Positions 1 to 64,000 of a DNA stretch of 64,000 nucleotides are shown here, in pieces. Under the pieces are notes generated by a model. The model was not told the DNA's origin, did no database searches, and saw only the letters and a list, made by a program, of their open reading frames with translations. The number at the start of each line of letters is the position of its first letter. Positions within the stretch are counted from its first letter, which is position 1. The DNA is from Neoechinorhynchus agilis (lineage: Eukaryota > Animalia > Acanthocephala), in assembly GCA_051530055.1 (NCBI GenBank), contig CM121342.1:14957480-15021479 (forward strand). The letters run 5' to 3'. The translations under genes and the position numbers were made by a program.

Positions 1-107
1 AATTTAATGATGATGAAAACAATACTGGCTTACCAGTAAAACTTTAAATAGAATACAGCGCTTACCCTGAGTCGAAAAACTGACTGAGTTTGACATTCCG
101 TAGTTGT

Positions 108-365
108 GTCGAGGTGATCAAGTGGACTAATGCTTTTGATCCAAGTTGAGGGTCAACTGGTTCGAATGCCTCACCGCCAATGACGCACAACCAAAGAGGA
201 CGAGATACCGCTGAAGGGAGGAAACTCGCTGATGAGTCCCGCCTCCTCGGGAGGTATCTGAGAATTCGGAGGGATGTACAAACTCTTAACCGTGTATTAG
301 AGACTATGTGGTTATATCATTTCTCTGGTGCAATTTGGTTTGGCTTTATGCCTAAAAAATAAGCC
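108..365 (+). repeat. SINE-like dispersed repeat (second copy ~43160-43332)
   Basis: Body GGACGA(G/A)ATACCGCTGAAGGGAGGAAACTC..GATGAGTCCCGCCTCC..GGAGGTATCTGAG..TACAAACTC is shared with 43160-43260; both copies end in TGCCTAAAAAA. This copy has weak A-box/B-box-like motifs (TGATCAAGTGG, GGTTCGAATGCC) at ~115-172. Confidence 0.4.
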
Positions 366-430
366 AAAAGAAGGGAGAAACTAAAATTTAATTATAATAT
401 TGGTATAAAGTAATCGTATTAATGGCTTGT

Positions 431-576
431 AGCGTTCACTCGCGTTGTTCCACCATTCGTTTCGTATTCACATCCTTGTTCTTTACGCTGGTCATTAATG
501 ATTATCGAATTTGCTCAAGCGCATCAACATTGATATTTACTATGCGTATTAATTGTTTGGAGCCTTCAATCGCGTT
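431..576. repeat. ~131-bp repeat unit, related to 3335-3541
   Basis: AGCGTTCACTCGCG..CCATTCGTTTCGTA..CGAATTTGCT(C/G)AAGCGCATCAA shared with the tandem copies at 3335-3541. Confidence 0.75.
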
Positions 577-2310
577 TCTCCTCCATACACGTATACACAT
601 CTTCCAGACACGGAATGTTGTAACTATCAGCCGCCAGGAACCTGTTCAGTGTAACTTTGAAATCGCCACACTTCCGGACGACGACAATCGGTGTTGCCCA
701 TTCTACTTGTTCTTGTGCCATATCTACGGCCTCCAAGATTCCTCCATCAACAAGTCGCATAATTTCTTGCTGATGCGAAAATGGGTTCCGCTGTTCGACT
801 GAGATTCAATATGACTAGAATATTTCTGATCGGTTCCGTCTTTTGCTGGAATGATTTATCATGTAATTTCAAGCAACGGTCCAGCCCTTCATGGATTCCC
901 ACCGCTTTGATCGTATTCACATACACTTCCTGCGGAAGCCTTATGTTGAAGTGCTTACACCATGGCAGTCCAAAAAGGCACTTAGCTGTTCGATCGACAA
1001 CCGTAACTGTTGCTACCTTTTTTGTCCTTCCGATCGTGACCTGCATATCACACTCTCCCAAGCTGGAGATTTCCGATCCTCCAAAACTGATCAATTTTTT
1101 CCTTTCTTTAGTTGAGGCCTTCCAATAGCCTTCCAGACCTGATTCCAAATGATGGTGACGTCTGCACCGGTGTCAAACAACATATCGATTTTTATTCCGT
1201 TGATTCTCGTTTTGATCCACGCTTGTTGTGTCTTGTCCTGATCCATAATGTTGACGTCGAACACTTCTGATTCCTCTGAGCTCGATTGTGAATCGATTGC
1301 TCGTTGAACGCGATTAACTTTATCGCTGCGGCACCTTCTCGCGAAATGACCCAGTTTTCCGCACTTGTAACATTTGCACCCCCGCGCTCGACATTCTTGG
1401 TTCCTTCCATGACCTGTCCCGCATTTAGGGCATTTCCATTTGTTAAAAGTCCATTGTGTGTCTCGTCTACCTAGCGAATCCACCTTCCGGTTTTCATCTT
1501 CGTCGTTTCGTTTTTTGACTTCGAATATCGCTCTTTCGGCTTTTACTGTTTTGTTCGACGGCATTATTTTTATAGCTTTTGAGGTGGACTCGTATCTGAA
1601 CGCTATCTCCTGAAGGTTTTCGAAGGTCAGGTTTTCGATTTGGAGCGCCGCTCTCCGGACGGCATCGTGCGGCGTGTTTAGCACTACATGATCGCGCATC
1701 CGTTCGGATAAAGCATCAGCCTCCGTTTTTGTTTCTTCTTTATAGAATTTGCAATTTTCGCCTGCACCTTTTAACTCTGTGATCCATTCCGCATACGTTT
1801 GATCTTCTTTCATCTTTATCATACCAAATTGGAATCTAGCCGTTACTTCATGTTCGACTGCTCCCACTAGCTTCCCCATAGCCTCTACTATCTGCTCGTA
1901 GGACACATCCTTCAATTTGTCTCTTGTTAGGACTTTCGTCAATTGGCGGAACGGTTTTGCACCGATCCACGACAGCAGGCATGATTTTTTACAAGCTGAC
2001 TCCTTTACTTGGCACCACTCGAAATGTTGTTCCAACTGAAGTGTGTAATCTTTCCATTCTTCGTCCTGCTCCACATACTGGCGAAACGGCGTGATGTTAA
2101 CTTTCGCTACTTCCATCTCAGACCTTACAGATCTATCTGGCACTTCCTGATCCTCTTCATATTTGATCTGTCTGTTCGTCAACATCTCGATCGTCTTCGC
2201 TTATTGCTCCAGTATTTTCCAAATCTGTCCATCGCTGCCACCAGATGTCATGTTTTATTCGACGCAACACACACACACCAAAACAACACACGTGAACAAC
2301 CTATGTCCAC
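577..2310 (-). mobile_element. Ty3/Gypsy LTR retrotransposon remnant (gag-protease ORF 1091-2185, frameshifted pol pieces 747-1148 and 566-760, LTR stub)
   Basis: Gag zinc knuckle CYKCGKLGHFARRC, aspartic protease LFDTGADVTI, RT start GILEAVD..EWATPIVVVRK; LTR stub ends AATAAAACATGACA just before a PBS. Confidence 0.9.
2228..2243 (-). promoter_or_regulatory. Primer-binding site, tRNA-Leu type
   Basis: Minus strand TGGTGGCAGCGATGGA, 2 nt after the LTR CA end; 14/16 complementary to the tRNA-Leu 3' end CCCACCGCTGCCACCA. Confidence 0.7.
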
Positions 2311-2329
2311 ATGCACTACGTATATGATT

Positions 2330-3300
2330 CTTTCAGGGATAGCTCTTGACACCAGTCTTCTGCAAAAGATATGTAGATGATATATTCGTAATTTGGAACG
2401 GTGACGAACAGAGTGCTAACGATTTCGTGGAACATCTCAACCGCCAACATTATCGAATCAAATTCACTATGAATAGGTCCGATGAAAATGGAAGGTTGCC
2501 GTTTCTAGATGTGTTGATTAAAAAAATAGAACATAAATTACTTCATCGGTCTATAGAAAGTCAACTGAAACAATTAATTATATACTGTGGAACAATGCCC
2601 ATAACAGGAGAACAAAAGTTGGTATATTCAAAGGCTTTCTGCATCGTGCCTATAACATCTGCAGGGCGGAGTACCTCAATGATGAGATCCACAATTTTCA
2701 GCAAGTTGGGGATCCTAAAGATGTTCTTACTTCAGCGCGAGAGCAAGTGTTGGCGCAACAAAATTTCAAGGATTGTGAAGAACAGCGGTCTGCCGATAAA
2801 ATGCCAATTTTATTTTCAACCTTCTGTGCTGATAGGAAACCTCATTTCTCGGAAATAGTCTACAAAGTTGCTTGTAGTCACTGCAACAGCAATTACATCG
2901 GACAAATAGGCCGGAATCTGAAGACGTGATTGGCAGAACATAAACGGCCCAAGACTCAGAATATGGTTGCGTCGAATATTGCACTACACGAGGTGCAAAC
3001 TGGCCAGTGGTCAATTTCGACAAAACAATGGTTTTAGCAAGTGAACGCAATAATTTTCGACGCTTAATTAAGGAAGCCTTCTTAAAACAGAAACCGGATA
3101 TGAATGACCAACGAGGATACAAACTCTGTCTTCATAGTCAACCGAAATGAAACAACACAATCAACCATAAGCGTGCGTAAGAGCGAAAAATTAGTCATCC
3201 ACTTGTATTTTAGAACTGATGATGAACCCAACGAGGCTCGAAACGTCTTTAATAAATAATCATTTACTGGGTGTAGACCTAAACAATAAATCCAATCACA
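2330..3300 (+). mobile_element. Penelope-like element, 3' part (RT C-terminus, GIY-YIG endonuclease, pLTR tail), frameshifted
   Basis: RYVDDIFVIW..EHLNRQHYRIKFTM..GRLPFLDVLI; VYKVACSHCNSNYIGQIGRNLKT; tail with hammerhead core. Confidence 0.9.
3211..3252 (+). ncRNA. Minimal type I hammerhead ribozyme motif in the PLE tail (slightly degenerate)
   Basis: CTGATGA-T-GAACC-CAACGA-GGCTC-GAAAC-GTC-TTT; stem II has one mismatch and stem I is weak. Confidence 0.6.
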
Positions 3301-3334
3301 TTCTCCGGTACCTCATATATCGACATGCATGGCT

Positions 3335-3541
3335 GTTTCGAATTTGCTGAAGCGCATCAATATTGGTATTTAGTAAGCGAATCAATGGGTTGGAGCGTTC
3401 ACTCGCGCTGTTCGACCATTCGTTTCGTATGCATTTTCTTGTTCTTTTAAGTACTCACTGATGTTCATCGAATTTTGTCAAGCGCGTCAATATTGGCATT
3501 TAGTAAGCGTAATAATGGTTTGGAGCGTTCACTCGCGTTGC
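3335..3541. repeat. ~1.6 tandem copies of the ~131-bp unit
   Basis: GAATTT..AAGCGC.TCAATATTGG.ATTTAGTAAGCG..TGG.TTGGAGCGTTCACTCGCG occurs twice, ~130 nt apart. Confidence 0.8.
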
Positions 3542-4077
3542 TATGAGGACCCTCATTGATTTTCTAATCAACCAAAGGGATAATCGTTGGGATTTATAAC
3601 CTCAGACAATAAGACAGTACCAGAAGTACAAGGGTCCTATTCTCTGTTATTTAACAAATAAACGTGTTATTATATTCATCGGTGAACTTTCAGACTAACA
3701 ACACACAGAGAATTTTTACCTTTTGCCAAGCTTGAAACATAATTGGAGAAGAATAGTTGACGAACAGGCAAAACGAAAGTGTAAATCGAATTACAACGAT
3801 TTCAACGCTACACAAAAGCATTGCACGTCTTAAGCTACGTACCCCGAATTCTCCGTTTGTTTCCTTTGTCCAAAAAAATCCCTGATGGCCGACTGACTTT
3901 ACCTAACACTGACGATAAAATTATAATTCGCTATCTATATAATAGCACCGCAAATAATCTTTGGCATTAGAAATAATTAAGAATTTTAAAATAGCATGAA
4001 GGTAGTACTTTTGTAATCAGTGAAAGTGGTTGCTTGTCATGTCGTATTTCAAAGAAAACAATGTACACCGTGAGAAT

Positions 4078-6673
4078 TTATTCTTCTTTTCGTCTTTTAA
4101 GAAGTTCCACAAACAGTTTCGCCTTTCGTCTTCGTTCTTTTTGCTTCTTTAATCGCTCATCACAGGAAGCTTCAATTTCCAAATCCAGCTCTATGCCGTC
4201 ATTACTAGGCTGAAAGGGGTTTGAAAGAGGACTTGCACCATTTTGTAGTTTTCGCTTTGACGGATTTATTGTGAATTTGACTTGACTTTTCTGCATTGCA
4301 TCCTTCAAATTTTCCTGAATATACTATTTGGAGAACGCCTTTTACGTAAAAACCTTACCTCAGCCATTTGTTTCTTCATCACATAATATGGATTGTAAAT
4401 ATTTGTAGGATTCAGAAAATCGAATCTGCGATCAACCGATTGCATTGAAGCGATTTCTTCAAAGGAAGATCCTTTTCTAGCTACACAGTCAGCCAACTTA
4501 TCTAATACTTCAAGTACATCCGGAGGAGGCGGAATAATTTGTCTTGGAATCGGGGAAGTAGGGCAATTTTTCTTTGAGTTTTCATGAATTCGCCTGTTGA
4601 TTTCTCCAACGCTCTGAACCAAACGGGAATAGGGAGTTTCTACCGATATCAACTGATCCGTTTGATTCGAAGATGTCGACGGCGGCTGCACCTGTGACCT
4701 CGTCAGAATTGGATGTAGATATCCTTCGTTATCAGAATCATCTGACTCATCGTTTGGTCCGGTAACACATTCACTTACCTCTTGTCCTTTTGAATTAACT
4801 TTCAGATCCTTGGTCGATAATATCCAGCCCTCAGATAGGGCTCGCTTCATGTGTTGGTAGTAAGGAAAGAGAGCATGATCATATTTTAGAAAATCGAATT
4901 GTTCATTCTTGGCCTGTTTCGTCTTCACCAATATCTCCATTTGAGTGCCATGTTCAGTCACATATCGAGCGGTACACTCTATTATAGCAGCTCTGGAAAA
5001 CGATTAAAGTAATACATAGCGATTGGTATACAAAAAATTAAGAGCTGCTTATTAATTACTGTTTTAAGAGAAATAAATGGTTCTAATCCGATGGTTTTGC
5101 AGAGATGCCTTAAAGCGTGCTGTCGTTTTGTTGAGGGTTTAACAATCTTGTAAGGAAGACGAAGGCAATCTATTTCTTCATAAGGTTCCTCAACTACGGG
5201 TTTCTCATCTTTCAAATCAGGTAGTTCCTCAGTCCGATCTGGAAGCGGATCTGAGAAATTAAAGAAGACTTTCCAAAAGGAAATGTACGACAAATACCTC
5301 TTGGCATCTCGTCAAAGCCCAAAGCATTAAGGCTTGTTTGTGCTATGGACCTCTTATTTCCATCGACCTTCCATAAATGGTGACGAATATCAAACCTAAA
5401 GCGATTAATGTTTAAGACAACACAATAGGAAAAGTATTGATCAAAGGATCGACTAAAGCTCACTATCCGTCTTTTAATACCTTCAAGGTGAACATCTAGT
5501 TTTGTAGAAAAGTTATTAGGTTGGAAATTGATGACCGAACACTCGTGATAGAATTGTGGTGAATATACTACCGGTTTAAACGTACTTTATTTCTACGAAA
5601 TATTTCGAGGGGAATTCTTGCTTCGACGGTCATTGCTTAAGTTTGAAGATTGAATTGTTCATGTTTTTACATGGCGGAAAAATTAATAGAATTCTTTATA
5701 TCATAGGAAATTGTCATCAGGGTGAATTTGATTCGAGTTTTGTGATGTGGGACAAACGATGCAAGGATTGTCCAAAAGAATATCGCAACACAAACAGGCG
5801 TGCAGGGGGTTTGACGGTTCCTCAGCGATCTCCAATCATCCGGAGAAGGAAAAACATCGTATGGACTTCGGACGAGCATAAACAATACAGCCTGAGGCTA
5901 ATTTACGGAGGAGATTTGTAATAGAGGCAATAAACATCACAGGGAATGTAACCATGGAGGGTAAAAAAAGCGAATCACACGCTAGTACTTCCAAAAATTC
6001 AGGAAAAAACAAAATCAAAAAGTTAAAACGCCGCAGCTGGCACGTAGGTAATACACACGGCGCTTGGCGAACCCGCGGATCTACGCCTACAGTCCAATTC
6101 TGACTTTAGCTTAATTTGTAGATATAACTGAAGAGGTAAGCAAAAAGGTTACGAATATTTTGAATAAATGATGAACAGCAACAACAATCCGGAGGAAAAA
6201 CATCACCAAACTCGAATTAAAAGAATTCAATGATTCCGATATTTCGGAAGTATAATCCTGTACCTTCATCAAAGTTGCTTGTAACACGAGCTGGCACATT
6301 TAAAAACATACAAGTAAAAGATTGTGCCTCCGAAATATCGGAATTAATAAATTCTTTTAAATTTTCCGTCATGTGTCGCACATTAAAAAATACTTTTTAA
6401 CCGACAGAATATTCACGACAGTGTTGACTTAATCATTTCGAAGAATTTTCTCTCGATGATTGACTCGTGATAGCTTCGTATTTCTGCTGAATGGACTCAC
6501 CTGTCAATTAGCGTTTGACTTTGTGTTCCATTAAGACAAAACTGGTGGCTGATCAACAAGAGTTCTCCGTCACTGCATTCCGATCGTTCGAATAACTTGC
6601 ACTGATATCCGAACACGCAAAGGTTGTCTTTTTTAGGTTCCATATTTCCAGACTCTTTTGAAGTGTTGAGCAT
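4078..6673 (-). CDS. SFSWAP: Splicing factor suppressor of white-apricot homolog; exons 6673-6501, 5395-5298, 5250-5111, 4982-4359, 4314-4078
   Basis: N-terminal LCVFGYQCKLF..LIDR|FDIRHHL; SURP1 PSTKRQHAL|IECTARYVTEHGTQMEILVKTKQAKNEQFDFLKYDHALFPYY (human PPTAKMHAIIERTASFV..QFDFLRFDHYLNPYY); SURP2 VLDKLADCVARKG..FDFLNPTNIYNPYY. Introns 1, 2 and 4 are GT-AG (1105, 47, 44 nt); intron 3 is non-canonical. Confidence 0.9.
4983..5110 (-). other. Putative non-canonical TIR-bounded intron (AG..TA), 128 nt
   Basis: TTA|AGGCATCTCTGCAAAACCAT...ATCGTTTTCCAGAGCTGCTA-TA|ATA GAG; inverted repeat 15/20; removal restores SURP1. Confidence 0.75.
5668..6375. mobile_element. MITE family B arms inside SFSWAP intron 1 (inner hairpin ~6215-6365)
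   Basis: ATGGCGGAAAA..AGAATT at 5670, TTAAAAGAATT..TTCCGATATTTCGG at 6216, inverse CCGAAATATCGGAATTAATAAATTCTTTTAAATTTTCCGTCAT at 6330-6373. Confidence 0.65.
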
Positions 6674-7428
6674 TTGAGCAACCTACACGAATCGAGCATT
6701 GAGTCTAAGTAAGTGAGCGTAGCGATCGATAAAAAACCTAATCAGGAACCCTGAAATCATCTTTGAAAAGGATTACAACGCAATTTGCGAGGCTGAGAAG
6801 AAAGTATAATCGACAACACGAGTGCTCGACTTTGAGTGTTCAAGCTACTTTTTTCGCAGCAAATGTGTTTCCGGAAGAATCTATAAGTAAGCGTAGATAT
6901 ACCTTTAAACATATACTTTATTTGGTGATAGAGATCGATTGATTAGTTTCCTTTCAAAATATTTATCCCATCTCGTAGGAATTCTTTAGGTTACTTGTAA
7001 GTTATTTCAACTGAGTTGAAAAAAGTAACCTGAAGAAGGTGGATTAAATATTGTGAAAGAAAACTAATCAATTGATCTCTATTTTCTCAATCACCAAAGA
7101 ATTGTCTAGAAATGGATTTAGAGGTCCGTGTGTGAAGAGCTCTTTGTTCAAAAATTGACGATTTCGTGCATCTTGACTCCTTAGATTGCGTAGGGTTTGT
7201 AAATGTTTCTATTTCGCAACCCAAAAATCTCAAACTAAAGGCTGAGCATCCTTTGTTTTAAGAAAAATGATATAGTTTCGGAATTCTCTAATGTGAAAAC
7301 GTAGTTGTTTGAACCGTCATTTTTAAGCTTTTTTTGGAACATAGGCGAGGGTGAAGCGTATCAGATCGAGGTCTGAGAGGTCAAATATCAGGGGTTTTTG
7401 ATTTTTTTATAGATTATTTTCGATTCAA

Positions 7429-8825
7429 ATGTCACCTGCAAATGAAAAAAAAGAAATGGCTCTGCTTCCTGCGAAGGCTACTTCTGACCTTAAAGAAACA
7501 GATAAATCGCAAGATTTGAACATTGACGATTTGTTCGCTATGGACCCCATTATTGCAGTGCATAGAGCAATACGAATACTTGGACAAGATACGGCGCAAG
7601 TGGTCTCCTTAGAAGACAAATTGGAGATTCTCTTGATCTTGAATGAATACCTGGAGGATACGAAGTTGGCACGTGAATTCATTAGATTGGCACGGCATGG
7701 TATTGTGTGGAGTTTACTAGAAGCAAAAATTGCTGAAAAGATAAATTCTAAATGCTAATCTAGAATATAAAAGGCGCTAATTGAATACTCAGGGAAATGT
7801 CTTTTTAAAGATTATTTTAAGATGAAAAATGAAATGTAGCCTGAATTACACTTTCGGTGAGAATAATCCCGGTCATTACATATTTTATTTATTCGAAATA
7901 TTTCGCGAGGTATCATCGCCTCTTCAGTCATTGTTTCGCAAGTGACGCTGAAGTGAAAAACTTGCGAAACAATAACTGAAGAGGCGAGGATACCTCGAGA
8001 AATATTTCGAATAAATAAAATATATAATGACCGGGATTATTCTCACCGAAAGTGTAATTTTATTATCCCGGAGGACTTTCTATCGATGGTTAAGCAGTAA
8101 TAGCCAGAATGTTACAATATTGATTGGGTTGATTTTCAAACCTCGCAAATAACCATTCTTTTTAAACAATTTTTGCCAAAACCAAGGACCAGGATGAGAA
8201 GGTAAAGGTTCTTGCTTGCCTTCTTATTATTTCCGTATCGCAAAACTGCCCGGAAGGTCAAGAGATGTTCTTGCGATCAAAAGAAAGTCACAAAACTGAT
8301 TTTATCCATCGTTTATCTCAATTGATAAACGACCATCAGACGAGCAACGATGTTAAATCAAAGGCTCTGACAGCTCTCCGATGGCTTCTCGATCATAACG
8401 ATAACGCGATTTGTGAGTTTATGAACAACAGTGACAATGTGAGAACTGTTTGTCGTTCGGTCGATTCCAAAAGTCAAGATTTGCATTCTAAAGCAGCGAG
8501 ACTTATTTGCGTTTTGGGTTCAAAATATGCTGAAGCTTTAGTGGAAGCTGGAATGTTACCTTCTTTAGTTAATAACTATGTATCGGAACAATGGCATAGA
8601 GATAAACAAGATTTGATAGAGGCGATTGGCCTTCTCGTTGGAAATGACTTAGTAACAAATCAAGCTGCAGTTGATTATTGCTTAAAGAAAAAGGTTGCTG
8701 AGAAGATCCGGGAAACCCAGGAACGAGTACCTGATAGGGAAGCCGCACAAGAGGAATTGGAATCGGGCAATAAACTAATTGAACTACTTGAACGTAAAAA
8801 AGATTGTACTGTCACTAAAGAATAG
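7429..8825 (+). CDS. HSPBP1: HSPBP1/Fes1-like Hsp70 nucleotide-exchange factor (armadillo-like); exons 7429-7718 and 8183-8825
   Basis: KLEILLILNEYLEDTKLAREFIRL..SLL|KDQDEKVKVLACLLIISVSQNCPEGQE..VKSKALTALRWLL aligns with human ALELLADLCENMDNAADFCQL..RWRAAQLIGTCSQN..VRVKALFAISCLV. Confidence 0.7.
7719..8182 (+). other. Putative non-canonical TIR-bounded intron (AG..AC), 464 nt, containing a nested MITE
   Basis: CT|AGAAGCAAAAATTGCTGAAAAGA...TCTTTTTAAACAATTTTTGCCAAA-AC|C AAG; perfect 10-bp IR core GCAAAAATTG/CAATTTTTGC; exon-1 frame stops at 7756-7758. Confidence 0.6.
7845..8095. mobile_element. MITE family A: ~215-nt near-perfect palindrome plus one-sided tail
   Basis: AATTACACTTTCGGTGAGAATAATCCCGGTCATTA...TTGCGAAACAATAACTGAAGAGGCGA...CCGGGATTATTCTCACCGAAAGTGTAATT; related copy at 57311-57550. 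Confidence 0.9.
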
Positions 8826-9007
8826 TAGAACTGTGAGGTACAAAACGTTGAACGCAATTTTATTAACATGATTTATAAATGCACGATTTTTTGAAACAAC
8901 ACCATATCCTAGAATGAACAAATCGCGTTCATGAATAGCTAAATAGTGGCCTTTGTGCAGCGTTGTCGTAAATAAAGAACCCAAAACGAAGTTAATTGCA
9001 CATTAAC

Positions 9008-9620
9008 CAGTCAATGGTCGCAAACACTCAGTTTGGGATTCACTCCTGGTAGCGAGAATTCATAACTCTTTAATTTCATATTCTAGTGACTTAGCAAACC
9101 GAATTCGATTGAAAGCAGCCTCGACTAGAGAATCGGGTGCTTGGGTAGGTGCTGTCCCAATCACTTCTGCAAGTACAATGGAGCCATCGGAATGCAACGG
9201 TCTCGTCTGTCGGCAATCATGCGGGAGGTACCCACGGCACGCCGAAGTGAACGCAATTCTTAGTCGTTCCCTGAATACTGTGAATGTGTCCAATATCCTA
9301 GAGCCGAGCAATCTATGCCACCACGTTCATAGACACGCTGGCAGCGAGCAACATAAAATTCGCCGTTTTTTAACCGGAGGGGGAGCAGATGCCGCCGCAG
9401 AGGATCGCAAAGAGAGCAAATACCGGGACCTGGGTCGAAATCACTATTTCTTCCCCTTTGGATTCGGGGCACTCAGGTCGTTTAGTATTGATGCACACGA
9501 CCTGTTCAATCAATTGTCAAAGAGACTGAGACGATTTGCTGATCATCCGAGGGCAGAAGCATTCCTCCTGCGAAAATAAAACTGGCTCTGCACCAGGGGA
9601 AAGCTATATGCGCTCATTCG
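9008..9620 (+). mobile_element. CRE-clade non-LTR fragment (RLE end), internally deleted
   Basis: ASTRESGAWVGAVP..GLVCRQSCGRYPRHAEVNAILSRSL..EPSNLC..AAEDRKESKYRDL. Confidence 0.85.
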
Positions 9621-9959
9621 ACCATTAAACCAGGACTGCAGCATGGTGATCCAGAGTGATAGCGTGAATGATTGTCAACTCTTCTTGTAGTTGTATCGCT
9701 AAATAACGTCGTAAATAACTTGCAAGCATATCTCAGATACACATTGACATTCGCCGAACCAACTCAATTTCGCATGGCAACTTCTATAATGGCCAAATCA
9801 AAATTCTATTGTTCATTGAGCGTCAATTGCTCTGCCCAATTGTGACGACAATTAAAGTACCATTAACGCTGAAGAAAGATTGCTCATCACGTCCTTTGAT
9901 GCGCGGTTTCTGTTCTGTTAGAGCATCGCAGATCGCGCCCCTACAATCAGAATCGAACT

Positions 9960-10860
9960 CAACTACCTTCCAAAACTAAAAAACTACAAGCCAGCTCCTC
10001 CACAGTCCGATAAACCGACATTACCCATAACCTAAACCGAGACAATCGAACCCTTGCCAATTGGACTCAACTCTCCGAATCTATCCACTCCAATTCCAAC
10101 AAAAAAATCAGTAAAAACTCTCCCAACACTCCCCACTTTCTTTGATTACATCCGCCTTTCATCCTTACCCCAATCAATCGATTCCTTGCTAACCAATATT
10201 CCTAAACAATCATCGCAGCAGGCCTACAGCAACCAACAATATCTCTCAGGTATCCCCGAAATCACGGCCTTATTTAATTAAGATCTTTACAAACATTATA
10301 TTCATCACTTCAACATCGTCTTTCGACAACACTGCCGAATTCTTCGCTCTGTTTCCTTCCTTGGTCTCCTTCCAGCGCATCTCTAACAAAAACCTTAACG
10401 AATCCCGTCATCGTCTACTCAAAATCACTTTACATCCGCCAAACACCTCATCTTCCTTCGCAACCGCTTCGCACTTGTCAATTCCTCCCTACGATGCGGA
10501 ATATACCCAGAGCGCTCACTTCAAGCTTTGATATTCGTCTATGCATAACCTTCTTTTCTCCCGTTCCAATAACTTAATACTCGCTAAAACCTACCCTCAG
10601 AACTCAACTCTAAATTTTTAGACACCTCCGAAAATTCCTACCGTACGTTGGTTGAACTAAACATTAGCGCGAACTCAATAGCCGCTCAGAAACTTATCCA
10701 TCAAACGCTTCCAATAGTCAACTCTCGCAAATGCCTCCATTCCTTCCACTAACATAAGAAGTCTTCTACCTAAACTAGATCCTCGTTTGCTATTAGCCTC
10801 CCCCTCAATCTCAAGTCGCCCCTCCGATCAACCACTTCTTCCCTTCCCTATCAATCGTGT
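9960..10860 (+). mobile_element. Decayed LINE fragment, homologous to 18780-19570
   Basis: Shared blocks CATCGCAGCAGGCCTACA.CAACCAACAATATC, CTCAGGTATCCCCGAAATC and AAAACCTAC.CTCAGAACTC; the 19 kb copy continues into an APE domain. Confidence 0.6.
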
Positions 10861-10879
10861 CTCCTCTGTTCGTATCCTT

Positions 10880-11760
10880 GGTAGAATGGTGCCAGCAGAC
10901 AAGCGCTAACCATGTTCCCGCGAATGGCCTCAAACAGTCGATCTCGGACAGATCTCTCGTCGCGAGCGCTCACAGCTCTCTACTTTCAGGTCCTCGCGAT
11001 GGGGTCGTCCGAGCTTGATTGTTGGCAGTTTCGACACGAGAATCGGGGCCGTGGTTGGAGGCTGTTAATCTGACATCTGTGAGAAATCTCCTCACTGATG
11101 AGGTAACGAGGATCGCAGTGTTCTTAAAACTTGGTCTCCCGATATGCACGCCCCATCGCTGTCGATGTGGGTCTTTGGTTGATGCTTTCGGGCGACACGG
11201 TCTCGTTTGCCGAAAGTCAGGAGGAAGGTTCTCACGCCATTCTGAGATCAACAGCGTAATTTCTCGGGCGTTGAGAACGGCGAACTTACCAACATTTTGG
11301 AACCCGCCCATCTTTGTCGACTAGACGGTCGTCGACCTGATGGAATTTCGGTCTTTCCTTGGCGGGAGGGCGAATGCCCTCTCTGGGACGCCACGCGTGT
11401 GGACACCCTCGCAGTAATCAACATTCCCTACTCTCTCGAAATCGCTGGAGGTTCAGCCAATGCAGCGGAAGGTATGAAGGTACGAAAATGTAGGGATTTA
11501 GAGAAGGTCCACTATTTTGTCCCCTTCGCGGTAAAGACGTATGGAGTGCTTGGCAGTTGGGCACTCACTCTGCTCCAGGATCTCTCGAAGAAATTGAGAG
11601 AAACGACCGGCGACGCACGAGCAGGTGTATTCCTGCGACAAAATATCTCGCGCGCAGTACAACGAATCAATGCTGCTAGCGTGATAGCGACAGCCGAGGA
11701 AGGAGAGAAGCTCCAATTTTGCGGGCGGTGGTGGTTGCACGTTTTGTACTTTATTATGTT
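10880..11760 (+). mobile_element. CRE-clade non-LTR 3' fragment
   Basis: AVSTRESGPWL..CRCGSLVDAFGRHGLVCRK..RHSEIN..EPAHLCRLDGRRPDGISVFPW..LWDATRVDTLA; 3' UTR shared with ~59860. Confidence 0.9.
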
Positions 11761-12520
11761 ATGACTAAAAAAATGTTTCCTTAAAAAAATCTAAAATGGG
11801 ACAAGAACCTATTAACTTCGCTGCATTAAGGGTTTATTAAACACTATATCTTAAGCGTCTCCGATTAGTTGGAATGTCATCCAAAGATCTTAAATACTTT
11901 TGTATGTTCGCCATCCTACCAACGCTCACCTACGCATACCCATTTTTTTGTTGTTTTTCTTCTAATCGATTCCAAAAACTTAATACCTTTTCACAAGAGG
12001 TGCGCTATAGCCTCCGAACACATACCCTTAAAAAGACATCTCGCTCTAATCGTTCAAAAGCACTCAAAGCGCCTTCATTCTCTTCCTTCTCGATTTCTAC
12101 CACACATTTCTCCTTTTACTCACACTTACAAGACTCGTTGTCCCAACATTTTCCATCATTCAATTCCTCGTTGAAATCTCTAACCTCCAATCTTTCTTTT
12201 TTACTGTTCAATCCTCCAAATGCGAATTAATTCGGAGGAAAGAGCGGAAAACAACGATCAACAACTAACGTTTCGGAATTGCAAAGATAGAACAATAAAA
12301 ACCCATCCAAACTTACAATTTCCACTAGATATCTAAGGTCCATTGTTCGGTTGCATCTATTTTTCCAAATAAAAAGTGATATTATATATATCATTAAATT
12401 TGCAAAATCGAATACTTGAAAGCGACCAATTTCTAAAACCTAGAGTTTATCAAGGTGCCTTCCTTCGTTCGAACTTTCAAACGAACCTCTTATGGTATTT
12501 TTTCAATTGTTGTTATTTAA

Positions 12521-13065
12521 GAATTTTCGCGGTTGAAACAAATGTTTATTAAGGACTGATATTTCGGAGTTTTAATCCTTCTTCAGGGTCCAACAAAGCA
12601 CACAATCTATAAAGGTAAGTTCAGACGTAATGCGGAGGGACTGATTGAGTCCTTGCATACCCGCCGAGAGGATTTGGTTAACTGCTGAATAATGTCTTTC
12701 GATTTCGAAGCCTCACACGCAAACGTCGACAATGATAGAGGGATCAAACACCACTTTTAAGGTTCCATCCAAGGAGATCGAGGAGACAGCAGTCAGGTAC
12801 CAAGCGAAAGAACCATTGGAATTTTCGCTTGCAGGAGCACTGCTCATCTCTCGCAAGGGGCGAAAAATGCTACTGGGCGAGGTGGTCGGGGAGAGGAGAC
12901 GGATAAGTTGCGACAGGTTGTCATTGTGCTAAAGGGATGAGTCAAGTTCCTCATTTACCTTGTTCTAACTCTACTTTTGTAGATTATGTGTTTTATTGGA
13001 CCCTGAAGGAGTAAAAATCCGAAATATCGGTCCTAAATAAACATTTGTTCTTCATCGCGGAATTT
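12521..13065. mobile_element. Non-autonomous TIR element, ~90-bp inverted arms with ~350-nt GC-richer interior
   Basis: Left CAAATGTTTATTAAGGACTGATATTTCGGAGTTTT..CTTCAGGGTCCAACAAAGCACACAATCTA; right TAGATTATGTGTTTTATTGGACCCTGAAG..CCGAAATATCGGTCCTAAATAAACATTTG. Confidence 0.8.
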
Positions 13066-13259
13066 GCTTAAATAAAATGAAAATTGAAACGACAACATGC
13101 AGTTGAGAAATCAGTCGACAATCCACCAACTAACCCTTTTGGTATTGCAAAAAACTGAATACAGAACTTATAATAACACGTTTTGTTAAAGCCAAAAGAA
13201 TAGAACCCATTTACCTTTGGGTCCTCATGAACACTCGAATTCTGATTTTTTTTAATAAA

Positions 13260-13960
13260 TGTGGCAGTTGATCCGGCTGGGCGGGGAAATATCCAATCAG
13301 GTCAGGAAGGTTGGTGGTTGAAAATACAAAAGGTTAGGAGGACCCATGTACCTTTGAGTCATCATCCGTTAATATGGGAATATTCAGTCGAGGAATGCCC
13401 GTTCTGGAGGTAATATCTGGTCGGAGGGTGTCTATTCGGGTGGGAACTATACAGTAAGGGACAGTTCGTTCGGGGAGCGATATGTGAACGAAATTGTGGT
13501 GGTAGGTTTGAGAGGCGTTGTGATTGTTTAATGAAAATAGCATCAAGGCATTCGGTGAGAGGGGGAAAGTAAGTTGTGCAAATTTTAGATGCTCTTTTGT
13601 GAAGAATTTCAGGCCGGCGGATTAGCGATTTGCAAAGCTTGCAAAATACGGGGTAACCGTAGATGAGGGATGGTAAGATAAAGCAGAAGTAAAATTTGTA
13701 GAGGTCGGGGAAGGGATTCCTAAATTTCGGAGGCGTTTGGGGAGATAAATTTTAAAGGTGTTGTGCTTGAGGGAGAGAGTGATGTGCGAGTCTTATTTCA
13801 AATTTGATTGAAATTGGATACCAGAATTCTAAGGAAGGTTACTCGTAGGATGTCATTTAGAAGCTCAGGGGATGATGTGGGGTTGCGGGAGAGAGAGGGG
13901 TTGTGAGGTTGCGGGAGGACTCGTGTATTATTTGAGTTGCTACCGGTTAATCTTAAGATA
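13260..13960 (-). mobile_element. Decayed L2/CR1-like LINE fragment
   Basis: Purine-rich + strand; ~110-nt block nearly identical to 56360-56465; motif shared with the 10.6 kb and 19.5 kb fragments. Confidence 0.55.
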
Positions 13961-14143
13961 ATGAATGGCGAGACCTGTGTAAGAGTCGAGATTCCACACC
14001 GAAGTCAGTAATTATATAATGCTCTGTGAAAGCTTTTAAAAAGAATATTTTTAGCACAATGCGATAAAACCTGTATCCCATTCATAACTACGTAATATTA
14101 TCATCTTCGTACAACACCAACATTTACTCTTAAGTAGCCCCAT

Positions 14144-16921
14144 TCAACCATCTTTGCACGATCGATACGGTTGGGCGGCATTGGATCCTTCAATACTTGC
14201 CTTCGTTTCAGCCAGTAGTTTTTCTTTTTGTGAGACGACCCCTTGAATTGTTTCCAACCTGGCTCGATTATTGTCAAATGCCTGCATCAACTCTGCTTTA
14301 TATTTCGTCATTAGATCCTTGACATCTAAACCGACTAGCGAATCGGCACTCATATTTTCCAATTGTTCCTCTGTCAGTTCTCCGTTTTCCGGAAGTAGTG
14401 ATGAAAGTAAGGTTTTGACCGATTTGCTCAGCTTAATAATCGTATCAACTTGTACTTCCCGACCGTACAGTATCGCGGACTTTTTTCCGTAAGATGGCGG
14501 TCGATAATCATCGTCTTCATTCTGGTGAACTCGCGATTTTCGACGAGGCAGCCGCGGTTTCTTTTCGACTGGTCTTCCACTATCTTCACTCGATGAAGTA
14601 GACTGCGAAGTAGACGACTCAATTAGAAATGGTTGCCTCTTATAGGATTTCTTCAATATTGATCGTGGTTTTGATTGAGCGGTGTGATCAGCGACCTTCG
14701 ATTTTTCTACGTCTCCGTCTAAGAATCGAACTGATCGATTCAATCCGCCTTTCGCGCAGTTCTCGTCCTCGTTATTACCGAGATCTTCAACGCTTTTAGA
14801 TTTTAAGAGATTGATATCTTTTGGAACGGTCCCTTTTTGAATTTCGGGCAGCCTTTCCGGCAAATCACAATCATTTTGGTCTGGGTCCGCGTTCATGCTG
14901 CATTCCCAATCGCTGGGAACCTCAACGGAAGACGCAGGAGTTCCATAAGCATACACCCTCCACTTCAGACATTTGTCACATTGAGCAACTACGTTCATGC
15001 CGAAATTTCGTTTACGGACGAATTTAGGTTCATCACTTGGTGCAATAACATCCGACCATTCTTTATTTGCTGGATATCCACATCGTAACCATAGTTCGAC
15101 TTCGTCTTTTCCACGGTACTTTGTATCGAAAACATAGACGCTCATTGTCCGCATTATATTACGAAGTAAATATCGGTATTCGAGGTTGTTGGCAAATCCT
15201 TGTTTGTTGTGGGTTGGTTCAATTACATCCTGGGGGATATTGATCACGCCAACGATTCCAGGTACGTTAAGATCAATGTCTTTTTCGTACATTGTAATCA
15301 ATCGATTGCGGTTGTAAATGAAGACACCGTCACGACGACGATTGTGAATGTTAATTCCATATGTCGGCAGATTAAAACGTTGAAAGTTGAAAAATAAGCG
15401 TGCAAAGATCTCTAAGACTAAATCAACATTTGATGAAAAATACATTTTTAGTGAATTCAAGGGCTCCTAAAAAATAAGACATTACTTCCTCTTGAAGTGC
15501 ATTGGACTCGCCAGATTACGGCTATTGATAATGAACCCTTAAGTCAATCAAAAATGATCGCTAAATGGACTAATAATAAAATATTGGTTATTTTGCTTTT
15601 TTAATCAGTCTCTTATAAATTCAGGACTTCGTAAATTCTTAATTTCTTATGTACTCATAACTAATTTCTAAAACAAAAGTGGATGATTGGATGTACAACC
15701 CTAGTTGGCCACGCAAAAATGATTTGTTATACATTACACTAGCGACTAAAAACGACGCTGAAATACATCGGGTTTTTAAATCCACCGATCTTAGGTGAAC
15801 TTGAGAGTTTTTGGAATTCTTAGTGACCTTCTCTTCATGTCGACTTCATCTTTCCGTTTGGCTAACGTTGCTCGTTGCGATACTAGCATCATATTCCATT
15901 TTGTGTACTCGCTGCGAACTTGAGCATTAACAAACGCTTTTGGTCTCATGTCAACCAATTTGCTTTCCGTTTCTCGAACTCTATCTTCCATATGATTATA
16001 AGCTTCGATTGCAGCCTCAAGTTGTTTCTCAGTTTTTGACTTAAAGCGAACAGAGGAAAAAGTATACTCTCGTGGACGCAGCAAAGTATTAACAAATCTG
16101 ACATTTTGAACCTTTTTGCCTTGAATGTACACTTTCATTCTTGGCTCATAATAGAGAATAGAAACGTATTTACGAAGCGAATACCTCTCTGGGTATAAAA
16201 CCAGATCCGCCTCTGCCTCGGTTATATTCTCATTCGTTAACATAATATCATACGGATCGGTCTTCACATCAATCTCCGTTTTACCGGAATCAAGGAGGGC
16301 CAAGTTGAACACTACTATCAAGGTACCCGAAGAACCGGTTATTTTGTCAAACCGGTCTTTAATAATGTCCAAATTCTTGAAAGGACTATATTTGAAAATA
16401 ACTGTCAACTCAGTATTGTGCATATTTCGAGTTTTTCCTGCCTTCAAAATCGGCTGGAATGTATTGACGTCAAAGACAGGGATCGGAACTACAACTTCTT
16501 CAATCCCTTCAGATTCATGAAATGTCCTTGACAACATTAGACATGTCAACTCATTGTTTCGTTTTGTGAACAGCATCATGTCCTTGCCGAGTCTCATCGA
16601 TCCAGATTTAAGACCGTTACCATACTGTCCTATTATAGTGCCATCATCACTAACGGAGCACTTCTCCGACCGTCCGAACGAAATTACATTTACGACTTCA
16701 TCCATGGTCATGCCGTACCCGTTATCCAGAAAGCAAAGTGAAATTCCACCACGAACGTCTTTACACACTTCGGTAAAGATGTACAAACAACTTGATTTTG
16801 CATCCAGTGAATTGTCAATAAGCTCAGCAAATGCACCGAAAATAAACTCATGGGTTATGGAGTTTGTGTGAAGATAGTCAAATGTCACTTGAGCTTTGTG
16901 AAGCCGGTCATAGCACGCCAT
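14144..16921 (-). CDS. MORC2: MORC family GHKL ATPase with zf-CW; exons 16921-15792 and 15359-14144
   Basis: AQVTFDYLHTNSITHEFIFGAFAELIDNSLDA..IGQYGNGLKSGSMRLGKD; junction LRIPKTLKFT|YGINIHNRRRDGVFIYNRNRLI collinear with human [32 protein letters not shown]; CW domain QCDKCLKWR..WECSMN. Confidence 0.92.
15360..15791 (-). other. Putative non-canonical TIR-bounded intron (AG..TA), 432 nt
   Basis: ACC TA|AGATCGGTGGATTTAAAAAC...GTTTTAATCTGCCGACA-TA|T GGA; TA duplicated; the unspliced frame reads TAA at the junction. Confidence 0.8.
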
Positions 16922-17639
16922 TCGAACCGTATCTGGGGAAAACGGGAAAAACAGTGTAGGATTATTATCAAATTAAAGTCAATGCACAAAGGAGGAAGTG
17001 ACGTAGAGGAAACAACGCAACGAAAAGACAAACAACGGGAGACACTGTTGTTCTGAGCATTCCGGCACATCGTGCCGCATTGCTCACAACAACAGACCGA
17101 ACAAGGAACCACAACATGAAAAACAAAAAGTTGGAGAGCGCGTAAATGTACAACTTAAGGCATATCTAAATGATTCTTTCGTATCAATTTTTAGCCAACT
17201 TCAAGTATTTCGAATCTAGTGATTTAAAAGTTCGGCGTAAGCACTAAAATGCTTTCTCGTGAGGGAGAAGATTAGCTGTTTGCTTTGGCCTATGGGATGC
17301 ACACTAGTTACTCTTATGGTCCCTTAAAGCGCTATTTTAACATGAAAGGACTGCATTTCATTTTCCCCAAAAAATCCTCGTTTAAGAAAACCAAACATTT
17401 ATATTTATATCATAGAGTTCTATTGGAATTTTGCGATGTTTTTCCCCCGGATTGTTGTTAGTGTTGATCATTTATTTAAAGTATTTCGTAAGCTTTTTGC
17501 TTACCTCTTCAATTACATTGTTTGCAAGTTAAGCTTAAACGACGGTCGAACTTACTTTGGGAGTTGGTGTCACGTACCTTGCAAGGCAAAAACAGCTAAG
17601 GAGTCAATGAGTACGTCAATTTAAGAGTATCAATCACTG

Positions 17640-18700
17640 AACAACATATAACCATGTACCACTTACGGAAGCTTGAACAATTAAGACCAAGAACATTCGA
17701 AGAGCGCGATTATTTTGTACATAGATCAAAACACACCTTTTCCTCAAGGGAACTTAATTTGCTGAACAAGGGAACGGACTATATTATGAACCATCAGATT
17801 CGATCTACTAAAATCTGATGTGATACAGAGCTTCTTATAAACTCACATCCAGATCTGATGATTTCAATAGTGGCCTATGGCAGGAAAGCTCGTAGTCAGA
17901 ACGTTCACAACGATAATAACGAGATGGTACTTGTGAAGTCCCCGAAGGAATAGCCAGCAATAGTGATTTGCAAATCAGACAAAGGACGTGCTTTAGGAGC
18001 TGTGGATATGGAAGGTTATCAAAACGGGGCTTTGGATCTTAACTCGGACAAATTTGAGAGGCTGGCAAGAGATCCCACGAGACGTAGAGAAACTAAATTT
18101 AACGGTTTCCTCAGGAATTTGTTGAACCGGTCTGTGATCGGTCCTCAATTTTACAACATGACGCGATCATCATCGGCTAAATGTGCGTTTCTCTATCTTC
18201 TACAGAAGATACACAAACCCATCCCGCAGTGCCCTCTAATTATAGCCAGTAATATGTCTTTCAATCATCGCCTATCCAAAAGGATCAATGCTTTATTGTC
18301 AATCGTTCTGCACAAGGCAAAGATAGCAAGCACTTCACCGTATCGCAAGGAGAACCTACCATGGGGACCACCATACTGATCAAATCATCAACCGATGAGG
18401 CATAAAATCTCGGCTGTCACTTCGTACTTCCGAAGAGCTTCTCTTATCTCATCTAATCGATTTGCATGGAGTAAGGATAGGGAAAGGATAGTACAGGAGC
18501 TGAAAATGAGGGGAGACAGCAACTACCATCCGCACAACAACAAATCTTCTGCAATACCTGCATGCTTCGAAAGAGTGCACTTCATCGATGATGACACGAA
18601 TCAAATGATTTACTCCATTATGAGCAAGAAGGCTGGAATTCGTCTATACAATACTAAGGGAATCGCTCTCAGAATCACATTCAAGAGGAAGGCATCATTC
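17640..18700 (+). mobile_element. Penelope-like RT N-terminal fragment, deleted and frameshifted
   Basis: KSDKGRALGAVD..LARDPT..FLYLLQKIHKPIPQCPLII matches the PLE pattern ADKG..DPT..LYGLPKIHK..PLRPI. Confidence 0.75.
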
Positions 18701-18749
18701 GTTCCCAAACTTCTCCAACCTCCAAAAACTCCCCACCTAACTCTCTTAA

Positions 18750-20200
18750 AACTGCCCATCAATCACTCTTAAAGCTCCCCACTTTCTTTGATTACTTGCG
18801 CAAAAAACCTTATGCCAAAAGACCTTTATTTCCAAAACATCGTTCCACCTCTACCACTCATACCTACCGCAAAACCAATCTTCCTAAACAACCATCGCAG
18901 CAGGCCTACAACAACCAACAATATCATAATATATCATCTAACTACGGACCTACACATAACATCTTCCTCTCAGGTATCCCCGAAATCTCAACATTATCCT
19001 AATTAGACCTTCAGAAACACTACATTCATCACCTTCATATTGTCTGTCGACAACTCCTTCCCGAATCATTTTTCTCTTTCCTTCCACGGCCTCCGACCAG
19101 CGCATTCCAAAATAAAACTCTTATAGCTCCCGCCCTCGTCAACTCAAAATCAATTTCCATCAACCAAACACTGCATCCTCCTTCCTTCAAAAGCGCTTCT
19201 TGTCAATCCTCTCTACCATACGGAATATACCCAGATCGCTCACTTCAAATTGTGAACTACCGGAGAACAAGGAAAGACTCCTAATCTGTCACTCTCCTGT
19301 ATAACTCCAAAGACAAATCCCACCTCCCTGCCTCAACATCCAGACAACTTCAGCAAAGATAGATGCTGGCAAGTGTATGGATCGTTTTTCTAAATCAATA
19401 AAACGTGTTCATTATATCATTCGCCTATGCATAACCATATTATTTCCCCTTCAAATAACTTGTTACAAGCCAAAACCTACACTCAGAACTCACATGTAAA
19501 TTTTTGGGCGCCTCCGAAAATCCTCACTGTACGTTGGCAGAATCAAACATTGCCACTCACTCAAAAAAACGCTCAGAAACATATCCACCCAACTTTTTCC
19601 ATCAGGCAATTCCCACAAATTTCATCCCCTTCAAGCTCTTGCAAACAACCATTTGCCTCCATTCTTTCTTATCCACTACCACCAACGCAGGAATTCTGGT
19701 CATTGTGGAAAGGTGGCTGCACTCCTCCAATTCCGACATCGCCTTGATCCCTGGTTACATGTCTTCCCACTTTTACAGAGACGAAGGCGTATTAGATGGA
19801 GTCTTCATTTTCATTCGGTCTCACCTCCCTTACTCCCTCTCAACTTCTTACCAAAGTCGAAATTTAACCATTATCTTAATCCTTCGTCCTCCCTCACCGA
19901 ATCTACAAATGGCATCACAAGAGATTGATGCAATTATAGCAAATCTTCTCTCGCTTGGTCTTTAACATCTAATCATTCTTGGTGATTTCAATAATCTTCC
20001 TACATCACTATCTTTCTTTGACTTCGTCCAGTTAGTAAAATTTCCTACCCACCACTCCTCATCTCGATGAAATCTTTGCCAACATCAAGAGATACAAGGA
20101 TGCTAATAAACTACCTCCAATCTCATCCTCGGACCGTTACGCAATAATCCTCTCGCCCTCCGCTCCTGCTCAACTTCTATAGTCATCCCCCTTTACGGTC
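18750..20200 (+). mobile_element. Decayed L2/CR1-like LINE fragment including APE endonuclease remnant
   Basis: IVERWL..IPGYMSSHFYRDE..GVFIFIRS..LILRPP..LGDFN pattern. Confidence 0.7.
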
Positions 20201-20399
20201 TGGTATAAGAGGGATCAACACATTTTCTCATTTACCAAATTGGTCTTGCGTAATCCCTCTTCACACAGAAAATCTATTTTTCACCCGAAGCCCTCGGAGG
20301 CTATTCTTTCTCTAACTAATATACTCTCCTCTTGCATGACCAATTGGAAACAAAGAATTCTGAGAGATATGACTCGTTGGATGTCATTTGAAAGCTCGG

Positions 20400-21600
20400 G
20401 GTACGATGTTGGGTTGCGGGAGAATGAGGAGATCATTTCGAAGCATTTAGAGAAATTCAGGTAGAGTTTGTGATTGGTGCAGAAATCGTTTATGTGTGTG
20501 ATTTCGTTGAAGGTTAGGGAAAGGGAGAGGTGAATGGTGATTGAGTGATGAGGGTTAGATCGTCGGCATATAAAAAAAGGTTAGGATGAGATGAAATATG
20601 CTTGAGGTCGTTAGGAAAATGCCTTTTGTGAGGGATAAAAAGCGAGCCAGCGGATCTTATACAATTTGAGACCAAAATAGGAGCATTCCCGGAATAGGAG
20701 TGGATAGCCACGGAGTCGAATACTTTCGATAAATTGAGTTGAATGAGACGGGTGACGTGAGAGAGATTATTGTCGAGGTTTCGTATGTCGAGGATGTTCG
20801 CTAAAAGGGAAGGATTAAATCGGGAAGACGAGGTATGGGTTGAACTTGGAGAGGCCGTGGAAAGATTTTGTGGTGAGTTTTTATGTGGATAGATATGATA
20901 AGAAAGTTGCGGATTGAAGAGTTTGTATCTCCGATTAAGAAAGCGGGAGGCTAAAGGGATTTTTGGAGGCAATGCGCATAACAGTTGATGTGGGGAGGAA
21001 TAGTAGAGTGAACGTCGGGGAAAAGGAGTTGGCCGACACGAAGGATTTTGTGACGGTGGTGTGAATCAGCGGCGACAGGATTTGTAACAGGGCTTCCGGC
21101 ATGTAATTTTAGAATCATTAAGTACTATATGCGGAATATCCTCTAAGGATGGTACCAAGTCCCTAATAATTCTCGAAATATTCGCAGTCTTTTGAACACC
21201 AATCGTTTCTAACGAATCTTCGTATGTGTTTACCATACTTATGGAATCTACCAAAACCGCATTCTTCTATCCGATTTCTGTAAATCTTTAGCCTGTTTCT
21301 GAGAATTCCCCTTTGGAAGCTTTTTCTGCCTCTTTGAACCGTTAGATTTATTCGCTTTGCAATTTTCGACTTCGACTGTACTTTTCGCACTTAATAGCCT
21401 CCGTTAATATATCCTTAACTGTTTTCATCGCTTCAATTAAAGAACCTATTAGAGAATCAGTAACTCGTTCAAAGCACTTCTTTAGCGCAACATCAATAAG
21501 AGTATAATACTTACCCGAGCTACCTTCGCTGTTCATATATTTGTTGAGAGAGTAAACGATGAGAGAGATTGATGTTGAGAGAGAGGATGAAAGGTTGGAT
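20400..21600 (-). mobile_element. LINE RT fragment plus ORF1-like 5' fragment
   Basis: LNLSKVFDSV..FLYADDLT; the 21348-21536 peptide LIDVALKKCFERVTD recurs at 60739-60996. Confidence 0.65.
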
Positions 21601-21659
21601 GCAGATTTTACCGAGGTTCTTAATTTATGATGTTAAGATTTCGGTAGCAAGTAGCTACT

Positions 21660-22060
21660 CGCCAATGGTCGCAAACAATCAGCTTGAGGCTAACCTTTGG
21701 TAGCGGGAATTCATAACTCCTTAATTTCAGATTCTTGTGACTTGGTGAAACGAATTCGATTAGGGTGCTTGGCTCAACGCTCTACCAATCCAACGAGACA
21801 GTAAGGATCGCAGTGTCCCTGAGACTTGGGGTATCGATGTGTACATCCCATTGCTGCCATTGCGGAGAGACCATCGGACCGTCGGGACGCAATGTCTCTG
21901 TCGGCAATCAGGCTGAAGGTACTCACGATACGCCGAAGTGCACGCAATTCTTAGTCCTTGCAGCAAGCAACATAAAATTCGCCGCCATTAAACCGGGGGG
22001 AGCAGAAGCCGCCGCAGAGGATCGCAAAGCCGCGGTCGAAATCACTATTTCGTCCCTCGT
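21660..22060 (+). mobile_element. CRE-clade fragment related to 9008-9620
   Basis: Shared start CAATGGTCGCAAACA..TGGTAGCG.GAATTCATAACTC; VSLRLG..CHCGETI..AAAEDRK. Confidence 0.75.
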
Positions 22061-22929
22061 ATGATCGAGACACACGGTTTTTCGGTACGGCGACGCAAGA
22101 CCTGGTTAATCAATCGTCTAAGAGACTTGGACGAATCACTGACGATCCAAGGGCATGGTTATTTCTCCTGTTTTGCACCCGCCCTGACGACCATTACACC
22201 GGGACGGCAGCTGAATAATCCAGAGCATTGGCATGAATGTTTGTCAACTTTTACTGTGTTGATAGAAAATTTAGTTTCGCTACCTTTCTTGACTATCGTC
22301 ACAGATCCAGCTGAATTTGTCACATTAGGTCTGTCAATTAATATCCGTCTTGGTCGGCTGGCTAATCCATTATTTATTTACGGCATTCTATGCATTTAAA
22401 AACTCTACGCATAGTGTAAAAACTCACTTTTTTACTCGATGTTTTTTCTGTGATCTCGATTCGTGTTGTGCGAACGATATAAAGATGATCCCTCTAATAT
22501 TTATGAATGTACTTGAAAGTAATATCCATTCCGATTATTCAGTAAGCTCGAAAAAATTGAGCAAAAGTAGCATGATCTAGAATGTTTTTATTTGAACATT
22601 TTTCAGAAAATTGAAGGCACTTTTCAGAACCGTTCCCTTATCAATAAATTTGTCTTTAAAAGTTAATCCATAATTTCTAAGTGAAACTTTACATGATGAA
22701 AATCGAGAATTTGTATTTAGCGTGGATCTGTTGTGTGTCAAAATGAAGCAGTCAGTCGTGTGCAATCCATCGCCTGAGGTTCGTATATGCGACCTACTTT
22801 TTTATGTAATAAAGTAAAGTTTCAATGATATTCTGTGATCAAAGATATCGGCGTTACAAGGCCGCTTCCTTGTATATCGCTTTTAAACGTATTCATAGTA
22901 CTTAGAAACGGTGAACGGGAAAATATACT

Positions 22930-25128
22930 AGCCCATATTTAGAGCACAAGGATTCGGCCTTAAGATTGTCTCTTTTGTTGGTTGCACGCACTCTTCTGAC
23001 CGGAAATCAACTGATGAATTGCCTGGGCTAGGACTTGATGACGCCGCCAGTCTTCCTTTCGCTGCTGATCTCGTGCGTGTTCTTCCTAGGAACATTCTGA
23101 AACGGATCCCAAAGGGCGCACGATATCTAGTAACTAAAGGATTCACCACACTTCTGCTGGGCTGCTTCTAGTGAAATTCAGAGTCCTCTTAGACACGGCT
23201 CTTTGCTTTCCCCAGACTTGTACTTTCCGCTGGTGACAGTTCGGAGGAGTTCCTTACTGTGGTAATCAAAAGAGGCCTCGTTTCCTTTGAGAAAAGTTTC
23301 TCGAGCACTCGTCGTTTAGCAAAGGAGGATCCCAGACAACGTGCGAATGAGACTAAATGCCACCGAACATCTACGAAACCGCTTGGTGAGCGCGTATCGT
23401 CAAAACTCGCTGATGGAGATGTTCGGAAGCTGTCCGTATTTTGTCCCCCTCTGATACATTTGCAAGTCATTCGCCCTCTACACTTCAGGGTTTAAAGTTG
23501 AAGCATCCACAAAGTACAACCCAAACATAAATTCCTACATGTTCCGTCCCTCAAAGACACTCCACTTCGACAGTTGAACTGAGAATGGCCATATCAGACT
23601 TCGCCAATGGCTCTGGCCATGGCCTCGATGGGCTTCGTCCTCAGCACCTTAAGGATATGATATCGCTCTTAGTTGGAGATGCAGACCACTTTCTTGCTAC
23701 TCATCGTTGTCGACTAGCCGAAGAAAATTTACATCCGCGGGCAATTGAGTTATTTTTTGGTGCATCTTTGTGCGCTTTGAACAAAAAGACTGGTGGGATT
23801 TGTCCCATCGCCGTTGGCTCTGCTCTACGTCGGCTCGCAGGTAAAATAATTTGTAAGCATATTGCAGAAGGGATAGGGCAGCAACTTCGCCCTGTCCAAC
23901 TGGGATGCTGCACACCCTGCGGGTACGCCGTGTGTGATTTTGAAGTGCGACTTTACAAATGCCTTCAATTCCATTCACCGCACCGCTTTGTTTGAGGCAC
24001 TCAAAAGTCACGCGCCAAAAGCTTTTTCTTATTTTCTCAACGCATACGGGACTCCGACTCCTTCGCTGAGTACAGCAAGGAGACCCTCTCGGACCAATCG
24101 CATTCTCCCTAACATTAAATCCAATAGTGCGCTCTCTCCAGTCCAGCTTTAACGCTTAGTACCTGGATGACGCTACGCCCGGAGGTGGTCCCTCCGTAGT
24201 ACTGCGCAATCTGGAGGCACTGGTAAGGCAGACTGCGAGATTGGGCGTTATTTGAAGGGAGTCGGGATCTGTTAAAACGTATATTGGGACCCAAGTTCTG
24301 TTTAGCGAAAGAATTTCTAGTGGCTGTCCAGGAATGGTAGTGAATAAAGCAGTCTATCTAGGATAAACCTTTAGTCGCCCGAGCTCATAGTTCTCTAATT
24401 TCAGGCTCTCGCGACGAGGTCGACCGCGCTAGATTGCCGGCAGTCTCTACAAGAGAATCGGGAGCATGGTTAGAAGCCCTACCCATTGCATCCGTGGGAA
24501 CACTCCTCGTAGACGAAGCAGTTCGGATCGGAGTGCCCCTCAGTTTATTCCTACCGATTTGTGTCGAACATCGTTGCCGGTGTGGAATGATCGTGGATTC
24601 ACTGGGGAGACATGGTCTTGTTTGAAACAAATCAGGGGGTCGTTTCTCACGGCATGCTAAATTGAACGACGTAATTTCGCGTGCCCCCAAATACGGTGAA
24701 CGTCCCAAACCTTTTAGAGCCAAGCAACCTGTGCAGGCTAGATGTTCGTCGTCCGGATGGCGTCACCGTATTCCCGTGACGCGAAGGCAAATGTCTTCTC
24801 TTGGACGCCACGTGTGTAGACACGTCCGCGGCAAGCAACAGAAAGTTTGCGGTGCAGTCTCTAGGGGGAGCGGCTACTGCCGCGAAGGACCGAAAGGTGG
24901 CGAAATATAAAGAATTAAGTAGGTCTCACGTTTTTGTATCCTTCGGAGCGGAGACTCTTGGTGCGCTCGGTAGCTCGGCACTTAGATATACGAAGGAGTT
25001 ATCGAGTAGACTCCAGGCCAAGAAAGGAAATACAGGAGCTGGTGCCTTCCTGCGCCAAAACATTGGTCTCGCGATCCAAAGAGGAAACGCAGCGAGTGTG
25101 GTCGCGATCACTGAGGGGAGACCGATAG
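22930..25128 (+). mobile_element. CRE-clade non-LTR retrotransposon, degenerate
   Basis: KRIPKGARY; GLDGLRPQHLKDM; KKTGGICPIAVGSALRRL; WYLDD; RPDG..W..LLDATCVDT; abuts the LRR1 3' UTR. Confidence 0.9.
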
Positions 25129-25153
25129 AATTACACTTCTTTAGAAAAACAAT

Positions 25154-27166
25154 TCATTTTTCTAAGTACCATAATTTACTTTTCCGCCGTTTCAAATTAC
25201 CATATCGCGTGTTAAATATACTTTTAATATTTGTGTTGCTAACATAAAGATGAGTTAGTGTAGAACACTTCATCAAAGGACGAATATATAGATGTCGAAT
25301 CGGATTGTTTGAGATATTCAATAACCTGATGTTTTGTAGGTGAATAAAGGCGTTGTACGGCAGTTCGTAAAGTTCATTATAAGCAAGATTTAGGAAAATT
25401 AAATTATTGAGACTGAAAAACACGTCCAAGGCATTGATATTCTTCAACCGATTGTGAGCGAGATCGAGCATTTTCATTGAGTTGCAATTAATGAATGAAT
25501 ACGGAGTAATTTCCCAAATTTTATTAAATTGAAGGCAAAGAAATTGGAGGCGCGGAAACGAGGTAAAGTCCTCATTGTCAATAGTCGATATATCATTTTG
25601 ACTAATATCCAGGGAGATCCTCTCTTGCCCTTTGATGTATTTGTCAACGTACCGAATTCTTGTGAGGTTTTTCTTTGTAACCACAGTCGCTTTCGTCGAT
25701 TTCTTTTTATCACTGAATAGAACGTAGGTTTCTAGGGCTTCTCGAGTAGGAACTGGAATAAATTCTGAGAGGAGAACAAACTCCATGTAAGTGTAATTGA
25801 TCCACGCTTTATTCGGAAAGATAAATGTTAGAGGATTATCGCTCACAATTAAGTGCCAAAATAAGTTTGGAGGCAAGTCAATTATGTCCAAGTTTCGGGG
25901 TTGATTTGAGGACAGATTGAAATGATCATGAAATTCAACGTCACTAAATAAATTCGGAGGTAAACTCACAATGCCATTTTGAGAGATGGAGAAACGTCTT
26001 AGTAGAATGTTGTTCTTAAGGATGTTACCGTCTATGCTGGATAGCTTGTTTCCATCGAGAAACAAGTCGGTGAGGTACCTTAGCAAAGAAAATGCATTTT
26101 CGTGGATATACTCAATAATATTAAATGAGAGATTCAATCGTTCTAATCTTCTCCACGTTTGAAAATCTGATTTGTAAATAATCATGATTTGGTTTTGGGA
26201 TAATGACAAAGATTTCACCGAAGTGTCTGTTGCATTATTTCCAGTAGGAACTGACTCCAATCTTCCATCCAAAATGCCGATATGTGCAAGTCGTGAAATC
26301 CACTTTAAATTGCTCAGATTCAAATATAGAGTTGTTCCACCGCGTACTACAAATTCCCGTAAATTGCAAGAACTAAATTTTTCTTGGAAAACGTATTCTA
26401 ACTCGGCATCCCACGAAATTTCCAGTACTCTTAATTTTCTAAGTAGGCCAATACGTTTTAAATCATTTCTTTTCAATATATTACCATGGATTCGAATTTC
26501 ATTCCATTGTAGATTTTCCCAGAAGTCATTCTTCGGCAAAGTAAGGCTTTGAATATAGTTGTAAGAAAGATCAATGCGCCTTAATGTTTTCATATTTTCC
26601 ATTACAATAAGATTTCGATGGTCCAATTTGTTATGGGCAAGAATCAAAGATTGCAATCGCGGTAGATGTCTACTGAGAATCCCATTGATCGAGACCAAAG
26701 AGTTAAATGCCAAGTCAAGATTAGTTAAATAATAAAATCCTTCAAATGCGCCCTTTTCAATCTCGTCAAATCCAGCATTTAAAATCCTTAGACTTTTAGC
26801 GTGCTTAAATTTGCTTATAATTTGTTTCGTTAATTTCCGGTTCTGTCCAAAATTATTTTTGCACTGTATCTCAACATATTGAGCATCTTGATAGTTTTCG
26901 TCAACTGTATCCTTCATTTGTTGAAGGGGCACGCCGTTGATTATAATTGCAGGTTGAGGAAGGGGTATCCCCATATCTCGCCTGTCTTTAAACGGAAGTG
27001 AACAAAGTTCACCGAATGGATTTGTTGCATTATTAGGTAAACCAACAAATTTGACTATGGGAACGGAATCTAAATATCCACGGGAAAATCGGTATCCACT
27101 GGTTACTGTTGAAACAATCAATATGAATAGAAGGAAATGTATTGACGCTCTAGGATTTTTGAGCAT
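25154..27166 (-). CDS. Secreted leucine-rich-repeat protein, paralog 1 (670 aa, intronless)
   Basis: Hydrophobic N-terminal signal-like segment; many LxxLxLxxNxL repeats; no TM or TIR domain in the ORF. Confidence 0.85.
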   Translation of the reverse strand: MLKNPRASIHFLLFILIVSTVTSGYRFSRGYLDSVPIVKFVGLPNNATNPFGELCSLPFKDRRDMGIPLPQPAIIINGVPLQQMKDTVDENYQDAQYVEIQCKNNFGQNRKLTKQIISKFKHAKSLRILNAGFDEIEKGAFEGFYYLTNLDLAFNSLVSINGILSRHLPRLQSLILAHNKLDHRNLIVMENMKTLRRIDLSYNYIQSLTLPKNDFWENLQWNEIRIHGNILKRNDLKRIGLLRKLRVLEISWDAELEYVFQEKFSSCNLREFVVRGGTTLYLNLSNLKWISRLAHIGILDGRLESVPTGNNATDTSVKSLSLSQNQIMIIYKSDFQTWRRLERLNLSFNIIEYIHENAFSLLRYLTDLFLDGNKLSSIDGNILKNNILLRRFSISQNGIVSLPPNLFSDVEFHDHFNLSSNQPRNLDIIDLPPNLFWHLIVSDNPLTFIFPNKAWINYTYMEFVLLSEFIPVPTREALETYVLFSDKKKSTKATVVTKKNLTRIRYVDKYIKGQERISLDISQNDISTIDNEDFTSFPRLQFLCLQFNKIWEITPYSFINCNSMKMLDLAHNRLKNINALDVFFSLNNLIFLNLAYNELYELPYNAFIHLQNIRLLNISNNPIRHLYIRPLMKCSTLTHLYVSNTNIKSIFNTRYGNLKRRKSKLWYLEK

Positions 27167-27169
27167 TTA

Positions 27170-28600
27170 CGGATGTGATTCAGAAAATCTTCACACCCAC
27201 GAAATTTTCGGTATTAAAGACTGAAAGTGAGTCTATCCATCGTCATCGCATTCTTAGCTTTCACTGTAGAGATTGAAAGTAAAAAGTATTCGTTCAAAAG
27301 AGCTGCGAAGCACATACTTGAATAGGTTTAATCACGAATAGGGTTTTCAAACGCCAACACGTTTTCCTTTAGTATCGTGTCAAAGATTTACCCCATAAGC
27401 AATGAAGTGTAGCCATTATCACTGAGATACGTCTTAAACAATAACGATAAATGAGAATATTCGATATCTGTGCTGTGCGATCTTTTTGCTGGGTACTTGT
27501 TTTGTCTGTTCCACGTACTTGGCCGGGCAGTACTTGCAGTGGACCTCATATAGTACTTCATGCTTCTTATATTTTGGCTTATTTTTATAGATACCTGCAA
27601 GGTTGCAACCATTCTCCAGTATGCAAGATGATAGTCTTGTACAGGTTACGCAAATCGCGTCTATGGTTCGATTGAATTTCATTATATACAAATTTTATCC
27701 CTATATATTTGGGTTTGTCATTCTCAGTACTTGTCGTGATTCTTTTCTCGTGTCTACTTGCGATGTTCTTGGCTTTGCGGAAAGCCTTTCTTATCGCCGA
27801 TTCGGGATAGCCAATAGTTCTCAGAGCTTGAATAATTCAGCGCACTGTTGCTTGTCATAACTTGTGAGTTGAGCATATTTTATGGGCTTTCAGAAACAGG
27901 GATACAGCTGCGGATATTTTATATGACTACGGAGTATCGAAGGAAATCAGGCTAAGCTTAATTTCCTGAGCTTGCTTATTTCTCTATCATTTGTAAGGAA
28001 ATTCAGCGGCGACTAACAGTAACATCTCTGCTCGCTCTCTGCTGTTGTAACCCATTTGATATTGCTATGTCTCCATTGACACAGTTCATTTAACCACTTG
28101 ACATTTGTATTACTTTCGATGATGAAGAACGTATCGTCCGCATATCGCCAGTATTTCTTAAATCCAGGAAGCCAACTTTTTATATCTTTTTCTCGCTCTG
28201 GCATGAGCGGTTCAGCTAGGGTTGGAGCTAGAGGTAATCCCATGGCAACTCCATCGTGTTGCTCATAGAATTTATCTTAAAATTAGAAGACCATCTTTGT
28301 CGTACACCACAATAATGCCTGGATTCAATCTCCTAGAAATTTTGTGAGAGCTCATTCATACATTGACCAGCATATTAGTAGCTAAACTGATAGATTCTTG
28401 AATCGGGACATTTGTGAATGAAGACGCTACATCAGCTGCCGAATTTTATTGGCAAAAGTAGAACCATCTTTAATGTGATGTTCATAGTAACCCATGCTCA
28501 ATCTAAGCAAGCGATTGATGTTTTTTTATCATAGAGTGGGTTGCAGACATGTAGAATGCTATAATCAGACGGCAGGTGAATTCTTGTTTATGAACTTTTG
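27170..28600 (-). mobile_element. Penelope-like element (RT, GIY-YIG, tail), degenerate
   Basis: MGLPLAPTLAE..YWRYADDTF; VLYEVHCKYCPAKYVEQTK..IAQH; the tail runs into the LRR1 5' region. Confidence 0.8.
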
Positions 28601-28639
28601 GCAAACAACAACATTTCTTTGAACTTTTCTCTCATTTGA

Positions 28640-29040
28640 AAGGTAGTTCTTTTCAACTTTGTCGGCTCTCGTCTTTGTTCTTCTCCTTTAGGAGCGTCTT
28701 GAGATCTCCGCTCACACTGTCATTCCACCTCTTCTTGGGCATCCCTCTTCCCCTTTTCCCCTCAAGCTCGATTCTCCATGCGCTCTTCACTCAGACGTCT
28801 TCATCTGCTTGTGTCAACTGCAGGTACTATCGCATCCGCCTCTTAGCGATCGCCTCCTCGATCGGCTCGACAGCAAACAGCTTTCGCACTTCCTCATTGG
28901 GCACTCGATCCTTGCGTGCCAATCCTGCGGACCACCTCAGCATCCGCATTTCGTTAACGGCGAATCGTTGAACGTCTTCCTTCTTTGTAGCCCACGTCTC
29001 TGCTTCGTAGAGCATGGCGGGTCGCAATGGCTTTTTTACG
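28640..29040 (-). mobile_element. RTE-clade LINE 3' fragment
   Basis: LRPAMLYEAETWATKKEDVQRFAVNEMRMLRWSAG..DRVPNEEVRK..GKRGRG.PKKRW. Confidence 0.85.
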
Positions 29041-29169
29041 AAATCATTGAATAGTTTTTCCCGAGATTTAGTTGGAAGCTCTTTAAATTTACCATTACCA
29101 AGTAACATGAGAACAGGTCTTTATAAACACGTTTTATTTATGCAAAAAATGCAGGATTCACACACCTGT

Positions 29170-32100
29170 CAGCATCTATCTTTGCTAAACGGTGTATGGA
29201 TGTCGGATGTTGATGGCAAGGGAGGTGGGACTGGTTTTTGAAGGTGTAAAGGAGATGACAGATTAAGAGTCTTTCCTTGTTCTCCGGTTATTAAGGAAAG
29301 ATTGGGCTCGAGGGAAGAAAGATTTTTGGTAGAGGGTCGTAGGAGCGAGGGGGGATGAAAAAGGTTGGGGTTACGGGTGTTCACGAAGGAAGAGTATTTA
29401 GAGATGAAAGAAGAAAATTGTGGAAGGGGTTGAAGAAGACGGAGGGCGTTTTTGGAGAAAATGGAGCGGAGGTGGACGTCGGCTGCTCTCTTGTGGAAGG
29501 TCTCGAGGGAATGGAGAGCATTGACGGAAAGGGCGAGGAAAGTGGGGAAAACGTATGTAAGGATAGGAAGGATCGCAGAAAGATAAAAGTGGGCAAGGTG
29601 TTCAGGGGAAACGCCGAGACGCTGGAGGAGTTTGAGAACTTAAAGCCGATGATTTGCTTTTGAGAGGGTAAATAAAATGTGGGCATCCCATTTAAGGTTT
29701 TTTTTGGAAAGTCAGGCTTAGTATTCGGCGAGAAGAGGAGTGTTGGACGGGGAGAGGCGCGGGGATAAGATTGCGTTTGGAAATGTGGGGGACAAGCTCA
29801 AAAGATGTGGATAAATTTAGGGAGAAGTTTAGGATGTAGAGCCAGGAAATGAGATGGTTGATCTCGTCCATGGTTGCGGAGATGGAGAGAGAGGGAGATG
29901 CGATGCTAATGACTGTGAGGTCATCTGCATAGAGATAATATTTGGTAGAGGGAGCGAGGAGATGGAGGTCATTTAGAAAAATGTCAAACAGGAGAGGGGA
30001 AAGTACGGCGTTTTGGGGGACCCCTTTAAATATGGGCAGAGAGGAAGAAGATGAAGCTCCACATTGGATATATTGTTCGCGGTTGGAGAGGAAAGAGGAA
30101 ATCCAAGCAAGTTGCAAAGTTGGGAGGCCAAAAGAAGCACGTGATTGGAGGAGAAGGGAGTGATCGACCGACTCGAACGCCCTGGAAATATCCAGTTGCA
30201 CGAGACAGACGGTTGATGCTGGACTGGAATCTCAGCTGCGCACAAGCGTATCGTAAATGCAGAGGAGGGCGTCAGAACAAGAGTAATTGGGACGGAAAGC
30301 GAATTGGGAAGGGAGATGTTTTTGAGGAAGAAGGGAAGTAGGCGGGGTTTAAAACATTTTTCTAAGATTTTAGAGAAAGGTGAGAGGATAGAGATGGGAC
30401 GAAAGGATGTGGGGGAAATCGGCCTATCGTTTTTGGGTAGGGGGACGACACGGGCTTCCTTAAGACACGATGGGAAAGAGCCCAGTAGAAAGCTAAGGTT
30501 CGTTATGTGCGTTAAAAGGTCGATAAGTTCCGGGATGATGAGACGAATGGCCCAATTTGGGATAGTCGAATTAGGGAAAGAATGGCGGGGCAGGCTATTA
30601 AGGATCTCTAGGATTTCGAGAGGGGAAACTAAGGAAGGGCATGTATGAATGGGCGCGTCAAAAAGTGAGAAGGGAGGTTGGGAAAATGGATAGGAGGTTT
30701 GGGGAGAACAGAGGTTTTATTAATGGAGTTAAGGATTGAGAGGAGATCAGATTTGGGAGGAATGCGAAGGGGGTGGATCTACCAAGACCAGTTACATTTT
30801 TTATTTCACGCCACCAGTTCCGATTGGGAATGGACGAGAGACGAGGTGAGAGGAATAATTTGCGGACTATACGGATGCGTTTTGTCAGTGTGGAGTGGAG
30901 GGGTAAGCGGGATTGCCTGACCAGAAAGCTTTGGTGACCTGCATTTGAAGGGTTTTTAGAAAAGGCGAAAACCATCGAGGGTCGCGGTTCGAGATTCGTA
31001 TTGTTTTGCGAGGAAAGGAGGCCTTCATCGCGCGTGATAAGAGTTGACAAATACAGCAAAGGCGTGGGTATGATGATCACGCTTATCCCAGACAACGTAG
31101 GGGTCGGAAAAGGAACGTTTTTGAGGTGATGAGGGGGAGAGAATGATGGAACAATGGTCAGACGAGGCGATCGGGGGGAGTTTGGCAGTGCACGAGTATT
31201 GCCTGATGTTTGAGGAAATTTTATCAAGGCGGGAGGAGAAGCGTGTAGGGAAAGTAACGAGTTGGGAAAGAGAGCGAGGGCGGGATCGGCAGTTTGTTAA
31301 AATCGCCCAATATGATGAAGTGATCTGAGGAAGTGGAAAGTAGGTCAGTAAATAGGTGGTCTATTTGTAGAAGTGTGTTGGGGATGTTTGAGGAAGGAGG
31401 GCGATAAAGGCCAGCGATAGAGATCTTACGTTGACAATTGCGGAGGGGGAGATGAAGTTGGATGTGAAGCCATTCAATATCGTCGGAGATGAAAAGGTCG
31501 GGTGAAGAGCAATGGTAGGGGAGAGGGGCACGGATGAAGATCGATATGCCTCCCCCGTTTCGGAAGTCCCTTGTTAGGTAAAAAGCTTGAAAGTTTGGAA
31601 GGAAGGCAGATAATTTGCTATAGATTGAGAGTCATGTTTCCGTAATTACAAGGATGTCGGTGTTGCAAGAAGAGGCAACTATATGGAGCTTATCCAGTTT
31701 GAGGAGGAGGCTGCGGATGTTAGAATAAAAGATTGCTGGATAGGGATGTTTAGAAGGGACATGAGGGGTGGACACTGACGGAGAGGGTTGAAGCTGCGCA
31801 GAGAGAGAAGGGATGGGAGTTGACCGATGGGGTAGTTCGTAAGGGATTCGTGGGTGGACATTGCAGTAAGGGGTGATTTGAGTGTAGGGACAATAGGGGT
31901 GGGAACTGTGCACGCGGGATGAACTCGGGGGGAAGAGGATATTTGGAGTTGAAAAGGTGGCTTTATCGAGCTGAACTTCCTAGGAATGAGATTGGCCGAA
32001 CCATTTTCAACGAGGGACATTTGCTTCTCTACAATCCGACTCACAAATTCGGATTTGCTTTCTTCAGAATCCATACATATATATCGTCCAATTCCTCCAT

Positions 32101-32720
32101 GCAGTTTCCGTGAGCGTGATTTATATTTGAAATCTTTGCAGCATTAGTGTTGGGTTGTTCGGAATTAGATCTCTTAGGAGCTGATGAACTTGGTTCGTTG
32201 ATGACTGAGGAGATCAAGTCGGGCAGGTTAGCCAAGTTTCCAATGAGAGCACAGATCTTCCTCTCAAAAACCATAATAGCTTCTGTAAAACAGGCCTGCA
32301 TTAGAGACAGAAGCTTGTCGCACGTTTCCTCCAATCTCCGTTCCAGCAAATCCATAGTGACCAACTGAGAAGTAGGGATGGATGGTTTATGTATCGTATT
32401 TGTTTTTCGGGAAGCAGTGCCAATTGAAAAAGAGGCAGCTGATGATGATGTTGTGGAGGCAGGAACAAGACCATGGTTCATCAATCGGCTGTTCGTCGTA
32501 CAATTTTTTAGTCTTTTTTGGGCCCAAACCCAATGTTTGAAAATGTCCATTTATGGAGCTGAGGAGTAGGGTTCGAAACAGAATCAGAGAGCAACTGCTC
32601 TAGCAATGCTGAGGGAACCAGAATTCTTAGAGAGTTGGGTGGTCGCTGACCCATCACAGATCCACCTCCACGATCATCAAAAGGACCCTGGGGGTTCAGA
32701 AACCGTTTTTGAACTGCCAA
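29170..32720 (-). mobile_element. Near-full-length degenerate L2/CR1-group LINE (ORF1, APE, RT)
   Basis: IFYSNIRSLLLKLDKL..DILVITET; QLDISRAFESVDH..GVPQNAVLSPLLFDIFLNDL..YLYADDLT; coiled-coil-like ORF1 at 32041-32550. Confidence 0.85.
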
Positions 32721-33397
32721 CGCGAGTTTTCATAACCATTCTGTACATACAATGTGCGATAACGGTTTGAGTACTCTGAAAGTATTTTATTGATCGCGTT
32801 GACATTAACGAATTCAATTGCACAGTCATGTTTCCGAGTTTACGGTTATGACGAAATAAAAATTAATTTGATCGCTACTTATAATTTTGTCTAGTTTTTT
32901 AGTACTAAAGTGTGGCCCACAAGAATGAAAGATCATAATGTTTTGAATAAAAATACAAAGCGATCAAGCGAACTATAGCTCGACTACTGAAAGGATACTC
33001 GACGTAATAAACAACAATAAGCTAATTAATGCTCAATTTGTATCTTTATTTGTTTTTGTAGATGGCTGTGGTGCGGTGTCGTGTGCATGGTGACGACAGA
33101 ACCTCAATAAACGTCAAATATAATGAGATGTTCAGTGGCCTCTGATTGTACAGCCAATTGTAATGACGCAGAGAAAAAAGCGTGTTGACTTCTTTCGGGA
33201 CATCATACTGTTAGTGTGAGAGTGGTTGTATATCCTTTAATGTTACCCTGAAGATGAATTTGATTAAAATCCAAAATATTGGAGCAATAAAAGATTTCGC
33301 AGTGTGCACATTCTATTAAAGAATTGCGCTAAGAAAAATTACTGAGGAGGGTAAAAATATATTTAACAAACTGATCAAGAAATTAAAGTTACTGAAC

Positions 33398-35420
33398 GCA
33401 ATCACCGAGTTCACACGCGTAATCGTCCGCGGTTCCGTACCTCCTCCAGTCGCGCGTCTACTCTGCGGAGCCAAGCTGATCGCTTTCACAAAAAAAGGTG
33501 GAGGGGTTCGTCCCAATGCAGTTGGTTGTACCTCCCGTCGACTGGCATCCAAAGTCGCGTGTCAGTTCGCCACCGATCGATTGATCGATCAACTCTTGCC
33601 GGTTCACTTAGGAGTCGGAGTTCCTGCTGGAGCCGAGGCGGCCGTACACTCAGCACGAGTGTATATTTGGAATGGTATCAATAAGGGAACTGTTATGGTC
33701 AAGCTTGACATGGAGAACGCGTTAAATTCAATATGCCGCACCGCGATGACAGAGGTTGTCCACCAGCACATACCAGAAATCTACCAGCACGTGTCCTTGT
33801 GCTACGACCACTCCAGCATGCTGCTGTTCGGCGAATTCCAGGTCAAATCAGCAGAGGGCGTTCAACAAGGTAATCCTTTAGGTCCTCTGCTGTTCTCATT
33901 GACGATCAATCATCTTGCACACAGCTCTTCGTCAGAGTTGTCGATGTGGTACCTCGACGACTGTTGCATCGGAGGGAAAAACGACCAACTCATCGGCGAC
34001 ATCAAAAACATCTCCGAAATGGGTGCCGATATATAACTATTCTTGAGAACGGACAAATGCGAAATCATTTCGGACGACCAAGAGGATGCATCGAGACTGC
34101 TCACCGTACTGCCCATAGCAAAGACAACTGCAACCGACTCAGCTGACATTCTCGGGTCGCCAATCGGTAACCTGTCTAATCTGAAAACGTTCCTTTCAAA
34201 AGCCATCGATCAATTGCGGCTCACTGCCTCCAGGCTCTTGCACATCGCGCGACACGACGCTCTGTTCATATTATCACGATGTCTGTCGCTACCGAAGATT
34301 GCGTACCTTCTCAGGACTTCTCCATGCTTCAAGTCATTGCTCATCAGGGATTTCGACAACTGAGTTCGATCAACCTTGTCAGAAGTACTTAAACTACGAC
34401 TGTCCGACACAGCATGGAAACAGGTGATCCTTCCCATTCGATTCGGCGGTCTTAGCATCCAGAGTGCCACTGAAGTTGAAATTCTTGCCTTTTCGTCATC
34501 GATTTCGGTCTCTTCAGACCTGGTGCTGAGAATCATCCCACCACACACTCGACTAGAGTTACACCCACCACCTGAACTGATTGAAGCGCACGCTCAATGG
34601 ACGTCAGTGTTCGGGCAGGTCGTTCCAACGGAAACAAACTCTCAAAAACGTTGGACTGCCTTGCTCCACACTGCGTATTATCAGCAGCTTCTTAACTCAT
34701 GCTCATCTCCCAACGATAGAGCTCGTCTCCTGGCAGTCTCAGCTCCACACTCCAGCGACTTCTTAAAGGCTTTCCCAATCACATCTGTTGGCACGAGGCT
34801 GGATGATATGGCCATCACCGTCGCTGTGGGACTTCGGTTATGCATCGAATTCTCAGGCTCATATACGTGTCGGTGCGGTGAGACAGTGAACGGATCGGGA
34901 ACTCACGGCCTTGACTGCAAGCGTTCAACTGCTCGCCACGCACGGCACTCAGCAGTCAACCGCATAATCAGGGAAGCCCTCTCAACGGCCGGTTTTCCAG
35001 CTCGACTCGAACCAGTTGGACTCTCCCGGAACGACGGTAAACGCCCTGATGGAGCAACTCTCCTCCCATGGTGCTCCGGGAAAATACTTTTTTGGATTTT
35101 ACCTGCCCCAACACGCTCGCAGCATCCCACTTACGGGATGCCACCTCAAAGGCGGGAGCAGTCGCCAACTTCAGCGAGTAAAGGAAGCGGCAGAAGTACT
35201 CCTCGCTCGATGAGCATCAATATATTTTCATCCCGATTGCGGTGTCAACACTGGGATGTCTCGGAAAAGAAGCCAATTATTTCCTCTCACGACTGGGAGG
35301 GATGCTAAAACATGCCACCGGCGATATGCGATCCAGCAGCTTCCTGTTGCAGCGAATCAGCGCGGCGATCCAACGCGGCAATGCCGCGGCCATCAAGGAG
35401 GCTACCAAACAAACATAACA
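33398..35420 (+). mobile_element. CRE-clade element, 5'-truncated, closely similar to 50152-53030
   Basis: KKGGGVRP.AVG; GVQQGNPLGPLLF; WYLDD; CRCGETV..HGLDC..RH..EPVGLSRNDGKRPDG; contains stops. Confidence 0.92.
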
Positions 35421-35899
35421 TTTGAAGACAACAAATTGTAGCGTAAAAATGGAATGCTTACGATAATGTTCGATTAAATATAGTCATTAGAAATATAGAA
35501 AATTTAAAATTTCTAAATATTATTTGAAACCCTTTAGAAGTCGCCAAAATTGCATCGAAAAAACAAGTAGACAATTGATGTCGGACATCTACATGTCAAA
35601 AAAATGGTTACGCGTTTTTGTTACAACGGAAACAGCGTTCCGGTTAGAAATGATCAGATTAAGGATCGCGGAGGGATGATTATGGGTATTGATGAGGAGG
35701 TAGGTGGTTGGGGGTTAGTGTGATACGGAGTTTCTTGTAAATCCTGCCGTAATTACAGCTAAACATCAGTTAGGTGGTTGTAAGCTCCAAGGGAGTTTCG
35801 GCGAGAGTGAGTTTGCTGGATCTAACCTGGCAGATTTTTCGAAGAGAGGGATCATTGGTTCAAAACCCAAATATCCTAAATTACCACGATTACAAGATG

Positions 35900-38800
35900 A
35901 TTTTATAATTCGTATAAAAAAGAAGCTTTGAAAACTTTCACGATTGAAGCAATTACTCTAAGCTACTTTAAAGATTTTCTTCGCCCAAAAAAGTTACAAA
36001 ACTCCAGAGATTTTCAAATAAAGAAATTACTCCAAACCAAATTTCGTACAATGATATCGTTCTTTGCGACAGATGGTAAAAAAGTGTTTTGTGAGTTACT
36101 TCATTCTATGGGGGTGGAATTCCAGGATATATCAAGGAAGGTTAACTTTCTAATGTATAACCCGCCGTTAAATCTAACTAAGGAGGATTTTGATGAAATT
36201 GAACGGGAAAAGGGTTTCGCTCCAAACAAATATTTATAGGTGAAGGTTAGTCAGATCCCATTTGCTATTCCTTGTTCGGCGTCGGTGGATGTCGCATGTA
36301 ATCTGGTTGGTAGATCGATGGGGCTTATTTCGTTCTGGGTAAGGTTCTCAGAAATTAAGGAAGGGAATATTCATGATTACATTTTAACCCAATGTGGGAA
36401 GTGCAGCCAGTAGGGACACATATCCTATCAGTGCGACCGGGAAGATAAATGTGTGCTCTGCGCAGGAAATCATAGGAAAGAAAATTTCAAAAATAAAAAA
36501 AATAAATGTGCCAACTGTGGAGGAGCGCACCCGGCCTATAAGCGATTCTGCCCCTCAGCGGTTGAATATTTTGAATCGGCAAGGAATATTCAGGCTTCAG
36601 CTAAGAGGAATAACTTCTCTCAAAAGAGAGATAGATGCTTCAAAATGAGGAATCAATATCAAATATCGGACAGATATCAAAATGACACTGTAGTTCAAGC
36701 GAAAAATACTCTTAGAAATAGAAAAGCTAAGAGCGGAAAAACAACTTCTAAAAGAAATGTTAGAGAACACGAACGAACTTAAAGGAAAGTTTAAGCACCA
36801 CTAAGAAATTTGACAGCTGTTTGGAAGGAAAGTCGGGGATGAACAAGGAAAACAGTTCGTGTCAGGTAAGAGAAAGGGTAAGAGGGGAATAGGATATCCC
36901 AAAATGGACTCTCGGCCCAAACGAATCAATAGAAATAGTTTTAGCGATAAAAACGATAAAACCGAATGACAGCAACTATAAATATCGTTACATTTAATGC
37001 GTCGAGAGCGGCCCAACTAACGAGAGCAACTCTTAAACAATTACTGAAATTTGACTTGAAATGTATCTTTTTTCAGGAGACGGGTGATAAACCTATAATG
37101 AATTGCGGCGCAAACTTTGAGTGTTTTATTTTGAAGCCACTTTTCAATCAAAACAGTAACAATATAGGCTTTTCGGGAGGACTCCAAACGTTTATACATA
37201 AAGACCTGAAGTCCCAAATGTTATTTCAAATAAAGTTAGCGGAGTACGCAATTCAGTTCATTAAGATTTAAAATCTATTGTTAGAAAACAGTTCAGATCT
37301 TATTATATGCATTATATACATTTCCCATAGGAAAGTAGGACTTTTTATTAAGAAAACGATGTCTTGGTTTCTCTTTTAAGCTTCATATATGGTTGCCGCA
37401 GATTTTAACTCTAACGGACTAAGCAGTTTCCGCTCGCATTTTGAGGACTACAATATATTTTCAACAGAGGAACCCTCTTTTCACCATTACACACGAAGGT
37501 CGCATTCATATCTAGATGCGCTGGTAGTAAAAAGGGACATTCCTATAATTTTTTAAGGCCGTTAAACAAACTCAAGTGCAGCCGGTTATGGGGTATGATT
37601 TCATTGTGTTCTCCTCCGTCCTAAAACGGTGAGTAATTTCAATCAATCCATAAAATCTAGTTTGTGGAACGCTAATGTTGTCTCCCTGAATGATTTTAAT
37701 ACGATTTTATCTGAGGCGGCTTCAACGTGTTGGAAAAAGAAGGTAATGGTGAGAAAGCATATAAGGTGCAAAGAAGCAAATAGGTTGATGAGGCAGGTTA
37801 TTATTGCGGAACTTCATCAAGATATGGAATATGCTAAAGGTCTACGGGGAGAATTTTATAGGCAGCTTTATTGGGATCAAGTTGGTGAGGACAAAAAGAG
37901 ATTAGAAGGAGTCGTAGGTTTGTCGAAACAATCCTGGGACCTAGTCCTTCAAAGGAAATTTGTTGATTGGATGCTTAAGGCGGCGAAATGGATAGGTGAA
38001 GTCTCTTATCCTGTGGTAGTAAAACATATTTTATCTAATCACATTTTTAAGATATCTTTTTCGCCATCTGGTGAGTTTCGTGATTGTGAAAAATGGAATT
38101 GGGGACTTTCCAATAACGATTGCTCGGTTTATTGGAGGTATGCTGCTTCCAAAGCCCATAATTCACACGCATGTTCGCCCAAAACCTTCAACGCGGTTGA
38201 CAAGGAGAATCAAGAATTGTTTTTAACTAAATTTCGGAGACGAATTGATTTCCATGATCTGTTAAATATTAATATTGTTAAAAAAATTACTCTTCCAAAA
38301 GATAAGAAGAAAGTGATCAGTTCCCCCTCGGATATCAGAATGATATCGATTCAAAACCCCTTAATATCTTTTTTAGAGAAGGTAGTTAATAGAAATCGTT
38401 CGGAAATTCTGAACAAGAAAAAATGCTTTCTTAATTACTTTCACGGTTTTATCGCAGGCAGAGGGGTACACTCTCTCCTGTCAGATCTATATGAAATGAA
38501 TAATAAATATGGGTTTACGAACAAAGTTTTGTTGCAACTGGATCTCAATAAGGCTTTCGATTCATAGATCGTAAGGTGATCTATGAGGCGCTAAAGTATT
38601 TTAAAGTACCGAAAAATATTCAAGATAAAATTAAAGCCTTGTTAGAGTAAAAGTCCTATTATTTCGACCTTGATCCTGGTCAAACAACGTCCTTCTCTTG
38701 AGTGGGTGTTCCCCAAGGGTCACCTTTATCTCCCACGCTGTTTGTTTTAACTTTTGTATTCTTATTTCTTTTATAATCCCTCTCAATGATTCAGCTGGCT

Positions 38801-39490
38801 CCAGGAAAGCCTTAGCTGTTGCAATTAAAGCTGATGTTAGTTTATCGTCAGTTGGGGTCGCATATTGTACAAGAGTACTGGGGATAAATTTTCCTTCTAC
38901 TCGTCGCCGAACGTGCTTTAATACTTTCTTGAGTAGTCATTTTTATAAACTAAATTCTTTGATTCGGTGAGCTCCCCGTATTGGGGTAGCTGATAAAAGC
39001 CTGGTCAGTCCGTTAAAAACCTATTCCGCAAGAGTTTTATTTTTTTTCGCATCAACTAAATAGCCTCAATTATAGAAAAAATGTTAAGAGCCGTTCGTTA
39101 TTTCTTTTTGTTTGTTCTTTCTATAATATCCATGATAAATGTACTTCCCTAAGAAAGTTTTGTTATTTAGCTACAAACTATTCAGCCAGGTGCAGGGAAA
39201 GGAAGTCCTGTACCTTTATAGGCTGTAGAGTATGCTGGAGTATCTCGCAGGAGATATTCTTTTGGTATTTCCATTTTTTGTTATCGTACTCTGGTCTCCT
39301 AGGTTCGAGGATCAGCCATAGGAAGAGATCGGGATGCGATGCAAAAGGAAAATAAGGCAATAATTGAAGGGTATGGACTAGTAACTCATCTCTCAAATAC
39401 GACGATAGAATCGAGTCTTGTAAGCGCCTTACCCAAATAAGTAAATAAGATTGAAGCGCCTTACCCAAATAAGTAAATAAGATTGATGTC
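35900..39490 (+). mobile_element. I/Jockey-group LINE (gag-like CCHC ORF1, APE-RT ORF2), degenerate; 32-nt tandem duplication near the 3' end (39422-39485)
   Basis: QCGKCSQ*GH..CVLCAGNH..CANCGGAHPA; IVTFNA..FFQET; IRMISIQN..FHGF..QLDLNKAFDS. Confidence 0.8.
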
Positions 39491-39631
39491 AGTACGTTTA
39501 AATACAAAATTCGAATTATTGAAACATGCTTGCAATAAATTTTTTAGCATTTGTGTGTTTTTATTCGATGATCTGTCTCGCCGTAGCCCATGATATTAAG
39601 TAACAGAATTACACTTCTTTAGAAAAACAAT

Positions 39632-41632
39632 TCATTTTTCTAAGTACCATAATTTACTTTTCCGCCGTTCCAAATAACCATATCGCGTGTTAAATATACT
39701 TTGAATATTTGTGTTACTAACATCAAGATGAGTTAGTGTTGAGCTTTTCATCAAAGGACGAATATATAGATGTCGAATCGGATTGTTTGAGATATTCAAT
39801 AACCTGATGTTTTGTAGGTGAATAAAGGCGTTGTACGGCAGTTCGTAAAGTTCATTATAAGCAAGATTTAGGAAAATTAAATTATTGAGACTGAAAAACA
39901 CGTCCAAGGCATCGATGTCCCTCAACCGATTGTGAGCGAGATCGAGTATTTTCAGTGAGTTGCAATTAATGAACGAATACGGAGTAATTTCCCAAATTTT
40001 ATTAAATTGAAGGCAAAGAAATTGGAGGCGCGGAAACGAGGTAAAGTCCTCATTGTCAATAGTCGATATATCATTTTGACTAATATCCAGGGAGATCCTC
40101 TCTTGCCCTTTGATGTATTTGTCAACGTACCGAATTCTTGTGAGGTTTTTCTTTGTAACCACAGTCACTTTCGTCGATTTCTTTTTATCACTGAATAGAA
40201 AATAGGTTTCTAGGGCTTCTCGAGTAGGAACTGGAATAAATTCTGAGAGGAGAACAAACTCCATGTAAGTGTAATTGATCCTCGCTTTATTCGGAAAGAT
40301 AAATGTTAGAGGATTATCGCTCACAATTAAGTGCCAAAATAAGTTTGGAGGCAAGTTAATTATATCCAAGTTTCGGGGTTGATTTGAGGACAGATTGAAA
40401 TGATCATGAAATTCAACGTCACTAAATAAATTCGGAGGTAAACTCACAATGCCATTTTGAGAGATGGAGAAACGTCTTAGTAGAATGTTGTTCTTAAGGA
40501 TGTTACCGTCTATGCTGGATAGCTTGTTTCCATCGAGAAACAAGTCGGTGAGGTACCTTAGCAAAGAAAATGCATTTTCGTGGATATACTCAATAATATT
40601 AAGTGAGAGATTCAATCGTTCTAATCTTCTCCACGTTTGAAAATCTGATTTGTAAATAATCATGATTTGGTTTTGGGATAATGACAAAGATTTCACCGAA
40701 GTGTCTGTTGCATTATTTCCAGTAGGAACTGACTCCAATCTTCCATCCAAAATGCCGATATGTGCAAGTCGTGAAATCCACTTTAAATTGCTCAGATTCA
40801 AATATAGAGTTGTTCCACCGCGTACTACAAATTCCCGTAAATTGCAAGAACTAAATTTTTCTTGGAAGATGTATTCTAACTCGGCATCCCACGAAATTTC
40901 CAGTACTCTTAATTTTCTAAGTAGGCCAATACGTTTTAAATCATTTCTTTTCAATATATTACCATGGATTCGAATTTCATTCCATTGTAGATTTTCCCAG
41001 AAGTCATTCTTCGGCAAAGTAAGGCTTTGAATATAGTTGTAAGAAAGATCAATGCGCCTTAATGTTTTCATATTTTCCATTACAATAAGATTTCGATGGT
41101 CCAATTTGTTATGGGCAAGAATCAAAGATTGCAATCGCGGTAGATGTCTACTGAGAATCCCATTGATCGAGACCAAAGAGTTAAATGTCAAGTCAAGATT
41201 AGTTAAATAATAAAATCCTTCAAATGCGCCCTTTTCAATCTCGTCAAATCCAGCATTTAAAATCCTTAGACTTTTAGCGTGCTTAAATTTGCTTATAATT
41301 TGTTTCGTTAATTTTCGGTTCTGTCCAAAATTATTTTTGCACTGTATCTCAACATATTGAGCATCTTGATAGTTTTCGTCAACTATATCCTTCATTTGTT
41401 GAAGGGGCACGCCGTTGATTATAATTGCAGGTTGAGGAAGGGGTATCCCCATATCTCGCCTGTCTTTAAACGGAAGTGAACAAAGTTCACCGAATGGATT
41501 TGTTGCATTATTAGGTAAACCAACAAATTTGACTATGGGAACAGAATTCGTATGTCCATTCGAATATCGATCTCCACGGGTTACTGTTGAGACAGTAAAT
41601 ATGAATAGAAGGACTCTAGGATTTTTGAGCAT
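39632..41632 (-). CDS. Secreted LRR protein, paralog 2 (666 aa)
   Basis: Near-identical to paralog 1 over the central region; intact ORF. Confidence 0.85.
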   Translation of the reverse strand: MLKNPRVLLFIFTVSTVTRGDRYSNGHTNSVPIVKFVGLPNNATNPFGELCSLPFKDRRDMGIPLPQPAIIINGVPLQQMKDIVDENYQDAQYVEIQCKNNFGQNRKLTKQIISKFKHAKSLRILNAGFDEIEKGAFEGFYYLTNLDLTFNSLVSINGILSRHLPRLQSLILAHNKLDHRNLIVMENMKTLRRIDLSYNYIQSLTLPKNDFWENLQWNEIRIHGNILKRNDLKRIGLLRKLRVLEISWDAELEYIFQEKFSSCNLREFVVRGGTTLYLNLSNLKWISRLAHIGILDGRLESVPTGNNATDTSVKSLSLSQNQIMIIYKSDFQTWRRLERLNLSLNIIEYIHENAFSLLRYLTDLFLDGNKLSSIDGNILKNNILLRRFSISQNGIVSLPPNLFSDVEFHDHFNLSSNQPRNLDIINLPPNLFWHLIVSDNPLTFIFPNKARINYTYMEFVLLSEFIPVPTREALETYFLFSDKKKSTKVTVVTKKNLTRIRYVDKYIKGQERISLDISQNDISTIDNEDFTSFPRLQFLCLQFNKIWEITPYSFINCNSLKILDLAHNRLRDIDALDVFFSLNNLIFLNLAYNELYELPYNAFIHLQNIRLLNISNNPIRHLYIRPLMKSSTLTHLDVSNTNIQSIFNTRYGYLERRKSKLWYLEK

Positions 41633-42799
41633 TTGCGGATGTGACTCACAAAATTTTCACACCCACGAAATTCTCGGTATTAAAGACTGAAAGTGAGTCT
41701 ATCCATCGTCATCGCATTCTTAGCTTTCACTGTAGAGATTGAAAGTAAAAAGTATTCGTTCAAAAGAGCTGCGAAGCACATACTTAAATAGGTTTAATCA
41801 CGAATAGCGTTTTCAAACGCTAACACGTTTTCCTTTAGTACCGCTTCAAAGATTTACCCCGTAAACGATGAAGTGTAGCCATCATTGCAGGGAAACATTT
41901 TAACAAAAAAGTTCTCCAAGACTCTTATTTTGACTTTTTCTCTTCATTATATACAAAGAACTAGAACTTGATTCGAAAGCACTTTTCCTTAATATCATTC
42001 CGTTGCTGGGTTCTTATTTAAGCGAGTTATACCGTTGAAAACAGTTGAAAATCCCCGAACTGATCAACTTGCGGTTGATCAAATACGAATCTAGAAAGGC
42101 TGAAATCTGCTGGACCTGCTATTTTAAACCTTAGAGCCTGGATAGAGCAACCACCTTACTAAAAGATTGTGTAAACTAAGAGGAATACGGATTGTAATCC
42201 GAAGGGTGGTGCTCAACCAAAGGGACGGGTTTACTTCTTCACTGAACCTGTTGTTTTTCTACCTTTGTAGATCGCGCGTGTTTTTTTCGAGACCGTTAAT
42301 GATTAAAACTGTGAAATATTGGTCAAAAATACGCATTCACAGTTGAAAAGCTTTCAAACAACCTTTATAAATGCACGATATTTTGCCGAAATATTTCATT
42401 TAATAAAACTCCTAAACTGACATGAATAATTCAATCAAGGGCAATCTTAATAACTATTCGTCGACGATTTTATCTAGTCGCTCGCAATTTTTCATCATGG
42501 GAATAACTTGTCGGATCCAAAACCGAAACGGCTCATATTTCTAACAAACAACACACAAATAATTTCATCTACTGTTTTTATTCAGTGTTGATATATGCAG
42601 CACCATTAATTTACAGACGAAATTTGTCTTAAAAGAAAAAATGAAGAACGAAAACTTGACATCGTAGGGTAATTAGATATTTTGAACGATCGAACTTCCG
42701 ATGGGAAAAAAGGTCCATTGAATCGGAGATACATCCCGAACACTTTTTCTGAGTCTCATAGCTATTTCTGCGAAGAAAAATAGTTGGATGCCCCTTTTG

Positions 42800-43100
42800 T
42801 GACCAATCATTTTAATGGCTTCAAAAATTCTTCGGTGCTTTTTGTTCCGACGGCATAAATTGTCTTAATAACGAGAGCGAGGTTGAAAATTGTGCAGTGA
42901 CGTATCGAGGCATTTGTATTTCTTCCTTTTTCGGAGTCCTCACCAATTCACCGACTTCTGGAACTACAAGGGACAAGTTGATCTTATCAATCGTATTCGG
43001 GCGAGTGCAGTTCCAAGGAAACAGTTTCCTATCGAACTGTTGATGAGCTGTACGATCTTCCCCGTCATCTCTACTCAAACCAACTGGCTTGGACATAATT
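42800..43100 (-). mobile_element. CRE-clade 3' fragment
   Basis: KPVGLSRDDGEDR...LFPWNCTRPNT resembles the RLE region. Confidence 0.6.
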
Positions 43101-43704
43101 CTAATTTCAAGGTTTGGCCTTTTATCACACGGCTAATAATTTTTGGGCACACAGCCCACCGACCGAAAGGGGACGAAATACCGCTGAAGGGAGGAAACTC
43201 ACCGATGAGTCCCGCCTCCTGGAGGTATCTGAGGATCCGGAGGAAAGTACAAACTCGTGCCGGATGGTTCAGTGCATTGAGTAATTGAATTACTACTCTG
43301 AACCAGGTCGGTGGGGTTGTGTGCCTAAAAAAAATTAACAGCCGCGTTATAAAAAGGCCACACATTGATATAAGTTACCGGCTGGCCAATTTTTCATAAA
43401 AATAGTTATAATTAATCATATCAAGAAGATCCTTCGGGATGTAAACATTGGAAGGTCGCGAGGAAACCCAGCCCAATCAGGCATTGTTAAAAATAATTCC
43501 TATTACTTTTTTTAGAAATATATTTGAATCCCCGCTTCTGCTTCAAAAAATACATTTAACTTTTATGTTGTTTTAGTTGTTAATTTGCCTAAAACCTAAA
43601 GCAGTTTTATTTGTTGATTAAAGCTGAATTGTGATTGGTCATTTTGCCGCCAGTGCATTTCGTTCTAGAGAGTCCTAATCTTGTCCATAAGATTTTTAAC
43701 GAAA

Positions 43705-45382
43705 ATGTCAGTTGTGCTGGAGACAACAATCGGTTGTGTAACAATTGATCTTTACTACCGGGAGCGTCCTATATGCACGTTCAACTTTCTGAAGCTTTGC
43801 GAACGTGGATGCTATTATCTGAGCCGTTTTCATAGTCTACAGCCGAATTTTATAGTCCAAACTGGCCGCCCGTTTAACCCTAAAAATGCCGGTGAAGACG
43901 AAACCGGGAAATCCGTGTTCGGAATGCTTGATCAGGAGTACGGTGACTTCTTTCCAATTGAACGCTCCTCCATCCTAAAACATAATTCTATTGGTACCGT
44001 ATCGATGGTTAACGATGGAACTGATCGTCTAGGATCGCAGTTTCTCATAACCCTCTCGCCGAAATGCGATTACCTCGATAAAAGACACTGTGTTTTTGGA
44101 ATTGTTTCTGAGGATCCTGATAATGTTATTGCCAAATTCAATAACACAGTGCATTTCAATTCAAAGACTAATGAACCTATTCAGGATGTTCGGATTCTTT
44201 ATACTGTTGTGCTTTATGATCCGTTTGCCGAAACTGATTCAATTTGGTTGGATTTATTTTGGTATTTAATGTCGGATCATGGACGGTGTAGTAGCAGAGC
44301 AGCCAATGTTTCATAAACGTTTCGCTCTTAAACAAGTTTTAGTAGATTTAATTTCCGGTTCCTCGCTCCTTTTTACTTTTATATTGGAAAGTTGCAATGA
44401 TATAATCTGTTTGCATCTGGCGTAAAAATTAAAAGGATTTATTGGTTCCGATATTTTAGCGGCACAATCTTATTAATCTAATCGACTAGAATTTACAACT
44501 TTGATAAAGGCACAAGATTGCGCCGCCGAAATATCGGAATCAATAAATACTTTTAATTTTTACATTAGATGCAAACATGAACATTTCAATCTTCAAACAA
44601 TGATATAATCAATAAGAAGGTTAAGTTTTGTAATTCATCATTTAGTGAAAAATAAAGATGCAAGTCTACATCTTAGACTTCCTTTTAATCCGATCGGTTG
44701 AATAAATGAAGACAAACAGGCGAGACTACCTCGCCCTTCACACTTTTCTTATCTGAAAAACATTGCCTCGGAATTAACCGCACTAGATTCGTTAAGTTTT
44801 ACTGTTGATGATATGATATCGCATCTAAAGCAATTATCCCGAAAGGGATGTGCACTTGGTGTTGACGAGATTATCAATGAAACTAGTGGTCTTGCCCCTG
44901 ACGAAATAGAAGAGCTGAAGGAGGAACGGGAGGCTCGTGCGAGAGCTCACGTCCTCGAAATGGTTGGTGATTTGCCAAGGGCTGATATTGTTCCTCCCGA
45001 AAACATATTGTTTGTTTGTCGATTGAATCCAGTGACAACTGAAGAGGATTTAAGGATTATCTTTAATCGGTTTGGGACAATAATCACTTGTGATATTGTC
45101 CGAGATCAGAAGACCGGTGACTCTCTATGTTATGCTTTTGTTGAATTTAGTAAAAAGGAAGAGTGTGAAATGGCCTAAGTCAAAAGTCCTTTTTGTAGTA
45201 TGGGAGATCTCTTTATTTACAACAAGGACGTTTTGCCTTATATGAAAATGGATAATGTGTTAATCGACGATCGTCGTATACATGTGGATTTTTGTCAATC
45301 TGTAGCCAGATACAACTTTGAGAGAAAACGGAGACCTCGGAGAGACGAGTATGTGTGTATCAAACGTTCTAGAGGCGATTAA
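43705..45382 (+). CDS. PPIL4: Cyclophilin-RRM protein; exons 43705-~44241, ~44720-45177, 45241-45382
   Basis: [31 protein letters not shown]; [32 protein letters not shown]|[23 protein letters not shown] (human [27 protein letters not shown]). Confidence 0.95.
44418..44568. mobile_element. MITE family B inside PPIL4 intron 1
   Basis: AAAAATTAAAAGGATTTATTGGTTCCGATATTTTAGCGGCACAATCT ... AGATTGCGCCGCCGAAATATCGGAATCAATAAATACTTTTAATTTTT. Confidence 0.8.
45178..45240 (+). other. Putative non-canonical foldback intron (AG..TA), 63 nt
   Basis: GCC TA|AGTCAAAAGTCCTTTTTGTA...TACAACAAGGACGTTTTGCCT-TA|T ATG AAA; ~18/21 IR with exact AG/CT termini and a TA duplication. Confidence 0.85.
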
Positions 45383-46025
45383 GTCTTGTGACCATTTCGC
45401 AGTTGTTCCTGAAGGAATCTGAACATTTGTGTCATCGGTGTGACATCAAAGATTTGGCTTATTTTGTTAAACTTTTCGCAGCAGTCGTCACTTCTTCAGA
45501 TATTTCCTTAAAAACATATCATACGGCTGTAATTTCGAGACTTTTTCGGAATAATTTTAGTTCAAATAGTGACGTCACGCTAACTAGATTATTGGTTGAA
45601 TGATTATTCGATCTAAATAAAATTCGCTAATAGAACCCAGGAGTAAAACAGCGATTAAAACTCCATTATTTCTACATAAAATACTGATTTCTACGGTGTG
45701 ATTTGTGAACCTATATCTCTTTTTTAAATGATGCAATGAAATCATTTTTGCTTATTAGGTCTTACAGGACCTTGAATGATTAAATTTTCGATGCAAAAGG
45801 TCAATGCTTTAATTTACGAATTTCGCAGCATGACATTTTTCACTTTATAGAGAGCGTTCAAATACCAAATTCCTCGTCATTGCACAATCTAAATCTTTCT
45901 TAGACGCAGATCACCTGCATGATTTACTCATTGTCGTTTAGAGAATTTCTTAGGCGGAAATGGTGTTCAAACTTCATCTTGGAATATTGTTTAAAATGAT
46001 CAACTACGACTGATCAATGTTTTAG

Positions 46026-47790
46026 ATGTATGTAGATTGCAACTTGTCAACGAAATTGGGCGTCGAAACGGATGAAGAGAGAAAATGCGAATTGTATTCT
46101 TTAACATACGGCTTCGATTTTGATTGTGTGAACTTGAACACGCAAAGCCGTCATAGATCCATGTTCAATGTTTTCGATATGGACATCAATGATTGCATGA
46201 AAGATTTTATACCCAAAGAGATGCGAAAGTTACGCAGAATCTATTCTGAAGCGCTCGTCGATTCCTCAACTTTAAATATCGTTGCCAAAATTCTTCTCAA
46301 GGAAGTCAGCGAAAAGCCGGTGGTATTTTTATTTCAAGAAAACGCCTGTGATTCCGCGCTTGTCTTTCTCGAAGCCCTTCTCAAATTTCTGAGATGCGAT
46401 AACTCAAATATTGATGGAAAATTTCTTTTTATTAGGAAAAACGACTTAAGAGATTGTCTAGTACGTTATTGTCTACAGGATCTGAGCATCCACCCAGTTG
46501 CGTTAACATTGAATCGGCTTGTAAGACCGACTCGACAATGCTGTTTGGCTATAGGTCCTAAAGAAAAAATGAGTTCAAAATTAATTTGCAATCGTTCGGA
46601 ACTTGTTTGCCAACTATATAAGGAGTATACGGTGTCGTGGTTCCGCTTATCCATTTTTCGCGGTGATCGATGGAATTCTGCGAACATGCGAGAAGCAATC
46701 ATGGCATTGGTTCCGCGCTTATCTTTTGTCTCATTGGGTTTCGATCTGGAGAGCTTTGCAGTGACCGATATAGATACGAAAGTTGAGCTAAAGGAATGTT
46801 TTCGACGGGTTTGGTATGGCGGTGGATATCCATTAGTTTCACTTCTTAGCAGAACGAACTACAACTGTGCCTTGTTTCTTGTCGCCGTGTTTGCCGTGAC
46901 CAAGTGCGACATTAGTATCTAAAGTGTTGCGCAAAATTTTTGGCTTGTGAATTGAAGATTTAATCGAAAAGAAGTTTTCCGCTTAATTTATAGTTTTTGT
47001 GTAGAAACAAATTCTTGCAATTTAATAAATTTTAGGGATATCATTAGCACGCAGTCTGGTGCACCAATGCAATTCCACAAACTTTTCTAGCGAAATTTTT
47101 CAGACTTTCTAATAATGCGCGCAATACTTACTTAATCTCATCATTAATCCATCTTTGAAAGCTGATCGCGATATCATCGAGCCATTAATCGACAATCTTA
47201 GTAAATTGCTCATTGTTGATGATCCAGCTAATGAATTCGTCGATAAAACTGGAAGGGTTTTGGAGAACATGGGTATAGTGAATGTGGTTGATAATAATGA
47301 GAAAATGGGATATCCGCTGATTCTTGACGAAATAGACGATGGTGTGGGTAAATCTAAGTCAGGATCTGTCGTATATGAAATCGATTTGAGTGAAAGTGAC
47401 GATTATGCATACGCTCTACTGCTTGTTAATACGATTTTACCTCTAATCGAGGCGCAGAGCTTCATTCTAAAAAGACTCGGAACATATAAGGAGAACGATC
47501 TTGTTTCCTTTAAGGATCTCATCGATATATCAGACATATCTGCTAGATTCCAAGAAGCAGTCTCCAAAGAGCTACTGAGCTTCAGTCTCGACTTTCAACT
47601 TTTCCGAAATGTTGACTGTCCTTTAAGTGCAATTCGGCTGTTCAATCATTCCTCAAACATCGAAGAGGATGTAGTATCAATCAATAAGGAATCTGCGTAT
47701 TTCAAAAACCTTGAATCGCAAGCAAAGAATTGTTTGATACACACAAGGTATCTGAATACCTTCTTAAGTGAACAAAAAGTAAAATCTTAA
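46026..47790 (+). CDS. Unidentified protein, probably two exons (46026-~46920 and ~47132-47790)
   Basis: Two long ORFs; the second lacks an early ATG; they are separated by a ~211-nt IR-bounded insert; no domain recognised. Confidence 0.55.
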
Positions 47791-48020
47791 TTGCTTGTTT
47801 ATGGCGGAAAATTTGAAGGAATTTATTAATACCGATATTTCGGTACAATATCGTACCTTTATCAAATTCTAAAAACACGCGTAGGGGATGGTTGAATTCA
47901 CAGTGTAGTTAGATTCAGTTTGAAGTTCGCCTTATTCCCTTCACTGTTTCAACTTCGCAATTATTACGTCGACTTTTGAAGTAGATAAAATGAGTGATAC
48001 ATCGTCTAGAAGTGTTGTCT

Positions 48021-48090
48021 AGGCCTACACCCGGTAAATGATTATTTATTAAAGACGTTTCGAACCTCGTCAATTTCATCATAAGTTCTC
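48021..48090 (-). mobile_element. Solo PLE pLTR tail with mutated hammerhead core
   Basis: Minus strand GAACTTATGATGAAATTGACGAGGTTCGAAACGTCTTTAATAAATAATCATTTACCGGGTGTAGGCC matches 3213-3280. Confidence 0.75.
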
Positions 48091-49139
48091 TCCTTATTTG
48101 TACTTCATTTTAATTAAAACGCGCGTATAAGAAAACATTGTCTAGTAATTAAAAACTCAATATTATAAAACGCGTCAAAAATTTAAACTGTTTAATTATG
48201 AACATTTTTGCGGCTAATTTGTAATGGAGGGTTACGACATTTGGTCATTTTTGAATAATTTAACAAAAGTTTCGAGCCCATTCTAAAAGGTACCATTTCG
48301 TTGAGTCTAATATAAATCCGAGTTTTGATAATCTCTTGTTTGTTCTCAAAACTGCTCAAAATGGGTCACGTCGCACATATCGACAATGTCACCATTTATG
48401 TTTTCCAGCGAATTATTATAATTGATTTATTTGATAATTTTCTGCTTTAGCGTGGGCCTTCTTCAGTCTATTGTTTAAAAGTTATTACAACGTAAGTTCG
48501 TCATTATGGCGCGAATTGAATTCAAATGGAATCGCGTGATAATTGAGGCCATATTCATTCGAAGGATTGAAACACTTGCAGGGACTAAGACGAACTTTAA
48601 ACTCAATCTTAGCGCAATGTGAATGTAATCATCCCCTACGTGTGGATTTCAGACCTCGATAAAGACAAGATTGTGTCGAAATATATAGGAATTAATAAAT
48701 TTCTTTAAAATATCCCTCATAAACAAGCATCTAATAGTTCAATCTTCAAACAAATGTATTTAGCTAAACGTATTGCTGAAAATTCTTTATTAATATATAG
48801 GCGCATTTGATTTGCTTTATCGTTTTCTTTGTTTTTCTTAAAAACAATGAATTTAATTTATAACATTTTGCAATGCATTTTGTTATATTTACAAAAATAA
48901 GCAAATGTTAATCGTATTTTGCATGTATTATACCCAATCAGAAATTAAAATTTAAATGTATTTAGCTAAGCATATTGCTTGAAACATTTCTTTATTAGTA
49001 AATAGGCGAAGTATAGTGGCTTTTCCTTGCATTTGTTTTTCTATAGGACATTATGTTTAATTAAACTAAAATCTACAATTTACCAAAAGAAATTTATAAA
49101 AATTTGCTTATGGGATATTAAAGATTGAGGATTGCGTTC

Positions 49140-49950
49140 GGGTGCGGTTAAAGATAATCGCTTGTCGACACCCGAGGCAGGTCGCATTAAAGACGAATGT
49201 ATATATTTCGACTGATTGTATCAGTAATTGTCAATTCAATCTAAAAAAATTATAGAGGAATTTTTCACAAACACACGACATGATTGTTCATTTTGACTCG
49301 GGAACCCGAGATCGTCAACTCCGTAGATTGCTTCCCTGGGTGCATTTAAGACAACTGCATGTAGTACACTTTTGCTTTGTTCCCTTCCATCGTGTTGGTC
49401 ATTTCAATATAAATATCGACTCTTTTATCAGTCGATGTAATTTCCCATTTTCGGTACAGAGGACTTCGGTTTTGTCTAATCCGATTGAATGTGTGGTCCG
49501 GTGAGCATGATTTAGAATCGCTGATGTCGCATCGCCACATCGTAAGGCGTATTTTTGTTTCTGCAGCCGTGTAGTTAACGCATTGCTTCACCTACGTAGG
49601 CCCTTTCGCAGTCGTTGCAATGGATGCGGTATACTACGTCAGAACTCGTGTTTTGCTGAGGTTTTCGTTAAAAGATACACCCGTGATAGTCGGGAATTTC
49701 TTGTGTTATAGGCAAACGGAGCATTTTGAGTGTCTAAGTCTCTCTTGCGTATCAGATTAGAGCCAAACCCATCAACGATTTCAGTTCTGATTAAAATGTC
49801 ATTGTTGGGTTTTCCATTGGTCGATTAGGTCGTGAATACCTTTCTTTCTTCCAAAATAACGAGCGTGCTACGCTTATTTTGAAGGCCTGAGGAGAGATGA
49901 TTTCCCAAGATGTGTTTTGCCGACATATTCCAGGTTTCCGGTATATGGAA
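49140..49950 (-). mobile_element. Penelope-like GIY-YIG fragment
   Basis: Minus strand DVVYRIHCNDCERAYVGE; decayed tail TTGACGATCTCGGGTTCCCGAGTC. Confidence 0.7.
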
Positions 49951-50151
49951 GCGCTTACGCCACAACTTGTTCTTACTTACAATAATTATACTTTGCCTTT
50001 AAATTTAATTGAAACTTTATTTGCGGTTGAAATGAAAAGAGCTCGCCATGTTTGAGATTCTAACTTAAAAATAATTTTAGTCTCTGGAAGTACAAATATT
50101 AACTGTATAAATCATTTCGTACATGCGTCTATTAATTAGAAATTTTGGACA

Positions 50152-53030
50152 TTGAAATTTTTTAGGAAAAAGGACGAGACTTCCATCGAGGGAGGAAATT
50201 TGCATGCCGCAACAACGTCCGCCGCTCCGGCTGTTTCGCTCGCTGGCGAGGGGGTGCCCAGTCTCAAATGCAAATCGGTCAAATGCAATGTTTGTCTTCG
50301 TGACTTCAAACCTACTCTCAATGGTCTCGTCCGCTCCGACGGTCAACATGGGTCGCATTGCCCTAGATCCAGAAAAACGCCAACTCAGCCTGCCGCTCCA
50401 CCTTCATCCAACCCATCCAATCCAACCGGACTCACAACGGTGGTCACAGACACGAATGGCCCACCGCCAGCACTCATAGAGATGCTCTCACACGGTACCC
50501 GCTTGATTAGACGAATCTCGCTAGTCGCCAGGCCCTCAGTTGCCTCCAAATTAGCATGCCTGATCGAGCGCATCCTACGTGATCCAACCGTACCATCTGA
50601 CTGGTTCAACCTCCTCGCGTTTCCCAAAGCCGAATTAAGTGTTCCCACACAAACATCTAAAGCCAACGAGAATCAATCGCTTAGCCAAAAGATTCGCAGC
50701 AGGTCCGACGCTTTCCAGTCCCTTCAACAAGTCGATAATCTTGGATGGCAGATCCATCGCAGTAATGCTCCTCACGATCCGGACTTAACCCCGCGCGAAA
50801 TGCTCACCGCCTACAGACGGAGTTGCTTTAAGCCAAATTATGATCCGTCGTTCGCAGAGCCCGATCGCGGCACCCTCATCCCCATTACAGTTTCCACCGT
50901 CACTTCCGCTCTGGTGTCCTTTCCGCCATCGTCAGCTGAAGGGTATGATGGTTTGAGCCATCTACACTTACGGGATTTGACTTACTTCTCTTCTGGAGCG
51001 CAAGGTACGCGATTGCTGAACGCAATCACCGAGCTCATACACATAATCATTCGTGGTTCCGTGCCACCTCCAGTAACACGTCTACTCTGTGGTACCAAGC
51101 TGATCGCTTTCACCAAAAAAGGTGGAGGGGTTCGTCCCATTGCTGTGGGTTGTACCTTCCGTCGATTGGCATCCAAAGTCGCGTGTCAGTTCGCCACCGA
51201 TCGATTGATCGATCAACTCTTGGCGGTTCAATTAGGAGTCGGAAATCCTGCTGGAACCTAGGTGGCCGTACATGCAGCACGAGCGTATAGTCGGAATGGT
51301 ATTCATAAGGGAACGGCTATGGTCATGCTTGACATGGAGAACGCGTTAAATTCAATATGCCGCACCGCGATGACAGAGGTTGTCCACCAGCACATACCAG
51401 AAATCTACCAGTACGTGTCCTTGTGCTACGACCACTCCAACATGCTGCTGTTCGGCGAATTCCAGGTCAAATCAGCAGAGGGCGTTCAACAAGGTAATCC
51501 TTTAGGTCCTCTGCTGTTCTCATTGACGATCAATCATCTTGCACACAGCTCTTCGTCAGAGTTGTCGATGTGGTACCTCGACGACTGTTGCATCGGAGGG
51601 AAAAACGACCAACTCATCGGCGACATCAACAACATCTCCGAAATGGGTGCCGATATAGGACTATTCCTGAGAACGGACAAATGCGAAATAATTTCGGACG
51701 ACCAAGAGGATGCACCAAGACTGCTCACCGTACTACCTGGAGCAAAGACAACTGCAATCGACTCAGCTGACATTCTCGGGTCTCCAATCCTTAACCTGTC
51801 CAACCTGGAAACGTCTCTCTCAAAAGCCATCGATCAATTTCGGCTCACTGCCTCCAGGCTCTTGTACATCGCGTGACACGTCGCTCTGTTCATACTAAGA
51901 CGATGTCTGTCGCTACCGAAGATTGCGTACCTTCTCAGGACTTCTCCATGCTTCAAATCAGTGCCCACAAGGGATTTCGACAGCTGCGTTCGATCAGCCC
52001 TGTCAGAAGTCCTAAACCTACGACTGTTCGATACAGAATGGAAACAGACGACCGTTCCCATTCGATTCGGCGGTCTTGGCATCCAGAGTGCCACTGAAGT
52101 AGAAATTCTTGCCTTTTCGTCATCGATTTCGGTCTCTTCAGACCTGGTGCTGAGAATCATCCCACCACACACTCGACTAGAGTTACACCCACCACCTGAA
52201 CTGATTGAAGCGCACGCTCAATGGATGTCAGTGTTCGGGCAGGTCGTTCCAACGGAAACAAACTCCCAAAAACGTTGGCCTGCCTCGCTCCACACTGCGT
52301 CCTATCAGCAGCTTCTTAACTCATGCTCATCTCCCAACGATAGAGCTTGTCTCCTGGCAGTCTCAGCTCCACACTCCAGCGACTTCTTAAAGGCTTTCCC
52401 AATCACATCTGTTGGCACGAGGCTGGATGATCATTCCATCACCGTCGCTGTGGGACTTCGGTTGGGCATCGAATTCTCAGGCTCATATACGTGTCGGTGC
52501 GGTGAGACAGTGAACGGATCGGGAACTCACGGCCTTGACTGCAAGTGTTCAACTGCTCGCCACGCACGGCACTCAGCAGTCAACCGCATAATCAGGGAAG
52601 CCCCCTCGACGGCCGGTTTTGCTGCTCGACTCGAACCGGTCGGACTTTCCCGGAACGACGGTAAACGCCCTGATGGAGCGACTCTCCTCCCATGGTGTTC
52701 CGGGAAAATACTGGTTTGGGATTTTACTTGCTCCAACACGATCGCAGCGTCCCACCTACGGGATGCCACTTCAAAGTCGGGGCGAGGAAAAGAAGCGGCA
52801 TAAGTACTCCTCGCTCGATGGGCATCAATATATATTCATCTCGATTGCGGTGGAAACGCTGAGATACCTTAGAAAAGAAGTCGATTGATTCATTTCCCGA
52901 CTGGGAAAGATGCTGAAATATGCCACCGGCGACATGTGCTCCAGCAGCTTCCTGTCGCAGCAAATCAATGGGGCGATCCAACGCGGCAATGCCACTGCCA
53001 TCAAGGAAGCTACCAAACAATCATGACGAC
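50152..53030 (+). mobile_element. Near-full-length CRE-clade element (N-terminal zinc finger, RT, CCHC, RLE) with few stops
   Basis: KCNVCLRDFK..H..C; RT motifs; EPVGLSRNDGKRPDGATLLPWCSGKILVWDFTCSNT; stops at 51259 and 51874. Confidence 0.93.
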
Positions 53031-53193
53031 AGTTGCGGAATTGGACGAAAAGGATGAATTTGTGAACGAAGAGAATGAATTATATTTTCAATACAGGAAA
53101 TAGTTTGCTTGCAATAAAAAAAGGTTTTTGTCATTTGTGAGCTTTTATTCGATGATCTGTCTCAACAGAATTACACTTCTTTAGAAAAACAAT

Positions 53194-55194
53194 TCATTTT
53201 TCTAAGTACCATAATTTACTTTTCCGTCGTTCCAAATCACCATATCGCGTGTTAAATATACTTTGAATATTTGTGTTACTAACATCAAGATGAGTTAGCG
53301 TAGAACACTTCATCAAAGGACAAATATATATATGTCGAATCGGATTGTTTGAGATATTCAATAACCTGATGTTTCGTAGGTGAATAAAGGCGTTGTACGG
53401 CAGTTCGTAAAGTTCATTATAAGCAAGATTTAGGAAAATTAAATTATTGAGACTGAAAAACACGTCCAAGGCATTGATATTCTTCAACCGATTGTGAGCG
53501 AGATCGAGCATTTTCATTGAGTTGCAATTAATGAATGAATACGGAGTAATTTCCCAAATTTTATTAAATTGAAGGCAAAGAAATTGGAGGCGTGGAAACG
53601 TGGTAAAGTCGCCATTGTTAATAGTCGATATATCATTTTGACTAATATCCAGCGAGATGCTCTCTTGCCCCTCGATAAATCTGTCAACGTACCGAATTCT
53701 CGTAAGGTTTTTCCTTGTAACCACAGTCACTTTCGTCGGTTTCTTTTTATCAGTGAATAGAACATAGGTTTCTAGGGCTTCTCGGGTAGGAACTGGAATA
53801 AATTCTAAGAGGAAAACAAACTCCATGTAAGTGTAATTGCTCCTCGCTTTATTCGGAAAGATGAAAGTTAAAGGATTATCGCTCACAATTAAGTGCCAAA
53901 ATAAGTTTGGAGGCAAGTCAATTATGTCCAAGTTTCGGGGTTTAATTGAGGACAGATTGAAATAATCAATTAATTCAACGTGGCTAAATAAGTTCGCAGG
54001 TAAACTCACTATGTCATTTTGAGAGATGGAGAAACGCCTTAGTAGAATGTTGTTCTTAAGAATGTTCCCGTTTAAGCTCGATAGCTTGTTTCCATCGAGA
54101 AATAAGTCGGTGAGGTACTTTAGCAAAGAAAAGGCATTTTCGCTGATATACTCAATAATATTAAATGAGAGATTCAATCGTTCCAACCTTCTCCACGTTT
54201 TAAAATCCGAATTGAAAATAATCATGATTTGGTTTTTGGATAATGACAAAGATTTTACCGAAGTGTCTGTAGCTTCATTTCCAGTAGGAACTGACTGCAA
54301 TCTTCCATCCAAAATACCGATATGTGCAAGTCGTGTAATCCACTTTAAATTGCTCAGATTCAAATATAGAGTTGTTCCACCGCGTACTACAAATTCCTGT
54401 AAATTGCAAGAACTAAATTTTTCTTGGAAGATGTATTCTAACTCGGCATCCAACGAAATTTCCAGTACTCTTAATTTTCTAAGTAGGCCAATACGTTTTA
54501 AATCATTTCTTTTCAATATATTACCATGAATTCGAATTTCATTCCATTGTAAATTTTCCCAGAAGTCATTCTTCGGCAAAGTAAGGCTTTGAATTGAGTT
54601 GTAAGATAGATCAATGCACTTTAATTTTTTCATATTTTTCATTACAATAAGACTTCGATGGTCCAATTTGTTATGGGCAAGAATCAAAGATTGTAATCGC
54701 GGTAGATTTCTACTGAGAATCCCATTGATTGAGACTAAAAAGTTAAATGCCAAGTCAAGATTAGTCAAATAATCAAATCCTTCAAATGCGCCCTTTTCAA
54801 TCTCGTCAAATGCAGCATTTAAAATCCTTAGACTTTTAGCGTGCTTAAATTTGCTTATAATTTGTTTCGTTAATTTCCGGTTCTGTCCAAAATTATTTTT
54901 GCACTGTATCTCAACATATTGAGCATCTTGATAGTTTTCGTCAACTATATCCTTCATTTGTTGAAGGGGCACGCCGTTGATTATAATTGCAGGCTGAGGA
55001 AGGGGTATTCCCATATCTCGCCTGTCTTTAAACGGAAGTGAACAAAGTTCACCGAATGGATTTGTTGCTTTATTAGGTAAACCAACAAATTTGACTATGG
55101 GAACAGAATTCGTATGTCCATTCGAATGTCGATTTCCGCAGATTACTGTTGAGACAGTCAATATAAATAGAAGTACTCTAGGATTTTTGAGCAT
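53194..55194 (-). CDS. Secreted LRR protein, paralog 3 (666 aa)
   Basis: Intact ORF; more diverged from paralogs 1 and 2 in the central region. Confidence 0.85.
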   Translation of the reverse strand: MLKNPRVLLFILTVSTVICGNRHSNGHTNSVPIVKFVGLPNKATNPFGELCSLPFKDRRDMGIPLPQPAIIINGVPLQQMKDIVDENYQDAQYVEIQCKNNFGQNRKLTKQIISKFKHAKSLRILNAAFDEIEKGAFEGFDYLTNLDLAFNFLVSINGILSRNLPRLQSLILAHNKLDHRSLIVMKNMKKLKCIDLSYNSIQSLTLPKNDFWENLQWNEIRIHGNILKRNDLKRIGLLRKLRVLEISLDAELEYIFQEKFSSCNLQEFVVRGGTTLYLNLSNLKWITRLAHIGILDGRLQSVPTGNEATDTSVKSLSLSKNQIMIIFNSDFKTWRRLERLNLSFNIIEYISENAFSLLKYLTDLFLDGNKLSSLNGNILKNNILLRRFSISQNDIVSLPANLFSHVELIDYFNLSSIKPRNLDIIDLPPNLFWHLIVSDNPLTFIFPNKARSNYTYMEFVFLLEFIPVPTREALETYVLFTDKKKPTKVTVVTRKNLTRIRYVDRFIEGQESISLDISQNDISTINNGDFTTFPRLQFLCLQFNKIWEITPYSFINCNSMKMLDLAHNRLKNINALDVFFSLNNLIFLNLAYNELYELPYNAFIHLRNIRLLNISNNPIRHIYICPLMKCSTLTHLDVSNTNIQSIFNTRYGDLERRKSKLWYLEK

Positions 55195-56049
55195 TTGCGG
55201 ATGTGACTCACAAAAGATTCACACCCACGAAATTCTCGGTATTAAAGACTGAAAGTGAGTCTATCCATCGTCATCGCATTCTTAGCTTTCACTGTGGAGA
55301 TTGGAAGTAAGAAGTATTCGTTCAAAAGAGCTGCAAAGCATATACTTGCATAGGTTTAATCACGAATAGCGTTTTACAAACGCCAACACGTTTTCTTTTA
55401 GTACCGCTTCAAAGATTTACCCCGTAAACGATGAAGTGTAGCCATCATTGCAGGGAAACATTTTAACAAAAAAGTTCTCCAAGACTCTTATTTTGACTTT
55501 TTCTCTTCATTATTTACAAAGAACTAGAACTTGATTCGAAAGCACTTTTCCTTAATATCGTTCCGTTGCTGGGTTCTTATTTAAGCGAGTTATACCGTTG
55601 AAAACAGTTGAAAATCCCCGAACTGATCAACTTGCGGTTGATCAAATACGAATCTAGAAAGGCTAAAATCTGCTGGTCCTGCTATTTTTATAACCTTAGA
55701 GCCTGGATAGAGCAACCAGCTTACTAAAAGATTGTGTAAACTAAGAGGAATACGGATTGTAATCCGAAGGGTGGTGCTCAACCAAAGGGACGAGTTTACT
55801 TCTTCACTGAACCTGTTGTTTTTCTACCTTTGCAGATCGCGCGTGTCTTTTGAGACCTTTAAGGAGCAAAACTGTGAAATATTGGTCAAAATACGCATTT
55901 ACATTTGAAAAACCTTCAAACAACCTTGATAAATGCACGATATTTTGCCGAAATATCGGATTTAATAAAACTCCTTCAATTTTTCCGCCAAAAACAACAC
56001 GAGTAACTCGATCTGCTTAACTTGCTTAAATAAAGATTTGTTGAATTGT

Positions 56050-57000
56050 CAGCTGATTTTCTCGACCGTGAGTATATTTTTCTTTTTATTTCGTCCGGGT
56101 TAGGATGTATCCGTTCGATTGAGAATATACGGTTGGGTTGGAAGGTATGTTATGGTGGGAATTGGAGTTTATTGCTTGCTGGAGCGCTTGTAGGGTTGGT
56201 CTTTCATCAAAATCATTTCAGGTTATGATCTCCGAGAAGATTGGGCAGCATGGAAAAAGGAGAGTAGATATAGTGAGGTGCGCGGTATAGGAGGGTTAAA
56301 CGAATTAGGATTACGAGTGTTGTGCTCGTGTGAAAAGGGAGCGATATGTGGAAGAAATTATGGTGGTAGGGTGTAGAGGCGTTTCGATTGTTTAATGAAA
56401 ATAGCATCAAGGTATTCGGTGAGTGGGGGAAGTAAGTTGTGCAAATTTTAGATGCTCTTTTGTGAACGTCGGCTTTTGAGGTAGATGAAATGAGTGAAAT
56501 TTCATTTAGTTTAAGGACGAAGCTACGAGTATTGGAGTAGAATATGGTGGGGAAGGGAATTGGTGATTTCGGAAAACCGGGTTGAAGTGAGGGAGATTGG
56601 GTTGCGTTGTTCGTTGCGAGCGGCAGATTAAGGGAGAAATCGTTACAAGATGCCGATATAGTACGATTGATTATCCCGAAGAGAGAAGTCCGGGGGTGAC
56701 TCGAAAATTTAAATTGGGATGAGTGAATGGTAATGATAGAAATGAGTTTAGGGTTGAGACTTTGCATGGATCAGCTACGGTTGGATGGGCCGATTTATGG
56801 TGATTTTGAGTAGGGGTAGAGAGATAATTACTAACTTGATTCGGGAAAAAGAGATTATTTAATGTGGAAGGACTAGTAGATTGACCTTTGTGGTTGTTCG
56901 GACGCCGGTGGAGTTGCACGTAATCGAAGAAATTGGGAAGTTGCTTATTCCTCGATATTTTGGAATGGTGGAGATGTTCGAGGGTGGAGGAGATGTATCA
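56050..57000 (-). mobile_element. Decayed L2/CR1-like fragment (APE start)
   Basis: TIFYSNTRSFVLKLNEI..; block shared with 13500-13610. Confidence 0.65.
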
Positions 57001-57310
57001 CTTCTCTGATGTAAAACATAAGATTCGACCGCCGAAAGTGCTAAAATAATTCATAATAAAAAGAAAGCTTAAGTAGGGACAATCTTAGTATCATTAGTCG
57101 ACGATTTTATCTAGTCGCTCGCAATTTTTCATCATAGGAATAACTTATCGGATCCAAAACCGAAACGGCTCATATTTCTAACAATACAACACATAAACGA
57201 TCTTCCCCGTCATCTCTACTCAAACCCACCGGCTCGGACATAAATCTAATCTTTGACTTGTGGTGATGATAATTCCGCTTAAAAATCATTTTATTTATAT
57301 TTTTGGATAG

Positions 57311-57550
57311 CATACACCCGGTAATAACCTATTTGATTTTTATTTATTTCAGATATTTCACGAGGTAACCTCGCCTCATCAGTCATTGTTTTCGGAGAAA
57401 AATACAAGTTCTCCGAAAACAATGACTGGTGAGGCGTTGTTACCTCGCGAAATATCTAAAATAAATAAAAATCAAAAAGGTTATGACCGGGTGTATGTTC
57501 ACCAAAAGTGTACATTGATTAACCCGAAGGATTTTCTATCGATGATTAAT
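57311..57550. mobile_element. MITE family A palindrome plus tail
   Basis: CATACACCCGGT..CAGTCATTGTTTTCGGAGAA loop TTCTCCGAAAACAATGACTG..ACCGGGTGTATG, followed by the same tail as at 8044-8095. Confidence 0.85.
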
Positions 57551-57619
57551 CATTTTATTGTTCTTAAATATTTCGCGAAGAAACCTTGCCTTATCATTCG
57601 TTGATTGTAAGTTTTTAAA

Positions 57620-59900
57620 TGCAAACAAATCAACAAGCAATAGTGTTCAACGTCATCCAAAAATTCAAGGACCGACGACCACATAATAGCCAACAATCAA
57701 TGCAACCGCCCGAAAATTCTGATAATTCGAAAGCTCAGTTCTCAAAAAAATCTCGACTGAAAATAAGGAGCGAACTGCGTTCATATCGCCTACAATCGAC
57801 GCTACTGACGCAGACACCTTGAACGCGCCACTTATCGATCGCGCTGAACCTGAGAAGACCAACGCTGCCGGGCTCCCACGCGTCTCCACCGGTGTGTGTT
57901 CGGTTTGCGGTAAGTCTTTTAAATTAACCAATTTGGGGTTTTTGTTTGGCCATGGTTCCCGCGATCTTCGCTGTAGCGGGTCTGGTTCTCCACCACGATC
58001 AACCGATCTGTTTATGCCTTGGATCTCCCAGATCACCACTGACTCTATTTCGATACCTGATATCGTGCGGGTTCTGCGCAGGAACGTCCAGAAACGGATC
58101 CCAAAGGGCGCACGATATCAGGTCGCCAAAGCATTTACGGGATTGGTCAACGATTGCCTCTAAAAGAACTGTACGCTTCGCATTTCCGCGCTTAGTCCTT
58201 TGCACGAGTGATGATTCTGTGGTCTTTGACATCAAAAATCAAGGAAATGGTGGCCTCCTTCGAACAGATATTTAACAATTTCGAAATGAAATTTCGCGAG
58301 GTTCGTAAGGGACGCACAAAGGAAGGGGTTTCGTTGCCGTTTTTAAAAAAGTGATCCCTGACTGAACGTGTCTCTTCGAGGCTTGCAAACGGAGATGTTC
58401 GGTGGGGGGGGCTGTTCGGTTATTGTCATCCTCCGACAGTTTCGTACAAGGAGACAACGCGACACTACAAATACTCCGGTCAAAACACCAATGAAGTAGT
58501 AGCAGTTTTGAAATTCCACCTCTTCCCATACAAGACAGGACACCCACTCAAATTTCAGAGTTAAAAAAGGCCATCTCATCTTTTGCAAATGGTTCGGGTC
58601 GTGGGCTTGACGAGCTAACGCCTCAGCACCTAAAGGACATGATGTCCTTTATAACTGGTTAAGGAGCTCTCTCTAGAAAGTGCGCTTTCTCGGTTAGGCG
58701 ACCGCCTGACTGGAGAGAACCTGAATCCCGTTGCAAAAGACCTACTTTTCGGAGCACTATTATGCGCCCTCGCATAAAAAGAAGGTGGGACTCGTCCCAT
58801 CGCCGTATCTTCGACGATACGCCGACTTGCAGGAAAAATTCTCTGTAAACGTATTACAGAGAAAACCGGGCAGCAACTTCGCCCAGTCCAACTGGGATGC
58901 TGCACATCGTGCGGAAGCTATTATCCACGTGCTCCGAAACTTTACTACAAGGAGTTCAGAGCCGTGCGTGATTCTTAAGTGTGATGTTCAGAACGCCTTT
59001 AACTCTCTCAATAGAGAAAACATGTTCTGCGCAATTAGAGATCACACACCAGAAGCCTTCCGGTATTTTCTCAATGCCTACGGAACCATGACTCTTTCGC
59101 TTTTCGAAGACCACCTCATTTGGTCCGAAAGAGGAGTGCAGCAAGGAGATCCTCTCGGACCAATCGCATTCTCCCTAACATTAAATCCAATAGCGCTCTC
59201 TCTCCATTCCGGCTTAAACGCTTGGTACTTGGATTACGTTACGCTCGGAGGTGATCCCTCCGTTGTACTGCGCGATTTGCAGACGCTGATAAGGGAGATC
59301 TCGAGAATGGGCATTGAGCTCAATGCTGGAAAGTGTGAGCTCCTTGTATTAAATATCGCGACACGGTCTCGTTTGCCGAAAGTCAGGAGGAAGGTTCTCA
59401 CGCTATCCTGAGATCAATAGCGTAATTTCTAGGGCGTTGAGACCGGCGAACTTCCCCAACATCTTGGAACCCTCCCATCTTTGTCGACTAGACGGTCGCC
59501 GACCTGACGGAATTTCGGTCATTTCGTGGTGGGAGGGCAAATGCCTCCTTTGGGACGCCACGCGTGTGGATACCCTCGCAGTAAGCACCATTCCGTACTC
59601 TCTCGAAATCCCTGGAGGTGCAGCCAGTGCAGCGGAAGGGAGGAAGGTACGAAAATATAGGGATTTAGCAAGGGGCCACTATTTTGTTACCTTTGGAATA
59701 GGGACGTATGAAGCGCTTGGCAGCTCGGTATTCACTCTGCTCCAAGATCTCTCGAAGAAATTGAGAAAAACGACCGGCGACGCACGAGCAGGTGTATTCA
59801 TGCGACAAAATATCTTGCTTGCTGTACAACCAGGCAATGCTGTTGCTAAGATTTTGAGGACGGTGGTGATTGCACGTTTTGTGCTTTTATTATTTGCAAG
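57620..59900 (+). mobile_element. CRE-clade element, degenerate with internal deletion
   Basis: GVCSVCGKSF..H..C; KRIPKGARY; GVQQGDPLGPIAF; AWYLD; RPDGISVISW..LLWDATRVDT. Confidence 0.9.
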
Positions 59901-60444
59901 AATTGATTTTTTTGTTATTAAATGTTTAAAAACTCACATATTTAAAAACTTACAAGCAATGATTGATAAGGTGAGGTTTCCTCGCGAAATAGTTCAGAAC
60001 AATAAAATGACTTTTAACCGAGATTATCTTCACCACAAGTCAAAATTTACAATCCCGATGGATTTTCTCGATATGAATAATTCCAATTAGTCATATCAAG
60101 AAGACCCTTCGGGATTGTAAACATTGGAGGGTTGGTAAACCTTCCGGTTAAAGATTCTTTTATTGTTATGAAATATTTCGAAAGGAAACCCAGCCCAATC
60201 AGGCATTGTTAAAAATAATTCCTATTACTTTTTTAGAAATATATTTGAATCCTCGCTTCTGCTTCAAAAAAAGCATTTAACTTTTACGTTGTTTTAGTTG
60301 TTAATTTGCCTAAAACCTAAAGCAGTTTTATTTGTTGATTAAAGCTGAATTGTGATTGGTCATTTTGCCGCCAGTGCATTTCGTTATAGAGAATCTTAAT
60401 CTTGTCCATAACCAAAGCTTTAAACACGAAGATTTTTAACGAAA

Positions 60445-60705
60445 ATGTCGGTTGTGCTGGAGACAACAATCGGTTGTGTAACAATTGATCTTTACTACCG
60501 GGAGCGTCCTATATGCACGTTCAACTTTCTGAAGCTTTGCGAACGGAGCCGTTTTCATAGTCAACAGCCGAATTTTATAATCCAAATTTTCCGCCTGTTT
60601 AATCCTAAAAATGCCGGTGAAGACGAAACCGGAAATCCGTGTTCGGAATGCTTGATCAGGAGTACGGTGGCTTCTTTCCAATTGAACGCTCCTCCATCCT
60701 GAAGC
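60445..60705 (+). pseudogene. PPIL4: Truncated, frameshifted 5' duplicate of PPIL4
   Basis: Identical start [34 protein letters not shown], then a 15-nt deletion, frameshifts and an abrupt end. Confidence 0.9.
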
Positions 60706-60719
60706 ATAGTTTTATGCTG

Positions 60720-61070
60720 GGGGTAAGATATGTTTCTGTTAGATGATTGCGTCGGCTACATTTGTCTGCCTCTTTGTAGCGATAGATTTATTCCGTTTGC
60801 ACTTTTTGACTTCGACCGACTGTTCACTTCTAAGAAGTTCCTTTTCGCATTGAATAGCCTCCTTTAATATATCCTTAACTGTGTTCATTGCTTCATTTAA
60901 TAAAACCTTTAGAGTATCAGTAACTCGTTCAAAGCACTTCTTTAGGGCAACATCAATAAGATTAGAATACTTAGCCGAGTCCCGACCACTGTTCATTGAC
61001 TAGTTTGTTTGTAAGCGCAGAGTATACGACAGGAGCGAGTAGGCGACGACTCGAGAGAGTGAGCAAATTT
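60720..61070 (-). mobile_element. LINE ORF1-like 5' fragment (family of 21348-21600)
   Basis: LIDVALKKCFERVTD..EAM.TVKDIL.EAI.CEK shared with 21348-21536. Confidence 0.55.
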
Positions 61071-61830
61071 GAAGGTATGTAGCTGATCCTCAAACAATGC
61101 TTCCTAGTTTTATGATTTTGTACTTAAAATAAACGATTTTGTCAAATGCTAAACATCGTTATGAATGCATTTACTAAGTTTGATCTACGGAAAACAGCGT
61201 TCGTGATCTGTACTGTTATCATTGCCATTCTTCGAAAGAGAGATTTTGTTCGATGAAAAAAGAGGAAAACAATTTTTGTTGCATTGCAGTTACAGAGGTC
61301 ACGAAATGAAATATAATCGTAGGATGGTATCGAGATTCTAAGCATCAATTTTGCATGGCAGACCATGAAAATAAAAAGACGAACAACAAATGGATTTGTA
61401 TAAAAGCAGAAAAAATAACTGATAAGTTATAACGATGTCAGCAGACAAAGATTCCCCATATATTCTCACTGGCGGTTGTAACACACTCGAGTTTTGTTGA
61501 AGTCAACCTTGCGAATTTTCAAGACCTATTAAGGGCACAAGAGTAAGTTTCCTTCGGTGAAAATAAACAAGAGAAACAGGAATGTTATAAAAACGATTTT
61601 TTGTGTTGTTTAGAGCAAATAAACCTACCAAACACAAATCGTATTTCGGGCCTACTGACATGGTCCGGTAAATGGGATTTTTGTGTTGTTTAGAGCAAAT
61701 AAACCTACGAAACACAAATATTAATTGTTTATCGTTTTCTCAGCAATTATCATTGCTAAATCTCGATTTCCCGAAGTAAAGGCTCGATCAGAACGAAGTC
61801 ATCATCGACTTTCGAGCCAGTTCCCTCCAT

Positions 61831-62601
61831 TCAACAATTTGGAGGTAGCTCGATTTTCGATTCATAATAATCCATTACCATTCCAGGAATTTGTTTCTGA
61901 GCCAAAGGCGAACTCATTACCTCAATATCTCCTTCATTAGTTTTAACTGCATAATGAAAATCGTCATCCCTCTTGACTATACCTACGATTTCAGCGTACG
62001 TTTTCGTTCCAGGATTGGCTTTAGAAAATGCACCAGTAATCTCGCTTTTCAATTGTCGAAGCTTTTTGGGCGTTCTGACAGAGGAACTCGGCTTAGATTT
62101 TTTACAGCTCGACGCCTGCGTACTATGCTCAGAAATGGACACTTGCGTCATTTTTCTCTTAAGGCGGGATCGAGCCTTTCGCTTCACTTCGAACTCTTCA
62201 ATCAGTTTCTTGCAGTGACAGTTGCCGATCGGTTCCCATGTACTTTCCTGCTTAGAATATCCTTGCCACTTCAAAAGATAAAAAAGACGCCCAGACGAAA
62301 TACGTTTGTCGAGAACTTCCTCAACAACAAAGTGTTCGGAGAAGCCATTAGGATAGTTTTGATTGTCCTCTTCGGAGTTACAAAACACCTTCGAATCTAT
62401 TTCCTTCAATTGTTGCGCTGCTTTCCTTGCCCTTTCTTTAGTTCGAATACCTTGCTTTCGTACTTGCAATTTCGGTACCAGCTTCTTGACATTATCACGA
62501 TTTCCAACACTTTGACGGTGATATTTGGTATCTTCGACCTTCGAATCATCATCCGATGACGTGCAAGTGCTCATGAGGGCCTTTAATTGCTTGACAATCA
62601 T
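61831..62601 (-). CDS. HP1: HP1/CBX-like chromodomain + chromoshadow protein, intronless
   Basis: [48 protein letters not shown]; C-terminal [35 protein letters not shown]. Start at 62601 or 62574. Confidence 0.85.
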
Positions 62602-63699
62602 CTTTAAAATAAAAAGAATGTGTTTGAAGGAAAATCCCATCTTAAGCAGCGTAAATAATAAAAACGAATTTTTATTATCCTACGTCATGTTCATAAAACA
62701 ATGTACAGAAATCTCCTAGCTAAAACAGCGAAAATAAAGATATTATAACATTTAAAAATACACGGAAACAATCAAAACGCCTTCTAATGTAGTGAAACCT
62801 TATGAACCGCACTTAAGTTGCCAGATTTCATTTCTCGGCAGAGATTTGTTTCTTGCTAAACATAGAGGACAGAACACAATCTTACACGAGAACAGCGCCA
62901 AGCACTTCCCGAACATAAAGAACAACCGGCGCGTTGTTTTTCATGAAAATATTGTTTACATCAGTTGCAGATTCTGGAAGAATGCTTACTTAATTTTAGC
63001 AACAAAATTTCTCAAGACGACACGGATAAAGTTAAAAACAAAAGTGATGTTTCGTTAGTGGTACCGCTAGGGAAATCGTGCAGTTCCTTCTTGGTCGATG
63101 CTTATTGAAATTAATAATCTGTGTTGATAAATTAAGACGGAATAACGAAGGCCTTATGGTCCCCTCAATATAGAGAATTGCTTTCATGGCTTCGTTTTTA
63201 AATTACCTTAGAATGACACAATGGGTCGCAATTCTTTTGAAATGAACTCGAGCGCTTTTTAGAGGAGTAGGTGAACAGAAGAAAATTAAGAAAATTGAAA
63301 GTACGGTACGTCACTTTAGACGACGTCGAAGCGCGCATAACGCTTCGATATTGTGTAAACAATGCAAATGATAATGTGCGTTGCCATCTGCAAAAACAAA
63401 TAACGATACAAATTGGGGATTAATTTTTTTTCACAATTTTGTGGTTTTATTAATAATGCAACAACTTCTTTGACTTTATTAACATTCACCGGTTACACAC
63501 ACAACAACAAAACGTTTCGACAATCACCACCGTCCACGAAGAAGAGGCATCGCTCTCCCATTAGCTTATTTTGTTTATCTTAAAGCAAAAAAATCGGATA
63601 GTGCCACCACTAATAGTAACGACAGATTGTTGAGCGAATGTAGCAACAGAGTAACATTTGCGCCTTCAATAAAATATTTGAATTTCCATTACTTTCGAA

Positions 63700-64000
63700 A
63701 TTTTACATAAGTTTTCCTTGTTCCTTTTGGCATACCCAATCCTTTGCTGTATGTGTCAATTCTCTTATCACGCAAAACCGCTCGACCATCTTTGGCACCG
63801 ACCCCTCGATTGCAATGGGCTCTTTGTTAAATCTAACAGAATCTGCGATGAAGGCCTCCTTTCCCCCGTAAAACAATACGAATCTCGAACCGCAACTCTC
63901 CATGGTTCTCGCATTTTCTAAAAACCCTTCAAATCCAGGTCACCAAAGCTTTCCGGTCAGGTAATCCTGCTAACCCATCCCTCCAGCATCCATATAACCC
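63700..64000 (+). mobile_element. Fragment of the 29-32 kb L2/CR1-like family, running off the window
   Basis: CGATGAAGGCCTCCTTTCC..AAAACAATACGAATCTCGAACCGC is the reverse complement of ~30985-31030. Confidence 0.75.

Follow-up and report, generated by a model that had tools for sequence, protein, structure and literature searches.

Neoechinorhynchus agilis carries non-GT-AG inserts, each closed by a stem, which are excised exactly from RNA and stay in the DNA, as observed for three inserts in public RNA data (I1 and I2 in PPIL4 and I3 in an orphan gene; the RNA proof is limited to these n=3 introns). Very likely the inserts represent a genuine second class of introns, co-transcribed with the host gene and then precisely removed from RNA. 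This paired-end non-GT-AG intron type is without an earlier report in Acanthocephala. Three further inserts of the 64 kb window (the whole stretch of DNA that was analysed), in SFSWAP, MORC2 and an HSPBP1-like gene, probably belong to the same class as I1-I3 (Table 1).

Table 1. Exons, inserts and canonical introns in the window (a slash in an acceptor marks the junction)
Feature	Position	Strand	Remarks and basis
SFSWAP canonical GT-AG introns	4315..4358 (44 nt), 5251-5297, 5396-6500	-	NCBI gene model P0001 and direct sequence reading
SFSWAP insert, SURP1 domain, predicted non-canonical intron	4986..5110	-	125 nt (AG..CT); sequence comparison
HSPBP1/SIL1-like gene insert, predicted intron	7722..8176	+	about 452-455 nt; stem-guided junction choice
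MORC2 insert, S5 domain, predicted intron	15361..15792	-	432 nt; TA AGATCGG...CCGACA TA
PPIL4 exon 1	43669..44232	+	starts at spliced-leader acceptor TTCTAG/A
I1, PPIL4 non-canonical intron	44233..44707	+	475 nt; AC..AT, without junction repeat
PPIL4 exon 2 (linker + RRM)	44708..45175	+	RNA contigs; aligns with human PPIL4 residues 190-297
I2, PPIL4 non-canonical intron	45176..45240 including both TA	+	63 nt; TA AGTCAAAAGTCC...GGACGTTTTGCCT TA
PPIL4 exon 3	45241..45661	+	RNA contigs
Orphan gene exon 1	46026..46915	+	RNA contigs with leader ahead; spliced-leader acceptor TTTTAG/ATG at start
I3, orphan-gene non-canonical intron	46916..47134 including both TA	+	217 nt; TA TCTAAAGTGTTGCGC...GCGCAATACTTACT TA
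Orphan gene exon 2	47135..47862	+	RNA contigs
Neighbour gene, canonical GT-AG introns	47710-47759 (50 nt), 47794-47856 (63 nt)	-	RNA joints and loose ends

Removal of I1, I2 and I3 from RNA

The RNA contigs of three runs, which are strand-less and from which rare isoforms are dropped, join the exons of PPIL4 across 475 and 63 nt and those of the orphan gene across 217 nt. All three joints were present in 3 RNA runs, at a depth of 73-103 for I1 (44232 to 44708), 82-146 for I2 (45175 to 45239, skipping 63 nt) and 164-274 for I3 (46915 to 47133, skipping 217 nt), whereas DNA reads carrying them numbered 0. The contig pieces flanking the joints had 0 mismatches to the window in all three runs. The first-pass annotation had proposed true inverted-repeat-bounded non-GT-AG introns, and the RNA joints bear this out for I1-I3.

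Only one insert had been assigned to PPIL4, and I1, which is without a TA repeat, was found as a second one. The exon 1 contigs of runs X2 and X4 cover 43669-44232 with a non-genomic leader ahead, that of X3 begins at 43724, and the exon 1 translation aligns with human PPIL4 residues 1-169. The cut of I2 can lie anywhere inside the repeated TA (TA/AG...CT/TA); its excision gives EMA-Y-MKMDN, and the RNA joint is identical. No I2-retaining form was found among the RNA contigs of the 3 runs, and the +/-90 nt around I2 offer no canonical alternative that would keep the frame. The PPIL4 reading frame spliced from the RNA joints is intact (379 aa), as is that of the orphan gene across I3 (515 aa), a gene with no match in Pfam or Atlas. 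I3 spans 46916-47132 and slides by up to +2; its junction had been placed at the inner TA (46920/47129), and the RNA uses the outer TA pair.

Insert-free RNA might also arise if the inserts were eliminated from somatic DNA in the manner of ciliate internal eliminated sequences, the RNA merely mirroring insert-free DNA. The internal eliminated sequences of Paramecium are TA-bounded, and the TA-bounded ends found here recall them. On the other hand, in the whole-body, whole-genome DNA run X8, at a depth of about 11-17x, not one read carried the joint of I1, I2 or I3, and coverage over the inserts was normal, the depth within I2 and I3 being equal to that of their flanks, and an RNA contig retaining I1 exists (44203-44737, depth 5-12); such elimination is extremely improbable. 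The DNA libraries of N. agilis were made from pooled or single whole worms (PMC12690905). The RNA libraries carry little DNA, because RNA depth is 0 over the intergenic stretch 45734-45889. It is just as hard to credit that the loci are dead copies, with insert-free paralogs at other genomic sites as the source of the RNA that looks spliced. No evidence favouring dead copies was found; an insert-free paralog of at least 95% identity would yield DNA joint reads, of which X8 has none, the RNA contig pieces differ from the window at 0 sites over 468+423 and 890+730 nt, and the I1-retaining contig shows that the PPIL4 locus itself is transcribed.

The joints in RNA, with 0 joint reads and normal depth in DNA, therefore exclude for I1-I3 that the inserts are eliminated from DNA, that the gene copies are dead or that GT-AG sites close by are used. 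Three observations had been named beforehand as speaking against splicing, and none was made at these introns: the joined contigs are insert-free with no nearby GT-AG junction, the locus is transcribed, and no insert-free DNA is seen.

End pairing and junction sequences

Non-canonical and canonical introns form two classes which are sharply apart by end pairing. The end-duplex energies of the six inserts range from -13.3 to -17.7 kcal/mol (I1 -16.7, I2 -17.2, I3 -17.7, SFSWAP -15.6 and MORC2 -15.0), whereas those of five canonical GT-AG introns of the same window range from +0.4 to -4.6 kcal/mol (SFSWAP just +0.4 to -3.7; neighbour minus-strand gene -1.9 for 47710-47759 and -4.6 for 47794-47856). 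Set against random window segments (n=3000; -6.5 +/- 3.2 kcal/mol), the inserts, at -15.0 to -17.7 kcal/mol in this comparison, each rank among the top 0.4-1.6%, the HSPBP1-like junction having been picked via the stem, so that pairing is no independent test for that insert. I1-I3, whose junctions are set by RNA alone, lie in the top 0.3-0.4% when the duplex must in addition be anchored close to both ends. These energies confirm the earlier reading of the named frames as interrupted by inserts with pairing ends. The coexistence of ordinary GT-AG introns was likewise seen, in SFSWAP and the neighbour gene, and so was the difference in repeat sequence between inserts: the six gave no cross-hits with one another, and each terminus occurred just once in the 64 kb window.

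The distance from stem to junction is variable, 0 to 5 nt; the closing stem begins 4 nt from each end in I1 (d5/d3 = 4/4) and 4-5 nt inward of the junctions in I3. A foldback repeat is nested inside I1 (44408-44577), and another lies inside the HSPBP1-like insert (7844-8059).

At the RNA level the intron ends are AC..AT for I1, TA..CT for I2 (equivalent to AG..TA) and TA..CT for I3, the last two with 2 ambiguous letters each. The slide options are AC..AT for I1, TA/AA/AG..CT/TT/TA for I2 and TA/AT/TC..CT/TT/TA for I3, and for every intron the data are compatible with a start at A and an end at T. A constant 5' AG, under selection within a mainly AG..TA boundary, had been proposed; the 5' AG is not constant, a start at AG being possible in just one of the three RNA-defined introns, and such a boundary finds no support in the junctions, which vary, e.g. 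AC..AT. Often T precedes and A follows the junction at both sides, and where TA is repeated the cut can be placed in more than one way; TA flanks are present in two of the three RNA-defined introns (I2, I3) and in MORC2, and I1 has none. I1-I3 are not canonical GT-AG or GC-AG introns, as no slide within the ambiguous letters gives GT-AG, nor are they of the U12 type (AT..AC with an ATATCC 5' site), their 5' ends being ACTGAT, TAAGTC/AAGTCA and TATCTA/ATCTAA. The pyrimidine fraction before the 3' junction is 0.44-0.50 in I1-I3 versus 0.56-0.78 in canonical introns, and the first exon base past it is a purine in all three (G, A, A).

Predicted introns in SFSWAP, MORC2 and the HSPBP1-like gene

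For the SFSWAP insert, alternative boundaries of 128 nt (5113..4986) or at a weak GC-AG pair (5120..4993) can be drawn. The exon B begins IIECTARYV, corresponding to residue 30 of PDB chain 2e60_A. Joins of 125 and 128 nt are stop-free, and the 126-nt join, which takes out the insert and one TA, runs into stop codons. In MORC2, the insert interrupts Pfam Morc6_S5 at profile positions 59 and 69, and removal of the 432 nt gives ...KTLKFT/YGINI, with the pieces abutting, gapless, at human MORC2 residues 368/369/370. The proposal that removal of the insert and one TA restores the protein is upheld by RNA for the 63 nt of PPIL4 and by human collinearity for MORC2, and fails in SFSWAP. The HSPBP1-like insert has a 10-bp perfect closing stem (7723-7732 with 8167-8176); the paired ends (7723-7741 and 8158-8176) fall in what had earlier been taken for exon. 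The identity of this gene is weak (Pfam SIL1 match, E=3.7e-4, below the curated cutoff).

Some of these inserts could be of another kind, those of SFSWAP and the HSPBP1-like gene being weak GC-AG introns and that of MORC2 being retained to give a truncated protein. In-frame GC-AG pairs are indeed present, in SFSWAP as given above and in the HSPBP1-like gene, where they would bound an intron of 464 nt. Moreover, 100% of the words sampled from 15150-16000, MORC2 insert included, occur in each of four RNA runs; the ranking that brought up these runs favours unspliced RNA and is silent on absence of a spliced form. Against this, the GC donors are poor (CA/GCACGC and GAA/GCAAAA) compared to the GTAAG/GTGAG of the canonical introns nearby, stems typical of the class are present in all three inserts, and the collinearity of MORC2 with human is exact. 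Other kinds of insert are hence unlikely here, and under the preferred assignment to the class of I1-I3 the predicted splicing of MORC2 may be inefficient.

Known systems, origin and mechanism

The nearest counterparts of these introns are the nonconventional introns of Euglena, the introners of Amoebophrya and the introns of Fritillaria. In euglenids (Euglena gracilis, E. agilis), as here, introns have non-GT-AG borders and ends that pair near the junctions, TSD-like repeats and a pyrimidine/purine junction pattern are found with a downstream exon opening with a purine, and nonconventional and conventional introns share genes (PMC11282704, PMC12501133). The Euglena code, N3-CAG ... CTG-N5-6/R, has unequal spacers (PMC12501133), whereas N. 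agilis stems are without a shared motif (they begin ATTCAA, AAG/CAAAAG and AAGTGTTG), the spacers are equal within 1 nt (4/4 in I1, 0/0 in I2, 5/4 in I3) and the host is an animal. Amoebophrya introners have inverted repeats of 8-20 nt which bring the ends together, as in all six N. agilis inserts, as well as a short direct repeat across the boundary and no common terminal dinucleotide; their origin from TIR transposons is suspected (PMC7789003). The direct repeat is 3-5 nt in Amoebophrya, whereas in N. agilis it is 2 nt (TA in I2, I3 and MORC2) or absent (I1). Introners form repeat families, whereas in N. agilis the termini are unique within the 64 kb window and DNA depth over I2 and I3 is that of single-copy sequence.

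Fritillaria borealis is likewise an animal with frequent non-GT-AG introns; terminal inverted repeats and target-site duplications indicate MITE insertion, intron positions are species-specific, and U2 spliceosome dependence and divergent U2AF paralogs have been shown (PMC11282704, PMC13326754). Its dominant AG-AC/AG-AT ends with a preceding exonic TAC differ from those of N. agilis, where I1 is unambiguously AC..AT, I3 is unable to start with AG and only I2 can be read as AG..TA. With Tc1/mariner-type MITEs the inserts share TA at both flanks, imperfect 10-20 bp terminal inverted repeats and restoration of the host sequence when the element and one TA are removed (I2, I3, MORC2). The TA directly abuts the inverted repeat in I2 and MORC2, and the TA used in I3 sits 4-5 nt outside it. 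Unlike such MITEs, I1 and the HSPBP1-like insert lack a TA repeat, and the window searched yielded no multi-copy family to which the termini belong. The suggested MITE derivation has the TA flanks in its favour, and the single termini and the single-copy depth of two introns count against it; the introns may derive from terminal-inverted-repeat transposons inserted at TA.

In the proposed mechanism, the 10-20 nt at the start of each intron would pair with those at its end, and the stem would set the junctions face to face, 0-5 nt beyond it. The splice sites would then be defined by the stem and not by the terminal dinucleotide. By analogy, the machinery could be a relaxed-end spliceosome helped by end pairing (cf. 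Fritillaria) or a separate structure-guided pathway (cf. Euglena), and the two appear roughly equally likely. A spliceosome-independent pathway which reads the terminal stem and cuts at its base, as is suspected of the nonconventional introns that euglenids release as circles, is plausible though somewhat short of probable. The terminal dinucleotides differ between introns, the stems are strong and intron-specific, I1-I3 are without pyrimidine enrichment ahead of the 3' junction, and the purine at the first exon base of all three follows the Euglena code (PMC12501133). On the other hand, Fritillaria, the sole tested animal case, requires the U2 spliceosome (PMC13326754), and the CAG/CTG motif and 3 versus 5-6 nt spacing of Euglena are missing here. 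Back-joints, a sign of circles, did not appear for I1-I3 among the RNA contigs, which are unable to show their absence. More tentatively still, N. agilis could be an animal with a second, structure-guided route of RNA excision, without GT-AG recognition and possibly spliceosome-free, by which TA-inserting hairpin transposons settle harmlessly in the coding exons of essential genes. If true, this would be a convergent counterpart, in a metazoan, of the unexplained euglenid intron system.

To our knowledge, animals follow the GT-AG rule nearly without exception, one tunicate lineage apart. Acanthocephala (Spiralia) would independently add a second animal lineage with non-canonical introns, here common in housekeeping genes and efficiently removed, and would offer a tractable case for splice-site definition by structure and for the conversion of transposon into intron. 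Gene finders which assume GT-AG truncate such genes: the NCBI N. agilis models of PPIL4 (121 aa versus 379 aa) and SFSWAP (242 aa) are cut off at the insert. BUSCO completeness is lower for genome than for transcriptome in N. agilis (Eukaryota set, 58.4% versus 71.0%; PMC12690905) and in P. laevis (61% versus 75.5%; PMC7310846). Given this deficit and the truncated gene models, annotation artefacts may account for part of the 'gene loss' reported for these parasites. The N. agilis genome is small and assembled to chromosome level, and 74 RNA-seq libraries of the species are public.

Removal of inserts from PPIL4 and orphan-gene RNA

Six inserts were found across the five genes named in the first-pass annotation. 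It had counted a single one in PPIL4, where two are present, a long one (I1) after DPFAE and a 63-nt one (I2) between EMA and MKMDNVL; the third (I3) lies in an orphan gene which gave no match in Pfam or Atlas searches, and the others in SFSWAP, MORC2 and a gene labelled HSPBP1/SIL1-like. Three RNA contig sets and one raw whole-genome DNA run of the same organism were aligned to 43550-48200; the RNA contig sets contained about 0.8 of the words in 43600-47800. According to the N. agilis genome and transcriptome paper, the DNA libraries were prepared from whole worms, either pooled or single, and 74 individuals were used for mRNA-seq (PMC12690905).

The same three joints, skipping I1, I2 and I3, were observed in all three RNA runs, and the contig pieces flanking them show zero differences from the window. 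The RNA-joined ORFs of PPIL4 (379 aa) and of the orphan gene (515 aa) are intact. Three rival outcomes had been named in the first-pass annotation, and all are refuted for I1-I3. DNA elimination is contradicted by the DNA run, in which no read at about 11-17x depth carries any of the joints and the depth inside I2 (63 nt) and I3 (217 nt) equals that of the flanks. Dead copies accompanied by insert-free paralogs are refuted by the RNA and DNA alignment; moreover, transcription of this very locus is evident from an unspliced I1 contig (44203-44737) at depth 5-12, roughly one-tenth that of the spliced form, and the RNA runs carry little DNA, as their depth is zero over intergenic 45734-45889. The use of nearby GT-AG sites is refuted by the RNA joints themselves. 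The absence of canonical alternatives was rejected as an argument for all inserts; the long ones have many dinucleotide pairs in frame, so the argument holds only for I2. These results show that I1-I3 are removed at the RNA level.

Window positions of inserts, introns, repeats and reading frames
Feature	Positions	Strand	Details
I1, PPIL4	44233-44707	+	joint 44232 to 44708; skips 475 nt; AC..AT; no ambiguous letters; RNA depth 73-103
I2, PPIL4	45176-45240	+	joint 45175 to 45239; skips 63 nt; TA..CT; 2 ambiguous letters (repeated TA); RNA depth 82-146
I3, orphan gene	46916-47134	+	joint 46915 to 47133; skips 217 nt; TA..CT; 2 ambiguous letters (TA); RNA depth 164-274
SFSWAP insert	4986-5110 (125-nt model)	-	
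MORC2 insert	15361-15792	-	TA-flanked
HSPBP1-like insert	7722-8176 (455-nt model)	+	
Orphan gene	46026-47862		one insert
Canonical introns, SFSWAP	4315-4358; 5251-5297; 5396-6500	-	
Canonical GT-AG introns, minus-strand gene	47710-47759; 47794-47856	-	RNA-supported
Leader-like copies	59932-59958 (+); 57602-57616 (-); 9714-9728 (+)		
Foldback repeat nested in HSPBP1-like insert and related positions	7844-8059; 57293-57620; 59940-60049		
Second foldback or MITE-like family	44408-44577; 6215-6371; 47788-47873; 48658-48753; 55920-55984; 5641-5693		core ...GCGCCGCCGAAATATCGGAATCAATAAATAC...
Near-identical intron-less ORFs (three)	25154-27166; 39632-41632; 53194-55194	-	666-670 aa; leucine-rich-repeat proteins (LRR_8, E=8e-38)
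Reverse-transcriptase and LINE-like ORF fragments	9100-11800; 17900-24200; 28000-35300; 36400-38600		many, between genes

Paired ends and junction geometry

Both ends are paired in the full-length minimum-energy fold of all six inserts. The duplex between the first and the last 25 nt has an energy of -15.0 to -17.7 kcal/mol, as against -6.5 +/- 3.2 kcal/mol in 3000 length-matched random window segments and an average of -5.75 for mismatched partners. Under a stricter test, which also asked for an outermost pair no more than 6 nt from either end and symmetrically placed, each of the three RNA-defined introns was equalled by just 0.3-0.4% of the random segments; the junctions of these introns had been set independently of structure. 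At equal window size, five canonical introns (three of SFSWAP and two of the minus-strand neighbour of the orphan gene) gave +0.4 to -4.6 kcal/mol, whereas the six inserts gave -13.3 to -17.7. The canonical introns start with GTAAG, GTGAG or GTAT, and a pyrimidine-rich stretch precedes their terminal AG; the non-canonical introns lack these signals.

The stem stops 0-5 nt short of the junctions, with the two sides differing by at most 1 nt (4/4, 0/0 and 5/4 in I1, I2 and I3). A bulge-helix-bulge or IRE1-type motif was rejected, as the junctions, judged by eye, directly face each other at the base of the stem, without stagger. If the cut is placed between the T and the A of the ambiguous TA, I1-I3 all begin with A and end with T, and likewise the 125-nt SFSWAP model and the MORC2 insert; in each RNA-defined intron the downstream exon opens with a purine (G, A and A). 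The constant 5' AG proposed earlier did not hold, since I1 starts unambiguously with AC and I3 is limited to TA, AT or TC, which leaves I2 alone open to the reading AG..TA. Comparison of the six inserts revealed no shared sequence between any two. The signature shown by the data is structural rather than sequence-based. In the orphan gene, the junction had been placed at the inner TA beside the repeat; the RNA is joined at an outer TA pair, 4-5 nt beyond it, the only choice that keeps the frame.

Host genes and known intron systems

In SFSWAP, the frame ...KPSTKRQHAL ends within the insert and resumes beyond it at ...IIECTARYVTEHG, where the alignment begins at residue 30 of the human SURP1 structure 2e60_A. 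Removal of the insert plus one TA (126 nt), previously thought to restore the protein, results in stops. A predicted removal of 125 nt (AG..CT) agrees with the stem geometry, and one of 128 nt would match human SFSWAP near SURP1 (...MHAIIERTA); a poor GC-AG pair likewise keeps the frame. In MORC2, the piece ending ...PKTLKFT corresponds to human residues 6-368 and the piece with YGINIHN at its start picks up at residue 370, so that exact removal of 432 nt would restore a gapless protein; the insert splits the Morc6_S5 domain at profile positions 59 and 69 (Pfam). Every sampled word of 15150-16000, including this insert, is present in four RNA runs, and therefore unspliced MORC2 RNA exists; the run ranking favours unspliced RNA, which makes the test silent on the spliced form of this candidate intron. 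The HSPBP1/SIL1-like label was chosen because Pfam gave just a sub-threshold SIL1 match, and the two pieces of the gene gave no HSPBP1 match against PDB. Its paired ends (10-bp perfect stem, 7723-7732 with 8167-8176) fall inside what had been drawn as exon. The choice of junctions is inferred from the stem, and removal of 455 nt would presumably give the spacing of human HSPBP1.

Public N. agilis gene models are truncated at these inserts. The NCBI entry 'hypothetical protein ACOME3_008229 [Neoechinorhynchus agilis]' is 100% identical to the SFSWAP exon translation. A search for transcript-derived proteins spanning the SFSWAP or PPIL4 junctions, in a collection seemingly without the 2025 RNA runs, returned only truncated N. 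agilis genome-annotation models and no recognisable acanthocephalan ortholog. In each of the two sequenced acanthocephalans, BUSCO values are lower for the genome than for the transcriptome (PMC12690905, PMC7310846), a shortfall which agrees with gene finders failing on such introns. The literature searched contains no link of acanthocephalans or rotifers to non-canonical introns, and the word 'intron' is absent from the N. agilis genome paper (PMC12690905).

An origin from TA-inserting transposons is plausible for I2, I3 and the MORC2 insert; no multi-copy family was found for any insert terminus. To our knowledge, the only animal precedent is Fritillaria borealis. Terminal inverted repeats and target-site duplications mark its introns, which require the U2 spliceosome, with a diverged U2AF (PMC13326754), but their dominant AG-AC/AT signature is not seen in the introns described here. 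Two other systems are close. Euglenid nonconventional introns have paired ends, pyrimidine|purine junctions, TSD-like repeats and a purine starting the downstream exon (PMC11282704, PMC12501133); the introns described here show neither their CAG/CTG motif nor their unequal spacers. Amoebophrya introners carry an 8-20-nt inverted repeat and a short direct repeat across the boundaries, without a dinucleotide signature (PMC7789003); unlike the introns of this window, they form repeat families and have longer direct repeats.

Leader sequence, foldback repeats and other features

At the canonical AG acceptors of three genes (43669, 46026 and 47868 (-)), the RNA contigs have a non-genomic 5' leader attached, with ...ACTCGAATATTTAAAAACTTACAAGCA at its end (variant ...AAAAACTTGCAAACA); this indicates spliced-leader trans-splicing. 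The literature search yielded no description of a spliced leader from Acanthocephala, and scanning the window against Rfam with gathering thresholds gave no snRNA or SL RNA family. Leader near-copies in the window match 25/27 letters (3 matches vs 0.08 expected by chance) and are followed by ATGATTGATAAGGTGAGG, not directly by GT.

The two longest inserts, I1 and the HSPBP1-like one, contain nested foldback repeats with copies elsewhere in the window, and their closing stems are unique. The foldback nested in the HSPBP1-like insert consists of two units, inverted relative to each other, that resemble the spliced-leader-like sequence together with its downstream part (AAAAACTTGCGAAACAATAACTGAAGAGGCGAGG...); such a structure suggests that a mobile foldback family arose from an SL-RNA-like gene. 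The second family has one copy nested in I1, while a canonical intron of the minus-strand gene contains another; DNA depth there is 3-4 times that of the flanks. The stretch 47918-48073, with about 180x DNA depth per strand vs about 7x nearby and many inverted or back-joined reads, is a repeat of very high copy number that may be a satellite or a palindromic element. The genes are separated by retroelement fragments, and the spacing of about 14 kb between the three leucine-rich-repeat ORFs points to a recent segmental triplication.
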